Notes under the pieces: generated by a model | Databases searched by the model: none | What the model was told of the DNA's origin: nothing | The model's input: only the letters and a program-made list of their open reading frames with translations | Translations under genes and position numbers: made by a program | NCBI GenBank assembly: GCA_041389225.1 | Contig: JAWKSI010000001.1 | Location: 51,821 to 115,820 of the forward strand | Reading direction: 5' to 3' | DNA length: 64,000 nt | DNA from: Candidatus Doudnabacteria bacterium | GTDB taxonomy: Bacteria > Patescibacteriota > Doudnabacteria > UBA920 | In this document: piece after piece, positions 1 to 64,000 of the stretch | Numbering within the stretch: position 1 is the first letter of the stretch | Layout of the letters: each line of letters opens with the position of its first letter

Positions 1-273
1 AGAGTGGACTTTGTAATAACCGTCTTTACTGTCTGGTGCGTTGTCCAAAATCTGCTCTTGGTTGGGTGAATCAACAGCTTGATCTTGGCGATCGATGTTT
101 TCTAAACCTGTGACATTGGCCACGATATCTAAACCTTCGGTGTCTACTTTTTGTAGATCTCCTACATAATCCAAAACACTCGAAAGATCTTGTCTAAATT
201 TTTCGACTTCTTGGTCTGATAATTTGATTCGCGACAACTTAGCGACTTTTTTGACTTCTTCTACGCTTAACAT
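1..273 (-). CDS. gatC: Asp-tRNA(Asn)/Glu-tRNA(Gln) amidotransferase subunit C. Partial: the start is at 273 and the C-terminus runs off the window edge.
   Basis: Minus-strand translation from the ATG at 273 gives MLSVEEVKKVAKLSRIKLSDQEVEKFRQDLSSVLDYVGDLQKVDTEGLDIVANVTGLENIDRQDQ...KDGYYKVHS. This matches the GatC pattern (LS.EE...F...L..IL.YV..L...DT.GV.P...V). The ORF is open to position 1. Confidence 0.75.
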   Translation of the reverse strand, partial: MLSVEEVKKVAKLSRIKLSDQEVEKFRQDLSSVLDYVGDLQKVDTEGLDIVANVTGLENIDRQDQAVDSPNQEQILDNAPDSKDGYYKVHS

Positions 274-352
274 GAATTCATTATAGTTAAATATAGCCAA
301 AAAGAAAAGCGGTGAAAAAATCACCGCAAAAACTTTTTTTTGCAAAAATCGT

Positions 353-577
353 CTAGAGGATATTGGAAGCACGGAGCTCTGCTTCGTTTAATTTCTGGGT
401 TTTTCCGGGTGAGCTCTCTGGTCGGCCAGAAACAATCTCACTAATATCTTCCTCGGTCAACTCTTCAGAAGATTTATTTTGCGCACTTTTTTCACCAAAG
501 AGACTTTCGTGTTCTTTATCACTAAGCCATGGTTTTTTTACAAATCCTGTCGTCATACTTATTTTTTTCCTTGCCAC
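353..577 (-). CDS. hypothetical small basic/acidic protein (74 aa)
   Basis: ORF in the track with no recognisable motif. It lies between gatC and the large repeat-protein gene. Confidence 0.3.
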   Translation of the reverse strand: MARKKISMTTGFVKKPWLSDKEHESLFGEKSAQNKSSEELTEEDISEIVSGRPESSPGKTQKLNEAELRASNIL

Positions 578-995
578 AAAAGGCGTCTATATTTTACCTT
601 AAAACCAAAATAAGTTTTTTACCAATTTTGCGATTTGCGATCTTATTCCTAAGAACTGCTCTAGATTTTTCCTCCTCCTTCATACAAACAAAAAACTTGG
701 CTTGCGCCAAGACTTCATTTGTAATTTTTTTTTAAAATTTATGAAATAGTCTTAGCACTCGTATTAACCAGAAAAAAGGCAAAGGTTGCCTTAGTGGTAA
801 TAATACGAGATGTGTGCCAATTAAATTTCATATAGATGGATTATATGCCTATTGTTTTATGATGTCAAACCATTTATCCCCAAACAAAACAATTTTGATA
901 TAAATAAAATGTAGACTAAGTTATAATTTAAATAAATACTTACTATAATTTTATTCATCTCATTAATTTATTAAGCTAAAAGCCATAAAACTAAA

Positions 996-3900
996 ATGAA
1001 CTTCGAAAGAATGCCAGTTCCGGCAAACCAAGAACAAGAAAACAATCAATCTCTGGATAAAGATATAGAGAGCTATTTAAAAGAGAGGGGTCAATTAAGA
1101 AGTGATTTAGTCGATCTTTCACTCGAAAAGCTACTCAATAGCCATCCAGAATATCACACAGAAATTGCTAATCGTATGATTTACATGGGTCAGGTCTGGG
1201 ATATCGCTAAAAACCTTGAGAAGTTCAAAGGTCTTGACCATATAGAAATTGCTAATCGTATGATTGACAGAGGGAAAGCCGATGCCGTAGCTGCAAACCT
1301 CGAGAAGTTTGAGGGTCTAAATCACACAGTGATTGCAAATCGTATGATTGACAAGTATAAGGCCGATGCCGTAGCTGCAAACCTCGAGAAGTTTGATAGT
1401 TTTGGACAGGAAACAGCCCTTAAGCTTATTGACAATCATGAGTACATAACTGTCGCTGATAACCTCGAGAAATTCGATGGTCTAAATCACACAGTGATTG
1501 CAAATCGTATGATTGACAATGGCCAGGACTGGGCTATCGCTAAAAACCCTGAGAAGTTCGAGGGGCTTGGACAAGAAACAGCCCTGAAGCTTATTGACAA
1601 AGATCAGGCCGGGATTGTCGCTAAAAACCTTGAGAAGTTTGATAGTCTTGGACAGGAAACAGCTCTCGCACTTATTGACAAAGGTCAGGCCGGGGTTGTC
1701 GCTGATAACCTTGAGAAGTTCAAAGGTCTTGACCATATAGAAATTGCTAATCGTATGATTGACAAGGGTCAGGCCGGGGTTGTCGCTAAAAACCTTGAGA
1801 AGTTCAAAGGTCTTGACCATATAGAAATTGCTAATCGTATGATTGACGAAAGTCAAGTCAATGCCGTAGCTGCAAACCTTGAGAAGTTCAAAGGTCTTGA
1901 CCATATAGAAATTGCTAATCGTATGATTGACAAAGGGAAAGCCGATGCCGTAGCTGCAAACCTTGAGAAGTTCAAAGGTCTTGACCATATAGAAATTGCT
2001 AATCGTATGATTGACAAAGGGAAAGCCGATGCCGTAGCTGCAAACCTCGAGAAGTTTGAGGGTCTAAATCACACAGTAATTGCCAATCATATGATTGATA
2101 AAGATCAAGCCAATGCCGTCATTAGAAACTTCTTTAAGTTCTATGGTCTTGGACCAAAAATAGCCCTGAAGCTTATTGACAAGGATCAGGCCGATGCCGT
2201 AGCTGCAAACCTCGAGAGGTTCGAGGGTCTAAATCACACAGTAATTGCCAATCATATGATTGATAAAGATCAAGCCAATGCCGTCATTAGAAACTTCTTT
2301 AAGTTCAAGGGGCTTGGACAAGAAACAGCCCTCAAACTTATTGACAAAGATAAAGCCAATGTCGTCATTAAAAACCTCTCTGCGTTCAAGGGTCAAGATC
2401 ACATAATAATTGCTAATCATATAATTGACAGTGGACAAGCTAAAGTTGCCGCTGAAAACCTCTCTAAGTTCGAAGGCCTAGATTGCGGAGTGTTTGGTAC
2501 TGATTTGAATCGAATAACGATTGCCAATCGTATGATTGATAAAGATCAAGCCAATGTCGTCGTTAACAACTTCTTTAAGTTCGAGGGTCTTGGACAAGAA
2601 ACAGCCCTCAAGCTTATTGACAAAGATCAGGCCGATGCCGTTGTTAAAAAGCTCGAGAAGTTCAAGGGTCTTGGACAGGAAACAGCATACGGTCTAGCCC
2701 AGGCAGGTTACATTATTAAAGTAATAGAGCGCACCGATATCTTCCCTGATCTCGACCGTATTACCCTTGCCAGGGAAGCATGCAAAAGAGGAAATGGAGC
2801 TGATGCTTTACTTCATAATCGCTTTACCTTTACAGACCTCCAGCTATCTAATGAAGAGTATACTGACCTTGCAGAGAAAATCTTAACAGAGGCAACAGAT
2901 TGGCAAGACCAGGAGAATATAGCCGGGCCTTACCGCGCAGGTAGAGAAATTTTTGGAGATAGATTTATGTTGGAGTACTTAGCCGATCCTAATCTCTCAC
3001 GACACGATGGTCTACATGCTTTCAACAAAATTATAGAGCTATACGAATCAACAGACATGAAACCAAAAACCTTTTACGGCAATATACTCAAACAAGTTGC
3101 CATGGATGGAGAGTCCTACGAAGAGGGTTCCTCACATCATCACCTTAACAGCATTGCGCTTTCCCTTAACAGGAATTATGAGGAAGTAGCCAAAGAAGCT
3201 GCGCTTTATGACATACCGGAATTACAAGAACTAGTTGAGCACTATAAAACAACAGACAATATTTTTAGCTCATGGGGTAATCTAAAACGCTATTCCGAAA
3301 TTTCTCAGCTGCTAGAACGAACAGAACTTTTAGAAGACGTGCAAAAGCTGAGAGCAGAAGGTAGGGAGAAGCTTTATAACTATGTTATAAAGCTGGCTTT
3401 CCACAAAAACAGTAAAGTTGATCTAGGAGCCGTAATGCAATTTTGGAAAGACACGGAGAGATTCCTTGATGCCGACGACGAACATACCAATGATGAAATT
3501 CAATCGCGTAAAAAACCTTCGAACTACATTCGTATTCCCCACCTCGACCTTAATGCTTCCGAGCTTGTCGATGCTTATGTCGAAGGATCTTACGATAACC
3601 TGCAAGTCTTTAATCCAATGGAGATTCGTTACGTTATAGATATAAATGGTAGAAAAGAAACCATGGTCGCTCGCATCAATAAAAAAAGTGATCCCGATGG
3701 AGCTCTTGCAGGTAACGACACTGCTTGCTGCATGCCATTTGGTTCAGGCAAAAACACCGTCTATATGTTTAACCCCAATACGGCGCTATTTACTCTTCAG
3801 ATAGAAAAAGGAGGTGGCTCGAGAAGGACTATTGCGCAGAGCGTACTTACAAAAGACACTGATGTAAAGATTTCAGTACCTGAAATTATTGAAAAAATGC

Positions 3901-4862
3901 AGGACTTTGATACTCATCTTAACGAAGTCGCCTCAGAAAATATTCTCAAAGAACAGGAGTCAATCCTTGCCTGTGATAATGTCGAAGTTGCAAAAAATTA
4001 CACAAAAGAAGAACACACTGATGCCATAGAAGACATCTACCGAGACTTTTTTACCGAATATTTAAATCGGTATGGTGAAAGACAAAATTTTAATACAGAA
4101 AAAGTTGTTATCGGTATGGGCTACAGTGATTCATTGACACATCTACCTGAAGAAAAAAATACCTTTGTTCCCAAGGCACCTGTGGGGTACTCCGACAAAA
4201 CCGGTAAAAATGTTTACAGGCTAGATCTTATTCAAGATAAGAAAGAAGAACAATTAGAACCAAAAGCTTTTATAAGCAAAACTATAACCGACTATGAGAG
4301 AGATCATGACGAGCAGAAAGATCTCGACCTAGGAAGAGGTATAGATCTCCTTACCTTCGAAGACTCTCTTCCTGTTGCTTATCTTGAAGGTAAAATCTAT
4401 AAAGACAATGAATCTTTAATGGTCTACCTGCACAATATAGAAAATGGACTCATTGCAAAAGATGTTAACAACGAAGCAAAAGGTAGACCTAACATGAGCC
4501 TTAAATATACAGACGAAAAAGGATATATGCGTGGCTATATTTTTGCTTACGAAGGAAAGCTTAACTCTGGTGAGCGAGGTATTTATATTACCGACCTCGC
4601 CGCTGACTCAACTTCAAAACTTGGCGGTAGGCGCCTAATCAAAGCATTCGCTAAGCGCTATAAAAAGGAATATCTCGACAAAGGAAACTTGATTCCTATC
4701 TATGCGGAGGCAAGAGATAGCACGTCATATAGAATTATCAATAAACAATTAGAACGTATAGGCCAAGATTTAGGTATAGAGATCGAAATAGAGAAAACAG
4801 GTGAGCATTATGAAGGTGATGACCTTATGCATGATGTTTATCTCAGACCACGCCAAGTATAA
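996..4862 (+). CDS. large tandem-repeat protein (1288 aa). About 19 copies of a 28-aa helical repeat (consensus LEKFKGLDHIEIANRMIDKGKADAVAAN) are followed by a roughly 700-aa C-terminal region ending in a GNAT-like acetyltransferase fold. There is no signal peptide.
   Basis: An 84-nt unit repeats directly in the DNA from about 1150 to 2700. The C-terminus reads YIFAYEGKLNSGERGIYITDLAADSTSKLGGRRLIKAFAKRY, which resembles GNAT motif A. The long uninterrupted ORF starts in an AT-rich promoter-like upstream region. Confidence 0.7.
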   Translation: MNFERMPVPANQEQENNQSLDKDIESYLKERGQLRSDLVDLSLEKLLNSHPEYHTEIANRMIYMGQVWDIAKNLEKFKGLDHIEIANRMIDRGKADAVAANLEKFEGLNHTVIANRMIDKYKADAVAANLEKFDSFGQETALKLIDNHEYITVADNLEKFDGLNHTVIANRMIDNGQDWAIAKNPEKFEGLGQETALKLIDKDQAGIVAKNLEKFDSLGQETALALIDKGQAGVVADNLEKFKGLDHIEIANRMIDKGQAGVVAKNLEKFKGLDHIEIANRMIDESQVNAVAANLEKFKGLDHIEIANRMIDKGKADAVAANLEKFKGLDHIEIANRMIDKGKADAVAANLEKFEGLNHTVIANHMIDKDQANAVIRNFFKFYGLGPKIALKLIDKDQADAVAANLERFEGLNHTVIANHMIDKDQANAVIRNFFKFKGLGQETALKLIDKDKANVVIKNLSAFKGQDHIIIANHIIDSGQAKVAAENLSKFEGLDCGVFGTDLNRITIANRMIDKDQANVVVNNFFKFEGLGQETALKLIDKDQADAVVKKLEKFKGLGQETAYGLAQAGYIIKVIERTDIFPDLDRITLAREACKRGNGADALLHNRFTFTDLQLSNEEYTDLAEKILTEATDWQDQENIAGPYRAGREIFGDRFMLEYLADPNLSRHDGLHAFNKIIELYESTDMKPKTFYGNILKQVAMDGESYEEGSSHHHLNSIALSLNRNYEEVAKEAALYDIPELQELVEHYKTTDNIFSSWGNLKRYSEISQLLERTELLEDVQKLRAEGREKLYNYVIKLAFHKNSKVDLGAVMQFWKDTERFLDADDEHTNDEIQSRKKPSNYIRIPHLDLNASELVDAYVEGSYDNLQVFNPMEIRYVIDINGRKETMVARINKKSDPDGALAGNDTACCMPFGSGKNTVYMFNPNTALFTLQIEKGGGSRRTIAQSVLTKDTDVKISVPEIIEKMQDFDTHLNEVASENILKEQESILACDNVEVAKNYTKEEHTDAIEDIYRDFFTEYLNRYGERQNFNTEKVVIGMGYSDSLTHLPEEKNTFVPKAPVGYSDKTGKNVYRLDLIQDKKEEQLEPKAFISKTITDYERDHDEQKDLDLGRGIDLLTFEDSLPVAYLEGKIYKDNESLMVYLHNIENGLIAKDVNNEAKGRPNMSLKYTDEKGYMRGYIFAYEGKLNSGERGIYITDLAADSTSKLGGRRLIKAFAKRYKKEYLDKGNLIPIYAEARDSTSYRIINKQLERIGQDLGIEIEIEKTGEHYEGDDLMHDVYLRPRQV

Positions 4863-4915
4863 ACCTTTATGCTACAATAAAAATACTTTACTAAATAATC
4901 ATTTAATCAACCATT

Positions 4916-5464
4916 ATGTTAATATTTGCAATTGTTATTGGCGCGATTTTATTGATCGGAATTGGTTTGTACAATTCTTTGATTCGCGGCCGAAACCAAG
5001 TCGACGAAGCCTGGGCTGACATCGAAGTTCAACTCAAGCGACGTTACGATCTTATTCCAAATTTAGTCAGCACAGTCAAAGGCTTTGCTGCTCAAGAATC
5101 TGGTGTCCTCGAAAAAGTGACCGAAGCCCGCACTCGAGCGATGGGCGCGCAAACTGTCCAAGAACACCAGCAAGACGAAAATATGCTTTCTGGAACACTC
5201 AAAAGCTTGTTCGCAGTTGCCGAAAACTACCCTGACCTCAAGTCAAATCAAAACTTTTTGCAACTTCAAAATGACCTCACAGACACCGAAGACAAAATCC
5301 AAGCAGCTCGTCGTTTTTACAACGGTAATGTGCGTGACTTTAATACCAAAGTTCAGGTTTTTCCAACCAACCTATTTGCTTCAATGCTTGGATTCAAAAC
5401 AAGAGAATTCTTTGATATTGATGACAATGGCCCAGAAAGCCAAAACGTAAAAGTTGAGTTCTAA
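4916..5464 (+). CDS. lemA: LemA family membrane protein
   Basis: N-terminal TM helix followed by NSLIRGRNQVDEAWADIEVQLKRRYDLIPNLV...AENYPDLKSNQNFLQLQ, the typical LemA pattern. Paired with the downstream htpX as in many genomes. Confidence 0.85.
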   Translation: MLIFAIVIGAILLIGIGLYNSLIRGRNQVDEAWADIEVQLKRRYDLIPNLVSTVKGFAAQESGVLEKVTEARTRAMGAQTVQEHQQDENMLSGTLKSLFAVAENYPDLKSNQNFLQLQNDLTDTEDKIQAARRFYNGNVRDFNTKVQVFPTNLFASMLGFKTREFFDIDDNGPESQNVKVEF

Positions 5465-5519
5465 ATAAATCAATAGTACTATCATCCTGCCTGTACCCAA
5501 ATGAGTGAGAAGTGTAGTC

Positions 5520-5548
5520 GCGAAGGATCTCTCAATGAGATCCTTCGC
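5520..5548. repeat. perfect 12-bp-stem hairpin (gcgaaggatctc/tcaat/gagatccttcgc) inside a REP-like element that shares motifs with the 10.5-11.0 kb repeat array
   Basis: The inverted repeat is read directly from the sequence. The flanks tgtacccaaatgagtgag and ttcgttca..gaatgac recur at 10949-10975 and 10905-10920. Confidence 0.6.
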
Positions 5549-5589
5549 TTCGTTCACCCGTTCAAATACAGACAGAATGACATAAAGTT

Positions 5590-6483
5590 ATGCTCACTTA
5601 TACCGAAGTATCCAAAAACAAAACCTATTCCGTCTTACTAATTTTAATCTTCTTAGTCATAATTAGCGGACTTGGTTTTGTCCTTGGTCAAATTTATGGT
5701 TCTCCAGAAATTTTGATCTTCGCTGTAATTTTTAGTTTTGGCTCTGCTTTTGTTTCATACTTTGCGGCTGATAAAATAGCTCTTTCAATGTCGGGAGCAA
5801 TTCCGCTCACCAAAGAACAAGCACCGGAGCTCTATCGAACTGTCGAAAATCTGAGCATGACTGCAGGACTTCCAATGCCTCGTGTCTATATTATTAACGA
5901 CGCCGCGCTCAACGCTTTTGCTACAGGCCGCAATCCACAAAACGCAGCGGTTGCTGTTACTTCTGGATTACTACAAAAGCTTAATCAAACTGAACTCGAA
6001 GGAGTTATCGCTCACGAACTTTCACATGTTGGAAATTACGATATTCGCTTTATGGCTTTGGTTATGGTTTTGGTTGGTACAGTATCTTTGCTTTCTAACT
6101 GGTTTTTTAGATTCAGTTTTTTGGGTAATCGCAAAAAAGAAGGAAGTAATCCAATTTTCCTACTCATTGGTTTGGGGTTATTAATTCTCTCGCCGATTAT
6201 TGCCACATTAATCAAACTTGCAGTTAGTCGCAAAAGAGAATTTCTCGCTGATGCCTCTGGTGCTTTGCTTACTCGCTATCCCGAAGGCTTAGCTTCGGCA
6301 CTCGAAAAAATCTCAACCCATAGCCAACCTCTTAGCACAGCTAATACCGCTACAGCACACCTATTTATCAGCAACCCTCTCAAAAACAACTTGGCCAAAT
6401 CACAAAGTTGGTTTACAAATTTATTCAACACTCACCCGCCAGCTGACGAACGAATTCGCCGTTTAAGAGAGATGGGTCGCTAA
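5590..6483 (+). CDS. htpX: HtpX-like M48 zinc metalloprotease
   Basis: HEXXH motif (AHELSHVGNYD), TM helices at the N-terminus and in the middle, C-terminal HPP..ERIRRL. Confidence 0.85.
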   Translation: MLTYTEVSKNKTYSVLLILIFLVIISGLGFVLGQIYGSPEILIFAVIFSFGSAFVSYFAADKIALSMSGAIPLTKEQAPELYRTVENLSMTAGLPMPRVYIINDAALNAFATGRNPQNAAVAVTSGLLQKLNQTELEGVIAHELSHVGNYDIRFMALVMVLVGTVSLLSNWFFRFSFLGNRKKEGSNPIFLLIGLGLLILSPIIATLIKLAVSRKREFLADASGALLTRYPEGLASALEKISTHSQPLSTANTATAHLFISNPLKNNLAKSQSWFTNLFNTHPPADERIRRLREMGR

Positions 6484-6504
6484 AAAATTATTAAACTAAA
6501 ACCT

Positions 6505-6780
6505 ATGCCAGAAAAACCATCATTTAATCCCGATCTCCCTCAGCGATCCATCGATCGAGAAACAATATATCTTCACATTAACGAAGCAGAAGATAGTCCG
6601 TTTGAAAATGAAGAACAAGAACTGGAGTATTTAAAAAATGAAGTTCTAGCTGTAGAGTCAGAACTCAAAGAAGCTTTAGATTCTCAAAACTTTAACACCT
6701 CCACTCAATTGCACGGGTACAGTAGAGCTTTTTACAACCGTATTCAACAATTAGAAAACAAATTTAAAGACCAAGAATAA
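6505..6780 (+). CDS. hypothetical acidic protein (91 aa)
   Basis: ORF only. Acidic and helical. Confidence 0.35.
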   Translation: MPEKPSFNPDLPQRSIDRETIYLHINEAEDSPFENEEQELEYLKNEVLAVESELKEALDSQNFNTSTQLHGYSRAFYNRIQQLENKFKDQE

Positions 6781-7080
6781 ATGAACCCAGAAAACCCTCG
6801 CAGGCCAGACCAAGAAGAACAAGAGCTAATGACTAACAAAGCTTTGCTCGACTATCTTTTTAAAGATGGCGAAAATCCCTACGAAAACATACAACAATCT
6901 CTAACCGTGACCAAAAAGATTTTGGAGTACTTAAATGTCGATCTTGAGTCAGCTCAACAAGAAAACAAGCCATACGAGATTGCTGGGATTGAGTACAGCA
7001 TAGCTGTAGTCAATAAAAAAATCGCTGAACAAGAACAAGAGATCAACGATCAACCTCTAGAACTTGGCGACATAGGCTAA
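6781..7080 (+). CDS. hypothetical acidic protein (99 aa)
   Basis: ORF only. It starts at the stop codon of the previous ORF (TAAATG). Confidence 0.35.
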   Translation: MNPENPRRPDQEEQELMTNKALLDYLFKDGENPYENIQQSLTVTKKILEYLNVDLESAQQENKPYEIAGIEYSIAVVNKKIAEQEQEINDQPLELGDIG

Positions 7081-7576
7081 AAGAAACCAATCGCATCATA
7101 ACTAAACCTCGACTAACAAGTCGAGCTTTTATTTTTTGTTTCTGCTCATACTCCATTTTGGATACTTCTTCCACAGAACCAAAATTTTTTTCTACGTATT
7201 TTTTTGCAATGGCAATTTCGTCTTCCAAACTCACTTGCTCTGATAAACTTTCTTCTATTAAATCAGTTGGTAACTTTTTGAGCATCATTTTTTGCTTCAT
7301 CATAAATTTGCCCCAATACTTAAAATCCTTCATGTTTCGAATAAAAATCTCGGCGTACTTGTCATCATCTATATATCGATCTTCTTTAAGCTTAACCAAA
7401 ACATGATCGATCACTTCTGGTAAGTAACCACGCTTTTGCATTTTCTCGCGCATTTCGCCTTGAGTGCGCATGCTGATATTCAAAACAAACAACGCGTAGT
7501 TGTACGCGTGCTCAATATCACTCGGATCTTTTAGAGGCTTAGCTTTTTTAAACATCTCGACTTTAAAATGATACAA
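7043..7576 (-). CDS. recX: RecX-like regulatory protein. The real start is probably the internal Met at about 7558 (MFKKAKPL...).
   Basis: ...HAYNYALFVLNISMRTQGEMREKMQKRGYLPEVIDHVLVKLKEDRYIDDDKYAEIFIRN... matches the RecX three-helix repeat pattern (L..R..S..EL..KL..KG.....I..VL..L.E..Y.DD..YA). Confidence 0.65.
   Translation of the reverse strand: MYHFKVEMFKKAKPLKDPSDIEHAYNYALFVLNISMRTQGEMREKMQKRGYLPEVIDHVLVKLKEDRYIDDDKYAEIFIRNMKDFKYWGKFMMKQKMMLKKLPTDLIEESLSEQVSLEDEIAIAKKYVEKNFGSVEEVSKMEYEQKQKIKARLVSRGLVMMRLVSFSLCRQVLEVDR
7108..7137. terminator. bidirectional intrinsic terminator: ctcgac..gtcgag hairpin plus a T-run
   Basis: Sits between the convergent 6781..7080 (+) and recX (-) genes. 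Confidence 0.5.
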
Positions 7577-7616
7577 TTATTATAGTACAAATACATAAAG
7601 AAAATCTCAACGACCA

Positions 7617-7645
7617 TTGACAGAACAAAGGTTTTCTTATATAAA
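7617..7645 (+). promoter_or_regulatory. sigma-70-type promoter for clpC
   Basis: TTGACA (7617-7622), a 17-nt spacer, then TATAAA (7640-7645). Confidence 0.55.
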
Positions 7646-7649
7646 TATA

Positions 7650-7676
7650 TTATCACTCTTTATCTTAGAGTGATAA
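7650..7676 (+). promoter_or_regulatory. CIRCE-like inverted repeat TTATCACTC-N9-GAGTGATAA (HrcA-operator-like) immediately downstream of the -10
   Basis: Perfect 9-bp arms with a 9-nt spacer. The CIRCE consensus TTAGCACTC-N9-GAGTGCTAA differs by one symmetric position. Confidence 0.5.
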
Positions 7677-7799
7677 AAATATTATTGAACAGACATAGAT
7701 TATTGTCTAGATTTGTCCATCACAAGACATAATTTGGAAACCAAGCATGCATCGTAATTAACTTACGCTGAGTAAGGTTAAAAAAATTATAACGCAGTA

Positions 7800-10403
7800 A
7801 TGAGCAAGCGCTCTGGACAATATAAAATTATCATGAATAACTTCGCCTTTATTTTAGAACGACTTTCAAGCCGAGCCAAAAATGCGCTCATTGCAGCACA
7901 AATGGTTTCGGAAGAACTCCACCACGATCATATCGGAACGGAGCATCTTTTGTTTGGCATTGTCGCCGAAAAAGCTTCCTTTGCCGCAGAAATTTTGATC
8001 AAATCAAAAGTCACCCCTGATGTAGTCAAACAAGAAGTTTCACTTGTTAACCAAAACAGTCAAATCGCTTCGTGGAAACCAGTTCTCTCCCCTAACCTCA
8101 AAAGTGCGATCGAAAAATCTGCGATCATTGCTAGCCAGTACGGTTATCAATTTATTGGTACCGAACATTTTTTGTACGGCCTAACTACAACGGGCAACAA
8201 CAAGTCTCGAGTAATTCTCTCTAAACTCGGAATCAACATGAACGAACTCGAACAAAATCTTATTGCTGTATTCGAAAATATTTCTAAGTTTCCAGAAATT
8301 CCAGGACAAGACAACGACCCCGAACCGACTCACGAAAACCACCCACACCCTGGTGCAATGATGCCAACCCCTGACGGTAAACGCGGCAATGTGCTCGAAC
8401 AATTTACTACAGACTTAACTCAAAAAGCAGCGCAAGGAAAAATCGACCCAGTAATTGGTCGCAAAAAAGAGATCGAACGTGTTATCAGCATCCTTGGTCG
8501 CCGAACCAAAAATAACCCAGTCCTAATTGGCGAAGCTGGAGTTGGAAAAACCGCAATCGTCGAAGGTCTTGCATTAGCAATCGCCAACCGTGAAGTTCCA
8601 GATAATTTACTCGACAAAAAAATCTTAGCTCTCGACTTAGCTTTGGTTGTTGCAGGTTCAATGTTTAGAGGAGAATTTGAGAATCGACTCAAGCAAATTA
8701 TTGATGAAGTTAAAGAAAACGAAAATGTCATCCTCTTTATTGACGAACTTCATACCATGGCTGGCGCTGGCGCTTCGCAAGGTAGTTTGGACGCGGCTAA
8801 TATTCTCAAACCTGCACTAGCCCGTGGTGAAATGCGCACTATCGGCGCCACCACAATTTCGGAATACAAAAAACATATCGAGACTGATGCTGCACTCGAA
8901 CGACGCTTTCAATCAATCTTAGTAGAAGAGCCGAGCAAAGAAGAAACTATTGCTATCCTCAAAGGTATTCGACCTAACTACGAAAAACACCATAACGTTC
9001 AGATTACTGACGAAGCTATTAATGCTGCCGTCGAACTTTCTGATCGCTACATTCAAGATCATCACCTCCCCGATAAAGCTGTTGACCTTGTCGACGAAAC
9101 TGCAGCTTTTCTTCGAAGTATTCATAGCAACTCCAAACTTGCCAAAACCAAACGCAAAGTTGAATCAGAATTAGAAACTCTCGAACAAGAAAAAACCAAA
9201 GCTGTGATGGAACAAGATTTTACAACTGCACTCCACTTGCGAAGCCAAGAAGATCGTTTACTCAAACAAAAAAAAGAACTCGATCTTTTGGCAGCCAAAG
9301 AAAAAGGTCCGGTATATTCGATTAGCGCCCAAGACATCGCCCATACCGTAAGTCTCATGACCAAAATCCCGTTACAAAAACTAGCACAGAGCGAAGTCGG
9401 AAAACTTACAAACCTCGAAAAAGTTCTCAAAACCAAAATCGTTGGTCAAGACGAATCTATTACCGAAATTGCCAAAACTATTCGCCGCAGTCGCGCTGGA
9501 TTGGCCGACCCAAATCGCCCAATCGGTTCTTTTATGTTCTTAGGTCCAACTGGAGTTGGAAAAACCGAAACCGCCAAAGCTATTGCCGCGGAAGTATTTG
9601 AAGACCCTGATGCACTAATTAGAGTCGATATGTCAGAGTTTATGGAACGCCACAATGTCGCGCGATTAATTGGCGCACCCGCTGGTTATGTTGGCTACGA
9701 AGAAGGTGGTCGCCTAACCGAAGCAGTTCGCCGTAAACCTTATGCAGTTGTCTTGTTTGACGAAATCGAAAAAGCACACCCAGAAGTATTCAATATCTTG
9801 CTTCAAATTCTTGAAGATGGTCAACTTACAGACAGCTCCGGGAAACGAGTCAACTTTACCAACACTGTGATAATTATGACTTCCAACCTTGGTATGCAAG
9901 AGCTTAATGCCCAAGCTAACAAAATTGGTTTTGCCGACAAAGAAGAAGAAACTAATCAAAAAGCCAAGCTCGAACAAGAATACGAACGCATCAAAGTCGG
10001 TCTACTAGAAAAACTCAAAAAAGATTTGCGGCCAGAATTTCTAAACCGAATCGATAAAGTTTTGATTTTTAAACCACTAGGACAAACCGAACTCAAAAAA
10101 ATTACAAGACTTCAACTCAAAGAATTATCAGAGCGTATCAAAGCTCAAGGTTCGGAACTCAAATTTGAGACACCTGTGGTCAACTTCATTACACAAAAAA
10201 GTTACGACCCGTTGCAAGGAGCGCGCTACATTCGTAAAAATATCCAAGATTTAGTCAGCGACCCATTGGCTGAAGAAATTATTTCGAATGAACTTATTCC
10301 TGGTTCAATTATCACGATTACTTTGGACCACGATGAGCAAATTCGCTTTGAACGATCTGCGAACAAAACTGCAACCAAAAAACCAGAACCAGTAGTTGCG
10401 TAA
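7800..10403 (+). CDS. clpC: ClpC-type AAA+ chaperone: Clp_N repeats, two AAA modules, a short UVR-like middle domain and an IGF-like loop
   Basis: Walker A motifs GEAGVGKTAIVEGLA and GPTGVGKTETAKAIA. The UVR-like segment is EQDFTTALHLRSQEDRL. KIGFADKEE is a ClpP-docking-loop-like segment. The shortness of the middle domain argues against ClpB. Confidence 0.9.
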   Translation: MSKRSGQYKIIMNNFAFILERLSSRAKNALIAAQMVSEELHHDHIGTEHLLFGIVAEKASFAAEILIKSKVTPDVVKQEVSLVNQNSQIASWKPVLSPNLKSAIEKSAIIASQYGYQFIGTEHFLYGLTTTGNNKSRVILSKLGINMNELEQNLIAVFENISKFPEIPGQDNDPEPTHENHPHPGAMMPTPDGKRGNVLEQFTTDLTQKAAQGKIDPVIGRKKEIERVISILGRRTKNNPVLIGEAGVGKTAIVEGLALAIANREVPDNLLDKKILALDLALVVAGSMFRGEFENRLKQIIDEVKENENVILFIDELHTMAGAGASQGSLDAANILKPALARGEMRTIGATTISEYKKHIETDAALERRFQSILVEEPSKEETIAILKGIRPNYEKHHNVQITDEAINAAVELSDRYIQDHHLPDKAVDLVDETAAFLRSIHSNSKLAKTKRKVESELETLEQEKTKAVMEQDFTTALHLRSQEDRLLKQKKELDLLAAKEKGPVYSISAQDIAHTVSLMTKIPLQKLAQSEVGKLTNLEKVLKTKIVGQDESITEIAKTIRRSRAGLADPNRPIGSFMFLGPTGVGKTETAKAIAAEVFEDPDALIRVDMSEFMERHNVARLIGAPAGYVGYEEGGRLTEAVRRKPYAVVLFDEIEKAHPEVFNILLQILEDGQLTDSSGKRVNFTNTVIIMTSNLGMQELNAQANKIGFADKEEETNQKAKLEQEYERIKVGLLEKLKKDLRPEFLNRIDKVLIFKPLGQTELKKITRLQLKELSERIKAQGSELKFETPVVNFITQKSYDPLQGARYIRKNIQDLVSDPLAEEIISNELIPGSIITITLDHDEQIRFERSANKTATKKPEPVVA

Positions 10404-10433
10404 AAAAATATAAATCAACAACACTAGCAACCC

Positions 10434-10468
10434 AAACCCGCTAATACTAAAGCGGGTTTTGGTTTTTA
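10434..10468 (+). terminator. intrinsic terminator after clpC (aaacccgc...gcgggttt plus a T-run)
   Basis: Hairpin and T-tract read directly from the sequence. Confidence 0.6.
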
Positions 10469-10574
10469 TATGCCTTTGTATTATTATCTTCTAAAGGTTT
10501 TATTGTTAAGTTAAAATTTTAGCGATCAACCACCACCTAAGTTCTGTATTTTAAAACCAAACCTTTTCTTCTTG

Positions 10575-11034
10575 GTCATCCTGAGCGCTTTTTTCCCTTT
10601 GTCATCCTGAGCGAAGTACTTGTTCTTCGTCATCCTGAGGAGCTTGCGACGAAGGATCTCTTTCCCAAACCAAAGTCCCATTTCCCTCGACCTCCGCACT
10701 GCCCTGAGGTCGGTCTCAGGAAATAGAACTTTGGTTTTTGTTTCCCATATATTCCCAAACCAAAACTTTTCTTCCCTCGAACTCCGAGCGCCTTCGCGAA
10801 GTCGTTCTCGAGAAGAAAAGCTTTGGTTTTTTGTCGTATTAATCCTCTGTCATCCTGAGCGGAGGCGAAGACGGAGTCGAAGGATCCTTTTTGTAGATTC
10901 TTCACTTCGTTCAGAATGACGTTGTGTTTGTTTAACCTTTTTTCCCTTCGTCATCCTGCTTGTACCCGAATGGGTGAGCGGAACAAGTAAAATTGTCATC
11001 CTGAGCGGAGGCGAAGCCGGAGTCGAAGGATCTC
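10575..11034. repeat. array of at least 6 short interspersed repeat copies with core GTCATCCTGAGCG...CGAAGGATC. Two long near-identical 38-40-nt copies lie at 10849-10887 and 10995-11034. Sub-repeats ttcccaaaccaaa and ctttggttttt also occur.
   Basis: Copies at 10575, 10601, 10628, 10849, 10949 and 10995. Spacing is irregular (26, 27, about 220, 100 and 46 nt). The array fills the clpC-comFC intergenic region. The ORFs predicted here (10620..11044) are repeat artefacts. Confidence 0.7.
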
Positions 11035-11104
11035 TTGCCCTCAAAAACTTGAAAAAAACTTGAACAACAAATTGCTATGCTTCAAAATATAATTTTCTTA
11101 TTTT

Positions 11105-11812
11105 ATGTTAAATTTTTTGAAACAATTTGTATTAGCAATCAAGTTTTGGATCCTCGAAGCGATTCTGCCTTATCAATGCGTTGGTTGCAATCAAGTAGGT
11201 AATTTATTTTGTTCAAACTGTCAAAGACAAACCACATTAGCAATCGACAAGTGCATCGTTTGCCAAAAACCAAGCTGGCAAGGATTCACTCACCCAAAAT
11301 GCCAAACCAGATACACACCGGATCGCTTAATAACTTTTTTTGCGTACCAAAATCGCGCCATCAAAACACTCATCGGCCTAACCAAACTCAACTTTATCTC
11401 CAATGCAATTCAAGTACTCGCACAAGCAAGCTCAAATAGAATCAAAATTTTGACTAATCATGATTTTGTTCTATGTCCAGTTCCTTTGTCTGATTATAAG
11501 TTAAGGTTTCGCGGTTTCAATCAAAGTCTAATAATCGCAAAAGTTTTAAACAAAAATTTTGAATGGCCTATCGCTCAAATTGTTGCCAAAAAGCTTTTTA
11601 TCAAACAACAAAAATTTCTCAACCAAACTGATCGCCAAGCTAACATCAAAGAGGCTTTTCTACCAACACAAGAATTAATCCAATCACCGCCAAATACAGT
11701 CATAATCGTTGACGATATTATTACGTCTGGGTCAACTTTTAAAGCAATTTCAAAGGTTCTTAAGAAAAATGGAGTACAAATAGTGTGGTGCTTAGCACTC
11801 GCCCAAGACTAA
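11105..11812 (+). CDS. comFC: ComF family competence protein (phosphoribosyltransferase domain with an N-terminal zinc ribbon)
   Basis: N-terminal CxxC..CxxC (YQCVGCN...CSNCQ). PRTase motif VIIVDDIITSGSTF. Confidence 0.8.
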   Translation: MLNFLKQFVLAIKFWILEAILPYQCVGCNQVGNLFCSNCQRQTTLAIDKCIVCQKPSWQGFTHPKCQTRYTPDRLITFFAYQNRAIKTLIGLTKLNFISNAIQVLAQASSNRIKILTNHDFVLCPVPLSDYKLRFRGFNQSLIIAKVLNKNFEWPIAQIVAKKLFIKQQKFLNQTDRQANIKEAFLPTQELIQSPPNTVIIVDDIITSGSTFKAISKVLKKNGVQIVWCLALAQD

Positions 11813-11870
11813 TTGCTTTTACTAGGATTTTAGGGTAAAATTATCAAGTAAAATCATGAGTCTAAGTTAT

Positions 11871-11961
11871 GGAGAGTTGGCTGAGTGGTCGAAAGCGCCT
11901 CACTGCTAACGAGGTAGGGGTTTATAGCCTCTCAAGGGTTCGAATCCCTTACTCTCCGCCA
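11871..11961 (+). tRNA. tRNA-Ser(GCT)
   Basis: GGAGAGT acceptor stem, D-arm GCTGAGTGGTCGAAAGC, anticodon loop cTGCTAa, long variable arm, T-arm GGGTTCGAATCCC, 3' end ACTCTCCGCCA. Confidence 0.85.
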
Positions 11962-12010
11962 CTAAAATTTTTATCGTGCAGACCTACACACTATCGATTT
12001 TAGGTTAAAT

Positions 12011-12040
12011 AAAACCGCCGTAAGGCGGTTTTATTTATTC
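12011..12040. terminator. bidirectional terminator (aaaaccgcc gtaa ggcggtttt)
   Basis: Hairpin flanked by A-runs and T-runs, between the tRNA and the vapC 3' end. Confidence 0.55.
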
Positions 12041-12510
12041 TATTTTAATTTTATATCTTTAGGTTTCAGTAAATTTATCCCTGGAACTATTTCGAAGTCG
12101 TCTTTACCATCCCTTGAGAGTATACTTTTAACATTATTATTTTTCATAATCACACAATGAAAAGCATCTCCCCAGCCAGGATTGTATAAATTCATATTTT
12201 CACCAACATCTGACCAAAAATCATCAAAGGTATAATTGCTGTTTTTATGTGTATCTAGGATAAAAAACTTAACATTATAGATCTTTGATGATCTTTGAAG
12301 CCTATTAATATCTGAAGCAACTTTTTTGGGCTTTATATTAAATTGATTTATTAATACTTTTGCCAGCTCAACAAAAGTAAATAATGAGGTTACAAACCTA
12401 ACACTCTCCATCCCACTTAGCACCTCAACAGCATTTTCTATTTCAGAGCTAAATTCATCTTTCATATACCATGAAACAAATATATTTGTATCTAAATATA
12501 TATCTTTCAT
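12040..12510 (-). CDS. vapC: PIN-domain protein (VapC-like toxin)
   Basis: The N-terminus MKDIYLDTNIFVSWY is typical of PIN domains (D..N, acidic residues). 156 aa. Confidence 0.7.
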   Translation of the reverse strand: MKDIYLDTNIFVSWYMKDEFSSEIENAVEVLSGMESVRFVTSLFTFVELAKVLINQFNIKPKKVASDINRLQRSSKIYNVKFFILDTHKNSNYTFDDFWSDVGENMNLYNPGWGDAFHCVIMKNNNVKSILSRDGKDDFEIVPGINLLKPKDIKLK

Positions 12511-12511
12511 T

Positions 12512-12667
12512 TTATTTCTTAGCTTTGAATTTTACTGGAACTTCAACCTTTACAGCTTTTTTAGCTTTAAATGAAACACTCTCACCATTTTTAGTTTTAA
12601 AACTAACAGTTACCGGCTTTTGGACTGTCTTGGTAGCCTTAAATTCAACAATTTTTTTGCGTGTCAT
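12512..12667 (-). CDS. unannotated 51-aa lysine-rich ORF (MTRKKIVEFKATKTVQKPVTVSFKTKNGESVSFKAKKAVKVEVPVKFKAKK), a candidate antitoxin partner of VapC
   Basis: Minus-strand translation from the ATG at 12667. Its stop overlaps the vapC start. It falls below the 60-aa cut-off of the ORF track. Confidence 0.4.
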   Translation of the reverse strand: MTRKKIVEFKATKTVQKPVTVSFKTKNGESVSFKAKKAVKVEVPVKFKAKK

Positions 12668-12676
12668 AATTCGATT

Positions 12677-13949
12677 CTACACCAATTTAAGAATCTTGTC
12701 TTCATACTTAATTTTAGATTTTAAATTAGACAATAATAATCTTTTCTCACTAATAGAGCCTTCTTTCAGCAAATATTTTGCATAATTTTTTATGTCAGCG
12801 TCTTTATTATTAGAGACACTCTTAATACCCAAGACACTGGATTGAAATTTATTAAACCTGCTTACTTCGAGCTCTAGCCTTTTCTTAATCCCCAGTTCAT
12901 CAATATCCGTATAATCAATAATTTTAGCTAACTGATCAATCAGCTCTTTTTCTCTAATATACTTGTTTTTACAAAACCTATCTTTAGCTCTAGTGCAGGA
13001 ATAATAAATGTATTTGTTTGACCCACCGTTTTTTAGCTCTTTCCATTTTTCTTCTGCTGATATTCCTGAGCCACACTTACCGCATATAAACATTTTAGTA
13101 AATGCGAATTCTTTAGATTGTCTAGAAATATTATTTCTCTTAAGTTGTTCCTGAACTTTATCAAATAACTCCTTGGTTATAATTGGCTTGTGTCTTCCTT
13201 GATAAACATTGCCGCTATTTCTTGGATATTCAAATTCTCCGTAATAAAAGGTGCTTTGAAGTATTTTGTAAACCGCCGAAAGTGTTACAGGTCTATTACC
13301 TCTTGTATAGAAGTTAAGCTCGAATCTTAACCAGTGATATAACTTTCTACCTGACCATTTTTCGTGAGCCACTTTTTCGAACATTTGTTTTATAACTAAG
13401 GCTCTCTGAGGATCCTGAATAACCACACCCTTTCTATCTGTGCGCTTTTGGTTTAGATAGCCCAAAGGTGCCATATTTGGCCAAAAACCAAGCTCTACGC
13501 GCGTCCTCAACCCTCTTTTAACATTTATACCACGATTGTCATTTTCTAGCTTAGCTTGAGACCCCAATATCATCAGCAAAAACTTTTCATTTGGATTATT
13601 AGAAAACTCTTGGCCGTATGTTCTAATTTTTTGCAATTGCCCTCCATCCATTAAATCGACAATAGATCCCAAGTCTCCAGCATTACGAGATAACCTATCA
13701 GGCGCCCAGGTGAGTATGCCGTTAAATTCTACCCTCTTTAATTTCGCTTAAGAGCTCATTAAAGACTGGTCTTTGATTAGTTTCTTTAGCAGAATGTGAT
13801 TCTTGTTTAATTGTCACAATCTCAAGCCGATCACGCTCTGCTATTTGTAGCATCTCTTTTATCTGTGAATCTATAGACATTACCTGCTTCTCGTCGCCCT
13901 CGGAGCTACCCCTTGCGTATAGACAATATCTTATCTTTATTTCTTCCAT
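12677..13949 (-). CDS. large serine recombinase: resolvase catalytic domain plus recombinase and zinc-ribbon domains, interrupted by one frameshift at about 13722-13730
   Basis: The N-terminal 75-aa ORF (YARGSS..Q) reads on in another frame as ...GILTWAPDRLSRNAGDLGSIVDLMDGGQ.... Removing one T from the attt run at the junction restores ...EGRINGILTW.... The C-terminus has Cys-rich CGKCGSG..YYSC. Confidence 0.8.
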
Positions 13950-14020
13950 ACCACATTAATGACGCACCTGCCTTTTTTAGTCTAGGTAGATAATTTAAAA
14001 ATCAGCCATTTGGCTGATTT

Positions 14021-14722
14021 TTAAGAATACTTATATTCGAGTTTCTCTTTGACTTTTTTCCAATTTGGTAGCTTCTTGTCTAAACAAGCAAAAAATAACT
14101 TATTATGCTTTCTATATTTAATATGGCATAGCTCATGGATTAAAACATAATCTATACAATCTTTAGATGCGTGAATAAGTTTTGGATTTAATGATACTTT
14201 TTTACCCTTAAGGAAACTTCCCCACCTCTTCGACATATTTCTTAGTTCTAACACCAAATCATTATTTTTCGGAAATAGCTTTTTCATCTTCTCAAACCTA
14301 TCCTCAAATACAACAACTGTTTTTTCTTTATACCACCGATCAATTAATATTTTTGTATACGAACTGTTCTTAACTGATTTACTTGTTCTCACCTCAAAGA
14401 CCCCTCTAAAGAGGCATATCGAATCAGCTTTAGCACTTTTAACTACTAATTTATATTGCCTACCTAAATATAATAAACTTTCCCCAGAAACATACTCACG
14501 TTTATATTCTTTTTTATTCACTCGATCAAAAAAGTCGAGCTGTTTATTCATCCAAAACCATTTTCGTTTTAAAAACTGTTCAACTTTATACAGGTCAATA
14601 TCCAAGGGACCTTTGACCACTATTTCTTTGCTCGGTTTAATCGTTAAAGATAAACTTTTGCGTTTTTGTTTTATTAATTGATATTGGTATTGGTAATTTC
14701 CGTATACAAATTTTTTGATCAT
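14021..14722 (-). CDS. WLM/DUF45 (YgjP-like) zinc metallopeptidase, a known companion of type I R-M operons
   Basis: HEXXH motif in DYVLIHELCHIKYRKHN. Lies immediately downstream of hsdR. Confidence 0.7.
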   Translation of the reverse strand: MIKKFVYGNYQYQYQLIKQKRKSLSLTIKPSKEIVVKGPLDIDLYKVEQFLKRKWFWMNKQLDFFDRVNKKEYKREYVSGESLLYLGRQYKLVVKSAKADSICLFRGVFEVRTSKSVKNSSYTKILIDRWYKEKTVVVFEDRFEKMKKLFPKNNDLVLELRNMSKRWGSFLKGKKVSLNPKLIHASKDCIDYVLIHELCHIKYRKHNKLFFACLDKKLPNWKKVKEKLEYKYS

Positions 14723-17700
14723 TAGATTATCTTATGGTTATTCTCTGCCAACTGCACGGCTTTTTCAATCACTTCTTTACTAGCTTCTGGGCTTAAATCC
14801 AAATCATATTCAACCCTTGCCACATCATACAAATAGTCGTCAATTTTATTCATCATCTTTCTTTTTACATCTAAATTTTTATGCCAATCCACTATACTTT
14901 CTTGTTTGATTATACCTATGATATCTAATATTACCGAGGTATAATTTTCGCCGTCTAAAGGTATTAAGTTCTGTAAATTTCTATACAGAATGTCAGCACC
15001 TTTAACAGCAGTTACTTTTTCTGGCAAGCCTTCATCTCTTTTATTTACCACTTGGTCTTCAATCAACCTTAATTGTTTTAAGGCTTCGATGTCTGCCAGT
15101 TTCTTTAATCTCATTTGATCTAAAATCTCTTGGATTTTTTGAAAAGCGATCATAAAATTCTGGATCAGACTCAACATTTTCTCTAATTGTCTTATCTGTC
15201 TGGGCCGCGATCGCTTCTGCTTTAGATTTGTCGGAACCTAGATTTTCTACTTCTTCTTGAAATGCATCTCGGTCGGTAATGTTAACTTGCTTAGTCAAAA
15301 GTTCTACCCCTTTTGCATCAACGTATTTATCCAGCACATCAATTAAAGACTGTTTGTATTCTCCTAAATCTACAGAATCACCATAAACCAAACTTGAAGC
15401 TTTTCTTAATTCCATAAATTTCTTTAGCTCTCTTTTATATAAATCAATGTGTTTAAATTCTTTTACAAAGTTTTGTAAGACGAGACATTCATTAAACTCA
15501 CGAATAAACTTATTCATAGTTTTATAAAATACATCTCTTTGCTGTTCATCCTCTAAATGTCTAATAAAAACCTCGTCATCTTTAGAACCCTTAACTTCTT
15601 TAAAAATATCGTGAAGTTCACCATATGAATGTTCCAGCGATTCTATTTTGTCATCTACATCAATTAAAGCACTCTTAACATCATCTTCATCATAATTACC
15701 AAATAGTTTCATTGCGGTATCAATATTCTTAGCATTTTCCGAATAGTCGACTATAAAACCAGCAGTTTTTGGCAAGACTTCATTTTCAAATAATCTATTG
15801 ACCCGAGCAATAGCTTGCAGTAAATTATGATCTCTTAAGTCTTTGGATAAATACAAAACTGTATTTCGTGGAGCATCAAATCCAGTAAGAAGCTTATCTA
15901 CCACTATAATAATCTCCACCCCATCTTCATTATTTTTAAAACTACTAATCACACCGTCTTCATAAGATTTTACACTAGAGTGATTAGCCCTAACTTCGCC
16001 CAAATAATCCACTACAGTCTTTTTATGGGTATTAACTTTATCTCCATCCTCATGTTCATCAGAAATCACTACAGCTGTATTGATCTTCCCACTAATTGCA
16101 AAAGCTCGCTGGAACAACACCGCAGAAAACTTTGATGGTGCTACAACCTGTGCCTTTAATCCAGTACCTTTAAAATTATCCAAAAAGTGTTTTTCTATAT
16201 CAAAAGCTATCTCTGCAATTCTCTGGGGATTGTCTTTAATAATTTTACTTCCTACATATTGCTGAATCTCTTGCTTTTGTTTGTCCGACATTCCAGCGGT
16301 AATCCGCTCGATATGTTTGTCGATCATGTCTTTATTCTGCACTAAATCGACATATCGACCCTCATAAATTAAAGGTAAAATAACTTTATCATCTAAGGCA
16401 TCATCAATTGTATACCTATCAATGTAGCTACCAAATTTTCTCCAACTTTCAGCTTCTTTTTTCATTAATGGAGTGCCTGTAAAGGCAATATAACAAGCGT
16501 TAGGAATTATCCGATTCATTTCCAAATTGGCAATCCCGGTTTGACTGCGGTGTGCTTCATCAATTAATACAAAAATATTTGAATCATTATCAACCAAGCC
16601 AGTTCGCTTTTTACTGGCTGATTCAAACTTATGCACCAAAGTAGTAATTACGTCCAAACTCTTATCTTTTATTAATCCTAATAAATGCTCGCCACTAGTG
16701 GCCTGGGTTACACCCTTTTTAAGATTACAGTTTTTAAAAGTATCTTTAATTTGTTTGTCTAAATCTTTACGATCTGTAACTACAATCACTCTTGGGTTGG
16801 TAATATTCGGATCTTCTATTAACGCTTTCACAAACATGACCATTGTTAAAGATTTACCTGACCCTTGAGTATGCCAAATTAACCCACCTTTTCTCTTACC
16901 TTCGCCATTAGCACCTTCTTCGTATTCATTAATTCGATTAAATATTTTACGGATTGCAAAATACTGTTGGTACCTGGAGATCTTTTTTATCCCAGCGTCA
17001 AAAACTATATAGTTTTTAGTTAAATCTAAAAGCCTGTCTGGTTTAAATAAAAACACCACACCTTTATCTTGTTCTGTTACCAATCTACTTGTATGTTGTG
17101 TAGTTTGTTCAGGAGATCCATTTAAATCTTTAACCAACTGATTATATACTTTTGGTTCAATTTGCCTTTGCATTACAGACAAAACCTCAGATTCTACTTC
17201 TTCTACACTTAAGCCTTTTTCCTTCCATGCGCTATAAAACTTATTAGGTGTTCCCGTGGTACCATATCTTAAGTCCTTACCATTAGTGCCAACTAATAGT
17301 TGAGCATATGTAAATAACTTAGGGCAATAATCTGCTCCCTGGTTGCGATTTTGTTGCGAGAAAGCCTTGTCTACATCTACGCTAGATTTTTTGTTTTCTA
17401 TTACTGCGAAGGGTATTCCGTTTACAAAACAAACAATGTCTGGGCGAATCTTTTGCTTTCCTTGGGCTTCAAATTCTACAGATACATGGTAGTCATTATT
17501 ATCTGGATTTTTAAAATCTATAAATCTAAAATTCTTAGAAACCTTTTTACCATCGTGATGCACGACTATTGTTTTCCCACCAGCCGTCGGCATAATAGTG
17601 TTAAACACTTCTTGTGAACTATCTATTAAGCCTTTGTATTCTAAATTCTCTAATTCATCAATTGCATCCCTAACATCCTTTTCTCCAAACTTATAGTTTT

Positions 17701-17896
17701 TACCATCTACTTCGTAACTATTAAGCTCCATTAGTTTTTTAGATGCAATATCGTGCAGCAAAAAAGTGCTTGAGTCATTTCCACGCAGCTGCATTATTTC
17801 TTCTCGAGAAATATATTTATATCCAAGATTAATCAATAACTCTACAAAAGGTAATTGTGATTGCCTGGCTTCATCAAAATGTACTTGTTCTAACAT
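14722..17896 (-). CDS. hsdR: Type I restriction enzyme R subunit HsdR, roughly 1060 aa if one frameshift at the A6 run (about 15160-15166) is corrected
   Basis: N-terminal HsdR nuclease region, SF2 helicase motifs (HTQGSGKSLT, FVLIDEAHRSQ) and a C-terminal domain carried by the 151-aa ORF. Reading A6 as A5 gives the continuous ...DPEFYDRFSKIQEILDQMRLKK.... Confidence 0.9.
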
Positions 17897-17998
17897 AATT
17901 TAGTAATTTAATTCCTATAAATAAGTGGGTTTTTATATTTGACATAAACATGATTTATGCTATAATACCTACATCAATACGAAAAGGGATCCGAACGG

Positions 17999-18544
17999 TT
18001 AATTACCTAAGGAGCCCTTTTCTTTTTGCATGATTTTACTTTTAATACTAGGATTTTCTAGTTGATCAAAATATTCTGCGCCAATTTTTTTATATAAAGA
18101 GGAAGCGTATTTTTTATTTGGAAATAATACCTTTAAAAACCTATTTTCGGATATCAAAAAATCAACGAGCATTTTATAGTCGCCATCGCCAGACACTAAG
18201 ACAACTTTATCAAAGTCATCTTTTTTATACATCTTTTTCATAATAGAAAAAATAATATCACAATCCACATTTCCTTTTTTATTTCCCAGCATTGCAGAAT
18301 TATGTTCTCTAAAGACTAAAACAAAACCGGCTTCTTGTATATCTGTATATAAATCTTGATAGTCTTCGTTAAGCCACCCTAAAAAATAATATGCAGTTTT
18401 AACCTTATATTTATTTGCCAAGTATACCCGAAATTTCTCCAAGTCTACTTTCCAAGGACTTATTTCATGCTTAGTGGTGCCCATAAATAAATTTTGCCCA
18501 TCAATATAGGCTAAATTATTTGGTTGTGATTGATAGTCATTCAT
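17999..18544 (-). CDS. NYN (LabA-like, PIN-superfamily) nuclease-domain protein
   Basis: AYIDGQNLF...DCDIIFSIM...VVLVSGDGDYKMLVDFL matches the NYN pattern (IDG.NL...D......VLVSGD.DF). Lies between hsdS and hsdR. Confidence 0.7.
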   Translation of the reverse strand: MNDYQSQPNNLAYIDGQNLFMGTTKHEISPWKVDLEKFRVYLANKYKVKTAYYFLGWLNEDYQDLYTDIQEAGFVLVFREHNSAMLGNKKGNVDCDIIFSIMKKMYKKDDFDKVVLVSGDGDYKMLVDFLISENRFLKVLFPNKKYASSLYKKIGAEYFDQLENPSIKSKIMQKEKGSLGN

Positions 18545-18552
18545 ATAAGATA

Positions 18553-19731
18553 CTACTTTACTTTTTCTAATAAGTCTTCTGGGGTTCTAATCTTCCCAGT
18601 AACTAAATTGTTTAATAAATATTTTTTCTGTTCTTGCCAGAGGGTAAGTTTTTTCTGGAGAGCGGCGATCTCATCATCAGCAGAGGTGAGAATATCAGCG
18701 ATTGCTTTTTGTTCCCTTAGTTCTGGAACACTATATTTAATAGACAGAAGTTCTGACTTATTCAACTTTGCTCTTGTTCCTCCGTTCAAATACATCAAAA
18801 CATTTTTATGCACCGTTGAATAAAAAAGGAAATCTTGAGAATTTTTTTCATTCGCTTTAATAACATGCGCATGATTGTTAACCCATGATTTCCCATATAC
18901 ACGATAAGCGATTGGTCGATTTTGATATTCATCAAATTGACCTCCATCTTCTGCAACCAGAATAATATCTTCATCAAAAAGATAATCATTTACATAATCA
19001 ACGATATTATTTGCACCGCAGTATGGAATAATGCCTTGCATTCTCGATCTTTCGTCAGAGTTTAATGGAACTCTCTTTGCGTCTAAACAAATAGCAATAT
19101 CTTTAAGTTTTACCTCTTTCCACTCGTCACTAAACCCAGGTAAACGTTTTTTGCCTGTGAGGAGTTGTTGCATCAAACCCTTTTTGATATTTTTCTTTAA
19201 AGCAATTTTCTTTTTAAGTTTTTCAATAGCCTCATCCCATGTTTCGAGAACAGTAGCGATACGGTTTTGTTCAAGGAGAGGGGGAAATTTCATGGGGCAA
19301 GAAAGTATGTCATCTTTTCGTAAGTTTGTTTGATTTACCCCATCATCAAAAGAAAGGAAGTAGCGATTTCTGCTTAGAGCAAGATATAAGAACTTCCTTG
19401 ATACCCCCTTTGCCCTAAATCCTCCAATTCTTTGATTTAGAGTATAAGTATTGTCTTTATTGACATAAAAACACTTTGCTATAGCTTTCCCATTTGGGAC
19501 ATCACTCATTACCATTGCAATGTCTCCTTTTTTTAAAGGGACCAAAAACTTATTTGAGTATTTTTTTATTTTTCCATTAGATGAAATAAATTTTGAATTC
19601 ACAACTACATAATTTCCGTTTTCATCAATATCTTTTTCATGCCCTTTTCCATTGAAAAAGTCTACTACTTCTCTGAGTTGTTTTTTTACCCACCCATTAG
19701 GAATATTTTGTTGTTTATTTCTGGTCTTCAT
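18553..19731 (-). CDS. hsdS: Type I restriction-modification specificity subunit HsdS (two target-recognition domains)
   Basis: 392 aa. The central and C-terminal conserved coiled regions (LLEQNRIATVLE.., LREQKAIADILTSADDEI) are typical of HsdS. Confidence 0.8.
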   Translation of the reverse strand: MKTRNKQQNIPNGWVKKQLREVVDFFNGKGHEKDIDENGNYVVVNSKFISSNGKIKKYSNKFLVPLKKGDIAMVMSDVPNGKAIAKCFYVNKDNTYTLNQRIGGFRAKGVSRKFLYLALSRNRYFLSFDDGVNQTNLRKDDILSCPMKFPPLLEQNRIATVLETWDEAIEKLKKKIALKKNIKKGLMQQLLTGKKRLPGFSDEWKEVKLKDIAICLDAKRVPLNSDERSRMQGIIPYCGANNIVDYVNDYLFDEDIILVAEDGGQFDEYQNRPIAYRVYGKSWVNNHAHVIKANEKNSQDFLFYSTVHKNVLMYLNGGTRAKLNKSELLSIKYSVPELREQKAIADILTSADDEIAALQKKLTLWQEQKKYLLNNLVTGKIRTPEDLLEKVK

Positions 19732-20208
19732 TTAATTTCTTTTTGATTGAATTCCTTGTTCAACCACAGCTTCTATATTTCTCGCAATCCAGTTATATGC
19801 ATCAGACCCTGCGTCATACACAGAAATATATTCTGATAAATTTTTGCCATTCTTTAAGCCGATTTTTATAAACGGGTTAATGCCCTTGGAACATGTTCCT
19901 GTTCGTGGGTCCCTGAGATTATGAATGTATATTCCGACCAATCCTTTTTTACTATTCCATGCTTTTTCTATTTCATACTTTACCCACTTGCTTTTATGAG
20001 TCTCCGCTCCAATCAAAACAACAACACAAGAAGATTTTTCTATGTTTTCGTCAATCCACCGACGTATCGCCGCATCTCCACCTCTTTTAATTTCTTCCCA
20101 TCTATTTGGGGTGACGGGTTTATTAGCTTCAATAACACCTATGTTTCTAATTTGTTGTACTCTCATTACATCATTACGAAAATGAAAGCTGTAAAATATA
20201 TTCCTCAT
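19732..20208 (-). CDS. ThsB-like TIR-domain protein (DUF1863 / MTH538 TIR-like family), 158 aa
   Basis: NIFYSFHFRNDVMRVQQIRN...NRWEEIKRGGDAAIRRWIDENIEKSSCVVVLIGAETHKSKWVKYEIEKA...GLVGIYIHNLRD...SKGINPF aligns motif-by-motif with Thoeris ThsB-type proteins (VFFSFHY.D...RV..VRN, VLIG..T..R.WV.YEI.K, IGIHI...KD, KG.NPF). The gene is wedged between hsdM and hsdS, and its stop abuts the hsdS start. Confidence 0.75.
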   Translation of the reverse strand: MRNIFYSFHFRNDVMRVQQIRNIGVIEANKPVTPNRWEEIKRGGDAAIRRWIDENIEKSSCVVVLIGAETHKSKWVKYEIEKAWNSKKGLVGIYIHNLRDPRTGTCSKGINPFIKIGLKNGKNLSEYISVYDAGSDAYNWIARNIEAVVEQGIQSKRN

Positions 20209-20214
20209 AATTAA

Positions 20215-20612
20215 AATATACTAATTAATATTACTAATAAAATAGTGGGTATATAAAATAACTTTAAGGTATTGGACCACATGCAATACAAAATAGCAGT
20301 GTCACGCAATGAATTAAATTTAGAAACAGACATTGAATAATCTATAAGTGCTTCATCTTTGATATTTCTAACTTCATCATATAAATGCCTGTATTTGCGC
20401 TCTAAAGATAAAAATAAGCATCATGAATCCAAAATATCATGATTACCAAAATCAATATAATCTGCAATTCATTTCTACAAATTCTAAAAATGCTGCTGCT
20501 AACGCCACAACTAGTGTTATCATCCATCCTCTCAGGGTGAATAGATTATTTCCCATGCGAGAAATAACCTCTTGAATCATTTGCAAATGTGCAATCTTTT
20601 TGTTATCCGACA
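20215..20612 (-). pseudogene. small membrane protein gene (about 165 aa, two predicted TM segments) broken into three frames
   Basis: Minus-strand ATG at 20612 gives MSDNKKIAHLQMIQEVISRMGNNLFTLRGWMITLVVALAAAFLEFVEM. The reading continues in the other two frames as NELQIILILVIMIFWIHDAYFYL and ERKYRHLYDEVRNIKDEALIDYSMSVSKFNSLRDTAILYCMWSNTLKLFYIPTILLVILISIF. It lies directly upstream of the TIR gene. Confidence 0.4.
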
Positions 20613-20626
20613 TATTAATTTTTGAC

Positions 20627-22129
20627 TATTTAATACTCATAGCCTTTAAGTATTTTTTCATCTGTTCTTCAAGCTCTTTCAATTCTGGCTCAAGCTTCGA
20701 CAACTCCTGTAGTTTTGCTCCAATATCTACTGGTCTTCTTCAAGATATCGACATATCTTGTAATATTTAGATTAAAATCATTTTCTTTAATCTCTTTAAA
20801 CTTAACCACACGAGCAAACTTCTCGACATCTTTACGATCTTTGTAGCTTTTAAAGATTTTATCTATGTTTTCTTCGGTTAAAGTATTTTGAGCTTTCCCA
20901 GATTTATACTCTTTAGACGCCTCGATAAACATGACATCTTTTTTGCTCTCATTCTCTGCCCCTGCCTCACGAGATCTGTCTATCACCAAAATAGCTACAG
21001 GAATACCGGTAGTAGAGAATAGTCCTGCAGGCAGGCCAATAACAGCATCAATCAAGTTTTCTTCTAGTAACTGCTTTCTAATTTTCCCTTCAGCGCCACC
21101 TCTAAATAACACACCATGAGGCACTATAATAGCTCCACGACCTGTTTTAGGTTTTAAGGTTTCTACCATATGGCTGATAAAAGCATAGTCACCTTTGTCT
21201 TTAGGTGGCACTCCACGGTGAAAACGGTTAAATGGATCACCTTCGGCATTTTCGGCTCCCCATTTTTTTAGACTAAAAGGAGGATTAGCTACTGCAACAT
21301 CAAATTTAATTAATTTACCATTTTCTACTAGCAGTGGATTATTTAAAGTATCACCCCACTCAAGTCGGGCAGAGTCTTTGCCATGCAAGAACATGTTCAT
21401 ACGAGCTAGCTGGTAAGTAGAACCCGTGGATTCTTGTCCATATAAAGCGTAATCGTTTGACCCTTGAGATTCTACTTCTTCTCCTGCTAACAAAAGTAAA
21501 CCACCTGAGCCAACAGCGAAATCACAAATACGATCTCCAGGTTTTGGTTGAGCAAGTTTGGCCACCAATTTTGCAACATTCCTAACAGTAAAAAATTCTC
21601 CTGCCTTTTTTCCTGCGTCTGCACCAAATCGCTCGATCATATACATATAAGATTCGCCGAGAACATCCTCACCAACTTCAGACAAATCAATCTTATTAAA
21701 ATCCTGCATCAAGTGCCTGATCATTTTATTACGTTGATCAAGCTTGCCTAAGATTGACTCATTATTAAAGTCTACAGAAAAAATTCCTTCGAGCTTATCA
21801 CGATTCTCTTCTTCTATTTTATGAAGAGCTTTATTAATCTCTTCACCAATATTGTCAGATTCTATCTTTTCGTATAAAGCATCAAATGTAGCTTCTTCTG
21901 GAATATAAAAACGATCGAGTTTCATCTTTTCTTCGACACGCTTCTTATCACCCTGGTAACGCTCTACATACTCAGCCCTTTTTATTTTAGAAATGTCACT
22001 GACATATTTAAAGAAAAGCATTACTAATACATAATCTTTATACACTCCAGCATCAACAGATGTCCTAGAAGAATCCGCTGCCTGCCAAAGCACTTTATTT
22101 AATTCTGGTTGTGTTATTTTTTTAGACAT
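20627..22129 (-). CDS. hsdM: Type I R-M N6-adenine DNA methyltransferase HsdM. The annotated stop at 20690 is probably a 1-nt indel, and the reading continues to 20627 as ...ELEPELKELEEQMKKYLKAMSIK.
   Basis: N-terminal HsdM domain and NPPF motif (VAVANPPFSLKKW). A typical coiled C-terminus is recovered after a 1-nt correction near 20695. Confidence 0.9.
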
Positions 22130-22709
22130 TATTTTGTAGTTTAAGAAAAATGGTCTTTAGTATATCGCGTTTTAGCTGCTTTTGTTTGTCGTGGAGGTTT
22201 ATCTGCTTAATAACATTATTATACAAATCAACTATAGTTTTTTGTTGTTCTAGACTAGGTAATAAGATAGAAGTTTCACCTAAGACAGATTTAGATATGT
22301 GCATAATAGTACTTCCTCTGGCTTTTTGCATTATTTCTGATTGAAAAGCAGGTGAGTTTAAGTAAAAATTTAAGTACTCAGGATTAACCTTTTTGTCTTT
22401 GATTCTAATAATATACAAAGAGGAGTTTGCCATTGATTTTTGTTCGCTTTGAACCAGGGAAGATCTAAATTCTTTCCCGGGAGTACTGCGGGACAACATT
22501 AGAATATCATTCTGGTGTATCACTGCTGGAGACCTGGCTGGTAAACTTTCTAGCTTAGGTAAATTACTCAGCTCCGATATCTTGGTATTGCTTACAATGT
22601 CAGATGCTTGCACCACTGGATATTGGCCGTTTTCAGAGTAGTCCTTAATATAGATTGCTGCCCCAGATATAATATCGACAAGATCTTTTAACATAATATT
22701 TGAACTCAT
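22122..22709 (-). CDS. hsdS: half-size HsdS (single target-recognition domain), overlapping the hsdM start
   Basis: 195 aa. It has a TRD-like region and the conserved C-terminal helix (LEQQKTIVDLYNNVIKQINLHDKQKQLKRDIL). Confidence 0.6.
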   Translation of the reverse strand: MSSNIMLKDLVDIISGAAIYIKDYSENGQYPVVQASDIVSNTKISELSNLPKLESLPARSPAVIHQNDILMLSRSTPGKEFRSSLVQSEQKSMANSSLYIIRIKDKKVNPEYLNFYLNSPAFQSEIMQKARGSTIMHISKSVLGETSILLPSLEQQKTIVDLYNNVIKQINLHDKQKQLKRDILKTIFLKLQNNV

Positions 22710-22739
22710 ACAGACATTATACTAAGTTATAATTTTCTG

Positions 22740-23153
22740 TCAAATATTTTGATTATTTTTCTTAATCCCTGCAGCTTTAGCAATAATATCTGCCAAAGTA
22801 TGGGCTTCTTTTAGGTTTTCTGGGATTTCTTGTTCTTTTGAATAGACAATTCTAATGGTCTTATCACTACTATCTTTACTCGAGTAATGTTTATTATTAT
22901 GCTTTAATGCAAATTTTATTAAATCGCTCTTCCCTTCCTGTATCCCTTGTATCAGAGCATTTTCTGCAATATCCCCAATATTTTCTTTACCCTCTTTAAT
23001 TGCTTTATTAGTTTGAGCGGTAAACCGTTTACTAGATTTCCTTAATCTGTAATAGCTTGCCTTGCTGAATCCAGTCTTTTTACAGGAATACAAAACATTG
23101 CCAGTTTTTTCTAGCTCAGTTAAGAATCTTTGTTTTTGATCTTTAGAAATCAT
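22740..23153 (-). CDS. hypothetical protein with an N-terminal HTH (KKTGFSKASYYRLRK)
   Basis: ORF with an HTH-like motif. Its stop overlaps the start of the upstream methyltransferase. Confidence 0.4.
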   Translation of the reverse strand: MISKDQKQRFLTELEKTGNVLYSCKKTGFSKASYYRLRKSSKRFTAQTNKAIKEGKENIGDIAENALIQGIQEGKSDLIKFALKHNNKHYSSKDSSDKTIRIVYSKEQEIPENLKEAHTLADIIAKAAGIKKNNQNI

Positions 23154-23905
23154 TTTGTAAGAGATTGGTATCTATCGATAATTACTTGGCAGTAATTTAA
23201 GTCTATTTCAAAAGCAATACATTTCCTGCGTGTTTGCTCGCATGCAAGTAAAGTTGACCCAGAACCTGCAAACAAATCCAGTACTGTATCACCTATATTA
23301 CTACTATTTAAAATCATCTCTCTTAAAAGCGGTAGGGGCTTCATCGTTGGATGAAGTTTGCTTTTCTGCGGTTTTGGATAAAACAAAGCTGATTTACTTT
23401 TGGATTTATAAAATTTATGCCTGCCGTGCCAGCCGTAATAGATGAGTTAGTGCTGTGGTAAATAATCGAGTCGTCCTATCACTGGCTTATTTTTTACCCA
23501 GACAAGCATTTGCCCAAGTTTAATCTGTACTTTATCGCAAGCTTTCTTTAATGCAAAAATTAACTTATCTGAATTAAAAATATATATTGAATTATGTTCT
23601 GCAAAATATGGCGCAATGTTTTGCAGCCACCCAACAGAAAACTCCTTATAACTCTCTTCTGACTGCACTTCATCTCCAATTATTTCTGTATCATTACTTA
23701 ATTCTGCAAACTTGTATTTACTTTTTGTATAATCTACGCCGTAAGGCGGATCGGTGAGTAATAAATTAATTTTCTTTCCTGTTAATGCCTGATCCACCAA
23801 GTCTTTATCACGGCTATCACCGCAAACAAGAATATGACTACCAAGTTCGACTATACTGCCGTACTTAATTAAGTTTTTTGGCTTTTTGTCCTGTAAGTTC
23901 TTCAT
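23150..23905 (-). pseudogene. ParB-associated N6/N4 DNA methyltransferase (second copy) interrupted by an in-frame TAA at 23447-23449
   Basis: LLLTDPPYGV motif in the N-terminal part. HPTMKPLPLL and FAGSGST motifs in the C-terminal part. The two ORFs are in the same frame: ...DYLPQH*LIYYGWHGRHKFY.... Confidence 0.7.
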
Positions 23906-25129
23906 ATCTATTGATAATTAATTGTGTAAAGATAGGTGATTGCTCAATTACAAAAGCCTTTCGCTTTAATTGCTCGCAAGCAAGAAGCTCACTACCACTG
24001 CCTCCGAAACCGATAAAAATATTGTCTCCGGGTTTACTACGCCTCAGTAGTGGTCGTTCAAATAAAGACACGGGCTTCTGGGTTGGGTGCTCATAACTGC
24101 CCTGCGATTCTTTCGTCAACCAAATATCAATCATATCTTCAATGTTAGAAATGGTAGCATTACCAGTTCCAACATTGGATTTAATATCTCGTGGAAGTTT
24201 TTATGTTTATCAGATAAATATGGCTTCCCAAGAGTTCCATAAATTACTGGCTCATAGCACTTATTAAATCCAGATTTTGGAGTACAGTTGATCCCATTTT
24301 TGATCCAGACGCAAGTCCGCTTATAACTAATGCCTAGATTTTTATATATTGTTTGAACCAATCCTACGTTCCGCTGATCATTCCATATAAATATGTGAAC
24401 GTCGGGTTTTGTAATTTTAAGGCTAGTAGATATAGCTTTAGTTAAGAACTTCTCGTACTCATCACTCGACAAGTTATCGTTAAAATGTCCTCCATACTGA
24501 GATTTCCCAGATATTCCTTTATCATAATCCATGCAGATTCCATATGGCGGGTCACTAAGAATCATATCCATCTTTTCTCCGTTAGTTACTTTTAAAACAT
24601 CTGTTTCTTCAGTGCTGTCGCCGCAAAGTAGATAGTGATTTCCAAGTTTGAATAAATCCCCAGTTTTTATCTTTGTGTGTTTTGCCTGCTCTTCTTGCTG
24701 GGGCTTAATATCTAAATCTTCAAGAGAAATTTGGTTATCCCAAATATCACTTAACTCATTTTGACCAAACCCTATATCGAGCAACAAGTCTAAATCAAAT
24801 TCCTTCAAAAGCTCGTTGTTCCATGACCCAGTATTCTGGTTACTTCTAAGCAAATATTCTTCAAGCTCTGTTTTGTTCAGAAGACGACTTGGTACACGAA
24901 CTTCTATTTCTTCATCTGTTCTGCCAAGTAGCTTTAATATTTTGAGCCTTTGATGACCACTAATTACTGTGCCATCAAGATTAATAGCAATAAGCTCTAC
25001 ATAGTTAAACCGTTTAAAACTTTCAGTTAAGTGCTCTTTTTGAGTTTCGGACAAAGTCCTTGGATTTTTGTCGTAAGGAATTAAATCCTTAACTAGTCTT
25101 TTTTGCGTAGACCAAACTAAATTTTTCAT
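23865..25129 (-). CDS. ParB-like nuclease domain fused to an N6/N4 DNA methyltransferase, split by a frameshift at an A5 run (about 24196-24200)
   Basis: N-terminal ParB-like region (LIPYDKNPRTLSE), MTase motifs ILSDPPYGI, EHPTQKPV and FIGFGGSGS. Reading A5 as A6 gives the continuous ...DKHKKLPRDIKSNVGTGNATISNIEDMIDIWL.... Confidence 0.75.
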
Positions 25130-26109
25130 AGTATTGCTTTTTAATTGTCTAGTATAATTTCAGCAGACATATTAGCGTTACCTCAAAAGGAGTTTAGAAA
25201 ATAAAAAACTGCTTTTTTAAAAGCAGCTTTGTTTGTTATCCACTCCGAATAATTACAGCTCCGGAGTTTTATTTAAATTTAAAGTTATACGAACTATTTA
25301 TTCTATAACCAAGACCGGGTTGAGATTCAACTAAATTAATAGTAGTATCTAATTCTCTACGCACCTTTTTATTAATATTGCTATACCTTTTCTAAAGGCC
25401 TTCGCTTGAAGCATACGATCCAGGTGCTACTATTAATTGTTCTGAAGTTCTATATTTTATATCTTCAGATAAAGCTTTCAAAGCCATTACGCCCTTATTA
25501 GTTAAATTTATTTGCTTATCATTACCTAAATGTAGTGTCCTTGACCGTATATCTAAGAAAATAGATTTTTGATTTATTACACGCCACTATTCTGTTGCTC
25601 AAAAGTTCGATAATTCTTTGATTTTGTTTTGTATTTATAATCTATGCTTCTTGTCTACTAGATTCGTTTAAGCGTGTAGTAATATTTTTTAAAGGTTTAA
25701 CAATATGACTAAAATCGGTAATTCGTCTTAAACTCTGAGAAAGCTCATTAATTGAATTTAAAAACGGCAAGTTAAAATCAGATTTTCTCACCTCGCTCTA
25801 TTCGTTTACTTATAGATTTTTATTTTCAAGCTTTACTTTCATACTATAATTATACCGTAAAATTAAACTTAAAATCATGGAAATTAGCCAAAAAACCATA
25901 GATAGACTTCATAAATATTTCTTAAAAACCTATGGGGTGGATATGACAGAAGAAGAAACGAGAGAATCAGCTGAAAGTCTAATAGGGGCTTTTTCTCTAC
26001 TAATAGAGATGGATCAAAAGGAAAACCAAAAGCAACAAATGAATAGTAATCAAAATAACAAATAACTGTTATAATGATATAAAATTACTTAATTTTATTA
26101 AAAAATCCT

Positions 26110-26729
26110 ATGAAAAATGAAATAGAAGCAACTTTTCTATCGGTAGACAAAGATGATATGAGAGAAAAGTTTAAAGTAACGGCTATACCCTAAAAACTCC
26201 AGAGTATATGATGCGACGAAAGACTTTTGATTTCTCCAAAGTCTCCCCTGGTAAAAATAAATGGGGTCGAGTTAGAACAGAATCGGATAAAACTACAATG
26301 ACAATTAAAGAAATTACTGGTGACGGTGTAAATGATACCTATGAAGTAGAATTAGTGGTTAACGATTTTGATACTGCCACAGAATTCTTTGAAGCATGTA
26401 ACATTCACCCTAAATCTTTTCAAGAAAATATGAGAGAAGTCTGGGTTAAAGATAATATCGAAGCTACCATAGATATGGCCAGGTCTAAATCCTTTTGTTG
26501 AATTTAGAGACCATAGATGAATCAGCTCAAAACAGCAAGTAAAGAACTTGAGTTTAATTATGATGAGGCTCTATTTGGTAGTATTGATTTAGTATATGAA
26601 AAAGAACTGGAATTCCAGCTGCGGAAATTATCAAACTCCCAGAAATTACATTCGACAAAGTCCCTCAAAAATAAAAAAACGAGCCGTGGAAATAAATTCC
26701 GCGGCTCTTTAGTTTGTAATTTGAATTAA
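26110..26729 (+). pseudogene. CYTH-like (class IV adenylate cyclase / triphosphate tunnel family) gene fragmented into about 3 pieces
   Basis: The N-terminus MKNEIEATFLSVDKDDMREKFKV carries the CYTH EIE..F signature. It continues in the 26208..26501 ORF after a stop/frameshift, and possibly in 26517..26729. Confidence 0.4.
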
Positions 26730-26757
26730 AGTGTCCTTAATTGGTGGGTATTTATAC

Positions 26758-27705
26758 TCACCAGGCTCTTCCATGCACCATCCCTCCACATTTGTCCAGA
26801 GCCCTGCAATTGAAATTGCAGAATGGTGTCACCGTTAACCGAAGAGAGGTCTTAGATAAAAGCCTTTTGACCTCAATTTCTCCGATTTGACCCTGCAAAG
26901 CAGTCTTTAAACTGTCAGGTTTGCCGAAATGAGTTGGAAGGAAGAAACCAATATCCCTTCTTAAATAACAGAAGTATAAATTTAAGTATGGGTCAACCCT
27001 AGCGTAATCACCAAAACCCTCCTCACAAACTTCTGTATACTGACAAGTCGAGCAAGGATGGTTTGAGCGATCCAGTTTGTCACCAAGCTTTACCTCGACT
27101 AAGCCCCCGCCCAGTAAATGGAACCTTAACCTTTTTCTTCCCAATTGCTTTCTTACCCTTTCAATCTCTATCGTTCTTGGCAAGACCATATTTTTAACAA
27201 CTGGTCGCCAATCTTGATAATGAGGTTTTATGGGTTTGGTCACTTTCAGGGGTCCATAACAAAGTGAACAGTTTAAGGCGACACTTATACTCTTCCAAAA
27301 GATAACTGTTCTGGAATGTCAGAAGTATAACCTTTTAGCAAAACTCGGTTAAAATCAATTTTAATACCCAGATTCAGGGCTTTTTTTACCCCAGATATAA
27401 ATTGATCGTAGTCTCCATGACCACCAGAAATCTCTTTGAAGACTATTGGATTAGTCGAATGCCAACTAGTCCGTATAAAGGACAAGCCTGCGACGGAAAG
27501 CTGTTTTCAAATCCGCCTAACAATTGTCCGTTAGTAGTCATTGAAACTTTAAACCCTTTATCAACCAAACAGTGAACAACATCATTGATTCGATACTTGC
27601 CATCCCTCCACAATAGCGGTTCAAGAGCACCGATTTCCAAGTTTCGATTCCCCCTATACTAATCCACTCATCAGCGATACTCAAGATGTTACCAAATGAC
27701 AGTGG
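26758..27705 (-). pseudogene. radical-SAM-like enzyme remnants (at least 3 frame-broken pieces). The canonical CxxxCxxC region is missing.
   Basis: Motif EPLLWRDGKYRINDVVHCLVDKGFKVSMTTNGQLL. Cys-rich C-terminal fragment (CSTCQYTEVCEEGFG..., FCNFNCRALDKCGG). Confidence 0.45.
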
Positions 27706-27707
27706 TT

Positions 27708-28270
27708 TCATGATCCCCCTCCTACTTTTGAAATATAACCCAGAATCTTCTCTAGCGTTTGTTCTTTTGAATCACTACTGGTATCCAAAGTGATCAAGTC
27801 CATGTCCAAAAACTTTTGAACCTCGTCAAGAAAACCACTGTTGTTTTCAAGCTTCACATCACTTTTCTTTTCCAATCTATTTCTAATCCGAGCATCCCGC
27901 ACACCGGAATCACAGGTTAACAAAAATGAATAGTCGGGTTTTATAATGTTCGACTCATCGTGAATTAATTTTATCCTGCGATCCAGTACTAAATGGTATG
28001 CCATTGTAGAAGATATGTACCTATCAGAAACAACAGAATTTCTTTTCAGAAATTTCTGAATCTGAGAACTATCATGGTCAATAGCTAACCTGTAAAAGCA
28101 ATACCTCTGAATAGGAGTGGCTGTGTTTTCAACTTCTTGCGAAACTGAGCAAAACTATCAGAAGGTGATTTGTAGCATATATAACCACATCTCTCAGCCA
28201 ACAATTCAGTTATTGTAGTTTTACCTACACCATCGACTCCGTCTATAGAAATAAACAAGTTCTTTTTCCA
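27708..28270 (-). pseudogene. thymidylate (dNMP) kinase-like gene split in two (P-loop N-terminus and lid/C-terminus)
   Basis: ISIDGVDGVGKTT P-loop in 28085..28345. The C-terminal fragment 27708..28004 reads ...DYSFLLTCDSGVRDARIRNR.... Confidence 0.5.
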
Positions 28271-28283
28271 CAATACACCTCCG

Positions 28284-28772
28284 CTACTGAACAGAAACAA
28301 CGTAGTATTCCTTGCTATTGTTTCTGATATTAATCTCCACCTCATCTCTCTTTTTGCCGATTAAAGCATTTGAAATTGGGGAACCGAGAGAAACTACTCT
28401 TATGACTTTATCCTCAAACTTAAATTCTTGACCACCGCCAGTTGGAAGCAAGAAGTATCTAACTATTTGATTAGTCCCATACTCTTCTAACTCGACAATA
28501 GCGTAAATTGATCCATGTTGGATAGATTTCGGGTGGTCAACTTTTAAAGTCTTTAACCTTGCTAGCTTCTCCCTCAAATCTACTAAAGTTCTTTCTTGAC
28601 CGCCTGCTAAATATTGAGCCTCTTCTTTAAAAGTATCGTAACGAGAGACCATTGCTCCTTTATGGAACTTTGATTCATCTTCTGCTGCTTTTTTAGAAGT
28701 TTCTGATATTTTAATATCAGCCTCAACAATAGCGATAATTTTGTCTACTATTTCTTTCTTTAATTCTTCCAT
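28284..28772 (-). CDS. GreA/GreB-family (Rnk-like) transcription elongation factor homologue
   Basis: N-terminal coiled coil. The C-terminal FKBP-like domain reads YFLLPTGGGQEF...IRVVSLGSPISNALIGKKRDEVEI. Confidence 0.55.
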   Translation of the reverse strand: MEELKKEIVDKIIAIVEADIKISETSKKAAEDESKFHKGAMVSRYDTFKEEAQYLAGGQERTLVDLREKLARLKTLKVDHPKSIQHGSIYAIVELEEYGTNQIVRYFLLPTGGGQEFKFEDKVIRVVSLGSPISNALIGKKRDEVEINIRNNSKEYYVVSVQ

Positions 28773-29035
28773 ATAACCTCCAAGTATTTTTTAAAATTCA
28801 ACTAAATTATTATAATTTAGCTAATAACTATAGTATAAAAATCAGTTTTAGTCAAACGAAAAACCATGTGTAGCTGTGTCTCATTTGTCTCATTTTGTTG
28901 ATTAAAATCGCGACCCGAACTCCTCAAATTTGATATACTTAAAATATCTATAAAAGCCTTACTGGGCTTGCTCTCTGCCGGTACTTAACCAGAGTGGCCC
29001 GCCACGGATCTGTTTGCCACTTGTGGTAAATAGAA

Positions 29036-29147
29036 CCATGGTAATGATAAGGTCTTCTCTATCCTGACCATTTTTATCCGCCGACTCTAAGAGGCGGAAT
29101 ATATAGCGGAAATGTCGGAGCTTTAGCTTCGGCCTTACTCTCCACCA
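29036..29147 (+). mobile_element. right-end (attR-like) arm of the tRNA-Ser(GCT) island, ending in a degenerate copy of the tRNA 3' end (ccttactctccacca)
   Basis: cttactctcc is identical to the 3' end of the tRNA-Ser(GCT) at 11947-11956. The preceding roughly 100 nt is about 70% identical to 31701..31796. Confidence 0.55.
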
Positions 29148-29160
29148 CCTCGTGCTAGCA

Positions 29161-29206
29161 CGAGACACCATAAAAACACCCACACGGGTGTTTTTATGGT
29201 GTCTCG
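29161..29206. repeat. perfect 21-bp inverted repeat (cgagacaccataaaaacaccc / gggtgtttttatggtgtctcg) with a 4-nt loop. A shorter palindrome ctcgtgctagcacgag precedes it.
   Basis: Read directly from the sequence. It lies immediately outside the attR-like core. Confidence 0.7.
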
Positions 29207-29314
29207 AATATCTGAAAATTTAATATACAACCTACGCCCAAATTTTGTGCTAAAATATAGACAAAAGTGCTGATTTTACTTGTAACAAAACGTCTAACCA
29301 CAGCGTCTTAAACT

Positions 29315-29902
29315 ATGCTTAACCGTAAAGATCTGACAGATTCCATTCCACAAAATAAGCTATTAGCCCTTCTTACTCAAGCCCAAGCTGGCAAAGAAGA
29401 AGCTCTAGCCGATCTTTATGAAGCGTATTATCTCAAAATCTATCGCTTTATTTTTTATCGCGTTAGCCACAAAGAAACTGCCGAAGACTTAACCGAAGAC
29501 ACCTTCGTCAAGGCTTTCGCCAGCATCAAAAGACTTAAAGATAATCAAGCCTTCGAAGGCTGGCTCTACCGTATCGCTCGCAATTTGGTCATCGATTATT
29601 ACCGAGCCAAAAAACAATTAGTTCCACTCGACTCTCTCGAGAACACTCTCGAATACGATACCAATCTAGTTGAACTCATAAACCTCAAAGTCGAACAAAC
29701 CTTACTCATCAAGCTTCTTGACGAATTAACCGAAGAACAACAAACAGTTATCAAAATGAAGTTCGTCGAAGATTTGGACAACTCCACAATCGCAGCCGCG
29801 CTTAATAAATCAGAAGGTTCGATTAGAGTAATTTCACACCGAGCTATCGCTAAACTCAAAGATATCTTCAAGCAAAACTTTAAACCTAATACCAAAGACT
29901 AA
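29315..29902 (+). CDS. sigma-70 family (ECF-like) RNA polymerase sigma factor
   Basis: Region 2 (YEAYYLKIYRFIFYRVSHKETAEDLTEDTFVKAF) and region 4 HTH (EEQQTVIKMKFVEDLDNSTIAAALNKSEGSIRVISHRA). Confidence 0.8.
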   Translation: MLNRKDLTDSIPQNKLLALLTQAQAGKEEALADLYEAYYLKIYRFIFYRVSHKETAEDLTEDTFVKAFASIKRLKDNQAFEGWLYRIARNLVIDYYRAKKQLVPLDSLENTLEYDTNLVELINLKVEQTLLIKLLDELTEEQQTVIKMKFVEDLDNSTIAAALNKSEGSIRVISHRAIAKLKDIFKQNFKPNTKD

Positions 29903-29928
29903 CTCCTCTATAATATATAAGATAAAAG

Positions 29929-31173
29929 ATGAAAAAACTTTCTCCATACAATTTTAATAACTCGCAACCCAAACCTCTTTCGGAGTCAGCTTTTGAGTCT
30001 TCTTTTGAATCAATTATTATAGAACAATCCCTAGAACAAATTAGTCAAGGACAAGCACCGGCCACAATCCTTGCTCAATACCAAGACCAGCTTTCTTCAG
30101 AACAACACGCCGAGCTAGCAGATATACTCGATACAGTTAACCTCCTCACCTCGATCAAAACCAAAACCCCACCTACTCCACTCAAGCAACATAAATACGC
30201 CGAACTCAGAGCAAACAAATGGCGCTTTGCACAATTACTCAACTTTACCAAATACGCTGCTATTCCTTTGGTTCTCGCTATCGCATTCACCGGCAGTCGC
30301 AGCTTAATCTATGCAACCGATCAAAGTCTACCAGGAGAAACACTCTTCTCACTCAAGCGTGCTACCGAAAAAGCCCGAGTCAGCCTCACTTTTGACAAAG
30401 AACACGCAGCCCAACTCGAAGCCCAAATTACCCAAAAACGTTTAGAAGAAACCAAAAAAGTCTTAGCCGAATCAAACGACCCCGAACAAAAAGCTTTGGC
30501 TATCGCCGAACTCACAACCCAAACCCAAAAAGCTTTTGACTCAGCTGCGGACATAATTCCATCAGAAGCTCTCAAAGAAGGTGATTCTGATCTTCTCAAA
30601 ACTTTAGTTGCGATCAACAAAGAACAAAAAAATCTTAGCGCTACTTCTATCGAACTCGAAGATGCCGAATCACTAGCCAGCAGCACCAAAGAAAACGATA
30701 AAACCATTGCTAAACTAGTCGCTACAGTTAACGAACAATCTCTAGCTGACTTGCCTAACAAAGTTTCGGTCACGGGCGAAGTAACTTCCAAAAACTCATC
30801 TTACATCACAGTCGAATCTAATACTTTTAAACTCAACGATCAAACTACTCTTCTCAACTATGACGGCGAAGCTACTTCACTCGAAAACATTGAAGGAAAA
30901 ATTACCATCATAGGGACTTCCGAAAACAATCAACTCGTGGCCAAGAAAATCTTGATTACCGAAACACAAAACGCAGAACCACAAACAACTTCTACCAATC
31001 CAGAAGTTAAAGGCGCCAAAACACCATCTTATTACCCAAAACCACAGCCAAAAGCCACTACCCAAGAACCAGAAGATGAACCAACTATCGAACCAGAAGT
31101 AATTCTTCCTACCCAAAACGAAGCAACTGCAGGATTTATAGTAGAGCCAGCACAAAAACAATACGCTCCTTAA
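29929..31173 (+). CDS. membrane-anchored protein, putative cognate anti-sigma factor (single TM, extracytoplasmic C-terminal domain)
   Basis: Immediately downstream of the sigma factor. TM helix AAIPLVLAIAFTGSRSLIYA. Pro/Thr-rich C-terminus. Confidence 0.45.
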   Translation: MKKLSPYNFNNSQPKPLSESAFESSFESIIIEQSLEQISQGQAPATILAQYQDQLSSEQHAELADILDTVNLLTSIKTKTPPTPLKQHKYAELRANKWRFAQLLNFTKYAAIPLVLAIAFTGSRSLIYATDQSLPGETLFSLKRATEKARVSLTFDKEHAAQLEAQITQKRLEETKKVLAESNDPEQKALAIAELTTQTQKAFDSAADIIPSEALKEGDSDLLKTLVAINKEQKNLSATSIELEDAESLASSTKENDKTIAKLVATVNEQSLADLPNKVSVTGEVTSKNSSYITVESNTFKLNDQTTLLNYDGEATSLENIEGKITIIGTSENNQLVAKKILITETQNAEPQTTSTNPEVKGAKTPSYYPKPQPKATTQEPEDEPTIEPEVILPTQNEATAGFIVEPAQKQYAP

Positions 31174-31358
31174 TCTTTTTTGGATGAACTGCCTACAAAG
31201 TTTTGTAGACAGTGATCCCGAAACGATAAACCGGGACAAACTCATGAGTTATCTTACTAAAGCTAACTCTCAATATAAGAAAAAACAGGTCAATTCTAGA
31301 GTGCGACCTGTTTTTTATTTTCCAAAAAGATGCTATAATAAGCGCAAGTTTGCAACCT

Positions 31359-31446
<88 letters not shown>

Positions 31447-31843
31447 CAAACTTGACTGCCATTTATGGTAGTTAAGTTTGTGGTAGAAATGAAGGGTGAG
31501 AAATAGAGTGGTTCTACTTTTGCATAGTATTTGCAAAAGTAGAAACCAAAAGGTCTGGGAGACCTTTTGGTAACGGCGGGTCGCCGCAGCGTATCTCGAC
31601 GAGCTACAATGAGCGTAAGCGAATGTAGCGAGGAGAGTAGCGGAAGGTGACCGAATCCCTCCACTTCCGCCATGGATTTGGTCATCGCAGATGATCAAAT
31701 CCATGGTAATGGTGGAGCATTCTCTATCCTGACTCATCTTTGTCCGTTGACGTTAGGAGGCGGAATACATATGGAAATGCCGGAACGAAGTTACGGCCTC
31801 CACTTCCGCCACAAACTTGACTGCCATTTATGGTAGTTAAGTT
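31447..31843 (+). mobile_element. tandem integration scars. Two further copies of the tRNA-Ser(TGA) 3' end (31652-31672 and 31797-31811, both ...cctccacttccgcca) are present. A 32-nt downstream flank (caaacttgactgccatttatggtagttaagtt) is duplicated at 31447 and 31812. The region also contains an arm element (31701-31796) homologous to 29036-29132.
   Basis: Direct repeats read from the sequence. Perfect 11-bp hairpins at 31514-31542 and 31546-31570. A 17-bp hairpin at 31670-31706. Confidence 0.6.
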
Positions 31844-31950
31844 ATAAAAGCTCGCAAACAAAATTTAGATTCAAGATATTTATAGAACAGCTCATGATCT
31901 ATAGCTACCTTTGATCTAACTTCAAAATCAAAAAATTAAAAACACAAAAA

Positions 31951-33103
31951 ATGAAAACTGAACAACGGCACTGGACCCAAAACCGTGGTTGGCAAAACCT
32001 CGGCTCCAGTCAACTAACCAAAGACCAAGCTCCTCAATTAGTATTGGTCTTTGGTGGTCGCAAAGTTTTGGAAGACCCAGCTCATTATCAAGAAATCAAA
32101 GACTTCTACCCAGAAGCTAATATTCTTATGTGCTCAACCGCTGGCGAAATCATAGATACAATGGTCTATGATGACTCACTCGCGCTCACAGCAATTCACT
32201 TTGAAAAAACTACTTTGCAAATTGCCAAAGCGGTAATCACCGATCAATCTGAAAGCGAAAGCAAGGGTCAAGAATTAGCCAACCAACTACCTAAAGATGG
32301 TTTGGTGCATGCGCTAATCTTCACTGACGGACTCAAAGTAAATGGAACCGCTTTAGTCAAAGGTTTAACTGATAATTTGCCAAAAGAAATTACAGTCACC
32401 GGTGGGATGGTTGGCGATGGAGCAAACTTCGAAAAAACTCTCATTGGTTTTAACCAAGAACCAGCAGAAGGTCAACTTATACTAATTGGTCTGTACGGGA
32501 GTGAACTTAGAGTTGGTCATGGGTCAATGGGAGGCTGGGATCCTTTTGGGCCAGAACGAACAATTACCAAATCTGAACACAATGTTTTGTACGAACTAGA
32601 CGGACAACCAGCTCTCGAACTTTACAAAAAGTATCTCGGCGACGAAGCCGCGGGACTTCCTAGCACTGGCCTACTCTTCCCTCTTAGTCTTAAAATCAAT
32701 ACCGATCAAGGTGAAGTAGAAGTTGTGAGAACCTTACTTTCAGTCGACGAAACCAACCAAAGCATGACCTTTGCCGGAGATATGCCAGAAGGAACTTCGG
32801 CAAAACTTATGAAAGCAACTTTGAACGTCTCATGATGGCGCTCAAGGCGCAGCCAAAATGAGTCTCGATAGCTCTAAATTAGAAGGTACAGAACTCGCTC
32901 TTTTGATTAGTTGTGTCGGCCGCAAGCTTGTCCTCAAAGAAAAAATCGAAGAAGAAGTCGAAGCAGTTCAATCTGCACTCGGTGGCCAAGCGGCGATCAC
33001 TGGTTTTTATTCATACGGTGAAATCTCACCAGTAACTGCTCTCAACCAACAGTGCCAACTCCACAACCAAACCATGACCGTTACTATTTTCAAAGAAGTA
33101 TAG
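31951..33103 (+). CDS. FIST-domain sensor protein (FIST_N plus FIST_C), split by an apparent 1-nt indel near 32830
   Basis: Two adjacent ORFs in different frames. The C-terminal part has ALLISCVGRKLVL...GFYSYGEISP (FIST_C). The second frame is open upstream (..SHDGAQGAAKMSLD..). Confidence 0.65.
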
Positions 33104-33106
33104 ACC

Positions 33107-33496
33107 ATGCACCCTACCCTGAAGAGACAACTTAAACATATCTACGGAGATCCAAAAAATACCCCTGCCAATCTCGAGGAACTAGTTAATGCTATCTCCG
33201 AAACCTACGAAGGTTTTGATAAGGATCGCAAAATGATCGAACGATCAATCGACATAAGTTCGCATGAACTTTCGGAAGCGAACCAAAAACTTAGACAAGA
33301 AAAAGCCAAAATTGAGCTGGAGGTTCAAAAGCGCACCGATGAATTAAGAAGAAAAGTCGAAGACCTAGAAAAATACGAAGAAATCACCACAGGTCGAGAA
33401 CTCAAAATGGTAGAACTCAAAGAACAGATTCGCAACCTAATCGAAGAAAACCAAAAACTCAAAGCTAACTCAAATAGCAACCAGACCACAATTTAG
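33107..33496 (+). CDS. coiled-coil protein (129 aa), hypothetical
   Basis: Heptad-rich sequence. It sits in an apparent operon with the FIST and histidine kinase genes. Confidence 0.4.
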   Translation: MHPTLKRQLKHIYGDPKNTPANLEELVNAISETYEGFDKDRKMIERSIDISSHELSEANQKLRQEKAKIELEVQKRTDELRRKVEDLEKYEEITTGRELKMVELKEQIRNLIEENQKLKANSNSNQTTI

Positions 33497-33501
33497 TTTA
33501 C

Positions 33502-34134
33502 ATGCTCAAGGTCAAACGCAAATCAATTCTGATAATTTCGATTACCTCAGTGATCTTACTCACTGGGGTTTTGGTATTTAAATACCAATCAAAAAATTTA
33601 CAACCATATTCGACTTTTGAGCAAGAACAACTAGATCCAATTTTACAAAATGAAATTGAGCCACTAATCCAACTTGCTCAAAATCCAATAATTCAAGAAG
33701 TTTTACAAAACTCCAACCAATCTCAAAATACCGAATTATACCCAGAGCAAATTTTGGCCTTAGATCAACACTGGAAAGAAACAGATCAATCCGATTCTTT
33801 TTTTGAAGAATTTTATACCAACCCCGCTGCAATCGAACTGCTCAAGTTTCAAGAGAATCATTATGGAATCCCAGAAATATTTTTGACCGGCCAAGCAGGA
33901 TTTATTATCGCTCAAACTAACAAAACTAGCGACTTCTACCAAGCTGATGAAGAATGGTGGCAAAAAGCATATAACCAAGGCCAAGGGCAAGCTTACTACG
34001 ATCAAATAGAATTTGACGAAAGCGCTCAATCGCAATCGATACCGATCCAAGTCCCGGTGTACGATTCAAACCACCAAGTGATTGGTGTGATCAAAGCAAT
34101 TTTTGACATAGTTAAAATTCAAACCTTACTGTAA
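33502..34134 (+). CDS. membrane-anchored periplasmic protein (210 aa), hypothetical sensor-associated
   Basis: N-terminal TM (ILIISITSVILLTGVLVF). Immediately upstream of the histidine kinase. Confidence 0.4.
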   Translation: MLKVKRKSILIISITSVILLTGVLVFKYQSKNLQPYSTFEQEQLDPILQNEIEPLIQLAQNPIIQEVLQNSNQSQNTELYPEQILALDQHWKETDQSDSFFEEFYTNPAAIELLKFQENHYGIPEIFLTGQAGFIIAQTNKTSDFYQADEEWWQKAYNQGQGQAYYDQIEFDESAQSQSIPIQVPVYDSNHQVIGVIKAIFDIVKIQTLL

Positions 34135-34135
34135 G

Positions 34136-36385
34136 ATGTTAAATCCTCTCAAATCAGTTAGCGCCAAACTGACTTCTATACTTTTTATATTTATTTTGAT
34201 TATTTTGATAGTCGAAGTTTTTTCTATTTGGGGAATTAACAAACTCATTAAGTCAGAACAAAATATCACCGGAGTTCAACTCCCGATCGCCCAAACTAGT
34301 TCACAAGCTTTGATCGCGCTTAGAGAATCTAATTTGGCAATCACAAAAACTTTTTTACTTCAAAATATCGAACAACTCGATGAAGTAAGACTGCGAGAAG
34401 CGCAGTTCTCCAAAGCAGCGCTACGTTTTACAATGCTGAACAACGCTCTGCTTTATGGAAGCAAGTCACAAGAGTTTGAAAAAACTCAAGGCGGCATTCT
34501 CAAGAACGAATGGAAACTCTACACTGCAAACAACCCAGAACTAATTATTCCAAAAGTTACTGACCAACAAACCGCCATAGTCAAACAAACTCTAGAACAA
34601 TACAAGACTGTTGTCAGCAAAGCGCTGCAGATTTTTGCTTTGCAAAAAAAGGTCATCAGACTCACCTACCAAAATCAACCGTTAAGCCAAATCAAGTCCT
34701 CACAAAATGAGATTTCTGAATTATTTGTCCAAATTGATAATCTCGAAAATGAAATTACTCAAAACATGAACTTACTAGCAGAAATTAATCAAAACACAAC
34801 CTACCGGTTAATCGCCGAACAAGGATCGCGTTCGACAACTATTCAAGTAATCACAATAATTATTTCGTTCTTTGGTTTGATCACAATGCTTACTTTGGGT
34901 TTATATGCCATCAAAACATACATCACCAACCCAATCAAACTTTTGACCACTAACATTCGGAAAGTCTCCAGTGGTGATCTTACTACGCATGTTCCTGTGG
35001 TTTCGGAGGATGAACTTGGAGTACTCGCAAAATCCTTCAACTACATGACTGATAAACTTGCAGATTCTTATCAAAACTTAGAATCAAAAATTGCCGAAAA
35101 AACCAAAAAGCTCGCTACCGAAGTTGATATCTCAGATAAAGCTCGTCGAACTGCTTTGCACGTGATGGAAGATTTGCGAGAAGAAAAAGACAAACTCGAA
35201 AATTCCAAAACTGCAATGATGAATATTTTGGAAGATATTCAAGATGAAAAAAATCGTTTCAAAGACCAGGTAGTTGAAACGCAAAAGTTCCAGCTGGCTG
35301 TAGAAAGCGCCTCGGATCAAGTAATTATCTCTGACCCTGAAGGAATTATTTTGTATACCAACCCTGCAACCGAAAAAATCACAGGTTTTTCGCAAGATGA
35401 AATTATTGGTAAAAAAGTCGGAACCAAAGAACTTTGGGGTGGTCACATGAGTAGAGACTTCTACCAAGAATTATGGAGGACAATCAAAATTGAAAAGAAA
35501 GTTTTTGTAGGTGAAGTCAAAAATAAACGCAAGAGCCAAGAAGAATACATTTCGCAAGTAAGCATCTCCCCTGTTCTCGACCAAAAAGGAGAAGTGTTAT
35601 TCTTTGTCAGCATCGAACGCGACATCACCAAAGAAAAAATGGTTGACCAAGCCAAGACCGAATTTGTCTCTTTGGCATCCCATCAGCTCCGTACTCCCCT
35701 CACAGCCATAGGCTGGTATACCGAAATGTTGTTAGCTGGTGACGCTGGTAAAATTACAAAAAAACAAAAAGAATTTCTCGAAGAAGTTTATGCTGGCAAC
35801 AAACGCATGGTTGATCTAGTAAATGCTTTACTCAATGTCTCGCGTTTGGAGTTAGGGACAATAGCGGTTGAACCAGAACCAGCAAACATTATCGAAATCG
35901 CTCAAGGAGTAATCTCTGATCTCAAAGCAATCATATTAGAAAAACAAGACAAGATCGTCACTCACTTTGATCAAAATATCCCAATCACTCCCTTGGATAA
36001 AAAATTAGTCTATATGATATTTCAAAATTTACTGACCAATGCGATCAAATACAGTCCAGACAAATCAACAATTACAACTTCGATCCAAACTGATGAGACC
36101 AATATCAAGATTAGTGTCGCCGACCAAGGACTGGGGATTCCACAATCCCAGCAAGATAAAATATTTACAAAACTATTTAGAGCTGATAATGTAAAAGGGA
36201 CAGACACGACTGGTACAGGACTGGGTTTATATATTATCAAATCGATCTTGGATCATTCGGGTGGCACAATTAGATTTGAATCAATCCAAAATCAAGGCAC
36301 GACCTTTTTTGTTACGATTCCAAAATCAGGAATGAAAAAACAAGAAGGTAGCAAAACACTTAATGTTAAATCAAACTACTATTAA
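34136..36385 (+). CDS. sensor histidine kinase (periplasmic sensing region, HAMP, PAS, HisKA, HATPase_c)
   Basis: H-box LASHQLRTPLTAI. N/G boxes (NLLTNAIKYS, DQGLGIP, GTGLGLYI). Two TM segments. HAMP-like NIRKVSSGDLTTHV. Confidence 0.85.
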   Translation: MLNPLKSVSAKLTSILFIFILIILIVEVFSIWGINKLIKSEQNITGVQLPIAQTSSQALIALRESNLAITKTFLLQNIEQLDEVRLREAQFSKAALRFTMLNNALLYGSKSQEFEKTQGGILKNEWKLYTANNPELIIPKVTDQQTAIVKQTLEQYKTVVSKALQIFALQKKVIRLTYQNQPLSQIKSSQNEISELFVQIDNLENEITQNMNLLAEINQNTTYRLIAEQGSRSTTIQVITIIISFFGLITMLTLGLYAIKTYITNPIKLLTTNIRKVSSGDLTTHVPVVSEDELGVLAKSFNYMTDKLADSYQNLESKIAEKTKKLATEVDISDKARRTALHVMEDLREEKDKLENSKTAMMNILEDIQDEKNRFKDQVVETQKFQLAVESASDQVIISDPEGIILYTNPATEKITGFSQDEIIGKKVGTKELWGGHMSRDFYQELWRTIKIEKKVFVGEVKNKRKSQEEYISQVSISPVLDQKGEVLFFVSIERDITKEKMVDQAKTEFVSLASHQLRTPLTAIGWYTEMLLAGDAGKITKKQKEFLEEVYAGNKRMVDLVNALLNVSRLELGTIAVEPEPANIIEIAQGVISDLKAIILEKQDKIVTHFDQNIPITPLDKKLVYMIFQNLLTNAIKYSPDKSTITTSIQTDETNIKISVADQGLGIPQSQQDKIFTKLFRADNVKGTDTTGTGLGLYIIKSILDHSGGTIRFESIQNQGTTFFVTIPKSGMKKQEGSKTLNVKSNYY

Positions 36386-36394
36386 TCAATTACC

Positions 36395-36781
36395 ATGGCC
36401 GACACAAACAAAACAATCCTAATCGCAGAAGATGAACATCCACTTCGCACAGCAGTATCAACCAAACTAAACAAAGAAGGTTATACTGTTTTGGAAGCAC
36501 AAGATGGTGAAGAAGCTTTAGCTCTCGCTTTAGACAAGCACCCAGATCTAATCTTGCTTGATATTATGATGCCAAAACTAACTGGCATTGACGTTATTCA
36601 TAAACTCCGAGAAGATGACTGGGGTAAAACAGCCCAAATCATGCTTTTAACAAACCTCAACGACCAAGAAAAAGTTGCAGACTCAATGATCAATGGTGTT
36701 TATGCTTATCTAGTCAAAAGCGACTGGCGACTCGAAGATATTGTCGAAAAAATCAAACAAAAAATCGAAGAACTCAATTAG
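36395..36781 (+). CDS. single-domain response regulator (CheY-like receiver)
   Basis: ILIAEDE...DLILLDIMMPKLTG...LTNL, the D-D-K receiver pattern. 128 aa. Confidence 0.85.
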   Translation: MADTNKTILIAEDEHPLRTAVSTKLNKEGYTVLEAQDGEEALALALDKHPDLILLDIMMPKLTGIDVIHKLREDDWGKTAQIMLLTNLNDQEKVADSMINGVYAYLVKSDWRLEDIVEKIKQKIEELN

Positions 36782-36785
36782 AACA

Positions 36786-36820
36786 AAGCCTCTCTTAGAA
36801 AAAGAGAGGCTTTTATTATT
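36786..36820 (+). terminator. intrinsic terminator (aagcctctctt/agaaa/aagagaggctt plus a T-run)
   Basis: Hairpin followed by TTTTATTATTT. Confidence 0.6.
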
Positions 36821-36879
36821 TCCCTAATTTTAAACTTTTTGTAGTATAATATAGATAGAAGATTATTAAAGACAATATT

Positions 36880-37329
36880 ATGGACCAAAATAATCAAGCT
36901 CCGATGCAAAATGCAACCGAGCCAAATAGTCAGACTATTACACTTCAAATCCCCTACCCAGAACAGCCAAGTCGGGCTTGGGCTTTGGCAAGTTTGCTAT
37001 TTTTTGTTAAACCACTTTTACTAATCCCGCATATCGTAATTATGTACGTTCTTTCAATTTTTGCGGTCTTAAGTTACTTGGTATCTCAAATTTATGTTTT
37101 GTTTACTGGTCATTACCCACGAGCAATTTTTGAATTTATGAAAGGGATGACCCTATGGCAAATGCGGCTTAATTCCTTCATGCTTGGTCTTACCGATCAA
37201 TACCCAGAATTTAGTTTCGGGGAAGACAACCACAAAGGCGCCATGCTCACCATCAAGCGCTTCGCAATAGCAGTTGGTATTATTATCTTTCTAATTATTA
37301 TTCTGGCAATTTTTGGATCAAATGGCTAA
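36880..37329 (+). CDS. hypothetical membrane protein (149 aa)
   Basis: ORF with several hydrophobic helices. Confidence 0.4.
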   Translation: MDQNNQAPMQNATEPNSQTITLQIPYPEQPSRAWALASLLFFVKPLLLIPHIVIMYVLSIFAVLSYLVSQIYVLFTGHYPRAIFEFMKGMTLWQMRLNSFMLGLTDQYPEFSFGEDNHKGAMLTIKRFAIAVGIIIFLIIILAIFGSNG

Positions 37330-37795
37330 AAACTTTGACACAATCTTAGAGTGGCGAGCACCAGAGTTTAAGTATTATCAAAAGAACGCTGCCTGGTTTA
37401 TCACGCTATCGCTAATCACCGGCTTGATTATGGCCTACATGTTTATTGTCCATGATATTTTTGGTGCAATTAGTATGCTTATCTTAGCAATTTTTATTTG
37501 GCTATTTGCCTTACACAAACCTAACACTATTCAAATTGTCATTAGTGATATTGGAATTCATATCAACCAAACTATTTATCCTTACGAAAAGATTAAACAC
37601 TTTTGGGTTCTAAACACTCCCCAGCACCAAGCGCTTAATTTTGAAACTACAGCATACCTCAATCACATTCAAACAATAGAAATTAACCAAGAAGATCCAG
37701 AGCTTATCCGCGATGTTCTACTAGAATTGCTCCCTGAACATGCGGAAGTTGCACCTACTACCGCTCAACATATTTCTCATTATTTTAGGTTTTAA
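37313..37795 (+). CDS. hypothetical membrane protein (160 aa, two N-terminal TM helices)
   Basis: ORF overlapping the previous stop. Hydrophobic N-terminus. Confidence 0.4.
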   Translation: MDQMAKNFDTILEWRAPEFKYYQKNAAWFITLSLITGLIMAYMFIVHDIFGAISMLILAIFIWLFALHKPNTIQIVISDIGIHINQTIYPYEKIKHFWVLNTPQHQALNFETTAYLNHIQTIEINQEDPELIRDVLLELLPEHAEVAPTTAQHISHYFRF

Positions 37796-37800
37796 GATTT

Positions 37801-39858
37801 ATGGACCTTAAACTGACAGACAAAGTTACACAAATGCCGGGCGTTGGTCCGGCATTTTCAAAACAGCTCGCCAAACTTAAAGTCAAGACGATCGCAGACT
37901 TATGGTACCACTTTCCTAATCGATATGTTGATTTTAGTAAACAAATTCAAATCGCCGAAGCCCAGAATAATCAGTTAGGAACTTTTATTGGAACAATCTC
38001 TCAATTAACCAAAAGTAGTCGTTTTGGACGCAGAGCCAGCATAGTGAGAGCCAAGCTAACCGACAAAAGCGGCAGTATTGATTTGGTTTGGTTCAACCAA
38101 CCCTATGTTGCAATCATTCTTAAAAATAAAATGAAGATTGCGGTTTCTGGTAAAGTAGGTCAATTTAACTCTCTGCAATTAACTAATCCGCTATTTGAAC
38201 CTGTGCAAAAAGCAGGGACAAAGACCAGTAAGATTATTCCAATTTATCCCTTAACCAAAGGTTTAACCAATCAAAAGCTCGTTAATTTAATTGAGTTGAT
38301 TAAGAACATTCAAATTCCAGATTACTTATCACAAAATCTTCTTAATAAATTTGAGTTGCAAAAACTCTCAGACAGCTTACACAATTTACACTTCCCAAAC
38401 AATTTGGATAACATTCAAGACTCTCAATTTAGAATTGCAGTAGACGATACGTTACCAGAACAACTCGCTGTACTCAAAAATGAACAAGCGATTCAAGAAA
38501 AGCCAGCACTCCAAATTCCTATTCCACTCAAAGAAATCAAATCGTTTATAACAAACCTCCCATTTAACTTAACCAACTCCCAAAAGCGTGCCATTTGGGA
38601 CATTGTTACCGATCTCAATTCTACTACTCCAAGCAATCGCTTATTACAAGGTGACGTATCGAGTGGTAAAACTATGGTCGCGATTTTAGCCAGCTTAGCT
38701 ATAGCCAATCATGGCTCGCAAGTAGCAATCCTTGCGCCAACCGAAATACTAGCAGAACAACACTTTAAAACTTTTAAAGAATTTCTCGCTAAGTACAAAA
38801 TAAACATCACGTTACTCACGCAAAATAATGCCAGTACAGTAACAAAAAATAAATCTCAAGTTTTAAACAAGTCTGATGTTTTGAACCACATCCAGACAGG
38901 TCAAAGCTCTATCGTCATAGGAACTCACGCTTTACTTAAGAATAAAGTTGCCTGGCATAAGTTAAGCCTGGTTATTATAGATGAACAACACCGCTTTGGT
39001 GTAACCCAAAGACGTCAACTCAAAAACTTCTCCGTAGATTCTACACCACACCTATTAACTATGTCCGCAACTCCGATCCCACGCACACTCGCTCTATCAT
39101 TATATGGAAAACTCAAAGTTTCGAGATTATTAGCCATCCCAAATTTACGCAAACCTATTCTGACCAAACTCGCCAATCAAAGCGACAGAGCGTTGGTTTA
39201 TCAACACATCACCAAAGAAATCAAAAACGGCAATCAATGTTTCGTAGTCACTCCCAAAATTAACGAATCAGACGGACAAGTCAAATCTGTCAAAACAGAA
39301 TTCGAACAAATCAAAACTAAGTTCAAACAATTTAGAGTTGGCTTGATACACGGCCAACTCCAAAGCGATCAAAAGTCTCAAGTCATGCAAGACTTCATTG
39401 ACAAAAAATTGGATATTTTGGTAGCAACCACAGTAATTGAAATTGGGATCGACATCCCTGACGCAACTATTATTGTTATCGAAGGGGCCGAAAGGTTTGG
39501 TTTAGCTCAACTCCACCAGCTCAGAGGACGAGTTGGTCGGAGTAATAAACAGAGCTACTGTTATATTTTTTGTTCAAGTGATTTTCCGCAAGAAGTCCCG
39601 CGCTTACAAATTTTTGCCCAAACCCAAGATGGTTTAGCTCTAGCAGAATACGATCTCAAAACTCGAGGCTTTGGTGATCTTTTTGGGCAATCTCAATCTG
39701 GTTTTAACTTCAAATTTCCAGCTTTTATTACTATCAAAGCTCTCCAAACAGCCAGAAAACTTGGCCAAGAAATTCTGGCCTTAGATCCAACTCTCAACAA
39801 CTACCCGTTCCTCAAAAAAACTGTTAATCAATTAAGCAAAACTATCCATCTTGAATAA
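37801..39858 (+). CDS. recG: ATP-dependent DNA helicase RecG
   Basis: Wedge/OB N-terminus. Helicase motifs LQGDVSSGKT, IIDEQHRFG, HQLRGRVGR. 685 aa. Confidence 0.9.
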   Translation: MDLKLTDKVTQMPGVGPAFSKQLAKLKVKTIADLWYHFPNRYVDFSKQIQIAEAQNNQLGTFIGTISQLTKSSRFGRRASIVRAKLTDKSGSIDLVWFNQPYVAIILKNKMKIAVSGKVGQFNSLQLTNPLFEPVQKAGTKTSKIIPIYPLTKGLTNQKLVNLIELIKNIQIPDYLSQNLLNKFELQKLSDSLHNLHFPNNLDNIQDSQFRIAVDDTLPEQLAVLKNEQAIQEKPALQIPIPLKEIKSFITNLPFNLTNSQKRAIWDIVTDLNSTTPSNRLLQGDVSSGKTMVAILASLAIANHGSQVAILAPTEILAEQHFKTFKEFLAKYKINITLLTQNNASTVTKNKSQVLNKSDVLNHIQTGQSSIVIGTHALLKNKVAWHKLSLVIIDEQHRFGVTQRRQLKNFSVDSTPHLLTMSATPIPRTLALSLYGKLKVSRLLAIPNLRKPILTKLANQSDRALVYQHITKEIKNGNQCFVVTPKINESDGQVKSVKTEFEQIKTKFKQFRVGLIHGQLQSDQKSQVMQDFIDKKLDILVATTVIEIGIDIPDATIIVIEGAERFGLAQLHQLRGRVGRSNKQSYCYIFCSSDFPQEVPRLQIFAQTQDGLALAEYDLKTRGFGDLFGQSQSGFNFKFPAFITIKALQTARKLGQEILALDPTLNNYPFLKKTVNQLSKTIHLE

Positions 39859-39992
39859 CAAAAAAGCATGGTTGAGACCGTAATTTGACACAACCCTAAT
39901 TTGATGATATAAAAATAAAGTATCCTAGCAACATCGGGGTACGCGTCGTCCCGACGGCGTTGAAAAAACAAAAAAAGAGGAATGTATGAACT

Positions 39993-40202
39993 ATGAACAT
40001 CAAAAAAATTATGGAGGAAGAACGCCAGAAAAGCCGGAGAGTAAGAAGAGTATCATCTTACGATCGAGGTGCTCGAGTAGATAGCACTGAAATTGAAAAA
40101 ACACCTGGATCAGATGTCTTTATCAATTACGGCGATTACTGGAGTAGGCTGAACACCTACATACAAACTAAGCACGCGCGTTCAAGGTCAGCAAACGCTT
40201 AA
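39993..40202 (+). CDS. hypothetical small basic protein (69 aa)
   Basis: ORF with an AGAGGA-like RBS. An intrinsic terminator follows. Confidence 0.3.
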   Translation: MNIKKIMEEERQKSRRVRRVSSYDRGARVDSTEIEKTPGSDVFINYGDYWSRLNTYIQTKHARSRSANA

Positions 40203-40216
40203 TTTTTCTTCCACCC

Positions 40217-40252
40217 AACGGACCGACCCCCCCAACGGTCCGTTGTTTTTTT
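40217..40252 (+). terminator. intrinsic terminator (aacggaccg ... cggtccgtt plus T8)
   Basis: Read from the sequence. The T-run overlaps the radA stop codon on the other strand. Confidence 0.6.
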
Positions 40253-41546
40253 ATTTTAAATCCAAAGTTTTTATAGACTTAGCCACTACCTGTTTGCTAA
40301 AACCAAGTTTCTTAGCTTCTTTGAGGCGTTTATCTTTTTGCGAAACTTGTCTAATTTCTCCCAAAAGACCAACCTCTCCAAAAGAAATCGTACCTTTAGG
40401 AAACGCTTTACCATAATAAGATGACAAAATCGCCATTACCACAGGAAGATCAGCAGCACGCTCAGTAATTTTGAAGCCACCTGCAACGTTAATGAATACA
40501 TCCTGGTTAGATAAATTGATTCCCAAAGTCTTTTGCATAATTGCAATCAAAAGTTGCAGTCGGTTAACATCAAATCCCGAAGCCACGCGCCGCGGATAAT
40601 TCAAATTTGTCGTGTTGGTCAAAGCTTGGATTTCGACCAACAAAACTTTATTACCTTCGAGCACCGCAGTAACACTGCTCCCAGGCAAGCTTTCAGTTTT
40701 GTGTTCTAAAAACATCGCTGCTGGATTAGCGACCTCGACCAAGCCGATATCTTTCATCTCTAAAACCCCAACCTCACCGATGCTCCCAAAGCGATTTTTG
40801 TTTCCTCGTAATATTCTCAAGTCCCCCAAACGCTCACCTTCTAAATACAACACTGCATCTACCATATGTTCGATTGTCTTTGGTCCAGCTAACATACCTT
40901 CTTTGGTCACATGACCAATTAGCAGAGTTGTAGTATTGGTAGTTTTTGCTAATCTTACCAAACTATTGGTCACAAAGGATAACTGCGAAACTCCACCAAT
41001 CACCCCACCGGCTTGCTCACTACTCATAGTTTGAATCGAATCAATAATCACCATTTGAGGTTTGACTTGCAAAATAACTTGTTCAATTGCTTCAAAGTTA
41101 GTTTCCGAAAAGACCGCAATATCTTGCTTAAGACCTAAGCGTTGATTACGCATTTTGATTTGCTCAGCAGATTCTTCGCCACTCACGTACAGTACCGAAT
41201 GGTTATTTTTTTCTAATAAATTTGCTAATTGCAAAGACAAAGTTGACTTTCCGATTCCTGGATCGCCACCAAGCAAAATCACCGAGCCTGGAACAAACCC
41301 ACCACCAAGAACTAAGTCTACTTCGCCAATTCCGCTCGAAAATCTTGAAACTTGTTTAATATTAACTTGAGAAAGCCTTTGCGGTTGACTACTCAAAAAC
41401 ATAGCTTGAGATTTACTCGCGCTTGTACGCTGTGGGGCAGCCTGCTCTATATAAGTATTCCACTGTTCACAAGCCGAGCATTTGCCTTGCCATTTTGGGC
41501 TAGTTTGACCGCAATTTTGGCAAATAAATATAGTTTTCTTTGACAT
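40251..41546 (-). CDS. radA: DNA repair protein RadA/Sms
   Basis: N-terminal zinc ribbon (CQNCG..CSAC), RecA-like P-loop GDPGIGKSTL, and a Lon-protease-like C-terminal domain. Confidence 0.9.
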   Translation of the reverse strand: MSKKTIFICQNCGQTSPKWQGKCSACEQWNTYIEQAAPQRTSASKSQAMFLSSQPQRLSQVNIKQVSRFSSGIGEVDLVLGGGFVPGSVILLGGDPGIGKSTLSLQLANLLEKNNHSVLYVSGEESAEQIKMRNQRLGLKQDIAVFSETNFEAIEQVILQVKPQMVIIDSIQTMSSEQAGGVIGGVSQLSFVTNSLVRLAKTTNTTTLLIGHVTKEGMLAGPKTIEHMVDAVLYLEGERLGDLRILRGNKNRFGSIGEVGVLEMKDIGLVEVANPAAMFLEHKTESLPGSSVTAVLEGNKVLLVEIQALTNTTNLNYPRRVASGFDVNRLQLLIAIMQKTLGINLSNQDVFINVAGGFKITERAADLPVVMAILSSYYGKAFPKGTISFGEVGLLGEIRQVSQKDKRLKEAKKLGFSKQVVAKSIKTLDLK

Positions 41547-41589
41547 AATCTAATTATAGCGTAATTGCTTCAAGAAAATTTCCACAAAA

Positions 41590-41625
41590 AAAATCCTCGC
41601 TTGTGGTGCGAGGATTTTTGATTTT
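41590..41625. terminator. bidirectional terminator (aatcctcgc..cgaggattt flanked by A-runs and T-runs)
   Basis: Between the radA start region and the end of the 41635..42780 gene. Confidence 0.5.
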
Positions 41626-41634
41626 ATCATTTTT

Positions 41635-42780
41635 TTAATTTCCAGTTTCACTAGAATTTGCAGAAAATAGAAAAATATAATACAAGGCATTATCAGTAGA
41701 ATTTCTAAAGAACAAAACATCTTCGTTTTGGCTCAAAACCATATCTACCGCGCTGATAGTAACTCCTGGCGAGAACTCAGTCCGCTGATTAGTCACAACA
41801 TCAACTTTATAGATCGTCTCTTGACCTGCAGTCAAATCTTGAGCAGCTGCAATGACACTTTGACTATCTTTAGTCCAAACTGCTTTAACATTAGAAGTAT
41901 TAAGACCCAAACTCTTTAACTCCCCAGTGACCAAATTCTTAACCCATAACGTATTCTGTCGAGTTGTTGGATCAAGCTTTGTAAACAAAAACTTATTGCT
42001 ATCAGGACTCCAAGTCACACCAGTATTATATCCGTCGGTGATTACAGAACTAAAGGTTTTACCATCAGGTGTGACGCTGTTGATTTTATTCAAATTAGGA
42101 TTCGCTGTTTGAGTTCGATAAAACAAAATATTTTGGCCATTAGGAGAAATATGAATAACGTTATCAGGTTCGTATAAGTCGGTCAAAATTTGATAATTAT
42201 TTGTATCAGGATCAGCTAAGTTAAGCGTTGTATTTCCTTCCCCGTCAACCCAAGTAAACATAATTTTATCACCAGTTGGCATCCAATCTACGCTCTTAAC
42301 TTGACTTGGTAAATCAACATATAAACCAGAATCAGGATTATAAAAACTCCATGTCTTACTCAAACCTTCGCCGAATTCGACCATATAACTATTGCCAACT
42401 AACGGCCACAAAATCTTCGAAATACCAGATTTTGGAGGAACGGTCACTTCTCTTTTATTACTAAGCAAAACCGTATTATTAGAAATACTATAATCTGTAA
42501 TATATAATTGCCCTGACCGCACCGCATATGATAAGCCGTCACCTCTAAAGGTGAGAATCGGAGAAATCGTATAATCGTCTGTTAATTTAGACGCGCCCGT
42601 AGGCTGAGGTTCTAAATCTGGTTCTTCTACTGGAACTTCGATTTGTGGTTGCTCTACTACAGGGGTAGTATCAGTCTGAGCATTATCATTACTCGAACTT
42701 TTTTGCCAAATAATAAAACCCAAAGTTCCTACAATAAGTAGAAAAATTGCACCCAATATAACGATAGCTCTTCTATTCAC
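41635..42780 (-). CDS. membrane-anchored TolB-like beta-propeller protein (WD40/PD40-like repeats)
   Basis: N-terminal TM. Repeated motifs ...SPDG/SPNG.. (VTWSPDSNKFLF, HISPNGQNILFY). Confidence 0.5.
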   Translation of the reverse strand: MNRRAIVILGAIFLLIVGTLGFIIWQKSSSNDNAQTDTTPVVEQPQIEVPVEEPDLEPQPTGASKLTDDYTISPILTFRGDGLSYAVRSGQLYITDYSISNNTVLLSNKREVTVPPKSGISKILWPLVGNSYMVEFGEGLSKTWSFYNPDSGLYVDLPSQVKSVDWMPTGDKIMFTWVDGEGNTTLNLADPDTNNYQILTDLYEPDNVIHISPNGQNILFYRTQTANPNLNKINSVTPDGKTFSSVITDGYNTGVTWSPDSNKFLFTKLDPTTRQNTLWVKNLVTGELKSLGLNTSNVKAVWTKDSQSVIAAAQDLTAGQETIYKVDVVTNQRTEFSPGVTISAVDMVLSQNEDVLFFRNSTDNALYYIFLFSANSSETGN

Positions 42781-42843
42781 TTTAGTAACCCTTTCTTTTT
42801 GTTTCTTTTGCTTAGAACTTTTACTTTATTATACCACAATTTT

Positions 42844-43896
42844 CTAAAACGATTTAATCCAAGTACACACATCTTGAGTGGTCGAAGCGTATTCTGTTCC
42901 TGTCGCCCAATCCACAACCGATGACACCGCGCCTTGAATCGTCCCTATGACGCCACCACTTCCAAGTCCAGTTGTATCACACACATACCACCATATCGCC
43001 GCAAAAAATATAACCATCATGCTTATTACAAAGAAGTCAAAAATAATCACAAGTGCTTGTTCCCACCATACAAACCCTTGAAACAATGCAACATTTTTGA
43101 ACATCCACCCAGCGATCATATACAAAGTTAAAAACAACATTATAAAAGGTGAGACAATAATTGATATAGGTGAAGACACTACCGCCAGACATAACAGCAA
43201 AACCACAAACATAAAAACTTTTGTAGCCGCACGGGTTGCCAAAAAAGTTGCTCGACTAATGTTACCATCTTTAAGTTCAAAACCCGCCTCTACTGCATCG
43301 TTGACTCCAAGACTAATTGCAATGTTTAAAAAAATAGATACCAAAAATCCCAATCCTAAAGTTTCAACTCCAGTTGCTGCTCCCCCCGCTGTAACAGCTG
43401 CTTGCAAACCTTTGGTGGCTGCTTGAGCCCCAGCTTTAGCTGTCGTTTTTGCTATCTGTTCTGCACCTTTTTTGGCAATTTTCTTCGCGCCTTCTTTTGC
43501 TAATTTACCAGCGCTTTTACTCAAGCCCTTTTGGAACCCTTTTTTAAAAGCTTCATTCCCAATCTTTTTGCCCAAATACTGGCTTGCTTTTTTACGGGCA
43601 ACTCGATTTGCATAGCGCTTAGCAAAATCATGATTACCGTCACCTGATTGATTAGCAAATTTATCAACGCCAAAGTTTTTTCCTAATTTTGTATCACCAA
43701 GCTTATTTAGAACAGTCTGACCTGCACGTTTTTGCGCTGCCTCTTTAGCTTTACGCATTGCTGTATTTTTGAGCTCATCAAAAACTTTGGACGAACGGTT
43801 AGAAGCCGAATCCGGCAAAACACCATTTTGGTTTTGATCTAAAATCGAATCAGCATCCGAACCATAATTATTTTCATCATACAACAACATAACCAA
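42844..43896 (-). CDS. polytopic membrane protein with a Lys/Ala-rich N-terminal region (T4SS-cluster component, unknown role)
   Basis: At least 4 TM helices in the C-terminal half. The gene abuts the VirB4-like gene. Confidence 0.4.
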   Translation of the reverse strand: MVMLLYDENNYGSDADSILDQNQNGVLPDSASNRSSKVFDELKNTAMRKAKEAAQKRAGQTVLNKLGDTKLGKNFGVDKFANQSGDGNHDFAKRYANRVARKKASQYLGKKIGNEAFKKGFQKGLSKSAGKLAKEGAKKIAKKGAEQIAKTTAKAGAQAATKGLQAAVTAGGAATGVETLGLGFLVSIFLNIAISLGVNDAVEAGFELKDGNISRATFLATRAATKVFMFVVLLLCLAVVSSPISIIVSPFIMLFLTLYMIAGWMFKNVALFQGFVWWEQALVIIFDFFVISMMVIFFAAIWWYVCDTTGLGSGGVIGTIQGAVSSVVDWATGTEYASTTQDVCTWIKSF

Positions 43897-45744
43897 CTAT
43901 AATTCGGTTAAATCTTCTTTGCTTTCTTCGATTTCTAATAACTGTTTTGGGTCTGTCGTAATAATTTGATCCTCAACATATGAAGCATAAATTTTGATTG
44001 CTGCGTGTTTAAGCCCGGCAAAGAAAATACCTTCCCCAACGTCACTTTCGAGCAATAAGTATTTTTCACCTTCGGTTAGGAAGAAAGTTTCTTGGACAAT
44101 ATCAATCGCTGCTGGGCTTTGCTTGAGCAACAATTGAATCGAAGAGTTAGTCACAATTGGCTTACCGTAAGGACTAGCCATAAAATCTGCCACGTCTTGA
44201 GTAATGGTCGTCAAGCCAAGGTAATATTTACGTGCTCTTTTTGCAATTCCATAGACAAACCTGGCGCTATCTTCGTGTTGCATCATAATCCAAGCTTCGT
44301 CTAAGACAAGAATGCGTTTTTTGAGTTCGCTTCTGACTACATTCCAAATATGTCCAAGCACAATATACATAGCGATTGGTCTAAGTTGATCTTCCAAATC
44401 ACGAATCGAAAAGACCAGCATTTGGTTATTAAGCTGAACATTAGTTTGGTTATTTAACAAACCGGCAAAAGTTCCTTCTGTAAACTTCCCTAAACGTAAA
44501 GCCAAACCTTCTCCACCAACCATACCTTGCAAAATTTCGATCAGATCTTCCATTACTGGCATTTCAAGGTTTTGGAAATTTGAATTTTCGGTAATATCTT
44601 TTTTAGCATAAGTTTGCCAAATCGCTTTGTCCAAAATTGCTTCTTCGGTTGGATCAAGCTGTCCTAAGACCAACCCCATCAAGCCCATAATATTTATTAC
44701 CGCGGCACGCAAAGTATCGGCCGAATCTTCATCTGCGATTCCAATAGGAAGATCAAACGGATTAATTCTAAAGTCAGAGTTGAGCGAAAGATTAATGTAT
44801 GTTCCGCCAACAGCTTCAGCCAAATGTTGATATTCATTTTCTGGGTCGATAACAATAACATCAATACCAACCATTAACGAACGCAGGATTTCTAATTTTA
44901 CAGCGTACGACTTCCCTGCCCCAGATTTTGCAAAAACGACAAAGTTTGCGTTCTCCATCTGAAAACGATCAAACAAAATTAAACTATTATTATGACGGTT
45001 AACCCCGTACAAAATTCCATCATTCCCAGTAAGGTCAGAAGAGACAAAAGGAAAAGTGCTCGACAAAGGACTAGTGTTAAGATTATTTGCCACATCAAGT
45101 TCGTCCAAACCTAACGGCAAAGTCGAATTAAAACCAGGTTCGGTTGCCAGCATCGCGCGTTTTGTCACAACTAATTTAGCTCCTAATGCGCTTTCTAAAA
45201 TTTTAGAATTCTTGTCTAAGTTTTCCAAACTATCTGCGTATAAAGTAAAGTAAAGAGCAAACCGAAAGTAATGCTCAGTTCCTTGTTGCAACTCATCACG
45301 CAACTCTTCGACATCATGATACGCTGTTTCGAGCATTGGATTGCGAGCCAAACCTTTTTCTTGTTCGATGGTGATTTGCGAGCCAATTTCCCCAACTTTG
45401 GATTTTAATTTTTTGAGGACCACCCCAGAATCAATCGGGTAAATAAACATCGAAACATCCATCGCACTTTCGGAGTTGATAATAAAAGACAACCAATTGC
45501 TAGACAAAAATCTAGGATAAGCTAAAACAAAAAAACTACGTCCAAACTTACCATTTAACTCAAAATGGCTTTGGGTAAACTTAAGCGAAGCTGGAGAAAG
45601 CAAATCACGCAAAGTCGTAATACCAGCGCGGTACTCCTTCTCTACTTCGGCCAACTTTTTGTCCGCCGAAACTTCACCTTTGAGATGCTCAAGCTCAGCT
45701 CGCTTTTTATCGATATCAGATTTATTTAAAGAAAATAAAGCCAT
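43897..45744 (-). CDS. VirB4/TrbE-family type IV secretion ATPase (ATPase portion)
   Basis: Walker A FAKSGAGKSYAV, Walker B ILVLDEAW. 615 aa. Confidence 0.75.
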   Translation of the reverse strand: MALFSLNKSDIDKKRAELEHLKGEVSADKKLAEVEKEYRAGITTLRDLLSPASLKFTQSHFELNGKFGRSFFVLAYPRFLSSNWLSFIINSESAMDVSMFIYPIDSGVVLKKLKSKVGEIGSQITIEQEKGLARNPMLETAYHDVEELRDELQQGTEHYFRFALYFTLYADSLENLDKNSKILESALGAKLVVTKRAMLATEPGFNSTLPLGLDELDVANNLNTSPLSSTFPFVSSDLTGNDGILYGVNRHNNSLILFDRFQMENANFVVFAKSGAGKSYAVKLEILRSLMVGIDVIVIDPENEYQHLAEAVGGTYINLSLNSDFRINPFDLPIGIADEDSADTLRAAVINIMGLMGLVLGQLDPTEEAILDKAIWQTYAKKDITENSNFQNLEMPVMEDLIEILQGMVGGEGLALRLGKFTEGTFAGLLNNQTNVQLNNQMLVFSIRDLEDQLRPIAMYIVLGHIWNVVRSELKKRILVLDEAWIMMQHEDSARFVYGIAKRARKYYLGLTTITQDVADFMASPYGKPIVTNSSIQLLLKQSPAAIDIVQETFFLTEGEKYLLLESDVGEGIFFAGLKHAAIKIYASYVEDQIITTDPKQLLEIEESKEDLTEL

Positions 45745-46436
45745 TACTGTTGATTAGCGTTAATGGTAATTTTGGATAATTGTGCAGCATCTATCGTTGG
45801 TCCAGCAGCAAAGTTATACGAGTTATAAACCAATTCGATTAACTGATTGGTATTTAATCTCACCACCCTAAGCCCAATACTACTCAAATTGGATTCTACT
45901 GTAGTTGTACGCTCGTCCAAAACTCTACGGCCTTCGGTTATTTTGGTCTCTCTGTCCGCGATTTGCTTAGACTGTCCAGAACCAAAAATCTTGGCAAATA
46001 ACCCAACCGGATTTGGGTCAATTGGAATATTGTAAGGAACAATCACGTAAAAATTCTTATTCATTACATTAGCAGATTCAACTAAACGATCTACAAAATC
46101 AACATACTCAGCAGTTTGCACTTTGAGCAATTCGTTAGTTTGAGACTGCATCTTTTCTTTGAGCTTGGTTGTATAATCAGAAATTTCCATCTTACGGCTC
46201 TGCATCAAAATTTGAATATGATATTCCAAAGAATTAACAAATCTCTGATAACCGTAAATCAAAGCATTCTGCTCCTCTTCATTTTTGAGATCAAAGTTAG
46301 TGCTCGAAACAGCCAAAACCGAACGAATCCCTCCGTTCTTCATAATCAACATATCATCTCTAATCTCGGATACAGCCAAAAACTGCTGAGTCGGAGAGCC
46401 AAGAATTTTTTTTGTTTTGATTTCTTGATTAGCCAT
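45744..46436 (-). CDS. VirB4 N-terminal-domain-like protein, encoded as a separate ORF overlapping the ATPase start
   Basis: ...FLAVSEIRDDMLIMKNGGIRSVLAVSSTNFDLKNEEEQNALIYGYQRFVNSLEYHIQILMQSRK... resembles the CagE/TrbE/VirB N-domain. The TAATG junction overlaps the downstream ORF. Confidence 0.5.
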   Translation of the reverse strand: MANQEIKTKKILGSPTQQFLAVSEIRDDMLIMKNGGIRSVLAVSSTNFDLKNEEEQNALIYGYQRFVNSLEYHIQILMQSRKMEISDYTTKLKEKMQSQTNELLKVQTAEYVDFVDRLVESANVMNKNFYVIVPYNIPIDPNPVGLFAKIFGSGQSKQIADRETKITEGRRVLDERTTTVESNLSSIGLRVVRLNTNQLIELVYNSYNFAAGPTIDAAQLSKITINANQQ

Positions 46437-46885
46437 TAGTTTGGTTTTTGAGAAATTAAATCTAATAATTTTTTCTGTTCTGCCTGTTGCTGTTCTAATA
46501 CGTAATTAAGTTCTTTGATTTTTACACCTCGTTGGCTTAAGCTCTGATGGTCGGTGTCTTGCTCAGTAATTGTCACTTCCTGGTTAGAGTCGATTGCCAC
46601 CTGTCCTTCTTTGTGAAACACATAAATCTTGGCGCCTAATAAAAATCTAAAAAAATTACCAGCGCTAGAATACAACGGCCGACCATTCATTTTTCCAAAC
46701 GCCAAAACAATTGCAGGCAAACCAGTTAATATTCCAACAACAACAGTCACCAAAACTTGATTGGAAATTGTAAAAATCACGAACGTAAAAACTCCAGCTC
46801 CAAAGACAATCGCAAATTGTTTGAAGGTCATACCTCCAACAATTTTATCTTCAACATCTGTAAATTGTGGTACTGAGAATTGCAT
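46436..46885 (-). CDS. PrgI/VirB3-like small membrane protein
   Basis: PQFTDVEDKIVGGMTFKQFAIVFGAGVFTFVI, a short conserved N-terminus followed by two TM helices. Confidence 0.5.
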   Translation of the reverse strand: MQFSVPQFTDVEDKIVGGMTFKQFAIVFGAGVFTFVIFTISNQVLVTVVVGILTGLPAIVLAFGKMNGRPLYSSAGNFFRFLLGAKIYVFHKEGQVAIDSNQEVTITEQDTDHQSLSQRGVKIKELNYVLEQQQAEQKKLLDLISQKPN

Positions 46886-46916
46886 ATTAATTATAACATT
46901 TAAAAATTAAACTTAT

Positions 46917-48062
46917 TTAACTTCTATTAATTTTGATTTCTTGTAGTAAATCTGCCATCATTGCAAATTGCTCTTCATTAAACCCGGACTGACTTATGTC
47001 ACGGCCTGACAAACTCAATCGTCCATACTCCATATAACCCTTATACAATGCACTTGCTTCCAGGCTATGTAGAATCGCGAAATAACCATTTATATTAATC
47101 AGATCAGATAAGTTACTCTTAATTTTTTGATAATTTCCTAAAGATAAATGCTTTGGTTCTAATTGCAAAACCTCTTCCAAACTAGAAAGTTCTGGCAGAT
47201 CAACATCAGGTGATGCTGGCACTTCCATAGAGGTAGAAGGAGTAGGAACACTGCTTTTTTTACTCGGAGAATCTACTCGCGCATCAGTTAACTTATTAGG
47301 CCAAGCCGCTACACCACCTTCATCACTTGGGGTCGAAGTGAGCTTTTGATTCAAAATCTTAGTCACGTCATCTTGCAAAGAAAATCTTGGATCAACTTGA
47401 GTAGGTTTTGGTATTTTGATTACTGGTCGGTTCTTATTTGTATCTATTTTTTGATCAGGTGCCCGCACTACAGATTTTGGTTTATCAACTTTGGTCTGCG
47501 GAGTGATAGGTCTTGTAGTCTGCACTGGACTATTTTGAGCCGCTTCTTGTGACGCAGGTTGCTTTGTTATTTGCTTGCTGGACGGCGAGCTGTTAATTAC
47601 AGATTGATGAGATTTGGCAATCAATTTATTAAGTTGATTGATATTCTGGCGAGTTACAGGAGTTCTTGCTGGCTTTACAAGTGGAGCTCCAGAAGGACTA
47701 AGAGAAGGACTAGCAGGAACTTGAGTACCAGCACTTGTTTGAGGCAAATGAGCTGCTAGCTCAGATGGCAAATTATTAATATGTTGCAACCCGCCTTGCG
47801 ACGCATCAGGCACAGGCAAATCTGCTGGTGCGTTAGTAATAAGACCAGATTTAGCTTGCTCTTCTTTTTGTCTCAGAGGCTGCTGGTTAACATTGGCCAT
47901 AGGACTTTGAGCCTTTGGTATCAAAATATCTTCCAACTCTTTAACCTGCTTATCATTCATTAATTCAAGCAAAGCTATCCAATCGGTTTTTTCTTGACTG
48001 GAAAGTAACTGACTTGAATTAATCAAAGCGACTAATCGATTGTAATGTTCTTGATTAAGCAT
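46917..48062 (-). CDS. hypothetical Pro/Ser/Gln-rich protein (381 aa)
   Basis: ORF with a low-complexity middle. Lies in the T4SS-like cluster. Confidence 0.4.
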   Translation of the reverse strand: MLNQEHYNRLVALINSSQLLSSQEKTDWIALLELMNDKQVKELEDILIPKAQSPMANVNQQPLRQKEEQAKSGLITNAPADLPVPDASQGGLQHINNLPSELAAHLPQTSAGTQVPASPSLSPSGAPLVKPARTPVTRQNINQLNKLIAKSHQSVINSSPSSKQITKQPASQEAAQNSPVQTTRPITPQTKVDKPKSVVRAPDQKIDTNKNRPVIKIPKPTQVDPRFSLQDDVTKILNQKLTSTPSDEGGVAAWPNKLTDARVDSPSKKSSVPTPSTSMEVPASPDVDLPELSSLEEVLQLEPKHLSLGNYQKIKSNLSDLININGYFAILHSLEASALYKGYMEYGRLSLSGRDISQSGFNEEQFAMMADLLQEIKINRS

Positions 48063-48063
48063 T

Positions 48064-48810
48064 TTATTTTCTGTTTTTGAGTTCTGCTAACTTTTGATCA
48101 ATCATTGCTAACTTAGAAGATAAATTATCAACATTAACTGCTTCTTGGGGTTCTTCTTGTGGCTGACCTGGCTCAAAATCTATACCATATAAATCTTGAT
48201 AAAATTCTGCCCAATCAAAATCTTCAGGAAAATCATTGATATCAATTTCTTCTGGCAACAAATCCGCAAAAGCGGGATTGCTTTGTGCAAAATCTAATAG
48301 CTGAAAAATATTGTTCAAAATTCTCTCTTGACCAGCTGCCAACTTGCGCACCAATTCTGATTTACTGAAATACGAAACCAAATCTATCGCTTCACGCTCA
48401 AGTGGATTAACATTAGAAAAAGCAACGTAATCTTTGATCGCTTCCGAAATAGTCAGACCTTTCTCACTCTCGATGTTTGCTTTAAACAACAGCTGCTCAT
48501 TGTTATCTTCCAAAAGTTTTGCGACCTGGCGACACAACTCTAACATATCCGGAACAAATTCTATTTTTTCACAGTAGTCATTAAAGTTCTGGAATAAATC
48601 AAAATTTTCAATTTTGTAAGCAATCAAAATTGATTCGCTCATCAACCTGATTAGCCTTTCTTGACTCAAGCTTTGCATTCTCACATAGCTCAACATCAAC
48701 CTAAGTTCTCTAGTTAACTTAACTCGGCCTTCTTGTTCGGCCAATAGCAACTTAACCGCTTCCGAAGCATCTTGCGTTGATAAAATTGTTAATAATTCAC
48801 GTTCAGTCAT
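48064..48810 (-). CDS. hypothetical acidic cytoplasmic protein (248 aa)
   Basis: ORF only. Confidence 0.4.
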   Translation of the reverse strand: MTERELLTILSTQDASEAVKLLLAEQEGRVKLTRELRLMLSYVRMQSLSQERLIRLMSESILIAYKIENFDLFQNFNDYCEKIEFVPDMLELCRQVAKLLEDNNEQLLFKANIESEKGLTISEAIKDYVAFSNVNPLEREAIDLVSYFSKSELVRKLAAGQERILNNIFQLLDFAQSNPAFADLLPEEIDINDFPEDFDWAEFYQDLYGIDFEPGQPQEEPQEAVNVDNLSSKLAMIDQKLAELKNRK

Positions 48811-48849
48811 TTTATTTTTTGTTTGTCTATCATTTAATCACTCAAGTTT

Positions 48850-51800
48850 TTACTTACCAGATGCTACCCTCAAAGCATCTAAGACATTCTTTTCCAAAAC
48901 AATCTGTCCCGAACTGTGCATTGACACAAGGTCCGATGCAACTTTTGTTCCAGTCCGTGATCTTACTGTTTTTAAGACATCATTGTTTTTATCGAGCTTA
49001 TTAATTTCTTCCAATTGTCCAGGCAACAAAATCTTTTTCCCACCAGAATCAGTCCCAAAAATCTCATTTGGCTTCTTATCCCAAAGTTTCTTCTTGCCAG
49101 CTGATTTTCTAAGCTTTTCGTTGTGAACCGAATCAGTATTCCAAAAAATCTGTTGGTTTTCGTTAACATAAGTTGCGTCACCCAAACCCAAATTACCATT
49201 CTTTTTGGAAATCGCAGATATTTGACTCGCCAAAAGATTTCTTTCTGCCTGTGTCAGATTAGCAAAATCTTGATTAATGAATTTGCGCAAATCAGTAATA
49301 TTATTAAAGAACGACTTTTGTGTTAACAAATCTGGAAAGTCACCCAACTCAGCAAGTTTTTTGGTGATCTCACCAGCCAAAATAGTATTGTTTTCTTTTT
49401 GAGCTTTATCATACATTCTCATCAACATCTGTGAGTCATCGATGTTGTTAATTTTCTCCCGTTCGTCTTTAATTTTTTCTGCCTTCTTGTTTTTATCTCG
49501 CATAGACTCTGGGAAACTTTTATCTTTGACAATTTGAGCAGTCGACTCGGCAATTCGCTGCCTGTCTTCTTCGGTCCAATGACCTTCATCAAAATTAGTG
49601 ATAAGTTTGGTTGGATCATCTTGTGAAATTCCTAATGCCGAGCGTAACTTATTATCACTTTCAATATCAGCATTAAGATTATTGATCTCGAGCTGAGCAT
49701 TATCTACGCCAAAAGTGTTGATATCTTTTAAAATATCTGGATCAAACGAATCTATCGAGACTTCGTCCTTACCTAATCGCTTGGCTTCTTTCAAGTCAGT
49801 ATTATTCACAATGCCGTCATGTTTATTTTGCAAATCATCGATTTGGTCATCAAAACCTTTTTCTCTAGCTAAGTATTCTGCTTTGAGCGAAGCAGCTGTC
49901 TTATTATCACCGCGCGCTACAGCCTTACCTTCTGCCTTACGTAAATCTTTGAGCTGTTGATCTGATTCTTTAGCTTGTTTAGTTGTTTTTATTTTAGACT
50001 CTAACTTATCTGAATAATAATCAAGATCTGCTAAAGAAATATCTTGGCCGGATTTTAAACTTTGGAATTCTTTTTTAATTTTTTCTAAATCTAATTTCTT
50101 ACTAGATTTTTCTTGGCGTTCTTTATCCGTTAAGAGTTTGCCAAACTCTCCAGCGTTGTTTTCTACATCTTCTGCGGTTCGGCCAACCATCTTCCACCCT
50201 AAAGTCTTTGCGTGATGAACTTTATTCTGACCAATTTTATCAAAATAATTATCAAAGTGACCCCGACCAGCTTGAATTCGTTTCTGCATATCTTCTCTTG
50301 GCTTGGTAAAATAATTTGACCAAGCAGATTTTGCGGCATCGCCAGGTTTAGCCAAAACCGAAATCAATGACTTAGCTCGGTCATTGTTTTTGTATTTAGT
50401 AATAAGAGCGTCTGCGGCCATATCTTTTCCTGTAACTGCTCCAAACTTAGCAGCTTTGTAAGGCAAAGCTGCAACCTGCTTGGCTTTTCTCTTTGCCCAG
50501 TTTACGATTTCTTTAGAACCATATGTTCCACTCTGAGAAGCAAAGATCATCCCGCCAAACAAAAACAACAAAACTATAAAATGCGAAGCTGTGGTAAAAA
50601 CAAAACTTGTTAACTCACCAGCAACATACTGCTTAATCCCTAATACTTCGTATGCCGAACTAGTGTCAACAGTTTGCCCAACCCGATTAGACATCGCCAC
50701 AGCAAGCAAAGCCGAAATATTTAAAAAGAAAGCCAAGATTGGTACTGTGGTTGCGTACTTAATAAAATTAGACCACCATTGATTTGCTGCTTTTTGGGTC
50801 ATTGGCAAGATATAGCCAACATACGCAATCGGTGAAACCAAATACAAAAGCCACAAAGCGACAACTCTAATTGACGCAAAGGCAGCCAAGGCTACAAAAG
50901 CAAAGAATGCCGACACTGACAAAATCCACAAAACAATTGCTTTTGGAATATCACTCGCTGTTACATCAGCATCAAAGTTATTACCACTGCTAGTTAATCC
51001 AGTCACAATATTTTCGCTTGTACTTCCACTTGTCGCACCGACTCCATCTCTAAATACCAAGACCGGATCTACCATCAACTTCGCACCTAAGGCTTCGATC
51101 ACTTTGTTATCAGCTGGCAAAAATTGTGATTGAACAGTATCAGCAATAGCGACAATTCCTTGACCGATCACTAAACTAAAGTTAACTAGCAAAGCTGCCA
51201 AAATTAACCTAATAATAAATCCACGAGTTTTACTCGAGTCCTCTTGCTGAAACAAAATTCTTAGACCCATGTACAACAACGCAGCAATAAAGAATATATT
51301 GCTCAAGTTGCGCATAATTATCCAACCAGGATAAATAAAGTTAACAAACGAATCTTTCCATGGGCTGACATGCAAAATTGCGGTTAAGAAAGGCGCAACT
51401 ATCAAAGAAAAGATATAGTACAAAGTCGAGGTCATGAGCAGTACCAAGTACGAAATCACCTTAGCAAGAAATCCGTACAAAGTTGAAGCTACGCTTTGCT
51501 GTCCTTGTTCTGTGGACGAAGTACTTTGCGTGGTTAAATCAGAAAACCCATACTTAGCAAACTGTTCATCTTCACACTTCGCAGTATCACGTCCTGCAGC
51601 TTGTAAATCCGCCTTACAAGCCTCTTTGATTGCATCCAAAGTTTCAAAGACTTCGACTGTAAATTTTGGCGGTGTTTTTCCTAGCATAACTCGGACACCA
51701 ACATCAAATATATAATCTAGATCTTTTCCACCAGCCACAATAGGCAAGACAACAAATTCGGTCGAGCTAATCGCACCCTGAGGCAATCCTGCAGTTTTAC

Positions 51801-53001
51801 TTTCGGCCGTACTATTCCAAGCGGTAGATTTTATAACAGGGTTAATTCCACCTTGAGGTAAACCAGGAAAATTAGAGCTCAAGCTTCCTCTATCGTCATT
51901 GTAAAAAACATTTCCCGAACAATCACTTAGAATACGACCTGCATCACATTGAGCATATTCTTTGGCTCGACTTGCATAATTAATTGCAAAGTGAATTCCT
52001 TGGAACTTTGGGTTAAACTGAGGAATCCAACCATCATCTTTATTTGGCAATTCAAATTCATCGCCGACCTTTAGCGCATAAGAATCATCCTTCCATTTTG
52101 CATAAATTGAATCAGGGCCCTTCGCTTGTCCAAAAGATAAACTGCTGTCAGATTTAAGAACTCGATATTTACTTCGCAATCCTTGATCATTTTGAGGTGT
52201 AAAAGTGACACCAAGATCACTAATCAATTTGACCCCATCAGAACTGACGGTAGTAGAAGTGCTGTTGTTGGGACTAAAATCATCAGAAACCTGTCCAGGG
52301 GTTCCGACTGGAGCTGTCAAAGACAACTCCCGCCAAAAAGCATAATTATCTCCCAGAGGAATATTAATAAAGTTGCTTGGATTTCCAGGCTCATACATCT
52401 TGAGATAAAAATATGCGTAATAATTATCTCCGCTACTAAGCGCATTTTTCAAATCAGTACCAGAGTTAGTTGACTTAAATAACTGACCAACACTCCCAAC
52501 AGGAAGTTTATTAGAAAATCCAACCACAGTACCGCTCGAATCAGTAATTGGCATGGCATCAGTGCTTATTCTTGTCGAATTGCCATGCTGCCAGCTAGCT
52601 AAGTTAAAATAATTGTCATACAGCGAAATCTTCATCTCATACTCAAATTTCAACTTTCCAGTACAATAACCAGCAACTTGAGAATCTTTAAATTTGACCC
52701 TCATACCAATCTGAAAAACTTGGTCTAAGTTAATCGGTGTATTAGCTTCGGGTGAAAAAGCATAGTCAACATCAGCATTGGTAAAACCAACAGCTCCCAA
52801 ACTACACTGATTTACCGAACCCCGAGGGTTTGCTTGAGCGTTAGCGAGGAAAATCGAACCACGCGCCCCGATCAAAATAAATAGAGTCAAAAAAACTAGC
52901 AAAGCTTTTTTGCTTTGCTGGTTTTTGAGCCATAAAATCAAAGACTTTTTGAATAAAATCCTTTTATTTACGATATATTTTTCAATTTGTTTGAGTTTCA
53001 C
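48850..53001 (-). CDS. giant membrane protein (1383 aa): signal/TM, a roughly 480-aa extracellular domain, 6-7 TM helices (VirB6/TrbL-like core) and a charged coiled-coil cytoplasmic tail
   Basis: Hydrophobic segments between roughly aa 520 and 800. K/E/D-rich C-terminal 500 aa. Confidence 0.45.
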   Translation of the reverse strand: MKLKQIEKYIVNKRILFKKSLILWLKNQQSKKALLVFLTLFILIGARGSIFLANAQANPRGSVNQCSLGAVGFTNADVDYAFSPEANTPINLDQVFQIGMRVKFKDSQVAGYCTGKLKFEYEMKISLYDNYFNLASWQHGNSTRISTDAMPITDSSGTVVGFSNKLPVGSVGQLFKSTNSGTDLKNALSSGDNYYAYFYLKMYEPGNPSNFINIPLGDNYAFWRELSLTAPVGTPGQVSDDFSPNNSTSTTVSSDGVKLISDLGVTFTPQNDQGLRSKYRVLKSDSSLSFGQAKGPDSIYAKWKDDSYALKVGDEFELPNKDDGWIPQFNPKFQGIHFAINYASRAKEYAQCDAGRILSDCSGNVFYNDDRGSLSSNFPGLPQGGINPVIKSTAWNSTAESKTAGLPQGAISSTEFVVLPIVAGGKDLDYIFDVGVRVMLGKTPPKFTVEVFETLDAIKEACKADLQAAGRDTAKCEDEQFAKYGFSDLTTQSTSSTEQGQQSVASTLYGFLAKVISYLVLLMTSTLYYIFSLIVAPFLTAILHVSPWKDSFVNFIYPGWIIMRNLSNIFFIAALLYMGLRILFQQEDSSKTRGFIIRLILAALLVNFSLVIGQGIVAIADTVQSQFLPADNKVIEALGAKLMVDPVLVFRDGVGATSGSTSENIVTGLTSSGNNFDADVTASDIPKAIVLWILSVSAFFAFVALAAFASIRVVALWLLYLVSPIAYVGYILPMTQKAANQWWSNFIKYATTVPILAFFLNISALLAVAMSNRVGQTVDTSSAYEVLGIKQYVAGELTSFVFTTASHFIVLLFLFGGMIFASQSGTYGSKEIVNWAKRKAKQVAALPYKAAKFGAVTGKDMAADALITKYKNNDRAKSLISVLAKPGDAAKSAWSNYFTKPREDMQKRIQAGRGHFDNYFDKIGQNKVHHAKTLGWKMVGRTAEDVENNAGEFGKLLTDKERQEKSSKKLDLEKIKKEFQSLKSGQDISLADLDYYSDKLESKIKTTKQAKESDQQLKDLRKAEGKAVARGDNKTAASLKAEYLAREKGFDDQIDDLQNKHDGIVNNTDLKEAKRLGKDEVSIDSFDPDILKDINTFGVDNAQLEINNLNADIESDNKLRSALGISQDDPTKLITNFDEGHWTEEDRQRIAESTAQIVKDKSFPESMRDKNKKAEKIKDEREKINNIDDSQMLMRMYDKAQKENNTILAGEITKKLAELGDFPDLLTQKSFFNNITDLRKFINQDFANLTQAERNLLASQISAISKKNGNLGLGDATYVNENQQIFWNTDSVHNEKLRKSAGKKKLWDKKPNEIFGTDSGGKKILLPGQLEEINKLDKNNDVLKTVRSRTGTKVASDLVSMHSSGQIVLEKNVLDALRVASGK

Positions 53002-53082
53002 TTAAAATCCAAATTTAGTTCCAGAATTCTTCAAAAGTTGTATATATTATACCACGTTTTAAGCACAAACCCCAAAGATAAT

Positions 53083-53108
53083 CCCCAAACAAAAAACCGA
53101 CCACTTGG
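53083..53108 (-). terminator. intrinsic terminator for the 53128..55071 gene
   Basis: The minus strand reads ccacaaaccgacc caagt ggtcggtttttt. Confidence 0.5.
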
Positions 53109-53127
53109 GTCGGTTTGTGGATTAAAA

Positions 53128-55071
53128 TTATCTTGGACTAAAGACCACAGCTTGTCCGCGAGGGAACACTTGCACAGTAGAAACTCCTTGCACAGAACCA
53201 GTTTTAAGATTAAACCCAACCCCAACTTCTGCGACTTTGTTATTTGAACTATCGTAAAGTTCGACAAATAAAGTTCTTTGTTCCAAACCACTTGCCCCAG
53301 CAGAACCCGCAGGCGCTACAAAACTCAATTTAGCCAAACCAGCAGCCAGATCTGCAACATCCAAACTAGCTAACTGTCCCGAAATTTTATCTCTAACCAC
53401 AACACGGTAATTTTGAGCATTATTATTTCGTTCGACAAATCCTGCAAAATCTATATTAACTTGATAAGTTTGTCCAGAAGTTAACTCACTGAGCTTACTT
53501 GTACCTCCAACAGAACTAAGGTAAACACTCACTCCATTATTTTCAAATTGTTTAGAATCAACCCCGCCATCACTTCCAATCCCGGCAACAGTTGAACCAA
53601 CTGCTATAGCTGTTGGTGCAAGGGCCGCAATTCCCGCTTCTTTAAGTACTTGGCTATTGCTCTTTTTTCCAGTAATCAAATTAGACAAAAAGTTTGATGC
53701 AACTCCAGAGACAAAATTAGCATAGAAAGGCAAGTTGTCAGATTTTAGATTAGCGGCTTGATTAAGATACTGATCAAGATAAGAATTAAGTTGGCCCGCG
53801 ACAAATCCACCTGGAGAAGTAATCGCTTTACATATATCAACTACAGGGGAATCAAATTGATTTGATAAAGAGTTATACTTCTGTCCAACGACTTCTAGAT
53901 TTTGTTCAGCTTTATTAAGCTCTTCTATTGTTGTCTGTCCTTGTGCGTAAGCTTCTTTGAGTTTTTCGTAAACTTCATTAGCAGTGTAAAGTTCTTTAGT
54001 TGCAGAATCATAGCTATTATCAATTTGCTGCTGCATCGCGATCGAACCACTACAATCTCGAGGTGGTGCAAACCCTTGACTCGCGTCAATTTCTTGTTGA
54101 GTGCTAGTCTGAGCAGAAGCACTAACCTTTGCCGCTTCATCAGCAATATTTAGATATTGGAATACCGGGCTTGCTTCGGCACTTCCATAACTCGCCAGAC
54201 ACTTATAAAACGAACTATCTGACGTGCTTGAACTTGCACTTGCCCCTAGGTTACCACAATTAGACGCAAGTGTTTTTTGCGCTTGATCATTTGCATAAGT
54301 AATCGCTGACAAAACTTTCCCCGGTGTTTTTTTGCTTTGAATCAACGAACGCAACACCGCTTGTTTTTTGGCATCGCCGGTATAGTTCTCGTTGATATAC
54401 TTCATACTATAAACTTGTGTCGAAACCGCATCTGCATAAGCCAAGTAGTCATCAATCTTATACTTTTCGACAGCATTATTAACTAACTGAGTTGTTAGGT
54501 TTTGGTTAAGATTCAAAATTAACTTAACCAAGAAGGCTCGCAAAATATCTTTAAACTGAGCTGCTTGTCTTTCTTTAAGAGCGTCAATTTTTTGTCTTAA
54601 TGAAGAGCTAATAGTTGTATATTTAGTTTCTTCTGTTTGAATCGCCTGACCAGTTAACAAAGATGTCACCGGAATTTGCTGCAACGAAATCACATAAGCG
54701 TCGATACACTCTTTAGCGGCGGTCGCTGTGGCAATTTGTGCAGAAGCTTTAACAGCACCAACGATACCACCACTCAAAATATCTAATGTCTCCGAACCAG
54801 CTCCTCCAGAAATCGAATCAATGCTATCGCCGACTTCCAAAGCATCAGCTGCTTTAAAAGTTGCAGTACAAGAATTTCCAAAAGATGCTTTTAAAGTTGT
54901 AATCGAAACATTAGATGTCACTGCATCACCAACACCTGCAACCAAAGCAACTCCAACTGGACCAACTTCAATCACAGGCTGTGGTACGATCACCGCTTTG
55001 GTAACTTGAGGTGTAACCAAAAAAGAAAAAGTTACCGCAACTAATAAAATGTAACTAAGGATTTTTTTCAT
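53128..55071 (-). CDS. secreted Ser/Ala-rich protein (647 aa) with a signal peptide, possible pilus or surface component
   Basis: N-terminus MKKILSYILLVAVTFSFLVTPQVTKA. Low-complexity A/S/G/T-rich sequence. Confidence 0.45.
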   Translation of the reverse strand: MKKILSYILLVAVTFSFLVTPQVTKAVIVPQPVIEVGPVGVALVAGVGDAVTSNVSITTLKASFGNSCTATFKAADALEVGDSIDSISGGAGSETLDILSGGIVGAVKASAQIATATAAKECIDAYVISLQQIPVTSLLTGQAIQTEETKYTTISSSLRQKIDALKERQAAQFKDILRAFLVKLILNLNQNLTTQLVNNAVEKYKIDDYLAYADAVSTQVYSMKYINENYTGDAKKQAVLRSLIQSKKTPGKVLSAITYANDQAQKTLASNCGNLGASASSSTSDSSFYKCLASYGSAEASPVFQYLNIADEAAKVSASAQTSTQQEIDASQGFAPPRDCSGSIAMQQQIDNSYDSATKELYTANEVYEKLKEAYAQGQTTIEELNKAEQNLEVVGQKYNSLSNQFDSPVVDICKAITSPGGFVAGQLNSYLDQYLNQAANLKSDNLPFYANFVSGVASNFLSNLITGKKSNSQVLKEAGIAALAPTAIAVGSTVAGIGSDGGVDSKQFENNGVSVYLSSVGGTSKLSELTSGQTYQVNIDFAGFVERNNNAQNYRVVVRDKISGQLASLDVADLAAGLAKLSFVAPAGSAGASGLEQRTLFVELYDSSNNKVAEVGVGFNLKTGSVQGVSTVQVFPRGQAVVFSPR

Positions 55072-55823
55072 TACTGTAACTTAACTCCATACTTCTGATT
55101 AATTTCTTCGCGAACCATTCCTATTCTATCAATCAGACTAAACAAGTTTTTAGAATAAATTTGTAAGTTAACAGCCCCACTCTCTCCACCAGCAAAGCCC
55201 AAACCAATCTGTCCTAAAGTTTGGTAATAAATCGACGAGAGTCTGTGATAATTTAACAACTCATCCGGAACAGGAATTTGTCTCATACTATTTACGATAG
55301 CTTCGGTCTGATTCGCAACTTCTCGCAACCGAGCTGGATCTGATTCGTTGAGCACAGCAAAAATTTCGATGGTATCATAATAACCTTCGATCCGAGAAAT
55401 TCGATCAGCATATTGTTGAACAGTTTGCGCGTCAGTATAAATTACACTCTGCACAGGAATTTGCGACAACTCTTGTTCAGAAAATAATTGCTCAGCAGTT
55501 GGAATATCTCCAAGTCCAATAGCTGCGCCCAAAACTTGACCATTATCATCAACACGATCCAGTAAAGAAAGTTGTTGATCCTGAATATTATTCGAAGTAT
55601 CTAATTCGGCAAATAACTGGTCCAGCTCCGACTCAACCTGACTTTGTGCTTGTTCAAATGTCAAAACTGGTTTTTGATCATCAGCATTTGCAGTCAAAGA
55701 ACCAACCAAATTATTAAGCTGAGGGATAATCAAAATTAAAAAAATCACCACAGCTGCGCCCAATAAAAGCGCGTGGTTAAACCCAAAACCCAAACGTTGA
55801 AAATTTTGTTTCCAATCAGCCAT
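55071..55823 (-). CDS. membrane-anchored protein (250 aa), hypothetical
   Basis: N-terminal TM (ALLLGAAVVIFLILIIPQL). Overlaps the downstream gene start. Confidence 0.4.
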   Translation of the reverse strand: MADWKQNFQRLGFGFNHALLLGAAVVIFLILIIPQLNNLVGSLTANADDQKPVLTFEQAQSQVESELDQLFAELDTSNNIQDQQLSLLDRVDDNGQVLGAAIGLGDIPTAEQLFSEQELSQIPVQSVIYTDAQTVQQYADRISRIEGYYDTIEIFAVLNESDPARLREVANQTEAIVNSMRQIPVPDELLNYHRLSSIYYQTLGQIGLGFAGGESGAVNLQIYSKNLFSLIDRIGMVREEINQKYGVKLQ

Positions 55824-55933
55824 AAAGCAAAAAACCTGTTGGTTTTACTTAAAATAAATTAAATTGTGATTTTGTTTCAATAACTTTATCAGTTAAAATA
55901 ATTATAGCAAATTTAACTAAAAAAATCAAGCAA

Positions 55934-56470
55934 ATGAAGCTAATTTTATCACTTTTTATTATTTTAGGGTCGACAGTTTTAATGTCATCTGCATGTGCTC
56001 GTACTTTTGACTCAAACCAGCACTCGCCTATCGGTCAAACTGTAGATCAATCGGAGAAAATCTCAGAACAAACAAACCCGCAACTCCCAACAGTGCAAAT
56101 CCAAATCGCCGACCAAACCATTACAGCCGAAGTTGCTTCGACTCAAAAACAAAAAGAGCGCGGCTTGTCATACCGCAAATCTCTAGAACCAAATTCTGGA
56201 ATGTTATTTGATTTTAGTAATCAACCAAAATTTATTCCAAGCTTCTGGATGAAGGGTATGAACTTTGACTTAGATTTAATCTGGATTGAAGATCAGACTA
56301 TTATCGACATCAGCCATCAAGTTACCGCGCCAAGCTCAAACCAAATTCCTAACAACCAACTCCCGACCTACTCCCCAAGCAAAGCAGTCAACTTTGTCCT
56401 CGAAGTCCCCAGCGGTTGGGCTCAACAACACAATATTGATGTTGGTCAAACAATCGAAATAAAAAATTAA
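55934..56470 (+). CDS. DUF192 (COG1430) domain protein, secreted
   Basis: Signal peptide, then GLSYRKSLEPNSGMLFDF......MKGMNFDLDLIWIEDQTIIDI...LEVPSGWA. Confidence 0.65.
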   Translation: MKLILSLFIILGSTVLMSSACARTFDSNQHSPIGQTVDQSEKISEQTNPQLPTVQIQIADQTITAEVASTQKQKERGLSYRKSLEPNSGMLFDFSNQPKFIPSFWMKGMNFDLDLIWIEDQTIIDISHQVTAPSSNQIPNNQLPTYSPSKAVNFVLEVPSGWAQQHNIDVGQTIEIKN

Positions 56471-56471
56471 A

Positions 56472-57302
56472 CTAAGAACTTAGTTTAATTTTTGTTTGTA
56501 AGTCTAACCACTGTTCGATCGTCAAATGTTGCGGCCGTGCGGTTTCCAAAATTTTTGCTTTTTCCAAAGCCTCCAGAGCTTGAGTTTTGGTTAAACCAAA
56601 ATTATTAACCAAAGTATTGTGAATCTGTTTTCTCTTTCCAGCAAAGCACGCTTTCCATAATTTAAACAATCCTTCCAAATCCTCAACTTTGTACTTAGGT
56701 TCTTTGTGCAAAATAATCGCGACCGCAGCGCTATCAACTTTTGGTGCAGGAAAAAATTTACCAGCAGGGACTATTTCGATCAATTCTGTATCAGCAAATA
56801 ATTGTACTGACAAAGCTAACAAGTTAAGTTTGCCTGGTTTGGCAGTTAAATTTTGCGCGACTTCTTTTTGCATCAACAACGACATTGCTTGCGGCTTAAC
56901 TTGAGCCTGCATAAACAATTGAATAATTTTTCCTGTCACGTAATATGGAATGTTGGCAACAACTTTGTATGGCTGTTGGGATAAGTGTTTAACAAAATCA
57001 TATTTGAGAACATCCGCCAAAACATAATCTAGATTTGAAAAGTTTTTTTTGTAATCTTCTAAAACAGGAATAAATTGTTTATCTTTTTCGATTGCCAAAA
57101 CCTGTTGGGAATTTTCTAACAAAATTCTAGTAAGATTACCGATCCCAGGTCCAACCTCGACAACCTTATCATCTTGATTGAGATTGATCGCTTCGATCAT
57201 ACGATAAAAAACCATTTCGTCCATCAAAAAATTTTGTCCAAAAATTTTATTTGGACTCAAACCATACTGTTCTAAATATTTATCTAGAGATTTTTGATCC
57301 AT
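56472..57302 (-). CDS. rsmA: 16S rRNA (adenine1518/1519-N6)-dimethyltransferase RsmA/KsgA
   Basis: FGQNFLMD and VVEVGPGIGNLT motifs. 276 aa. Confidence 0.85.
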   Translation of the reverse strand: MDQKSLDKYLEQYGLSPNKIFGQNFLMDEMVFYRMIEAINLNQDDKVVEVGPGIGNLTRILLENSQQVLAIEKDKQFIPVLEDYKKNFSNLDYVLADVLKYDFVKHLSQQPYKVVANIPYYVTGKIIQLFMQAQVKPQAMSLLMQKEVAQNLTAKPGKLNLLALSVQLFADTELIEIVPAGKFFPAPKVDSAAVAIILHKEPKYKVEDLEGLFKLWKACFAGKRKQIHNTLVNNFGLTKTQALEALEKAKILETARPQHLTIEQWLDLQTKIKLSS

Positions 57303-57303
57303 A

Positions 57304-59451
57304 CTAAAAAGGTTCGTAATTTAAATTGTCATCAGCATACAAAGCCGCGAGATTACCATCTACATTAACAACTTCGTTGGGTAGAACTTGTAAAATCCTT
57401 GATGGAGGGTTAGCTTGAAAACTCCCAAACATTTGCCTAGATTGCGCGTATAACAAAAATAATCGCTTGCGAGCACGAGTCAAACCAACATAAGCCAATC
57501 TAATTTCTTCGGCTAGTTGAGATGGATCCATCAAACTGTTAGTATGCGGCAAAATCCCCTCTTCTAAACCTACAAAAAATACTGTCTCAAACTCTAAACC
57601 TTTGGCGGCGTGCAATGTCATTAAAGTCACAGAATTTCTTTGATCAGTCAAATTATCCAAGTCAGTTACCAAAGCCACTTCTTCCAAAAATTCTGCCAAT
57701 CCTTCTTGCCATGGAGCGTGATCAAATTTTTGTACTACCGTAAACAACTCACGCATGTTTTCGACACGAGCTTCACCTACTTCTGTACCATCACGGTAAA
57801 AATCTTCTAGTTTGGACAACTTTAAAATAACTTCCAGCACTGCAGATAATTTACTTTCTTCTGGAATATTACTGGCGGTTTGCAAAATTCCAAAAAAACT
57901 TTGAAGCGCCGCTTGCTGCTTAGCACTGTAACCTAACTGCAAAATTAATTCTTGCAATCGCGGCAAATCTACAGCTTGAGTTAGATTCAAAATTAACTCT
58001 CTAATTTTTTCGACAGATTTTTCTCCCAAACCGCGCGCCGGCAAATTAATTACCCGCTTTAGACTTACAATATCAACCGGATTAGAAATCAGGCGCAAAA
58101 ATGCAATAACATCTTTGACTTCTTTACGGTCGTAGAACTTAACACCGCCAACAATGTGATACGGAATCCCAGCTTCGATAAAAATTTCTTCTATCTGACG
58201 TGACTGCGAATGCGTGCGGTACAAAACTGCAAACTCTGCCAAACTAGTATGATCTTTTGGCAATTGTGGAACATAACCACTATACGCATCCAAACCTGAC
58301 GGCCGACGATTCTGTTTAAGAAATTGATCCAAAATCGAAAATCCCCCATTAACACTTGGTTCCTGATATTCCGGTTCAGCAAATTCTTCTTCTGAATAAC
58401 TTAATTCTTCTGATTCTTGTTCTGGAGAACTTAATCCAATAATTTTTTTGGCAACAAAGATCGCCTCTGCCCGACCATCAAAAGATTCTTTGATCACTAC
58501 TTTTTCACCGTCACCATTATTAGTCCACAAAGTTTTTGGTTTTTGTTCGGTGTTAAGTTCGATGACCTTTTGTGCAGCGGTTAAGATATTTTGACTTGAA
58601 CGATAATTTTGTTCGAGTTTGATAACCAAAGCATCTTTAAAATCCTTTTCAAAATTTAAAATATTAGCAATGTTACTACCTCTAAAACCATAAATACTCT
58701 GAGCATCATCCCCAACAACAAACAAATTTTGATTCTTGGCTAGTAAATGTAAAAACATATATTGCGCTTGGTTAGTGTCTTGATATTCATCAACCAAAAT
58801 ATATTGCCATAAGTCTTGGTAGTTGCGTAACACTTGAGGAAAATTTTCAAACAACTTAATCGGCAACATCAACAAATCATCAAAGTCAACGCTATTTTGT
58901 TTAACTAAATAATTTTGATACCGCGCGTAAACCTGTGCCACCATCTGATGCAAGTCACCTTCTAACCCTAAGTCAAATTGCGCTGGAGTCTGAAGCAAAT
59001 TTTTTGCGCTGGAGATATAAGCTTTAAACAAAGTTGGTTTGTATTGAGTTGGGATTCCTAAATCGGACAAAATATCTTTAAGAACTTTAAGTTGATCATC
59101 AGTATCAATAATTACAAAACCGTGACTATAACCAAGGTGAGTAATGTACTTGCGCAGAATGCGAACTCCAATCGAATGAAAAGTCCCAAGCGCTGGCTGA
59201 GAACTTAACTTAGTTTTAGATTCAGCTTGTAGTAAAGCTGTAACTCGACTCTGCATTTCTTTAGCAGCTTTATTGGTAAACGTAACCGCCAAAATATGTT
59301 CGGGTTTGATTAAGTCTTGCTCGATCAAATATGCAATACGATAAGTTAAGACTCTGGTTTTACCGCTACCAGCTCCCGCCAAAACTAAAACAGGCCCGAG
59401 AGGGGCTGTTACCGCTGATAGCTGTTGTTGGTTGAGTTGAGATAAATTCAT
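57304..59451 (-). CDS. uvrD: UvrD/PcrA-family ATP-dependent DNA helicase
   Basis: Motif I LAGAGSGKT, motif II LVDEYQDTN, plus motifs IV-VI. 715 aa. Confidence 0.9.
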   Translation of the reverse strand: MNLSQLNQQQLSAVTAPLGPVLVLAGAGSGKTRVLTYRIAYLIEQDLIKPEHILAVTFTNKAAKEMQSRVTALLQAESKTKLSSQPALGTFHSIGVRILRKYITHLGYSHGFVIIDTDDQLKVLKDILSDLGIPTQYKPTLFKAYISSAKNLLQTPAQFDLGLEGDLHQMVAQVYARYQNYLVKQNSVDFDDLLMLPIKLFENFPQVLRNYQDLWQYILVDEYQDTNQAQYMFLHLLAKNQNLFVVGDDAQSIYGFRGSNIANILNFEKDFKDALVIKLEQNYRSSQNILTAAQKVIELNTEQKPKTLWTNNGDGEKVVIKESFDGRAEAIFVAKKIIGLSSPEQESEELSYSEEEFAEPEYQEPSVNGGFSILDQFLKQNRRPSGLDAYSGYVPQLPKDHTSLAEFAVLYRTHSQSRQIEEIFIEAGIPYHIVGGVKFYDRKEVKDVIAFLRLISNPVDIVSLKRVINLPARGLGEKSVEKIRELILNLTQAVDLPRLQELILQLGYSAKQQAALQSFFGILQTASNIPEESKLSAVLEVILKLSKLEDFYRDGTEVGEARVENMRELFTVVQKFDHAPWQEGLAEFLEEVALVTDLDNLTDQRNSVTLMTLHAAKGLEFETVFFVGLEEGILPHTNSLMDPSQLAEEIRLAYVGLTRARKRLFLLYAQSRQMFGSFQANPPSRILQVLPNEVVNVDGNLAALYADDNLNYEPF

Positions 59452-59816
59452 CTACTATATTATAGCATTTTGAAACTACTATATTTTGAACAAAAATATT
59501 GATATAAAATCCTTGATTTATGGCTTAAATAAAAGGAATGTGGACAAAATAAGGCTTATTTAGTAGTAAATTTCAAAGTTATCCCAGATTAGACTTGAAA
59601 AGCCCTCAAGACCTTGTTAAACTTGCTAAGTAATAACTTAAAATCATAAATTTAGATCAAGTTCTGACCTAAATTTTACCGATAATTAAGCCAATTATTT
59701 GTATTTTTTCGAGAGACTACTACGACTAAAATTTGCAGATATATTCGTAGTCGAAACAATCAAATAAGACGGCATTCGTTGATTAGCCACAGCCTGCAAT
59801 ACATGGCCTGTCTTCT

Positions 59817-61091
59817 ATGACTAGACGAAAAGGAATCTCTATTCAACCTCTCAACTTTAAGAAACTCATTCTTAAAAAATTAAAACTTTACTGGTTTATG
59901 TTCCAGTATTTCGGGAAAAAGCTTGTGCACTCACTTCGTGCAAAGTACCCAAAAATCTCACAATTATATACTCAACAATTCCCAGCAACTTCTGTAAACA
60001 AAAAGTTAGATGTTTGGGATTTGGGACTAAGCTTCTCCAGCGAGTTAATAGTCGCCGGCGTAGTAGTTGTTGTTGGATTAATTAACTTAGTAGTTTTTAA
60101 TCCTCTTAAAGCAGAATACATTCATAATGATTCAAGCTTTGCCGCTCAACTATTACAACGACACAGTGAATATAATCCTCAATTGGCTGTTGCACAAAAT
60201 ACGATTAGCACTGTAATCGAAGACCACGGCGGGCTATTCGCGAACGCATATGCGAGCGAAAATAATGTATTAAGTAGCACAGACAGCATCTCAGCATTAC
60301 AAGAAAATAGTATTATTGATGATTCTGGAATAACTAAGCCTAATCCTGACAATATTCAACGACTAGTCTCTGACCAAGTTGTAATCTACGAAACAAAGCC
60401 ATTTGATACAGTTTATACTGTTGCTTCACAATTTGGACTTTCGACTCAAACAATCAGAGACAGTAATGGTTTACCTAATAATGCTTTATTAGCTGGCTGG
60501 CAATTATTAATTCCCCCTGTCGATGGTGTGGTTGTCCAAATCAAAGACGAAGAATTAACTTTAGCGCAACTTGCTAAAGACTACCAAGCTGATATCAATC
60601 AAATTATTTCTTATAACGGTCTAACTGGCCCTGATGATATGGTTGCAATGGATGACTACTTAATTATCCCTGGTGGAGAATTACCAGAAGCATCTATTCC
60701 TGCACCATCTTCTGTTGTTCAACAGCAAAGTCAAACTGCAGTTTCATCTTACAAACCATCTGCACCAACTGCTTCACTCAAACGCAACAACCGCTTCGCA
60801 GCTGGTCACTGTACTGACTACGTTGCCCGTAAAGTAAAAGTTACCTGGAGAGGAAACGCCAACCAATGGCCAAGCAATGCTCGCGCCCAAGGTTACACTG
60901 TCGACCGTAATCCGGTTGCTGGCGCGATCCTAGTAACCAACGAAAGTTGGTGGGGTCACGTTTCTTACATCGAAAAAGTTGTTGGCAGTAAAGTATACAT
61001 CAGTGAATGGAACTACGCTGGACTCTTTAATACAACTCACCGCGTAATCGACATTTCTGATCGCAGAGTCAAAGCTGTAATTCACCCATAA
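59817..61091 (+). CDS. LysM-LysM-CHAP peptidoglycan hydrolase with an N-terminal TM anchor
   Basis: Two LysM-like segments (YTVASQFGLSTQTIRDSNGL, LTLAQLAKDYQADINQIISYNGL). CHAP catalytic Cys/His (AAGHCTDYVARK ... WGHVSYIE). Confidence 0.7.
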   Translation: MTRRKGISIQPLNFKKLILKKLKLYWFMFQYFGKKLVHSLRAKYPKISQLYTQQFPATSVNKKLDVWDLGLSFSSELIVAGVVVVVGLINLVVFNPLKAEYIHNDSSFAAQLLQRHSEYNPQLAVAQNTISTVIEDHGGLFANAYASENNVLSSTDSISALQENSIIDDSGITKPNPDNIQRLVSDQVVIYETKPFDTVYTVASQFGLSTQTIRDSNGLPNNALLAGWQLLIPPVDGVVVQIKDEELTLAQLAKDYQADINQIISYNGLTGPDDMVAMDDYLIIPGGELPEASIPAPSSVVQQQSQTAVSSYKPSAPTASLKRNNRFAAGHCTDYVARKVKVTWRGNANQWPSNARAQGYTVDRNPVAGAILVTNESWWGHVSYIEKVVGSKVYISEWNYAGLFNTTHRVIDISDRRVKAVIHP

Positions 61092-61105
61092 AACTTAATA
61101 TTTTA

Positions 61106-61135
61106 AAACCGCACAAATCTTGTGCGGTTTTTTGA
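61106..61135 (+). terminator. intrinsic terminator (aaaaccgcaca/aatct/tgtgcggtttttt)
   Basis: Read from the sequence. Confidence 0.6.
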
Positions 61136-61168
61136 TATAATATAACTAAGAAAATTAATCATAATTTT

Positions 61169-61558
61169 ATGATCGCAGACAATACAATTTATCTAGCGCA
61201 ATTAATAGCACCGGCTATGATTGCAATTGGAATTGGTATCCTTACTCACCAGGAGTTTTATATCAAAACCTTTAAACATCTTAAAGAAGAAACTTTAGCA
61301 ATGTACATCGGCGGAATCGTCGCAATGGTAGTAGGAACAGCAATTTTACTAAACCATAATTCTTGGGATAACTTAGCCTCAGCTTTAATTACCTTGATTG
61401 GCGTTGGCGCTTTACTTAAAGGTGCAATCCTTTCAACCTTACCAAGATTACTAGAAAGTAGTTTTAGTAAACTCATTACTCCTTCAATTTTGCCTTTAGT
61501 TGGTTCTGTTTACCTAATCGTAGGTTTATACCTTGGTTGGGTTGGATATATTAACTAG
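61169..61558 (+). CDS. hypothetical membrane protein (129 aa, 4 TM)
   Basis: ORF, hydrophobic throughout. Confidence 0.4.
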   Translation: MIADNTIYLAQLIAPAMIAIGIGILTHQEFYIKTFKHLKEETLAMYIGGIVAMVVGTAILLNHNSWDNLASALITLIGVGALLKGAILSTLPRLLESSFSKLITPSILPLVGSVYLIVGLYLGWVGYIN

Positions 61559-61569
61559 TTTTGCTAAAA

Positions 61570-61605
61570 CAAAAAACCGCCTAGGCTTTGGCGGTTTTTT
61601 GTTTA
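61570..61605. terminator. bidirectional terminator (aaaaaaccgcc...ggcggtttttt)
   Basis: Between convergent genes. Confidence 0.55.
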
Positions 61606-61625
61606 TTCAATTTATTACTCTAATT

Positions 61626-63452
61626 CTAATTCTGAACGCGGCCAGAATTTTCAGCATTGATCAGATTTCCCGTAGTCAACTTCTGTCCTTTTGCCAAAAC
61701 GCTTGCGCCGGTAAAATCGTCAGTTGCGACAAACTCGATATCTTTGAGCAGTTCTACATCTTGACCTAACTGAGTCGCTGTGGGTGTAATCGTAACTAAC
61801 ATAGATAATTTACGAGAAGCTTTATCTCCCCCAGCGTGAGCAACTAATTGCCCAAAGTTCCAAGTAATCTTGCCTGTCGATTTATCGAAGGAAACAAAGT
61901 TCTTTTCGTTATTAGAAAAAGTTGCCGTATCCAAGTTAACACCTGTTGGCACGTAAGCTACCAAAACACCGTCCGCCATTTGGTTACTACTATTAGACAA
62001 CGATAATTCCAAATTAAAGGCGCTGCTCTGACCGACAACCGGCGGCAATGCACCAGCAGAATGTTCTGCAGTACCCACCACCCCAACTGGACTCGAAACT
62101 TTAATGCGGTTCTCTGGCCCAGGAATAAATGTTGAGTTTTCGTTAGATTTAACTTTAGCTGTTAGTTTAATTTCCAAATTAGTCTCATTGGTTGTTGTTG
62201 CTGGATTCTTAAGTTTAAAACTATAGCGCAAAGTACCACTGCTTCCTGCATTAACAGTTTCTAATGCACGAACTCCAGCCGCATCCCACCTAATAGTTCC
62301 ATCACTGACAAAACCAGATTCTGAGCGGAGTGAACTTAGCTCAACACAACCACAATCTACTTCGGCAATAATCTGCAAACCTGTATTGGCAATATCTGTA
62401 TTGTTTTCATACTTCAACTCGACTGTAACAGATTGGCCTGGGTCGACAACTCCACCAGATGAACTTCCGCTCAACTTCTGTTCAATATTAAGTGGTCGAG
62501 ATTGAATCACTGTAATAAAGCTGTGACTTGATTGAGTATAAAAATCACCCTGGTTATCAAGCACTAGGAATTCTGCGATAAACTCCGCATTTTGACCGGA
62601 ATTTGCTGACTTAAAGGTTCCAGTAAATTCAATTTCTCCAGTCTCATCTGGATCCAAAACACCCAAATTCCATATATTTTTGCCCAAAGATGGTTCAGGT
62701 CGGCCTTTAACAAATTCAAATCCTTCAGGATATACCACTTCGATGCGGCCTTGATCGATTTCTTTTTTAGAGCTATTTCGATAGTTGATCTTATAGCTTA
62801 CAGTGTCACCGCTTGAAGCAATTTCTGGACCGCTCAAGTCTATCAATACATCGGACGCCACCAATCTAACTTGATGTGACTGTTCCAAAGTAAAGCCAGA
62901 ACTAAAATTATCATAACTGTAATGTAATCTCGCGACCAATCTCTTACTGTCATTAACATCACCTTGCGCTAAAGTCTTAACAATCACTACAGCATTTTGG
63001 CCAGTTGCCAAATCTGGAACAGCAAAAGCCGAACCAGACAAATTATCTGCTTTTGGAGTACTACTAATATATGCCAAGCCTTCATCATAAACTAACTCCA
63101 AATTCATATCTACCAATCTACTGGAATCCTGGTTTGTGATCTTAACTTTATAAATCACTTCACCACCAGCCGAAACTGTACTAGGCGCATCAATATCGAT
63201 TGTTACATTTGCCTCTTTGGTTGGCTCTTGTTTTTGCGGCCAGAAAGCAATCGCAGCCAAAACTGCGATGATTATTACACCAACAATACTCGCCACCAAA
63301 TACCATTTATTTTCGGCAGCAAAGTTTTTGATCTTTTCCGAAAATGTAGTGGTTTGCAAATCAGGGGCTAACGGGATTTCGGGAAACTCAGGTGGAGCTG
63401 CTTGTGGCTCGGACTCTGGCCCCTTTACTGGTTGTGGAGAAAAATCTGTCAT
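61626..63452 (-). CDS. surface protein with DUF11-like (conserved repeat domain) Ig-like repeats and an N-terminal TM anchor
   Basis: TM helix YLVASIVGVIIIAVLAAIAFW. Repeated T.TY.I...N.. blocks (VIYKVKITNQDSSRLVDMNLELVY, VSYKINYRNSSKKEIDQGRIEVVY, VTVELKYENNTDIANTGLQIIAEV). Confidence 0.5.
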   Translation of the reverse strand: MTDFSPQPVKGPESEPQAAPPEFPEIPLAPDLQTTTFSEKIKNFAAENKWYLVASIVGVIIIAVLAAIAFWPQKQEPTKEANVTIDIDAPSTVSAGGEVIYKVKITNQDSSRLVDMNLELVYDEGLAYISSTPKADNLSGSAFAVPDLATGQNAVVIVKTLAQGDVNDSKRLVARLHYSYDNFSSGFTLEQSHQVRLVASDVLIDLSGPEIASSGDTVSYKINYRNSSKKEIDQGRIEVVYPEGFEFVKGRPEPSLGKNIWNLGVLDPDETGEIEFTGTFKSANSGQNAEFIAEFLVLDNQGDFYTQSSHSFITVIQSRPLNIEQKLSGSSSGGVVDPGQSVTVELKYENNTDIANTGLQIIAEVDCGCVELSSLRSESGFVSDGTIRWDAAGVRALETVNAGSSGTLRYSFKLKNPATTTNETNLEIKLTAKVKSNENSTFIPGPENRIKVSSPVGVVGTAEHSAGALPPVVGQSSAFNLELSLSNSSNQMADGVLVAYVPTGVNLDTATFSNNEKNFVSFDKSTGKITWNFGQLVAHAGGDKASRKLSMLVTITPTATQLGQDVELLKDIEFVATDDFTGASVLAKGQKLTTGNLINAENSGRVQN

Positions 63453-63474
63453 AATTATATTTATTATAACATTT

Positions 63475-64000
63475 TTATGTTAAGAAATATTCTCCAGCAA
63501 TAAATTTTCTCTCCAATTGATAGTTTACAAAGCCCAATATCGCTGTCAGTAATTCTTGATTATCCAAAACATTTATCACCATTGGTTGTTTGGATAGCTT
63601 TAAATATTCTTTATATGCTTCTGTAGGCAAAGCAATATCTGAGACACTTCTTCTTTGGATCGCAAAGCCACCTTCTTGATTACTCAAAAAAACTTCTTTA
63701 GGCTCTTCCAAAATAACCAGATTTGATTCTGGATTAAGCCCAATAGCCAATAAAGCTAAGCTGTAAAATTGCACGACCAAAGCTTGGCCTTGTGAAAAAT
63801 CTAAATCTTGGTGATTATTCAAAAGTTTATAAAATTCTAAAACCAAATTAAATAACTGAGTATTTACTTGCTCATCCGGCAAAGCGCGGTATAAAAATTC
63901 TTGAACCACAGATACTAACCGCATCCCTATCTCGGTTTGCAAAACTCCAGCATAACTCTCTAGTACTTGGGAAGAAATAACATTTTGCAATTCGCCTTTT
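63475..64000 (-). CDS. RecO-like protein fragment. The frame is open to the window edge, so the N-terminus lies beyond 64000.
   Basis: The helical C-terminal region (..ALVVQFYSLALLAIGLNP..) is weakly reminiscent of RecO. No zinc finger. Low confidence. Confidence 0.25.
   Translation of the reverse strand, partial: KGELQNVISSQVLESYAGVLQTEIGMRLVSVVQEFLYRALPDEQVNTQLFNLVLEFYKLLNNHQDLDFSQGQALVVQFYSLALLAIGLNPESNLVILEEPKEVFLSNQEGGFAIQRRSVSDIALPTEAYKEYLKLSKQPMVINVLDNQELLTAILGFVNYQLERKFIAGEYFLT

Follow-up and report, generated by a model that had tools for sequence, protein, structure and literature searches.

Positions 7650–7676 of the 64,000-nt stretch of DNA analysed here (the window) very probably form a CIRCE operator on the promoter of clpC, a predicted binding site for an HrcA dimer; its T/A spelling is a natural variant that is widespread, and does not make it a new type of site. 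The predicted site most likely lets HrcA repress clpC. In the proposed mechanism, an HrcA dimer would bind 7650–7676, over the predicted transcription start near 7652, and clpC would be repressed in normal conditions; because the operator lies 4 nt past the −10 element and covers the predicted start, bound HrcA would block RNA polymerase. Under proteotoxic stress, unfolded proteins would titrate GroEL, HrcA would become inactive and repression would be lifted, and the derepressed clpC would be induced jointly with the chaperone genes. In the established model, HrcA activity depends on GroEL (Mogk et al. 1997, cited in PMC7737663). The anatomy of the site, its orthology to canonical CIRCE and the occurrence of the exact variant at heat-shock genes of many genomes are observed, while HrcA binding, heat induction and the transcription start, together with the presence of hrcA in this genome, are inferred.

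Promoter, operator and gene at the clpC locus

The elements of the clpC unit and its divergent neighbour are as follows.

7617–7622, plus strand: −35 hexamer TTGACA of the clpC promoter (direct reading; hexamer, 17-nt spacing and position match the relatives L001, L003, L005 and L251)
7623–7639, plus strand: 17-nt spacer between −35 and −10 (direct reading)
7640–7645, plus strand: −10 hexamer TATAAA, 5/6 match, final T absent (direct reading; kept in L001, L003, L005 and L251)
7646–7649, plus strand: 4-nt gap (TATA) between −10 and operator (direct reading)
7650–7676, no strand assigned: CIRCE-type operator TTATCACTC-N9-GAGTGATAA, arms 7650–7658 and 7668–7676 (11 orthologous sites)
7652, plus strand: predicted transcription start, within the operator's left arm (placed by the usual distance from the −10)
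7677–7832, plus strand: clpC 5′ leader, 156 nt (direct reading; fold z-score −3.55 against shuffles)
7833–10403, plus strand: gene for a ClpC-type AAA+ ATPase, 856 aa (Pfam Clp_N twice, AAA, AAA_lid_9, AAA_2 and ClpB_D2-small)
7043–7555, minus strand: recX, divergent neighbour, context outside the operator unit (Pfam RecX_HTH1/2/3, NCBIfam RecX)

Direct reading of 7617–7676 confirms the arrangement described in an earlier note on this DNA, namely TTGACA, 17 nt and TATAAA, then a CIRCE-like inverted repeat before clpC. The two arms are perfect complements and form a 9-bp inverted repeat with a 9-bp spacer, while the full perfect palindrome is 10+10 with a 7-nt loop (7650–7659 and 7667–7676). 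Compared with the consensus TTAGCACTC-N9-GAGTGCTAA, the operator matches at 16 of 18 positions and departs symmetrically at the other two, positions 4 and 24. The arm length and spacing of CIRCE and the symmetric G-to-T/C-to-A change, both pointed out in the earlier note, are thus borne out. Sites are referred to below by the bases at these two positions (G/C for the consensus, T/A for the window). In the whole window, no site other than the clpC operator comes as close as three mismatches to that operator or to the CIRCE consensus, and shuffled sequences lead one to expect 0.02 such sites for the operator sequence and 0.05 for the consensus.

The promoter had been called textbook, a description that holds for TTGACA, for the 17-nt spacing and for the conservation of TATAAA in four relatives, but not for the −10 hexamer itself, which matches at only five of six positions. 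The repeat, described as following immediately, is indeed the next element, although 4 nt separate it from the −10. The promoter scanner omitted the clpC −10 because its final T is absent (A at position 6). The pattern TTGACA-N17-TATAAW occurs three times in the window, whereas 0.04 occurrences are expected, and given this excess the matches look like real promoters. The other two are located at 840–868 (minus strand) and 39885–39913 (plus strand), and TATAAA recurs as a −10. Transcription usually starts 6–8 nt downstream of the −10. The clpC leader yields zero family matches in Rfam, and its length varies, with 156 nt in the window, 7 nt in L003 and 58 nt in L005.

The protein encoded at 7833–10403 is of the ClpC type, with Clp_N repeats, a pair of AAA+ modules and an IGF loop. 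Specifically, the ClpP-docking motif KIGFA is found at residue 698, and the middle domain is short as judged by eye. The protein scores 884 bits, below the ClpB equivalog cut-off of 1232 bits, which the Magasanikbacteria-type protein of L134 passes. The ATG at 7800 was rejected as the start of clpC; the ATG at 7833 (MNNF...) fits the relatives. An NCBI protein from a Candidatus Doudnabacteria MAG has the identical sequence (100%), indicating that the host is a CPR/Patescibacteria bacterium (Candidatus Doudnabacteria) and not a Firmicute. The Firmicutes frame of the earlier note, in which clpC is normally under CtsR, therefore does not apply. Between 302 and 11429, no CtsR box (tandem heptad, RGTCAAANANRGTCAAA) is present at up to two mismatches, and the rest of the window has three matches against 1.4 expected by chance. 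Upstream of clpC, where the divergent recX lies, ctsR (with mcsA and mcsB) was not found.

A promoter-like site for recX is located at 7610–7582 on the minus strand, and beyond recX lie two small ORFs that match nothing in Pfam, followed by htpX (peptidase M48) and then lemA. Relatives keep recX and clpC as a divergent pair and share the order LemA-HtpX-recX/clpC-comF, as judged where flanks were available. Downstream, a low-GC island (12000–28800, GC 0.33–0.35) encodes a PIN protein, a serine recombinase, a YgjP-like peptidase, an NYN protein, a type I restriction-modification system (hsdR, hsdM and two hsdS), a Thoeris ThsB-like TIR protein and another DNA methylase. In L003 and L005, comF is directly followed by genes for an ECF sigma factor and a DUF5667 protein, whose window counterparts are at 29315 and 29929, so 12000–28800 looks like an inserted defence island. 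On the minus strand, 41600–55800 holds a type IV secretion-like cluster with a VirB4/TraG P-loop ATPase (43897–45744), a PrgI-family protein (46436–46885) and several large proteins without a Pfam match, one of 1383 aa. The reading of the minus-strand block at 42–48 kb as an hrcA-grpE-dnaK-dnaJ operon was rejected, as Pfam assigns type IV secretion genes there.

Orthologous clpC and clpP promoters

CIRCE is found at the clpC promoter in all 11 relatives whose ClpC is 71–85% identical to that of the window (12 of 12 with the window included). Five of these relatives have G/C sites, with one or two mismatches to the CIRCE consensus, five have T/A sites, and one has a mixed G/A site. The arms are as follows.

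L003, L005, L251: left arm TTAGCAGTC, right arm GAGTGCTAA, G/C
L256: left arm TTAGCACTC, right arm GACTGCTAA, G/C
L249: left arm TTAGCAGAC, right arm GAGTGCTAA, G/C
L001 (closest relative, ClpC 85% identical): left arm TTAGCACTC, right arm GAGTGATAA, mixed G/A
Window, L172, L221, L247, L250: left arm TTATCACTC, right arm GAGTGATAA, T/A
L248: left arm TTATCAAAC, right arm GAGTGATAA, T/A

The position of the repeat relative to the promoter falls into three layouts, in all of which the repeat overlaps core promoter elements.

Layout 1, operator after the −10 (TTGACA-17-TATAAA-4-CIRCE): window, L001, L003, L005, L251
Layout 2, operator around the −35 (TTGACT or TTGACA inside the CIRCE loop, −10-like hexamer 16–18 nt further on): L172, L221, L247–L250
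Layout 3, CIRCE between −35 and −10: L256

In the six relatives with layout 2, the transcript cannot include the left arm, which precedes the promoter. Both arms are nevertheless conserved, which argues that the repeat acts as DNA, as the binding site of a symmetric protein. This bears directly on the proposal that the repeat works chiefly at the RNA level, as a hairpin in the clpC leader that acts on mRNA stability, as an attenuator or as a thermometer. At its 5′ end the predicted leader does fold into a 10-bp hairpin formed by the repeat, the terminator scan lists a weak stem with a T-rich tail, and the G–C to U–A exchange keeps the pairing. However, besides the left arm that lies upstream of the −35 and outside the transcript in those six relatives, the arm sequence TTAKCACTC itself is kept across phyla, beyond mere complementarity; in the window the predicted start falls within the left arm; the stem has only three G–C pairs; and Rfam offers no family for it. 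A main role as RNA is thus very unlikely. An intrinsic terminator or attenuator was rejected, with only three G–C pairs, a position just past the promoter, no gene that reads in on either strand, and the left arm untranscribed in the same six relatives.

In more distant relatives (L252–L255 and L257, ClpC 61–63% identical), CIRCE is absent from the 350 nt upstream of clpC, indicating that the link between CIRCE and clpC is confined to a subclade. These distant relatives have strong TTGACA/TATAAT promoters at clpC and leaders with other repeats; the leader of L253 contains three copies of TTTCTAACGGGAT, one of them inverted, which may be the site of a different regulator. Separately, in L303 (8545–12469) a near-canonical CIRCE with TTGAC in the loop precedes nusA, which is directly followed by a clpC-type gene, and L303 may represent another lineage with clpC under CIRCE control through a nusA-clpC unit.

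The second component of the protease shows a related pattern. The exact variant precedes clpP in L177, a record titled Candidatus Doudnabacteria, and in L192, which is Doudnabacteria-like by its nusA-clpP order and by a ClpP 85% identical to a Doudnabacteria-named ClpP. In L330, whose ClpP is 98% identical to that of L177, a mixed T/C form occupies the same place at clpP, and two other Doudnabacteria-type clpP promoters that we inspected have no CIRCE. As the variant is present at clpC and at some clpP promoters and absent at others, both parts of the ClpCP protease can apparently be under CIRCE control in the Doudnabacteria group, in a patchy manner. L221 and L192 are both titled 'uncultured Candidatus Saccharibacteria', but their gene order and protein identities make them Doudnabacteria-like; titles and gene content also conflict in L134 and further TPA_asm records among L127–L246.

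The T/A spelling across genomes and the regulator HrcA

A search for the exact T/A variant (18 specified bases) in the genomes of 185,579 species, one genome per species, gave at least 120 loci, where we estimate that roughly 10 matches would arise by chance at equal base frequencies. The flanking ORFs of the 120 loci listed were clustered, and representatives were checked with Pfam. In 113 of these 120 loci, the exact variant is directly upstream of a heat-shock gene, which argues that it is a functional spelling of CIRCE. The downstream genes are as follows, with the median distance from site to start codon.

groES: 49 of the listed loci (groEL next in 22), median 41 nt
Clp ATPase (clpB/clpC): 27 of the listed loci, median 25 nt
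hrcA: 23 of the listed loci, median 9 nt
hsp20: 8 of the listed loci, median 83 nt
dnaK: 4 of the listed loci, median 31 nt
clpP: 2 of the listed loci, both Doudnabacteria-type, median 68 nt

Most of the listed matches are in CPR genomes by record title or gene content, with Magasanikbacteria, Peribacteria, Nomurabacteria, Paceibacterota, Komeilibacteria and Harrisonbacteria among the titled groups. Outside CPR, the listed matches include Rhodobacteraceae, Salinibacter/Salinivenus and Peptoniphilaceae. In one case, the exact variant heads an operon of the order hrcA-grpE-DUF3467-hsp20-dnaK-dnaJ. A collection of viral contigs contains at least 120 canonical loci, 22 with the variant in one arm and 6 with the double variant, which marks the T/A form as a minority spelling of CIRCE, but, to judge from the genes it precedes, a genuine one. 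Looked up in the literature, the variant sequence matched unrelated primer sequences only. TTGAC occurs within the 9-nt spacer in 20 of the 120 listed exact-variant sites and faces the heat-shock gene in 16 of the 18 that could be scored, which places the −35 box within the loop of the operator. L204, from a MAG titled Pseudomonadota, has two CIRCE sites (5514–5601) upstream of an hsp20 gene, one T/A and one T/C.

These comparisons weigh heavily on the idea that the palindrome arose by chance and has no function. An AT-rich genome and a low-complexity intergenic region speak for that idea, but shuffles predict just 0.02 sites of this kind, the repeat is kept at the orthologous position in 11 relatives, and the identical 18 bases adjoin heat-shock genes in 113 of the 120 listed loci. 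A chance origin of the operator is excluded, and the likelihood of a functionless palindrome is practically nil. The same 113 loci, together with near-canonical CIRCE at clpC in the relatives, four of them at exactly the window's position, support the proposal of the earlier note that a CIRCE-like HrcA operator would control a Clp ATPase gene in this lineage.

In the 64-kb window, a Pfam scan of all large ORFs detected none of hrcA, groEL, dnaK and ctsR, and CPR HrcA proteins used as tblastn queries gave no match. Likewise, none of the Doudnabacteria-like loci examined showed an hrcA, and among the homologues of the L171 HrcA, the named matches are Paceibacterota or Parcubacteria and none is named Doudnabacteria. 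The hrcA neighbourhood of L332 has only a FIST protein in common with the window, at 25% identity. The hrcA genes that adjoin the variant (23 loci, L130–L237) encode proteins of 224–284 aa (for example L136, 4037–4714, and L171, 636–1355), while the usual length of HrcA is ~340 aa. In these short CPR proteins the match to Pfam HrcA is confined to its distal part; they score 142–175 bits, below the NCBI HrcA cut-off of 197 bits (TIGR00331), and are often named 'hypothetical protein' by NCBI. A profile of the 23 CPR HrcA proteins matches residues 16–111 of Thermotoga HrcA (PDB 1STZ) with E = 4e-29, so that by profile comparison the predicted N-terminal winged-helix DNA-binding domain of CPR HrcA is canonical. 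Short CPR-type hrcA genes are also carried by several records titled 'uncultured Gammaproteobacteria'.

It could be argued that the site belongs to a different palindrome-binding regulator and merely resembles CIRCE, given that hrcA is missing from the window and that the arms depart from the consensus at two positions. However, the orthologous sites include canonical CIRCE, and the exact variant stands before hrcA itself in 23 genomes, as well as before groES and dnaK, among the matches listed, which is the classic signature of HrcA autoregulation and of the HrcA regulon. We therefore consider an unrelated regulator highly improbable.

A closer alternative retains HrcA and the same operator and supposes that the HrcA of T/A lineages prefers T over G at half-site position 4, with regulator and operators co-evolving. 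The covariation of the two positions speaks for it. The 15 clpC and clpP sites of the clade comprise 8 T/A, 5 G/C and 2 mixed, where ~7 mixed sites would be expected if the positions were independent; in the viral contigs, independence would give at most ~1 double variant, against the 6 seen, and the double variant is over-represented at least six-fold relative to the single variant. Furthermore, among the matches listed, ten CPR genomes have two different heat-shock promoters that both carry the exact T/A form. On the other hand, sequence kinship inflates the apparent covariation; L177 and L330 differ at position 24 of the clpP site (T/A and T/C) despite ClpP proteins that are 98% identical; the T/A and T/C sites of L204 are 61 bp apart in one locus; relatives with 71–85% identical ClpC alternate between the G/C and T/A types; the variant is found in Rhodobacteraceae, Salinibacter and Peptoniphilaceae as well; and the DNA-binding domain of CPR HrcA appears canonical. 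The covariation of positions 4 and 24 fits either a lineage-level preference of HrcA or a need for equivalent or complementary arms. A shifted preference is thus a live but secondary idea, and a rather unlikely one. The earlier note had raised an HrcA-like regulator with altered specificity; the covariation is in keeping with that suggestion, but such a regulator is unnecessary, as G and T interchange among close relatives, clpP sites differ between genomes whose ClpP is 98% identical, and the CPR domain looks canonical. On the preferred reading, that of a CIRCE operator bound by HrcA, the G-to-T/C-to-A spelling would be one of two interchangeable states at half-site position 4 (TTAKCACTC) in this clade.

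Comparison with known systems and significance

Among the closest known systems are the CIRCE/HrcA operators of groESL and hrcA-grpE-dnaK-dnaJ in Bacillus subtilis (Zuber and Schumann 1994 and Mogk et al. 1997, cited through PMC6305308 and PMC7737663). Like them, the window site is a 9-N9-9 repeat of the TTAGCACTC type at or just downstream of a sigma-70-type promoter, with presumed repression by an HrcA dimer. It differs in that the target is clpC and not a chaperone operon, and in that arm position 4 is T/A and not G/C. The host also differs, being a CPR bacterium, and the HrcA homologues of other CPR lineages are ~100 residues shorter. A second parallel is the HrcA regulon of Mollicutes, which comprises the dnaK operon as well as clpB and lon (PMC5138195, PMC7737663), and in which CIRCE with up to two mismatches has been reported as functional (PMC5138195). 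There, as predicted here, CIRCE/HrcA reaches genes for AAA+ chaperones or proteases in a genome-reduced bacterium, and the two mismatches of the window site are within the Mollicutes range. Unlike in Mollicutes, the target is a ClpC-type ATPase that docks to ClpP (with clpP a target in some Doudnabacteria-like relatives) and not ClpB or Lon, and the phylum is another one.

In Streptococcus salivarius, clpP is reported to be regulated by both CtsR and HrcA (Chastanet and Msadek 2003, cited by title in PMC6305308). The S. salivarius promoter shares with the window a CIRCE before a gene of the Clp protease system and differs from it by the additional presence of a CtsR box, as neither a CtsR box nor a ctsR gene is near the window clpC. 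The ctsR-mcsA-mcsB-clpC operon of Firmicutes belongs to the CtsR class III regulon (PMC6305308). Stress-responsive repression at a clpC promoter is common to that system and, by prediction, to the window. The CtsR operator, however, is a tandem heptad and not a palindrome, neither the box nor ctsR is found here, and the upstream neighbour is a divergent recX. HrcA control of clp genes is therefore known already.

Taken alone, the locus adds a new host for an operator of an expected type. To our knowledge, gene regulation in CPR/Patescibacteria is almost unstudied, and a full-text literature search found no relevant paper linking HrcA to CPR/Patescibacteria; in the papers it covered, a single one names both HrcA and Patescibacteria, and it is unrelated. 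For the prediction of regulons, the rule that follows is that half-site position 4 is G or T, that is TTAKCACTC-N9-GAGTGMTAA, and HrcA models need lower thresholds for the short CPR form. It is possible, as a tentative reading for CPR as a whole, that a truncated HrcA (~225–285 aa, with ~100 residues of the C-terminal region missing) is the main or only heat-shock regulator, that its regulon comprises ClpC/ClpP, ClpB, Hsp20, GroESL and DnaK, and that its operators switch pairwise between G/C and T/A through lineage-wise co-evolution of regulator and sites. With the comparative data, the site points to a classical HrcA/CIRCE circuit in CPR. That circuit appears to reach clpC, clpP, clpB and hsp20 in several CPR lineages, and would there take the roles that belong to CtsR in Firmicutes.

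What the first reader, a model, noticed from the sequence alone, without database searches (positions are those of the whole stretch)
11871..29147. Roughly 17 kb integrated island at tRNA-Ser(GCT), bounded by a degenerate direct repeat of the tRNA 3' end
The tRNA-Ser(GCT) 3' end (cccttactctccgcca, at 11946-11961) recurs as ccttactctccacca at 29133-29147. The serine recombinase gene is adjacent to the tRNA side. The interval holds typical mobile or defence cargo: VapC with a small partner ORF, a full type I R-M with TIR/NYN passengers, two orphan ParB-MTases, an HTH protein, and decayed CYTH, radical-SAM and dTMP-kinase genes. The opposite gene orientation and the flanking terminators also set it apart.
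Basis: partly seen in the sequence, partly recalled or inferred. Interest (0 to 1): 0.65.

Follow-up and report, generated by a model that had tools for sequence, protein, structure and literature searches.

The report
Decayed serine-recombinase defence island at tRNA-Ser
A 17-kb block of foreign, partly decayed defence genes sits at the end of a serine tRNA gene in a tiny "candidate phyla radiation" bacterium, and it belongs to a very large family of mobile elements whose serine-type integrase is always found next to tRNA genes, which is unusual for this kind of enzyme.

Summary
tRNA-Ser(GCT) lies at 11871-11961, and 15 of 16 bases of its 3' end recur at 29133-29148. The only mismatch is the discriminator base.

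- The interval has lower GC (0.34 against 0.39) and deviant tetranucleotide use.
- Three distant Doudnabacteria relatives keep the backbone ClpB-ComF-tRNA-Ser(GCT)-ECF sigma-DUF5667. In two of them nothing lies between tRNA and sigma gene.

The integrase is a large serine recombinase (LSR). It is broken by one frameshift and sits 716 nt from the tRNA. Relatives at 58-75% identity are abundant across Patescibacteria. In all 57 related loci that have a tRNA downstream of the LSR, the first one is convergent with it (Ser, Gln, Trp and others). The sequence abutting the tRNA co-varies with LSR clade. Several loci have 16-25 nt repeats of the tRNA end.

The closest relative shares LSR, HsdR and HsdM at 72-78% in a host whose ComF is 26% identical, so the element transfers horizontally.

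The methylases and the HTH gene are element backbone, not cargo. Cargo is defence: a type I R-M, a ThsB-like TIR, NYN, VapC and a decayed viperin with its kinase. This copy is a fossil. tRNA targeting by serine integrases is essentially unreported, so this is a new variant of a known kind.

The parts
11871..11961 (+). Host tRNA-Ser(GCT), the integration target; intact.
   Evidence: ARAGORN; Rfam RF00005, 57 bits. It follows ComF, as in relatives L081 and L084 and in L099, L102, L025, L004 and L010.
11947..11962 (+). Left copy of the direct repeat (attL core): the last 15 nt of the tRNA plus 1 nt.
11963..11992 (+). Element end abutting the tRNA (the P-prime arm): TAAAATTTTTATCGTGCAGACCTACACAC. 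It carries the family motif TATCG-N4-GACC-N-ACAC.
   Evidence: The same motif lies in the same register after the tRNA in the closest LSR relatives L099, L102, L004, L002, L006, L007 and L075. Across 53 junctions, arm similarity tracks LSR distance (Mantel r = -0.71, 0/2000 permutations).
12006..12037 (.). Hairpin terminator supplied by the element. It would serve the tRNA on the + strand and vapC on the - strand.
   Evidence: (I19).
12040..12667 (-). PIN-domain (VapC-like) toxin at 12040-12510, plus a 51-aa upstream ORF at 12512-12667 that is the presumed antitoxin.
   Evidence: PF01850 at 6.6e-7. The partner ORF has no family hit, so the pairing is inferred from position only.
12677..13949 (-). 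Large serine recombinase pseudogene. Resolvase domain at 13722-13949; Recombinase plus Zn-ribbon domains at 12677-13672. One frameshift at about 13730-13741, in or next to a GGG run.
   Evidence: Pfam; three-frame translation; tblastn with P0002 shows the frame change -3 to -1; DNA. The catalytic YxRxS motif is present.
14021..14722 (-). YgjP-like metallopeptidase, travelling with the hsd operon.
   Evidence: PF01863 at 2e-46; 51% identical to the YgjP gene of L099.
14722..17896 (-). HsdR (type I restriction subunit) with a frameshift near the C-terminus. The ORFs 15059-17896 and 14722-15177 overlap, and an A6 run lies at about 15135.
   Evidence: The L099 homologue (72% identical) is one ORF of 1063 aa.
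17999..18544 (-). NYN-domain nuclease, a passenger inside the hsd operon.
   Evidence: PF01936 at 1.4e-15; weak PADLOC NYN match.
18553..19731 (-). HsdS specificity subunit (two target-recognition domains).
19732..20613 (-). ThsB-like TIR protein (19732-20208) and a small conserved ORF (20452-20613), sitting in the slot between hsdM and hsdS.
   Evidence: PF08937 at 1e-27; PADLOC ThsB at 2e-64. The same TIR plus small-ORF pair occurs in L086, L023 and L005. In L099 and L100 other genes occupy this slot.
20690..22709 (-). HsdM (20690-22129) and an extra half-size HsdS with one recognition domain (22122-22709).
   Evidence: HsdM is 78% identical to that of L099, which has the same half-HsdS next to it.
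22740..23153 (-). Small HTH-like protein. Part of the conserved backbone of the element family.
   Evidence: Weak HTH_Tnp_1_2 match. Homologues occur in 22 of 80 LSR loci, always after the methylases and on the LSR strand.
23150..25129 (-). Two N6/N4 DNA methyltransferase pseudogenes (backbone). MT1 at 23150-23905 has an in-frame stop. MT2 at 23865-25129 has a ParB-like N-terminus and one frameshift at about 24173-24179.
   Evidence: Pfam; tblastn with intact L070 homologues; DNA. Homologues occur in about 42 of 80 LSR loci, upstream of and co-oriented with the LSR. The L097 homologue carries ParB_N plus N6_N4_Mtase.
25130..26100 (.). About 1 kb of AT-rich DNA with stop codons in all six frames. 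It may be a divergent regulatory region or fully decayed genes.
   Evidence: No similarity to other loci. L097 has a comparable 670-nt gap upstream of its ParB-methylase.
26110..26729 (+). CYTH-domain gene remnant.
   Evidence: Weak PF01928 match; 40% identity over 73 aa to the intact CYTH gene of L099.
26758..28345 (-). Decayed viperin-type defence pair. Radical-SAM fragments at 26758-27711 and viperin-associated kinase (VakA) fragments at 27708-28345.
   Evidence: Radical_SAM at 0.009; pVip at 0.006 and VakA at 2e-9 and 5e-4. The genes are in several frames and fragments.
28284..28772 (-). GreA/GreB-C-domain protein. It appears intact and is the first gene after the element's right-end regulatory region.
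   Evidence: PF01272; NCBIfam GreA models far below cut-off.
28827..29004 (-). Conserved non-coding right-end region. Module 1 at 29004-28951. Module 2 at 28898-28874 is a tandem repeat, AAATGAGAC twice. A sigma-70-like promoter, TTGACT-17-TATAGT, lies at 28855-28827.
   Evidence: blastn and nhmmer give 24 module-1 hits in 21 distinct LSR loci plus the window, all on the LSR strand. Where attR is defined (window, L033, L037, L054), module 1 lies 130-270 nt inside it. No conserved RNA fold. Promoter scan.
29133..29148 (+). Right copy of the direct repeat (attR core), with A in place of the discriminator G.
29149..29206 (+). Just outside the repeat: a perfect 16-nt palindrome CTCGTGCTAGCACGAG (29149-29164) overlapping a 21-bp-stem hairpin (29161-29206), followed by the sigma-gene promoter box. 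The palindrome is absent from the empty sites of relatives. It matches, in register, the element end of another LSR clade.
   Evidence: (I6).

Best explanation
The interval from about 11962 to 29148 is one integrated mobile element of about 17.2 kb. It entered the 3' end of the host's tRNA-Ser(GCT) gene by site-specific recombination catalysed by its own large serine recombinase (LSR).

The element's attachment site carries a copy of the last 16-25 nt of the tRNA. The tRNA gene therefore stays intact after integration, and a second copy of its 3' end is left at the far end of the element. The element also brings a new terminator for the tRNA.

Read on the LSR strand, the layout is:
1. attR repeat
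2. terminator hairpin
3. conserved regulatory region (modules 1 and 2, and a promoter)
4. cargo slot 1: GreA-like gene, decayed viperin and kinase, decayed CYTH
5. backbone: two DNA methylases and a small HTH protein
6. cargo slot 2: type I R-M with embedded TIR and NYN genes, and YgjP
7. the LSR
8. cargo slot 3: vapBC
9. attL at the tRNA

The element belongs to a very large LSR family that spreads horizontally among Patescibacteria and is specialised on tRNA genes. This copy is a fossil: the LSR, both methylases, HsdR, the viperin pair and CYTH are all broken. It probably cannot excise by itself and persists as a partly functional defence island.

Shown here: the insertion, its boundaries, family membership, the tRNA association, horizontal transfer and the gene lesions.
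Inferred: that the LSR is the integrase, where the crossover lies, what the regulatory modules do, and that the element is immobile.
For: Boundaries: the 15/16 repeat of the tRNA 3' end is far above chance.

Insertion:
- The backbone ClpB-ComF-tRNA-Ser(GCT)-sigma-DUF5667-tRNA-Ser(TGA) is contiguous in L081 and L084, and present in L083 with the tRNA inverted and one extra 219-aa ORF.
- Sigma is 62-71% and ComF 41-46% identical to the window's.
- GC and tetranucleotide deviation are confined to 12-28 kb.
- Pseudogenes are confined to the island, while flanking ORFs of up to 1383 aa are intact.

The LSR as integrase:
- It has Resolvase, Recombinase and Zn-ribbon domains.
- No tyrosine integrase, transposase, phage or conjugation domain turned up in any island ORF.
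- The genome collection holds 438 LSR relatives, of which 80 loci were fetched.
- In 52 of 52 fetched loci with a downstream tRNA, and in 5 further loci, the first tRNA is convergent with the LSR.
- 43 of 50 loci with a full 10 kb of downstream sequence have such a tRNA.
- In 10 loci the LSR stop is within about 210 nt of the tRNA end.
- The DNA abutting the tRNA co-varies with LSR clade (Mantel r = -0.71, 0/2000).
- Repeats of the tRNA end of 16-25 nt delimit elements of 5-18 kb in L023, L033, L037, L052 and L073.

Same family, same target: the two closest LSRs (75% identity; L099, L102) also lie at tRNA-Ser(GCT) downstream of a ComF-like gene and carry the same arm motif.

Horizontal transfer: L099 shares LSR at 75%, HsdR at 72% and HsdM at 78%, but its host ComF is only 26% identical.

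Single-element layout: the right end carries the family's conserved module 130 nt inside the repeat, as in L033, L037 and L054. L097 shows the same order: module, cargo, ParB-methylase, small ORF, LSR, cargo, tRNA-Ser(GCT).

Lesions.
Against: - No close relative of the host is available. The empty sites come from genomes about as distant from each other as from the window, so recent mobility in this lineage is not shown.
- No excised circle or attP was found, and a search of metagenome contigs for the predicted pre-integration junction found nothing.
- Direct repeats of 16-25 nt are longer than the 2-bp crossover typical of serine integrases, and the crossover position cannot be read from the sequence.
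- The DNA right of the repeat (the palindrome at 29149-29164) looks like the end of another LSR-clade element rather than native flank, so the history of the site is more complicated than one integration.
- Co-variation of the junction with LSR clade could reflect common descent of whole elements rather than protein-DNA recognition.
- One lesion (HsdR) lies in an A6 homopolymer run and the LSR frameshift lies at a short GGG run; either could in principle be an assembly error.
Confidence: 0.82

Rival explanations
1. The interval is a composite made by tandem accretion of two or more elements at the same tRNA, rather than one element. The left 13 kb would be the LSR element. The heavily decayed right 4 kb (CYTH, viperin, kinase, GreA-like) and the palindrome beyond the repeat would be leftovers of older elements.
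For: - The right part carries several lesions per gene, whereas the left part has single lesions.
- The palindrome plus hairpin right of the repeat matches, in the same register, the tRNA-abutting end of another LSR clade (L025, L029, L023, L048). It is absent from the empty sites of L081 and L084.
- Mirror-image arrays exist. In L023 and L054 a remnant of a tRNA end is followed by the window-type arm motif.
- Several loci hold two LSR genes.
Against: - No internal copy of the tRNA end lies inside the interval above chance.
- The family's right-end module sits 130 nt inside the outer repeat, where it sits in singly delimited elements.
- L097 has the same order with cargo between module and methylase.
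- The closest relative, L099, also carries CYTH together with the hsd genes.
- A scar of an older element outside the repeat is compatible with the main explanation.
Confidence: 0.25
2. The island was inserted by a tyrosine integrase that has since been lost. The serine recombinase is a passenger with another role, such as a resolvase or an invertase acting on the hsdS genes (a half-size hsdS is present).
For: - tRNA 3' ends with restoring repeats are the classic signature of tyrosine integrases (PMC5704250, PMC7192596).
- The closest LSR relatives sit next to type I R-M genes, and in L099 the hsd block is inverted relative to the LSR.
- A 1-kb stretch (25130-26100) is fully decayed and could hide a lost gene.
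Against: - No Phage_integrase domain occurs in any island ORF or in the gene tables of L097, L099-L103.
- Only 7-9 of 80 LSR loci contain hsd genes, yet all loci with a downstream tRNA have it convergent with the LSR.
- In 10 loci there is no room for another gene between the LSR and the tRNA.
- The full and half hsdS genes are in direct orientation, and no long repeats lie between them.
Confidence: 0.05
3. The element is still active. The apparent pseudogenes would be assembly or consensus errors in a metagenome-assembled genome, or the element is mobilised in trans by another copy of the LSR elsewhere in the genome.
For: The HsdR lesion lies in an A6 run and the LSR lesion lies at a short GGG run. 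The attL arm motif and the right-end module are well preserved. LSR relatives are abundant, and some genomes carry two.
Against: - Lesions are confined to the island, while 47 kb of flanks have none apart from a possible split FIST gene.
- One lesion is an in-frame stop.
- The viperin, kinase and CYTH genes are shattered into many frames.
- The attR repeat has lost the discriminator base.
Confidence: 0.1
4. There was no insertion. The block would be ancestral and lost in the compared relatives, and the 16-nt repeat would be a chance or tRNA-derived similarity.
For: The compared relatives are distant (ComF 41-46%), and the window's tRNA-Ser(GCT) sequence differs from theirs.
Against: - Repeat statistics and composition.
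- Three relatives that are as divergent from one another as from the window all lack the block; L081 and L084 share the same tight tRNA-sigma junction, and L083 has one extra ORF.
- Element genes are 72-78% identical to those in a host with 26% ComF identity.
Confidence: 0.02

Closest known systems
SCC elements of staphylococci (SCCmec and relatives) moved by the Ccr large serine recombinases
   Same: - A large serine recombinase with Resolvase, Recombinase and Zn-ribbon domains. CcrB is the best-scoring named family for this LSR.
- Integration at the extreme 3' end of a conserved housekeeping gene, without inactivating it.
- Direct repeats of about 15-18 bp at both ends.
- Tandem or composite arrays at the one site.
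- Cargo of resistance and defence genes rather than phage or conjugation genes.
(The SCC properties are from general knowledge.)
   Different: - The target is a tRNA gene, and several different tRNAs across the family, not rlmH.
- There is a single recombinase of about 425-440 aa, not a CcrA/CcrB pair.
- The score is 107 bits against a cut-off of 900, so it is not a Ccr orthologue.
- The host is Patescibacteria.
- The backbone differs: two DNA methylases, an HTH gene and a specific non-coding end module.
Classical tRNA-integrated genomic islands, IMEs and prophages with tyrosine integrases
   Same: Insertion at the 3' end of a tRNA gene; a direct repeat that restores the tRNA; the integrase gene near the tRNA-proximal end; deviant composition; tandem accretion; defence and toxin-antitoxin cargo (PMC5704250).
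   Different: The recombinase is of the serine family, and no tyrosine integrase is present. In a survey of 2168 genomes only 14 of 297 serine-integrase elements were at t(m)RNA genes. The authors stated that such use had not been reported and needed proof (PMC7192596).
Phage serine integrases (phiC31, Bxb1, TP901-1, A118) and serine-recombinase IMEs (Tn4451 family)
   Same: Domain architecture; a presumed single-protein integration reaction; the integrase encoded next to the attachment site.
   Different: Those enzymes typically integrate inside protein-coding genes, with identity of 2 to a few bp, and often disrupt the target (PMC5704250). Here the target is a tRNA end with a restoring repeat of 16-25 nt. 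Only 11 relatives were found in 2.9 million viral contigs, against 438 in genomes. By sequence, the only solved structures matched are N-terminal catalytic domains.
Defence islands and type I R-M operons with embedded defence genes
   Same: A type I R-M (HsdR/M/S plus YgjP) with a ThsB-like TIR and an NYN nuclease inserted between the hsd genes, next to the remains of a viperin and its kinase, and vapBC. The slot between hsdM and hsdS holds different genes in L099, L100 and L086.
   Different: No ThsA partner for the TIR protein was found, so it is not a canonical Thoeris system. Several components are pseudogenes.

Membership tests
Large serine recombinase (serine integrase) elements | N-terminal resolvase catalytic domain with the serine nucleophile motif | tested here: met
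   PF00239 on 13722-13949. YARGS aligns with YTRVS of resolvase 3guv.
Large serine recombinase (serine integrase) elements | C-terminal Recombinase domain and zinc-ribbon domain | tested here: met
   PF07508 at 2.4e-15 and PF13408 at 2.9e-9 on 12677-13672.
Large serine recombinase (serine integrase) elements | Intact recombinase reading frame | tested here: not met
   One frameshift at about 13730-13741. Homologues of 426-443 aa are continuous.
Large serine recombinase (serine integrase) elements | Recombinase gene lies next to one attachment site of the element | tested here: met
   716 nt from the tRNA end in the window; about 100-210 nt in 10 relatives; always convergent with the tRNA.
Large serine recombinase (serine integrase) elements | Crossover at a central dinucleotide within short attB and attP sites; integration without host factors | not testable with these tools
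   Only attL and attR are available. The repeat is 16 nt here and 16-25 nt in relatives, so the crossover point is not defined.
tRNA-integrated genomic island | Insertion at the 3' end of an intact tRNA gene, bounded by a direct repeat of that end | tested here: met
tRNA-integrated genomic island | Empty site in related genomes | tested here: met
   L081 and L084 have tRNA-Ser(GCT) directly followed by the ECF sigma gene. These are distant relatives only; no strain-level comparison was possible.
tRNA-integrated genomic island | Composition differs from the flanks | tested here: met
   GC 0.341 against 0.389, p = 4e-6; highest tetranucleotide distances.
tRNA-integrated genomic island | Tyrosine integrase (the usual enzyme of this class) | tested here: not met
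   No Phage_integrase hit in any island ORF.
SCC / Ccr elements | Recombinase is a CcrA, CcrB or CcrC orthologue, and the target is the 3' end of rlmH | tested here: not met
   CcrB model scores 107 bits against a cut-off of 900. The target is a tRNA.
Prophage | Capsid, tail, terminase or lysis genes | tested here: not met
   None among the island ORFs. The LSR family is rare in viral contigs.
ICE / IME | Relaxase, coupling protein or type IV secretion genes | tested here: not met
   None among the island ORFs. The route of transfer is unknown.
Type I restriction-modification | HsdM, HsdS and HsdR all present and intact | tested here: inconclusive
   All three are present with strong matches. 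HsdR is split near the C-terminus in an A6 run, whereas the L099 homologue is intact.
Thoeris | ThsB (TIR) together with a ThsA effector | tested here: not met
   ThsB-like protein at 2e-64. No ThsA-type domain occurs in the island.
Prokaryotic viperin with kinase | Intact radical-SAM viperin next to a nucleotide kinase | tested here: not met
   Only fragments: pVip at 0.006, VakA at 2e-9 and 5e-4, in several frames.

The most novel reading that the evidence does not exclude
This LSR clade would be a dedicated tRNA-targeting branch of serine integrases. It would recognise the universal T-arm and acceptor end of tRNA genes, and change target (Ser isoacceptors, Gln, Trp, Leu, Arg, Lys, Asp, Gly) simply by carrying a different 16-25 nt mimic of a tRNA end in its attP. 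On this reading it is the main vehicle that moves defence islands between Patescibacteria. The conserved right-end module, which resembles a tRNA 3' half when read on the tRNA strand, would be an accessory or decoy site for the recombinase.
Probability: 0.3. Interest if true: 0.75.

Novelty: new variant of a known kind. Interest (0 to 1): 0.55.

Why it matters
Genomic islands at tRNA genes are routine, and this copy is a decaying one. What is not routine is the enzyme.

The literature I could search treats tRNA 3' ends as the territory of tyrosine integrases. It states that serine-integrase use of tRNA genes had not been reported and needed proof (PMC7192596; PMC5704250).

Here the serine recombinase belongs to a family with hundreds of members in species-representative genomes. 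Many more lie in metagenomes: the 120 best-scoring proteins listed are all 68-75% identical, apart from the window's own copy. Across Patescibacteria the family is invariably paired with a convergent tRNA gene.

If confirmed, this has several consequences:
- It shows that tRNA targeting evolved on the serine-recombinase scaffold.
- It gives a handle on how defence genes move among these reduced, largely uncultured bacteria, which lack obvious conjugative systems.
- It offers a set of compact integrases whose natural targets are highly conserved sequences.

The finding also shows that the methylases and HTH gene are part of a mobile backbone, which changes how such genes should be annotated in these genomes.

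Tried and rejected
- **Exact-protein look-ups** of the two flanking host proteins found nothing. A genome-collection scan with ComF found no close relative. The host has no close relative in the collections; the nearest ComF is 47% identical.
- **Metagenome search** for the predicted pre-integration junction (tRNA end joined to the right flank) gave 0 hits.
- **Viral contigs** gave only 11 LSR relatives and no recognisable attP.
- **Alternative genetic code** as the cause of split genes: rejected. Long flanking ORFs are intact under code 11, and the lesions are frameshifts or a TAA stop.
- **Internal extra copies of the tRNA end**, which would indicate a tandem boundary: none above chance.
- **Conserved right-end module as a structured RNA**: Rfam found nothing but the two tRNAs, and RNAalifold gave no consensus structure on 17 copies. 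The co-varying pieces are direct repeats, not complementary. It is better read as DNA-level regulatory sites upstream of a promoter.
- **hsdS shufflon driven by the recombinase**: no inverted repeats lie between the full and half hsdS genes, and both are on the same strand.
- **The tRNA gene itself was imported with the element**: considered, because the window's tRNA-Ser(GCT) differs strongly from the near-identical ones of L081, L083 and L084 and resembles those next to LSR elements in unrelated hosts. Not favoured. That tRNA type is widespread in Patescibacteria, and only 16-25 nt are repeated at element ends. The question remains open.
- **Annotation of minimal elements** (L052, L037) by Pfam gave almost only unknown proteins.
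- **Literature searches** for serine recombinases at tRNA genes in Patescibacteria found no description.

Full report
**1. Observation**

ARAGORN finds tRNA-Ser(GCT) at 11871-11961 (+) and tRNA-Ser(TGA) at 31359-31446 (+). Rfam confirms both. The last 15 nt of the first tRNA plus one base (CCTTACTCTCCGCCAC, 11947-11962) recur at 29133-29148 as CCTTACTCTCCACCAC. The only mismatch is the discriminator base. At up to two mismatches the only other match in 64 kb is the 3' end of the second tRNA-Ser. Shuffles give 0.05 matches.

**2. Source organism and gene content**

The window's own proteins are on record as a MAG of Candidatus Doudnabacteria (Patescibacteria), on a contig of 126 kb.

All island genes but the CYTH remnant lie on the minus strand. 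From the tRNA outwards they are:
- a PIN/VapC gene with a 51-aa partner ORF
- a large serine recombinase (LSR) split into a Resolvase piece and a Recombinase plus Zn-ribbon piece
- a YgjP-like peptidase
- HsdR
- an NYN nuclease
- HsdS
- a ThsB-like TIR protein with a small ORF
- HsdM
- a half-size HsdS
- a small HTH protein
- two N6/N4 DNA methylases
- 1 kb without ORFs
- a CYTH remnant (plus strand)
- radical-SAM fragments
- kinase fragments
- a GreA-like gene

PADLOC identifies the kinase fragments as viperin-associated kinase (2e-9) and gives a weak viperin match for one radical-SAM fragment. This pair is therefore a decayed viperin system.

**3. Gene lesions**

- The LSR has one frameshift at about 13730-13741.
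- The ParB-type methylase has one frameshift at about 24175.
- The other methylase has an in-frame stop.
- HsdR is shifted near its C-terminus in an A6 run, whereas its 72%-identical homologue in L099 is one ORF of 1063 aa.

Outside the island, ORFs of up to 1383 aa are intact.

**4. Evidence that the block is an insertion**

No close relative of the host exists in the collections. Three other Doudnabacteria (L081, L083, L084) have ComF 41-46%, sigma 62-71% and DUF5667 40-43% identical to the window's. They carry the same backbone: LemA, M48 peptidase, RecX, ClpB, ComF, tRNA-Ser(GCT), ECF sigma, DUF5667, tRNA-Ser(TGA) and, further on, RecG.

In L081 and L084 the tRNA is followed by a terminator hairpin and, about 140-150 bp on, the sigma gene. 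A box (GCTAAAATATAG) precedes that gene and also precedes the window's sigma gene. In L083 the tRNA-Ser(GCT) lies on the opposite strand and a 219-aa ORF sits between it and the sigma gene. These three genomes are as divergent from one another as from the window.

Composition agrees. GC is 0.341 inside and 0.389 outside (p = 4e-6). The four 4-kb windows within 12-28 kb have the largest tetranucleotide distances.

**5. The recombinase family**

A protein search with the repaired LSR returned the capped maximum of 8000 hits. Apart from the window's own copy, all of the best 120 are 68-75% identical. Those that carry a name are Patescibacteria.

A scan of one genome per species found 438 relatives, and 80 loci with 10-kb flanks were fetched. 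In all 52 loci that have a tRNA downstream of the LSR, the first one lies on the opposite strand, as in the window. So do five further loci.

Of 50 loci with a full 10 kb downstream, 43 have such a tRNA. In ten of them the LSR ends within about 210 nt of it. The tRNAs are Ser (GCT, TGA, CGA, GGA), Gln, Trp, Leu, Arg, Lys, Asp and Gly.

The 45 nt abutting the tRNA 3' end fall into groups that follow the LSR tree (Mantel r = -0.71; 0 of 2000 permutations). The window's arm (TATCGTGCAGACCTACAC) matches that of its nearest LSR relatives (TATCGGAGTGACCCACAC in L099 and L102; similar in L004, L002, L006, L007 and L075).

Where the second end falls within the fetched flank, a repeat of the tRNA end of 16-25 nt is found. 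These repeats delimit elements of 5-18 kb in L023, L033, L037, L052 and L073.

**6. Horizontal transfer and layout**

The two closest LSRs (75%) also lie at a tRNA-Ser(GCT) that follows a ComF-like gene. L099 shares HsdR (72%), HsdM (78%), YgjP (51%), a half HsdS and CYTH (40%) with the window, while the host ComF is only 26% identical. The element has therefore moved between distant hosts and used the same target.

The methylases occur in about 42 of the 80 loci and the HTH gene in 22. They always lie upstream of the LSR and on its strand, so they are backbone. In L097 they directly precede the LSR.

A conserved non-coding region lies near the right end (28874-29004):
- Module 1 gave 24 nhmmer hits in 21 distinct related loci plus the window, all on the LSR strand. 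It lies 130-270 nt inside the repeat wherever that end is defined.
- Module 2 is a tandem 9-nt repeat whose sequence varies between loci.
- The region has no conserved RNA fold.
- A good sigma-70-like promoter (TTGACT-17-TATAGT, 28855-28827, minus strand) follows, and then the GreA-like gene.

I read this as the regulatory region of the element's first operon. That is an inference.

Both ends of the 17.2-kb interval therefore carry family-specific sequences. This favours a single element with three cargo slots.

**7. Mechanism**

The best-supported reading is LSR-catalysed integration. The attP would carry a mimic of the tRNA 3' end, so that the tRNA is restored. The element also supplies a new terminator (12006-12037).

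The crossover point is unresolved. Two placements are possible:
- It may lie at the tRNA terminus. The repeat would then reflect similar half-sites in attP and attB, and the clade-specific arm would be the other attP half-site.
- It may lie at the T-loop end of the repeat, which is the tRNA-restoring arrangement known from tyrosine integrases.

No transfer machinery is encoded, and the family is rare in viral contigs. The route between cells is unknown.

**8. Complications**

Immediately right of the repeat lies a perfect palindrome, CTCGTGCTAGCACGAG. It overlaps a 21-bp-stem hairpin. It is absent from the empty sites of relatives. It matches, in register, the tRNA-abutting end of another LSR clade. 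The mirror arrangement occurs in L023 and L054. This suggests a scar of an earlier element, or a preferred flank for integration. It does not change the boundaries.

The window's tRNA-Ser(GCT) also differs markedly from that of the three Doudnabacteria relatives, and resembles those next to LSR elements elsewhere. I leave this unexplained.

**9. Comparison with known systems, and novelty**

The nearest named recombinase families are CcrB and XisF, both far below their cut-offs. The only solved structures matched by sequence are catalytic domains.

Functionally, the closest analogue is the SCC/Ccr system: a serine recombinase, the 3' end of a conserved gene, repeats of about 15 bp, arrays and accessory cargo. 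The target class differs.

Reviews and a large survey assign tRNA targets to tyrosine integrases. They state that serine-integrase use of tRNA genes was unreported and unproven (PMC5704250; PMC7192596). My searches found no description of this family.

**10. Verdict**

It is a member of a large and apparently undescribed tRNA-associated serine-recombinase element family, so I rate it a new variant of a known kind, with moderate interest.

Noticed in passing
window 28874-29004 (minus strand): A conserved non-coding region near the island's right end. Module 1 (GCGGGCCACTCTGGTTAAGTACC...CAAGCCCAGTAAGGCTTTT) gave 24 nhmmer hits in 21 distinct LSR loci plus the window, always on the LSR strand. 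Read on the other strand it resembles a tRNA 3' half with an odd T-loop. Module 2 is a tandem repeat (AAATGAGAC twice) whose sequence varies from locus to locus, as operator sites do. No RNA fold was found, and the function is unknown.
   Followed up: partly
window 29149-29206: A perfect 16-nt palindrome, CTCGTGCTAGCACGAG, lies directly after the right repeat. It matches in register the tRNA-abutting end of a different LSR clade (L025, L029, L023, L048) and is absent from the empty sites in L081 and L084. It may be the scar of an earlier element or a preferred integration flank.
   Followed up: partly
window 11871-11961 against L081, L083, L084, L099, L040: The window's tRNA-Ser(GCT) differs in the D-arm, anticodon stem, variable arm and T-stem from the near-identical tRNA-Ser(GCT) of three Doudnabacteria relatives. 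Its 5' half is almost identical to tRNAs next to LSR elements in unrelated hosts. The window's tRNA-Ser(TGA), by contrast, has its last 40 nt identical to that of relative L084.
   Followed up: partly
window 31447-37795: A second variable region lies after tRNA-Ser(TGA): a FIST gene that looks split (31951-32835 and 32858-33103), a Cache sensor plus histidine kinase (33502-36385), a response regulator, DUF4389 and DUF5673. Relatives L083 and L084 have a single ORF between this tRNA and RecG, and L081 has different genes including a TIR protein. No integrase was seen here.
   Followed up: partly
window 19732-20613; L086 7494-8085; L023 4474-5353; L099/L100 6118-7761: The slot between hsdM and hsdS in this type I R-M cassette holds different passenger genes in different copies. 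It holds a ThsB-like TIR plus a small ORF in the window, L086 and L023. It holds a 436-aa unknown protein in L099, and DUF2130 plus a 107-aa ORF in L100, although the LSR proteins of L099 and L100 are identical.
   Followed up: partly
L099 1305-9863 against window 14021-22709: In the closest relative the whole hsd block (half HsdS to YgjP) is inverted relative to the LSR gene. There the LSR abuts the half-size hsdS, whereas in the window it abuts YgjP.
   Followed up: no
L075 3027-12820: Two LSR genes face outwards-pointing tRNA-Ser(TGA) and tRNA-Ser(GCT) genes from either side, so both tRNAs of one locus appear to be occupied by family elements. L086 also holds a second LSR copy, convergent with the first; no tRNA was found in that locus.
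   Followed up: no
window 25130-26100: About 1 kb of AT-rich DNA (GC about 0.30) with stop codons every few codons in all six frames, between the ParB-methylase start and the CYTH remnant. It has no similarity to other loci.
   Followed up: partly
window 996-4862 and 48850-53001: Two very long intact ORFs (1288 aa and 1383 aa). The first has only a weak helix-hairpin-helix match. The second was not examined.
   Followed up: no
L083 10742-11638: In one relative the tRNA-Ser(GCT) lies on the opposite strand, and a 219-aa ORF without family hits sits between it and the sigma gene. This is a different local rearrangement at the same site.
   Followed up: no

Follow-up and report, generated by a model that had tools for sequence, protein, structure and literature searches.

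A tRNA-associated island carrying a type I restriction-modification operon

The window, which is the whole 64,000-nucleotide stretch of DNA that was analysed, belongs to a contig of a 'Candidatus Doudnabacteria' (CPR) metagenome-assembled genome (MAG) from an uncultured bacterium. It contains a 17.2-kb low-GC mobile island (11962-29148) integrated at a tRNA-Ser(gct) gene. Three features found together identify a tRNA-integrated island: a 16-nt direct repeat of the tRNA 3' end at both boundaries (copies at 11947-11962 and 29133-29148, 15/16 identical), a deviant GC content (~0.33-0.34 over 12-26 kb, against ~0.39 in the remaining window), and a recombinase gene at one end, 0.7 kb from the tRNA. 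A second tRNA-Ser with duplicated 3'-end remnants lies 2 kb to the right, which indicates that elements have integrated here more than once and left debris behind. The cargo consists of a large serine recombinase gene, a PIN gene, a type I restriction-modification (R-M) operon, two N6/N4 DNA methyltransferase genes, a thymidylate kinase (tmk)-like gene and a radical-SAM gene. The features are as follows, with the basis of each assignment in brackets:

11871-11961, plus strand: tRNA-Ser(gct), its 3' end (11947-11962) forming the left copy of the island repeat (ARAGORN, Rfam)
12040-12510, minus strand: PIN-domain gene, intact (Pfam PF01850)
12677-13949, minus strand: large serine recombinase gene, split (Pfam; seven homologues at 72-75% identity; frameshift-aware alignment)
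14021-14722, minus strand: YgjP-like metallopeptidase gene, intact (Pfam; full-length tblastn)
14722-17896, minus strand: hsdR, frame broken (Pfam; homologue comparison; frameshift-aware alignment; repair)
17999-18544, minus strand: NYN-domain gene, intact, between hsdS and hsdR (Pfam PF01936)
18553-19731, minus strand: hsdS, intact, two target-recognition domains (Pfam PF01420 in two stretches; tblastn to HsdS of relatives)
19732-20208, minus strand: ThsB-like TIR gene, intact, embedded in the operon (Pfam PF08937)
20209-20613, minus strand: small membrane-protein gene, in three frames (tblastn with the 137-aa protein of relative locus L001; DNA comparison; alignment; repair)
20626-22129, minus strand: hsdM, frame broken (Pfam; homologues at 83% identity; alignment; repair)
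22122-22709, minus strand: half-size hsdS with one recognition domain, intact, upstream of hsdM (Pfam; conserved in relatives)
23150-23905, minus strand: MTase-2, the second N6/N4 DNA methyltransferase gene, in a single frame (in-frame TAA at 23447-23449)
23865-25129, minus strand: MTase-1, ParB-like N6/N4 methyltransferase gene, broken (homologue-guided placement; repair)
26758-27711, minus strand: MoaA-like radical-SAM remnant (NCBIfam; partial homologue in relative locus L005)
27708-28345, minus strand: thymidylate-kinase-like gene, in two frames (Pfam PF02223)
29133-29148, plus strand: presumed right boundary of the island (attR-like), where the 3' end of tRNA-Ser(gct) recurs in direct orientation with 15 of 16 nt matching
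31951-33103, plus strand: FIST-domain gene, outside the island (homologue comparison; repair)

The R-M operon reads half-size hsdS, hsdM, small membrane-protein gene, TIR, hsdS, NYN, hsdR and ygjP, an order kept by relatives with an intact system (HsdR of 1055-1065 aa, HsdM of 503 aa). ygjP also trails hsdR in relative loci L001 and L003, and L001 has a TIR gene in the matching operon slot; the interleaved accessory slots differ between relatives. In the E. coli prr locus, prrC lies among the hsd genes, giving a type I operon with an embedded accessory gene, and the present operon likewise interleaves hsdM, hsdS and hsdR with unrelated genes (ThsB-like TIR, NYN and the small membrane-protein gene). 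Unlike prr, the embedded genes are by their domains a TIR and an NYN gene and not an anticodon nuclease, and the operon also has a second, half-size hsdS and ends in ygjP.

Positions and types of the lesions

Lesions were placed by homologue-guided, frameshift-aware alignment, using homologues 50-83% identical to the window's genes. The census gave 13 indel lesions, one nonsense codon and one permuted gene. Relatives at 90% identity or more were absent from public protein data, where all of the 90% clusters checked were singletons, and a search of a contig index found no loci. A first-pass annotation had described hsdR, hsdM, MTase-1, the recombinase and the FIST gene as interrupted and restorable by single-base edits; these genes are indeed split between frames, and a reading frame does reopen when one base is edited at, or close to, the places it gave, although alignment to homologues moved three of the five proposed fixes elsewhere.

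The hsdR break lies at an A6 tract at 15135-15140, after residue 920 of ~1058 (87% into the ORF), and the C-terminal 137 residues sit in another frame. A break at A6 had been correctly recognised, at the wrong coordinates (15160-15166). All of the HsdR domains are encoded (PF04313, PF18766, PF22679 and PF11867), but the frame break keeps the N-terminal nuclease, SF2 motor and C-terminal assembly domain from forming a single polypeptide. The unrepaired product of 945 aa, without the C-terminal domain, is NCBI MEZ4179963.1, and the only exact match to it was the MAG's own record. Homologues read RFSKK[V/I] at the break, where their DNA has a tract of A6-A7 for the conserved Lys-Lys codons, so this hsdR has either lost 2 nt from an ancestral A8 or gained 1 nt on an ancestral A5. 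The hsdR tail has diverged from its homologues no more than the homologue tails have among themselves. In type I enzymes the C-terminal domain docks HsdR onto the methylase core, and loss of this domain would therefore be predicted to turn restriction off.

HsdM has both expected domains, PF02384 (N6 adenine methyltransferase, 1.4e-96) and PF12161 (N-terminal domain). The gene does not encode the full-length protein, owing to two 1-nt deletions ~11 nt apart at ~20742-20745 and 20732-20734, the residues EED being found only in the third frame. Without repair the last ~38 residues are lost; with it, the product is 501 aa, against 503 in relatives. At ~20695, where a single-base fix had been proposed, there is only the stop codon that ends the wrong frame. 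Three separate repairs, one in hsdR and two in hsdM, would be needed before the R-M system could be regarded as potentially functional; a single one would not do. The specificity subunit HsdS is unbroken at 392 aa, with its two recognition domains. The small membrane-protein gene between hsdM and the TIR gene, overlooked in the first-pass annotation, contains two 1-nt deletions 68 nt apart, one at ~20477-20479 ('tttG^tag') and one in a T5 run at 20409-20413 that was probably T6 originally; repair yields 134 aa.

In the recombinase gene the break is a 1-nt excess within 'agAAttt' at 13724-13728, the removal of which gives 423 aa. The resolvase catalytic domain (PF00239), with its catalytic Ser retained, is in a 75-aa ORF, and a 331-aa ORF encodes the recombinase domain (PF07508) and the zinc ribbon (PF13408); the excess base thus keeps the three domains of a large serine recombinase off one protein. 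The excess near 13727 had been noted before with removal of a T; homologues prefer R-F-N (an A dropped) over R-I-N. As written, the recombinase could not be produced as a single protein, its catalytic domain being cut from its DNA-binding domains, and this separation would immobilise the island.

Both solitary methyltransferases would be truncated. MTase-1 lacks one base at 'aatCCAAtg' (24175-24178), ~25 nt downstream of the A5 run (24198-24202) to which its break had been assigned; the conserved HEILN motif stays in the upstream frame. In MTase-2 an in-frame TAA (GAA -> TAA) stands opposite a conserved Glu in the alignment to DpnA (5hfj). This stop codon was overlooked previously, as were the frameshift of the tmk-like gene and the permuted radical-SAM gene. 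The tmk-like gene breaks near 28100-28130, with PF02223 positions 1-39 in one frame and 61-181 in another. The radical-SAM gene occupies three or more frames. Its body is divided among three of them by 1-nt deletions, about three in number, near 27640, 27495 and 27300. The gene is also permuted, its N-terminal Cys-motif piece (~26847-26761) following the C-terminal part. In NCBIfam a permuted construct reached 74.7 bits (profile positions 10-164), and the order as written 56 bits.

Outside the island, the FIST gene does not have the single lesion at ~32830 that had been proposed; two 1-nt deletions 17 nt apart were found, at ~32816-32818 and 32833-32834. The residues NFERL are in the third frame, and the repaired product is 384 aa.

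About 11 of the indels are deletions, against 1-2 insertions. The deletions fall in patches, with four in 20409-20745, about four in 27300-28130 and two in 32816-32834, and fine-scale clustering was observed at P ~0.011 even under a generous null. Only two of the 13 indels are at runs of at least 5 nt (the hsdR A6 and the T5 of the small gene), and the other 11 are at runs of 3 nt or fewer. Nine minimal edits restore six full-length ORFs without secondary stops (recombinase, hsdR, the 134-aa gene, hsdM, MTase-1 and FIST).

Gene decay or assembly fault

As most of the breaks lie off homopolymers, they point to ordinary gene decay or to a local assembly fault. Genuine decay of the integrated defence island is the most likely reading, and we put it at an even chance. 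The island genes would then have gained inactivating mutations, mostly 1-nt deletions, besides a single 1-nt insertion, a nonsense substitution and a rearrangement. The lesions with their positions and types are observed, as are the boundaries of the island and its synteny with intact relatives; that the lesions are present in the DNA of the cells and not in the assembly alone is what we infer. Counted in favour of decay were the confinement of the indels (11 of 13 are inside the island, which occupies 27% of the window; binomial P=2.6e-5), the tRNA-repeat boundary and the lower GC; the clean flanks, and the MTase-2 stop and permuted radical-SAM gene, both of which go beyond indel miscalls; and the scarcity of indels at long runs, the intact relatives and the site's record of repeated integration. 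Counted against it were the tight deletion pairs, which are rare from independent natural mutations and expected of a locally poor consensus, the deletion bias, the single nonsense codon beside 13 indels, the position of FIST as a core-region gene outside the island, and a mild shortage of long A/T runs. Given the clean repaired ORFs and the undiverged hsdR tail, the lesions would have to be very recent, if real.

A region-specific assembly or consensus artefact was considered a plausible, if tentative, explanation. It supposes a long-read or hybrid contig with a poor local consensus where the island varies between strains or has low coverage, so that bases were dropped regardless of homopolymer length in the island and a few other patches. 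The cells would then carry an intact R-M system, MTase-1, recombinase and FIST gene, but the stop in MTase-2 and the permutation of the radical-SAM gene would remain genuine. The six repaired genes, clean and matching their homologues at the expected length, are the reason for keeping this explanation, and it is also consistent with the deletion pairs and patches, the strong deletion bias, the predominance of lesions at runs of 1-3 nt and the lack of excess divergence past the hsdR break. Within a population, variation between strains is typically greatest at defence islands. A/T runs of at least 8 nt occur at 0.9 per 10 kb in the window, against 3.0 and 3.8 in short-read contigs of two relatives; this could hint at run compression, the counts being small and the organisms different. 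Consensus indel errors in long-read assemblies resemble the present lesions in that single-base deletions dominate, cluster locally and leave perfect ORFs on repair. They differ from them in that the present lesions show no dependence on run length and that the island has a substitution stop and a permutation, neither of which an artefact of this kind can yield; some real decay in the island is accepted in any case. A special cause would also be needed for 45 kb of error-free flanks next to 11 errors in 17 kb, and most deposited MAGs are assumed to be short-read assemblies, in which small indel artefacts are rare.

The first-pass annotation had attributed the interruptions to sequencing indels in short homopolymers, typical of 454, IonTorrent or Nanopore consensus, and had set pseudogenes aside. 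What holds of this is that the lesions are mostly single-base indels and that repair gives clean ORFs. The homopolymer argument does not hold, and the nonsense codon and the rearranged gene do not fit it. In random intervals as long as the repair-permissive ones, a run of at least 3 nt is expected with a chance of 0.93-1.0 at four of the five sites and of 0.71 in the 11-nt interval of FIST, and a run of at least 5 nt with a chance of 0.83 in the 179-nt interval of hsdR, so the coincidence of breaks with homopolymers is no more than chance. Platform-wide miscalls of homopolymer length should lie in homopolymers, rise in frequency with run length and be spread over the whole assembly; the share of indels at long runs and their concentration in the island agree with none of this, and the MTase-1 A5 is not the lesion. 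Outside the island, intact ORFs totalling 39.9 kb contain 201, 78, 24 and 3 runs of 5, 6, 7 and at least 8 nt (306 runs) without a frame break, which argues against a platform-wide error; the island's unbroken segments contain 84, 39 and 7 runs of 5, 6 and 7 nt (130 runs), likewise in frame. The data thus resolve homopolymers well, with all 436 runs of at least 5 nt in intact ORF sequence, including 34 of at least 7 nt, in frame. The hsdR break at an A6 that is A6-A7 in relatives and the second break of the small gene in its T5 would suit such miscalls, which are nonetheless very unlikely as the cause. Any artefact behind the lesions would be a consensus fault specific to the region and not a homopolymer miscall.

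Equally improbable, in our estimate, is that the paired 1-nt deletions and the deletion bias reflect an error-prone, patch-wise repair or mutation process in this CPR bacterium that preferentially hits the integrated defence island. Such a process, if real, would be a biological means of silencing a mobile element quickly, distinct from both independent decay and an assembly fault.

Phase variation of restriction through strand slippage in the poly-A of hsdR, which had been offered as the alternative for that gene, is the least probable explanation: a frame break inside a homopolymer of an R-M gene, with A6-A7 in relatives, makes slippage mechanically plausible and recalls the repeat-driven phase-variable R-M systems of Haemophilus, Neisseria and Helicobacter, but contingency-locus homopolymers are usually 8-9 nt or longer and lie in the 5' coding part or promoter, whereas this tract is only 6 nt, is late in the ORF and encodes a Lys-Lys that relatives conserve without expansion, and toggling hsdR alone would not switch a system in which hsdM has two further frame breaks.

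Relation to known islands and meaning for Doudnabacteria

The finding is an ordinary one. The present island resembles decaying tRNA-inserted integrative islands and prophage remnants in its tRNA-3'-end repeat boundary, its GC below that of the host and its tRNA-proximal recombinase, and also in a cargo of defence and DNA-modification genes with frameshifts, a nonsense codon and a rearranged gene. It differs from typical examples in its many paired 1-nt deletions, in a CPR host known only from one MAG, and in having a large serine recombinase, since a tyrosine integrase is the more frequent enzyme of islands that target tRNA genes.

The main value of the finding is for annotation. The products are deposited as truncated proteins (HsdR 945, MTase 332, recombinase 331 and FIST 294 aa), neither flagged as pseudogenes nor given as full-length genes. 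A general lesson is that lesions should be placed by alignment to homologues that allows for frameshifts, and not at a convenient nearby run. A functional R-M system would need all three corrections, which the homopolymer argument does not justify, and one methyltransferase (MTase-2) and the radical-SAM gene are dead whether the remaining lesions are real or artefactual. These points matter wherever defence capacity or island mobility in Doudnabacteria is inferred from this MAG.

A putative integrated island and its surroundings

The final 16 nt of tRNA-Ser(gct) recur at 29133-29148, with 15 of the 16 positions identical, and GC content between the two repeat copies is ~0.34, compared with 0.39 elsewhere in the window. 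We read 11962-29148 from these features as an integrated island of 17.2 kb.

11871-11961, tRNA-Ser (gct)
island, minus strand, PIN gene
island, minus strand, large serine recombinase
island, minus strand, ygjP, hsdR, NYN gene, hsdS, ThsB-like TIR gene, small membrane-protein gene, hsdM, half-size hsdS
island, minus strand, ORF without assigned function
island, minus strand, two N6/N4 DNA methyltransferases (MTase-1, ParB-like, and MTase-2)
island, minus strand, further right, MoaA-like radical-SAM gene, thymidylate-kinase-like (tmk-like) gene, GreA-like gene (28284-28772)
31359-31446, tRNA-Ser (tga)

Within the island, hsdS, the half-size hsdS and the NYN, TIR, ygjP and PIN genes keep their open reading frames. 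Relatives of HsdR are intact, share 74-76% identity and lie in operons ordered as in the island: half-hsdS, hsdM (503 aa), variable inserted genes, hsdS, hsdR (1055-1058 aa) and ygjP. The type I R-M operon (17999-22709 in the window, 2527-11559 and 4324-13884 in the related loci L001 and L003) has a conserved frame of half-size hsdS, hsdM, hsdS, hsdR and ygjP. The inserts between the subunits vary, being ThsB-like TIR and NYN genes in the window, a 137-aa gene and a TIR gene in L001, and four unrelated ORFs in L003; an R-M operon with variable inserts is reminiscent of hsd loci that carry defence cargo.

To the right of the island, the 3' end of tRNA-Ser(tga) with 32 nt of downstream sequence (31432-31478) occurs again at 31797-31843 with 94% identity, with an additional partial copy at 31652-31672, and ~70 nt at 29036-29105 are similar to 31701-31771 (78-82%). 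The repeats at 31426-31843 and 29036-29105, just upstream of a broken FIST gene, resemble remnants of att sites left by earlier integrations. At 43897-53001 the minus strand carries a cluster like those for conjugation or type IV secretion, in a part of the window free of frame breaks; among its genes are a CD1110-family VirB4-like ATPase, a PrgI-family protein and an ORF of 1383 aa without a family match. Three suspected split genes outside the island (a dCache ORF and histidine kinase, VirB4 and its upstream ORF, and the 36880/37313 pair) were separate genes according to Pfam.

Placement of the lesions

Lesions were located using homologues and frameshift-aware protein-to-DNA alignment. The first-pass annotation had reported five interrupted genes and blamed sequencing indels in short homopolymers; the interruptions were partly right, and the homopolymer reasoning was not supported. 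In hsdR the A6 tract is indeed broken, at 15135-15140, ~25 nt from where it had been placed. Homologues read RFSKK[V/I] at the break, with A6 or A7 in the DNA, and the tract would have arisen by loss of two bases from an ancestral A8 or by gain of one in an ancestral A5. The serine recombinase does carry one base too many at 13724-13728; the invariant Phe of its homologues favours R-F-N over the R-I-N first proposed. In MTase-1 a base is missing at 24175-24178, and not in the A5 tract at 24198-24202; the sequence HEILN in the upstream frame is kept in eight homologues. Position 20695, taken as the hsdM lesion, is merely the stop of the wrong frame. Two 1-nt deletions were placed in hsdM instead, at ~20742-20745 and 20732-20734, because only the third frame contains the conserved acidic EED. 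The single-base repair offered for the FIST gene likewise gives way to two 1-nt deletions, at ~32816-32818 and 32833-32834, because NFERL lies in the third frame.

Other lesions had gone unlisted. The small membrane-protein gene (20209-20613), which has a conserved 137-aa counterpart in L001, likewise placed between hsdM and a TIR gene, is spread over three frames by two 1-nt deletions 68 nt apart, one of them in a T5 tract at 20409-20413 and the other at ~20477-20479. Nine minimal edits gave six full-length ORFs with lengths as in homologues. MTase-2 (23905 to 23150) remains in one frame without a frameshift and has an in-frame TAA at 23447-23449; in an alignment to DpnA this stop lies opposite the family's conserved Glu, implying a GAA to TAA change. 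The tmk-like gene (27708-28345) is split over two frames, with the break near 28100-28130, and the portion with its P-loop runs into the 3' end of the GreA-like gene (28284-28772). The MoaA-like radical-SAM gene (26758-27711) lies in three frames, with breaks near 27640, 27495 and 27300, and is circularly permuted, its N-terminal Cys-motif piece (~26847-26761) being downstream of the C-terminal part and reading CNFNCRALDKC, not the canonical CxxxCxxC. A permuted construct gave one contiguous match to the MoaA profile (positions 10-164) with 74.7 bits, compared with 56 bits as written. On the family profile, the N-terminal piece ends at the very point where the body begins, which suggests a trimmed tandem duplication or other rearrangement.

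Public annotation of 12677-25129 and 31951-33103 gives the truncated products as ordinary proteins (MEZ4179963.1, MEZ4179967.1, MEZ4179981.1 and others), with sizes of 945 aa for HsdR, 479 aa for HsdM, 332 aa for the MTase, 294 aa for FIST and 331 aa, from a TTG start, for the recombinase.

Independent copies and the homopolymer coincidence

The truncated HsdR (15059-17896) is 100% identical to NCBI MEZ4179963.1, 'MAG: type I restriction endonuclease subunit R [Candidatus Doudnabacteria bacterium]'. This entry, on a contig of 126,279 bp, is the window's own MAG record, which places the window in the genome of a CPR bacterium and gives no independent backing for the hsdR frameshift. A gene-position index contained no contig with an exact match to any of six proteins from the window or to the corresponding database entry. 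Of two scans of species-representative genomes, one returned no relative of HsdR and the other a single weak radical-SAM match; megablast against plasmids gave no match to the locus, and nothing in the PDB matched the radical-SAM fragments. Ten 90% clusters checked among ~15 billion proteins were all singletons or absent, those of RecG and RadA being among the singletons. No second genome of the same species was found for comparison in the protein clusters or the gene-position index. Phage and plasmid tblastn matches, at ~30% identity, were too distant for placing lesions.

A break can be 'fixed' anywhere from the stop codon of one frame to that of the other, and this stretch was taken as the permissive interval for repair. 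In random intervals matched for length, a run of at least 3 occurs with a probability of 0.93-1.0 at four of the five sites, and of 0.71 for the 11-nt interval of FIST; for the 179-nt interval of hsdR, a run of at least 5 is expected with a probability of 0.83. Only two of the 13 homology-placed indels fall at runs of at least 5, which make up 5.4% of island bases. By these interval probabilities and indel counts, the coincidence with homopolymers is no better than chance.

Decay or consensus fault

Genuine decay of the integrated island was judged to have about an even chance. A region-specific consensus fault, of the kind that a long-read or hybrid assembly could produce where coverage of a strain-variable island was low or mixed, is a serious though less probable explanation, under which the stop codon and the permutation would still be real. 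These weights rest in part on the assumption that most MAGs in public databases were assembled from short reads. An artefact of some kind is favoured by the tight clustering of indels within single genes (11, 17 and 68 nt apart; P ~0.011 under a generous null), by ~11 deletions against 1-2 insertions, by repaired genes without secondary damage, and by an hsdR tail without excess divergence. A/T runs of at least 8 are also somewhat scarce relative to two short-read contigs from relatives, a comparison of small counts in different organisms: the 64 kb hold six, none in the island, and the relatives' contigs 3.0 and 3.8 per 10 kb. Runs of 5-7 are comparably frequent in the window and those contigs. 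No shared motif, as a sign of methylation-linked miscalls, was seen by eye at the lesion sites. A third-codon-position preference of deletions, which would point to consensus drop-outs at strain SNPs, was dropped after a hand count (3 fitting, 1 against, 3 ambiguous; not significant).

Homopolymer miscalls across the whole platform, the cause first proposed, are very unlikely. The 39.9 kb of intact ORFs outside the island contain 201, 78, 24 and 3 runs of 5, 6, 7 and 8 or more nt without one frame break, and another 130 runs (at least 5 nt) in the island's unbroken segments are all in frame. Of the 13 indels, 11 fall within the 27% of the window that the island occupies (P = 2.6e-5), and neither a stop-creating substitution nor a permuted gene is an indel miscall. 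Phase variation at the hsdR A tract, the alternative first offered, is hardly credible, with nothing in favour of a switch in a tract that is short, lies 87% of the way through the gene and forms the family's conserved Lys-Lys codon pair, and with hsdM broken independently.

Overall, the case concerns annotation and assembly quality and is nothing out of the ordinary. If decay is genuine and the lesions are real, domain content and general knowledge point to several consequences. With its catalytic domain apart from its DNA-binding domains, the recombinase would leave the island fixed in place. Both solitary methyltransferases would be truncated. HsdR would end before its C-terminal domain and HsdM before its tail, at the cost of restriction and perhaps of modification.

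Follow-up and report, generated by a model that had tools for sequence, protein, structure and literature searches.

The locus considered here raises the question of why genes for a TIR protein, a small membrane protein and a NYN RNase should lie between the subunit genes of a Type I restriction-modification (R-M) system, and whether they act with it as one machine. It belongs to a Doudnabacteria genome, of which a 64-kb stretch, hereafter the window, was analyzed. A sequence-only reading of this DNA had seen in the passengers an undescribed TIR+NYN cassette guarded by the restriction complex. We consider it probable that the locus is instead a Type I R-M operon on a tRNA-Ser-adjacent island, with two independent passenger modules occupying two cargo slots, slot 1 between hsdM and hsdS and slot 2 between hsdS and hsdR; that their embedding reflects linkage; and that this copy is decaying. 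As a whole the locus is a new instance, or a variant, of a phenomenon already described, and the hairpin and convergent promoter at the 3' end of the NYN gene are a new observation.

All eight of the proposed ORFs were confirmed at their coordinates on the minus strand. The positions, orientation and gene order proposed from the letters alone are borne out by the ORF list and HMMs, and the domain calls by searches against Pfam and PADLOC:

22716..22743, minus strand: sigma-70 promoter, TTGACA-16-TATAAT (12/12 consensus positions), just upstream of the half-size hsdS
22122..22709, minus strand: half-size hsdS with a single target-recognition domain, 195 aa (Pfam Methylase_S, 1.6e-16)
20690..22129, minus strand: hsdM, 479-aa ORF (Pfam N6_Mtase, 1.4e-96; HsdM_N, 2.6e-23)
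20211..20613, minus strand: three-helix membrane protein pseudogene, PDC-M50A/ThsF-like (PADLOC PDC-M50A; alignment to orthologues)
19732..20208, minus strand: TIR of the ThsB type, 158 aa, intact (ThsB_TIR, 1.3e-27; PADLOC ThsB, 2.4e-64, and PDC-M50B, 3.6e-57)
18553..19731, minus strand: full-length hsdS with two target-recognition domains, 392 aa, intact (Methylase_S, 1.1e-44, in two stretches)
17999..18544, minus strand: NYN/LabA-like PIN-fold RNase, 181 aa, intact (Pfam NYN, 1.4e-15)
14722..17896, minus strand: hsdR, split (HSDR_N, SWI2_SNF2, ResIII and T1R_D3-like; T1RH-like_C on the second piece)
14021..14722, minus strand: YgjP-like (DUF45) zinc metallopeptidase with HExxH, intact (Pfam YgjP-like, 2.1e-46)

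The promoter, one of three perfect sigma-70 sites in the window, likely drives the hsd operon. The hallmarks of a Type I system were recovered with Pfam and PADLOC, namely an HsdM with HsdM_N and N6_Mtase, an HsdS with two target-recognition domains and an HsdR combining an N-terminal nuclease with an SF2 motor. The genes are tightly packed: the half-size hsdS overlaps hsdM, as had been noticed, by 8 nt; the TIR stop (19732) does abut the hsdS start (19731); and the gap between hsdS and the NYN gene measures 8 nt rather than the 9 nt first given. The half-size hsdS upstream of hsdM is also kept in three comparison loci (L001, L003 and L014). The start of the YgjP-like gene overlaps the hsdR stop, and a gene of this family lies 3' of hsdR in L001, L003, L014, L015, L016 and L039; a literature search combining DUF45 with Type I R-M returned nothing directly relevant. 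The tRNA-Ser gene near the operon, at 11871-11961, places the island adjacent to a tRNA; a search for an att-like repeat of its 3' end found a second tRNA-Ser gene as the sole match.

Turning to slot 1, the TIR family profile matches PDB 8WCF (2.6e-67; a literature search for this entry yielded nothing directly relevant) and the ThsB structures 6LHY/9B7D (1e-24). Its Glu79 (motif WVKYEI) is invariant in 36 sequences and aligns with E85 of Bacillus cereus ThsB, which we take to be the catalytic glutamate. The adjoining gene had been described as a fragmented 2-TM gene; it is a genuine membrane-protein gene and is fragmented, but intact orthologues (L001, L003, L013-L016, L182) have three hydrophobic helices rather than two, and an AF2 model reached pLDDT 90.8. 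Both genes match the PADLOC models PDC-M50A and PDC-M50B, and hence this pair is not without precedent, being already catalogued as PDC-M50, with its TIR family listed as type V Thoeris. According to the sections of Payne et al. (bioRxiv 10.1101/2024.01.29.577857) drawn on here, PDC-M50 was defined by 'guilt-by-embedding' from a two-gene cassette lying within BREX, DISARM or Type I R-M systems and is a candidate defence system; a literature search for PDC-M50 by name found nothing directly relevant. Type V Thoeris comprises ThsB and ThsF, defends when cloned as two genes, with the validated systems coming from Bacillus, and Table S1 of the preprint describing it lists TIRs of the family found in the window (bioRxiv 10.64898/2025.12.03.692087). 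The TIR of L087 has 100% identity to one of these, 2518998441, which carries the label 'DUF2270 - Type V' in that table, and the sole partner of the L087 TIR is homologous to the membrane protein family of the window (hhalign 99.3%, E 7e-21). Searches of the membrane protein against Pfam and NCBIfam gave no match above threshold, with DUF3278, DUF2270 and 8xMP marginal; against Pfam DUF2270 (PF10028), three of 18 family members scored 12-15 bits, below the cutoff of 25, and the L087 partner did not match. Thus, the type V assignment is founded on the labelling in that preprint and on homology to one listed system. Enterobacterial plasmid homologues of the TIR (about 50% identical) were considered for naming the partner and set aside, because their effector is patatin-like, marking a different Thoeris type.

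The pair lies between hsdM and hsdS in eight of the 11 close TIR relatives (the same arrangement being seen in L001/L002, L003, L013-L016 and L182/L183), and these loci fall into two divergent hsd families. Their HsdR proteins share 63-79% identity with that of the window in the first family and 30-34% in the second, whereas their TIRs share 68-86% in both. Such fidelity could reflect functional coupling rather than mere linkage. The constancy of the hsdM-hsdS position across two hsd families is established here and does not appear in the sections of Payne et al. drawn on. Outside hsd operons, pairs of 66-72% identity lie beside an EcoRI-like methylase and beside a MORC ATPase with Dcm. The more distant pairs are for the most part free-standing, about 70 of 80 lacking any Type I gene closer than 10 kb, and some pairs occur alone on plasmids. 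The Thoeris hallmark of one effector gene with one to several TIR paralogues is displayed by L013, L014, L039 and many others.

The NYN gene of slot 2 scores 58.5 bits against a Pfam gathering cutoff of 24.2. Like the TIR with its Glu79, the encoded protein keeps the catalytic residues, as the sequence-only reading needed: the acidic DxxN (IDGQN), DxD (NVDCD) and SGDGD (SGDGDY) motifs align with PDB 2QIP. Its 2966 homologues are mostly from Patescibacteria and identity stays at 65-75% over many candidate phyla. Of 43 clusters, 38 are not adjacent to R-M genes and five lie near them; location within Type I R-M is seen in one of the 43 well-flanked clusters, besides L149 and the window. The gene also occurs inside a Type III system, between mod and res (the L133 group), and beside MmeI-type enzymes; no conserved neighbour gene or conserved upstream region of NYN was found. 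Slot 2 is empty in L001, L013, L014 and L182, and elsewhere holds a 75-aa gene (L003), a 73-aa gene with NYN (L136), NYN (L149), an AAA_13 protein of the PrrC/RloC family (L016) or a 227-aa gene (L015). Hence, the expectation that the passengers would recur in hsd loci holds for the TIR/membrane pair but not for NYN, which lies mostly outside R-M; it is absent from all eight other hsd loci that carry the pair, and in L136, the single further hsd locus with NYN that is well resolved, no TIR gene immediately precedes hsdS, although the contig is cut off at that point. These are therefore two separate passenger modules and not one new TIR+NYN system.

Two further features mark the 3' end of NYN:

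17982..18021, unstranded: hairpin over the NYN stop codon with flanking A/U runs on both strands, predicted to terminate transcription in both directions
17939..17966, plus strand: convergent extended -10 promoter, TTGACA-16-TGcTATAAT, pointing back into the NYN 3' end

The hairpin has a minimum free energy of -18.7/-19.3 kcal/mol (z -4.6/-4.4), and its motif occurs once in the window. Across 50 loci, five of 12 pairs are compensated in its consensus, covariation evidence that is limited because the 5' arm is also protein-coding; in the promoter, the -35 TTGA and the T, A and final T of the -10 are at least 90% conserved and the spacer is free. The element is conserved whatever the gene context. 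Since NYN is followed by the hairpin, a U-tract and the convergent promoter, hsdR is not simply co-transcribed with the rest: the claim that the passengers are co-transcribed with the restriction genes stands insofar as they form one operon behind the perfect promoter at 22743..22716, but hsdR lies beyond this element. The arrangement predicts an antisense RNA of about 55 nt, from about 17973 to 18028 on the plus strand, overlapping the NYN 3' end, so that a putative antisense gene with promoter and terminator overlapping an mRNA, as in type I toxin-antitoxin systems, is present at the level of sequence. Around this element, Rfam gave noise at E up to 1, only tRNA reaching the gathering threshold, and a literature search for NYN with type I toxin-antitoxin returned nothing directly relevant. 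One may tentatively go further and regard NYN as the toxin of an undescribed CPR-wide type I toxin-antitoxin-like module, with a convergent antisense RNA of about 55 nt and a shared terminator, which repeatedly inserts between hsdS and hsdR (Type I) or mod and res (Type III) and thereby uncouples the restriction subunit from the methylase genes, while in parallel one type V Thoeris clade has become a specialist of the hsdM-hsdS junction, passing from one hsd family to another, unrelated one; we hold this to be possible, though well short of probable.

The state of this particular copy bears on every reading of the locus. Alignment to L001 and L014 places a 5-nt deletion in hsdM at 20735/34, which shifts the frame and costs the C-terminal tail (intact orthologues have 504 aa); the original tail runs on out of frame to about 20626. 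The membrane gene has suffered two 1-nt deletions, at 20479/78 and 20412/11, evident from DNA alignment with intact orthologues of 133 to 140 aa, and its surviving 53-aa N-terminal ORF (20613..20452, minus strand) still matches PADLOC PDC-M50A (8e-14). In hsdR, tblastn with the 1055-aa HsdR of L001 and DNA alignment both locate a frame switch at a 2-nt deletion, 15141/40, leaving a 945-aa ORF (17896..15059) and a 151-aa C-terminal piece (15177..14722). With hsdM and hsdR broken, not all three subunits are intact. UGA recoding is common in some CPR lineages. An alternative code was considered as the cause of the split genes and rejected: TAA (30), TAG (10) and TGA (8) all end long ORFs, the breaks are true indels relative to orthologues, and the code is standard; therefore recoding does not account for the split frames. 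Of the four lesions, two fall in short homopolymers, where assembly error is possible. One could thus suppose that the locus is intact and active and that its broken frames (hsdM, membrane gene, hsdR) were introduced when the metagenome-assembled genome was assembled or its consensus called, as both membrane-gene deletions shorten short homopolymers (GG to G; a T run) and the island may vary between strains, which lowers consensus quality. We regard this as unlikely: the 5-nt and 2-nt lesions are atypical of homopolymer error, a serine recombinase and two methylases of the same island are split too, and fragmentation in the window is limited to about 12.6-28 kb, with long genes whole over the remaining 48 kb or so. 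The R-M system in this genome is, to judge from its reading frames, decaying and largely a relic.

A different challenge comes from the proposal that HsdMSR binds the TIR/membrane pair, NYN or both and keeps them silent until a phage anti-restriction protein disables the enzyme and frees them to abort the infection. Here PrrC offers a precedent, and the sections of Payne et al. (bioRxiv 10.1101/2024.01.29.577857) drawn on here describe it as almost exclusively R-M-embedded; NYN sits exactly in the prrC position, which in L016 holds the AAA_13 protein, the closest TIR clade keeps to its junction in two hsd families, and the overlapping or abutting genes fit coupled expression. Nevertheless, we find such guarding distinctly improbable, given that closely similar pairs operate beside other enzymes, that distant ones mostly lack Type I neighbours or stand alone on plasmids, that type V Thoeris protects as two cloned genes (bioRxiv 10.64898/2025.12.03.692087), and that NYN is found mostly outside R-M, also in a Type III system, and brings its own regulatory element. 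In this genome the effector gene, hsdM and hsdR are damaged. At the other extreme, the passengers might have no role in defence, NYN being an ordinary Patescibacteria RNA-processing enzyme and the TIR/membrane pair a selfish addiction module linked to R-M. The breadth and conservation of the roughly 3000 NYN homologues, the want of a conserved neighbour and the small share of clusters near R-M genes would suit such a view, as would HEC-09, a related embedded NYN-domain candidate of Hma systems that, in the sections of Payne et al. drawn on, gave no defence when tested. We nonetheless give it very little credence: NYN recurs between Type I subunits (the window, L136, L149), in the Type III system and beside MmeI-type enzymes, a convergent antisense promoter is what one typically finds at toxic genes under tight control, and some members of the TIR family belong to defence systems validated by experiment (bioRxiv 10.64898/2025.12.03.692087).

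We hence return to two independent modules linked to an R-M operon, for which we advance the following plausible mechanism. The slot-1 TIR, acting as in type V Thoeris, would sense infection and make an ADP-ribose-derived signal, upon which the membrane protein might oligomerise and breach the membrane, aborting the infection. In slot 2, NYN would be self-contained, its own 3' hairpin and convergent promoter supplying an antisense RNA that might restrain the RNase in a type I toxin-antitoxin-like manner. Embedding would allow the modules to travel and be expressed with the R-M genes; a single integrated TIR+NYN machine is not required, and any cross-talk with the restriction enzyme would be an addition to this scheme.

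That second-line defences embedded in restriction operons can lead to new immune systems is by now recognised, and the present locus is a clear example from the Patescibacteria, a little-studied group. It reveals one operon family with two defined slots and interchangeable cargo: TIR/ThsF, extra TIRs, PemK, ABC ATPase, Bro-N, the AAA_13 protein and NYN. Since a single Thoeris clade occupies the hsdM-hsdS slot in both of two hsd families whose motor subunits are only about 30% identical, a possible coupling of Type I R-M to TIR signalling becomes directly testable. The NYN antisense element, if real, would add a nuclease toxin to the few non-peptide type I toxin-antitoxin systems and offer a way into the study of a gene that thousands of CPR genomes carry. 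As regards this genome, the message is more modest, its R-M system being mostly a relic.

Among known systems, HEC-09 resembles the window NYN as a NYN/PIN-like RNase embedded in a defence operon, but the PADLOC match is weak (3e-05) and is confined to residues 92-154, an additional N-terminal domain is present in HEC-09, and the sections of its description drawn on report no antisense RNA. PDC-M50 is matched by both genes and by the embedding in Type I R-M, and differs in that the A gene of the window is broken. The E. coli prr locus (EcoprrI hsdMSR with PrrC) likewise carries a second-line effector in a Type I hsd operon, at the hsdS-hsdR position held here by NYN. It differs in its cargo: the window passengers have no AAA_13-like ABC-ATPase or anticodon-nuclease domain in Pfam, such a domain being found only in L016, and unlike PrrC, as described in those sections, neither module is near-exclusive to Type I operons. 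Type V Thoeris shares the ThsB-family TIR with its catalytic Glu, the small membrane partner with three hydrophobic helices and the scheme of one effector with one or more TIRs, and L087 provides the kinship with a listed member; the window effector, in contrast, carries two frameshifts, its family falls below the DUF2270 thresholds, the validated systems are from Bacillus, and a 3'cADPR signal and a pore would apply to the window clade by analogy only. Finally, txpA/RatA, bsrG/SR4 and SymE/SymR exemplify type I toxin-antitoxin pairs whose toxin gene is overlapped at its 3' end or encodes a nuclease. While the candidate toxin here is an RNase of 181 aa rather than a small hydrophobic peptide, and its RNA is predicted, the plan is the same: a small convergent antisense gene over the 3' end of a potential toxin, with a shared bidirectional terminator.

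The Type I R-M operon of the Doudnabacteria window is probably best read as holding two embedded modules that are independent of each other, a type V Thoeris-like pair and an NYN gene with an antisense element, and as being largely inactivated in this genome. Briefly, the first module would pair a type V Thoeris-like sensor with its effector, the second would consist of the NYN gene plus an antisense RNA, and linkage to the R-M genes would let both be transferred and expressed together with these. NCBI has 100%-identical proteins for the TIR and NYN, which places the window in a Candidatus Doudnabacteria metagenome-assembled genome. All eight minus-strand open reading frames described in the sequence-only reading were recovered in the window at the same coordinates, and each of its domain assignments was backed by profile searches (Pfam, PADLOC):

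22709..22122, minus strand, hsdS-half, with a single Methylase_S domain
22129..20690, minus strand, hsdM (N6_Mtase, 1e-96)
20613..20452, minus strand, membrane-protein fragment of 53 aa (PADLOC PDC-M50A, 8e-14)
20208..19732, minus strand, TIR (ThsB_TIR, 1e-27; PADLOC ThsB, 2e-64; PDC-M50B, 4e-57)
19731..18553, minus strand, hsdS (Methylase_S, 1.1e-44)
18544..17999, minus strand, NYN (NYN, 1.4e-15)
17896..15059 and 15177..14722, minus strand, hsdR (HSDR_N, SWI2_SNF2, ResIII)
14722..14021, minus strand, YgjP/DUF45 peptidase (2e-46)

A perfect sigma-70 consensus promoter, one of three such sites in the window, lies immediately 5' of hsdS-half (22743..22716). This half-size, single-TRD hsdS (22122-22709), also present in the homologous loci L001, L003 and L014 of other genomes, overlaps the start of hsdM, and a full-length hsdS is found downstream; hence, the operon family may encode two specificities.

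Comparison of the window genes with their intact orthologues, in a genome using the standard genetic code, revealed four lesions. HsdM has lost its C-terminal tail to a 5-nt deletion at 20735/34, two 1-nt deletions (20479/78 and 20412/11) break the membrane-protein gene and a 2-nt deletion at 15141/40 splits hsdR. Nearby, a large serine recombinase is likewise broken into two pieces (13949..12677) and both of two tandem N6_N4 DNA methylases are fragmented (25129..23150), while the long genes in the rest of the window are intact. The island bearing the locus (about 12040-28000) lies directly after a tRNA-Ser(GCT) gene (11871-11961), where a search for an att repeat found none; a PIN-domain gene and its 51-aa partner (12040-12667) belong to it as well. 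We read the hsd locus in this setting as a decaying genomic island. The two deletions associated with homopolymers may be assembly errors; that the lesions in hsdM, the membrane gene and hsdR are such errors, a question apart from the mechanism, we consider unlikely.

To place the TIR–membrane pair, we collected relatives of the TIR and read their gene neighborhoods. The order hsdS-half, hsdM, membrane gene, TIR, hsdS, hsdR, YgjP is also seen in L001/L002, L003 and L014, whose TIRs are respectively 86%, 78% and 76% identical to that of the window; L001 (JGI Ga0129284_10003511) is an intact ortholog of the operon. The pair likewise occupies the hsdM-hsdS junction (slot 1) in L013, L015, L016 and L182/L183 (TIR 68-78% identical). 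These loci are of another Type I family, in which HsdM is fused to MerR and HsdR is only 30-34% identical to the window HsdR. Altogether, TIRs with 66% or more identity to the window TIR have 11 known contexts, 8 of them in slot 1; the three exceptions adjoin an EcoRI-like methylase (two) or a MORC-type ATPase and a Dcm methylase (one). In a wider set of 80 genome loci from many phyla (TIR identity 52-78%), a membrane-protein neighbor was detectable on either side of the TIR in 41; the pair sits in slot 1 in four, four further loci (L039, L047, L083, L084) lie inside or beside a Type I operon, and roughly 70 have no Type I gene within 10 kb. Plasmids also carry the pair on its own. As judged from these neighborhoods, one Thoeris clade has kept to the hsdM-hsdS junction in divergent hsd families, which appears to be a new observation.

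Slot 1 holds extra cargo in several loci: an additional TIR (L013 and L014), a Bro-N gene (L003), a PemK toxin (L182), and an ABC ATPase with a 130-aa gene (L015). In L015, a 52-aa chimeric ORF (9432-9590) fuses the HsdS N-terminus (MKNNTTQKNIPSGWKLKKLSNVLDYERPDAY) to the HsdM C-terminus (KKVGGYLKELKY) and looks like a recombination scar from cargo insertion at this junction; both hsd families share the start of HsdS over ~14 residues (MKT..QQNIP.GW). The hsdS-hsdR junction (slot 2) carries no cargo in L001, L013, L014 and L182, with hsdS directly adjoining hsdR, and is filled by a 75-aa gene and nothing else in L003 (11690-11917), a 227-aa gene in L015, NYN in the window, and a 729-aa AAA_13 protein of the PrrC/RloC ATPase family (2.6e-83) in L016 (5940-8129). 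The L016 operon hence combines the classical prr-type slot with the Thoeris pair. The 75-aa protein of L003 and a 73-aa protein upstream of NYN in L136 (1533-1754), both in the hsdS-hsdR slot, are conserved, have no Pfam match and share the motif Y.YG.D.I...FKD.S.Y.Y ... LAD.GDGLN.FI..NKP. The two-slot anatomy of this operon family, as reconstructed from the compared loci, appears not to have been described before.

The catalytic residues and HMM support on which the sequence-only reading had staked its TIR and NYN assignments are present: the TIR family has an invariant glutamate, E79 (motif WVKYEI), aligning with E85 of B. cereus ThsB, the NYN protein retains the NYN acidic motifs, and both have profile matches. 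A close homolog of the TIR has a solved structure (PDB 8WCF, 'Molecular chaperone Tir', 160 aa; TIR-family profile E 2.6e-67), for which no paper in the library searched was found in connection with such TIRs. The model of the membrane protein (pLDDT 90.8) predicts a long helical hairpin and a C-terminal helix, i.e., three hydrophobic segments; Arg, Asp and Glu residues at the membrane edge are conserved. Several loci have a single membrane gene with two or three TIR paralogs around it, and multiple TIRs around one effector gene are typical of Thoeris architecture.

Both pair genes match the PADLOC candidate PDC-M50, which Payne et al. (bioRxiv 10.1101/2024.01.29.577857) assigned from a two-gene cassette when screening for genes that lie within BREX, DISARM and Type I R-M systems. 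Type V Thoeris, as defined in a 2025 preprint on TIR signaling (bioRxiv 10.64898/2025.12.03.692087), comprises ThsB and the effector ThsF, which has three membrane helices; one such system responds to 3'cADPR, and Table S1 of that preprint labels TIRs of the window TIR's sequence family 'DUF2270 - Type V'. One of these and the TIR of L087 (Salinimonas chungwhensis) are 100% identical; the sole partner gene in L087 encodes a 147-aa protein homologous (hhalign probability 99.3%, E 7e-21) to the membrane protein of the window family. No member of that membrane-protein family reaches threshold with Pfam's current DUF2270 model, so that DUF2270 membership is not supported. Given the PDC-M50 matches, the Table S1 listing and the L087 partner, the pair is filed under type V Thoeris and PDC-M50 and, by homology, would work like them. 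TIRs ~50% identical to the window TIR also occur in multi-TIR islands on E. coli and Pantoea plasmids (L178, L179); these include a patatin-like phospholipase annotated as a CBASS effector, indicating that this TIR family also goes with another type of effector.

The NYN family is very large and almost exclusive to Patescibacteria, its members being 65-75% identical to each other. They adjoin unrelated genes, e.g., glyoxalase/TspO, type IV secretion genes or a HAD hydrolase, and a search for a conserved neighbor gene or conserved upstream region of the homologs found neither. After dereplication, 43 clusters had flanking sequence of at least 3 kb, and R-M genes lie near NYN in five of them: (i) L136, ordered hsdS, 73-aa gene, NYN, hsdR; (ii) the L133 group, where a Type III system has NYN lodged between its mod and res genes; (iii) two with adjoining MmeI-type enzymes; and (iv) one with an N6 methylase followed by NYN. 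The Type III arrangement, with mod (N6_N4_Mtase), res (ResIII) and two unannotated small genes, is exemplified by L138 (3095-9232) and also seen in L133, L134, L137, L155 and L162; on the short contig L149, NYN follows hsdS. No TIR-bearing hsd locus other than the window contains NYN, and no TIR is seen before hsdS in L136, although that contig is cut short upstream; on these comparative grounds, NYN and the TIR pair are independent cargo. Of the triplet of TIR, NYN and membrane genes whose recurrence in hsd loci the sequence-only reading proposed to check, the pair recurs in the loci compared, and among these its company with NYN is confined to the window.

The embedding of defense cassettes in Type I R-M operons is already described, as are PDC-M50 and type V Thoeris; hence, the initial claim of an undescribed TIR+NYN cassette was not borne out. 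A PrrC-style guard, in keeping with the fidelity of the TIR clade to its hsd slot and the PrrC-family gene in slot 2 of L016, appears quite improbable against the frequency of both modules in non-hsd contexts and the sufficiency of two genes for type V Thoeris. We regard it as improbable that the cargo, mainly NYN, is a hitchhiker with no defense role. Returning to the two-module reading, the second module shows a distinctive 3' element. A perfect extended -10 promoter (17939-17966) on the opposite, plus strand is directed back into NYN. About 60 unique loci have the element (17939-18028, plus strand, in the window) at the corresponding place behind NYN, one example being L136 (2266-2350); by inspection, a convergent promoter is present behind most NYN homologs in any context. 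In 71 of 82 loci, the motif CCGTTCGGATCCCTTTTCG comes after the NYN stop codon. When 50 unique loci are aligned, conservation is 90-100% at the TTGA of the -35 and at the T, A and final T of the -10, with the promoter spacer and flanks varying freely, a signature of a real promoter. Between promoter and NYN, a hairpin (-18.7 kcal/mol, z = -4.6) covers the stop codon; on both strands it is bordered by runs of A and U, and it shows compensatory changes in 5 of 12 pairs. Taken together, promoter and hairpin lead to the prediction of an antisense RNA of ~55 nt that would start about 7 nt past the -10 box at 17966 and be complementary over its whole length to the 3' end of the NYN mRNA.

With NYN inserted, hsdS and hsdR, which abut in NYN-free orthologs, are also separated by a hairpin resembling a terminator and by an antisense promoter. 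Rfam holds no family matching the element and a literature search found no description of it; a conserved, predicted antisense-RNA element attached to NYN genes appears to be new. We only tentatively entertain that NYN and its antisense RNA form a toxin–antitoxin system targeting R-M operons. The txpA/RatA and bsrG/SR4 pairs are type I toxin–antitoxin systems overlapping at their 3' ends; the NYN gene with its antisense element resembles these in the 3'-end overlap, or SymE/SymR, which has a nuclease-like toxin.
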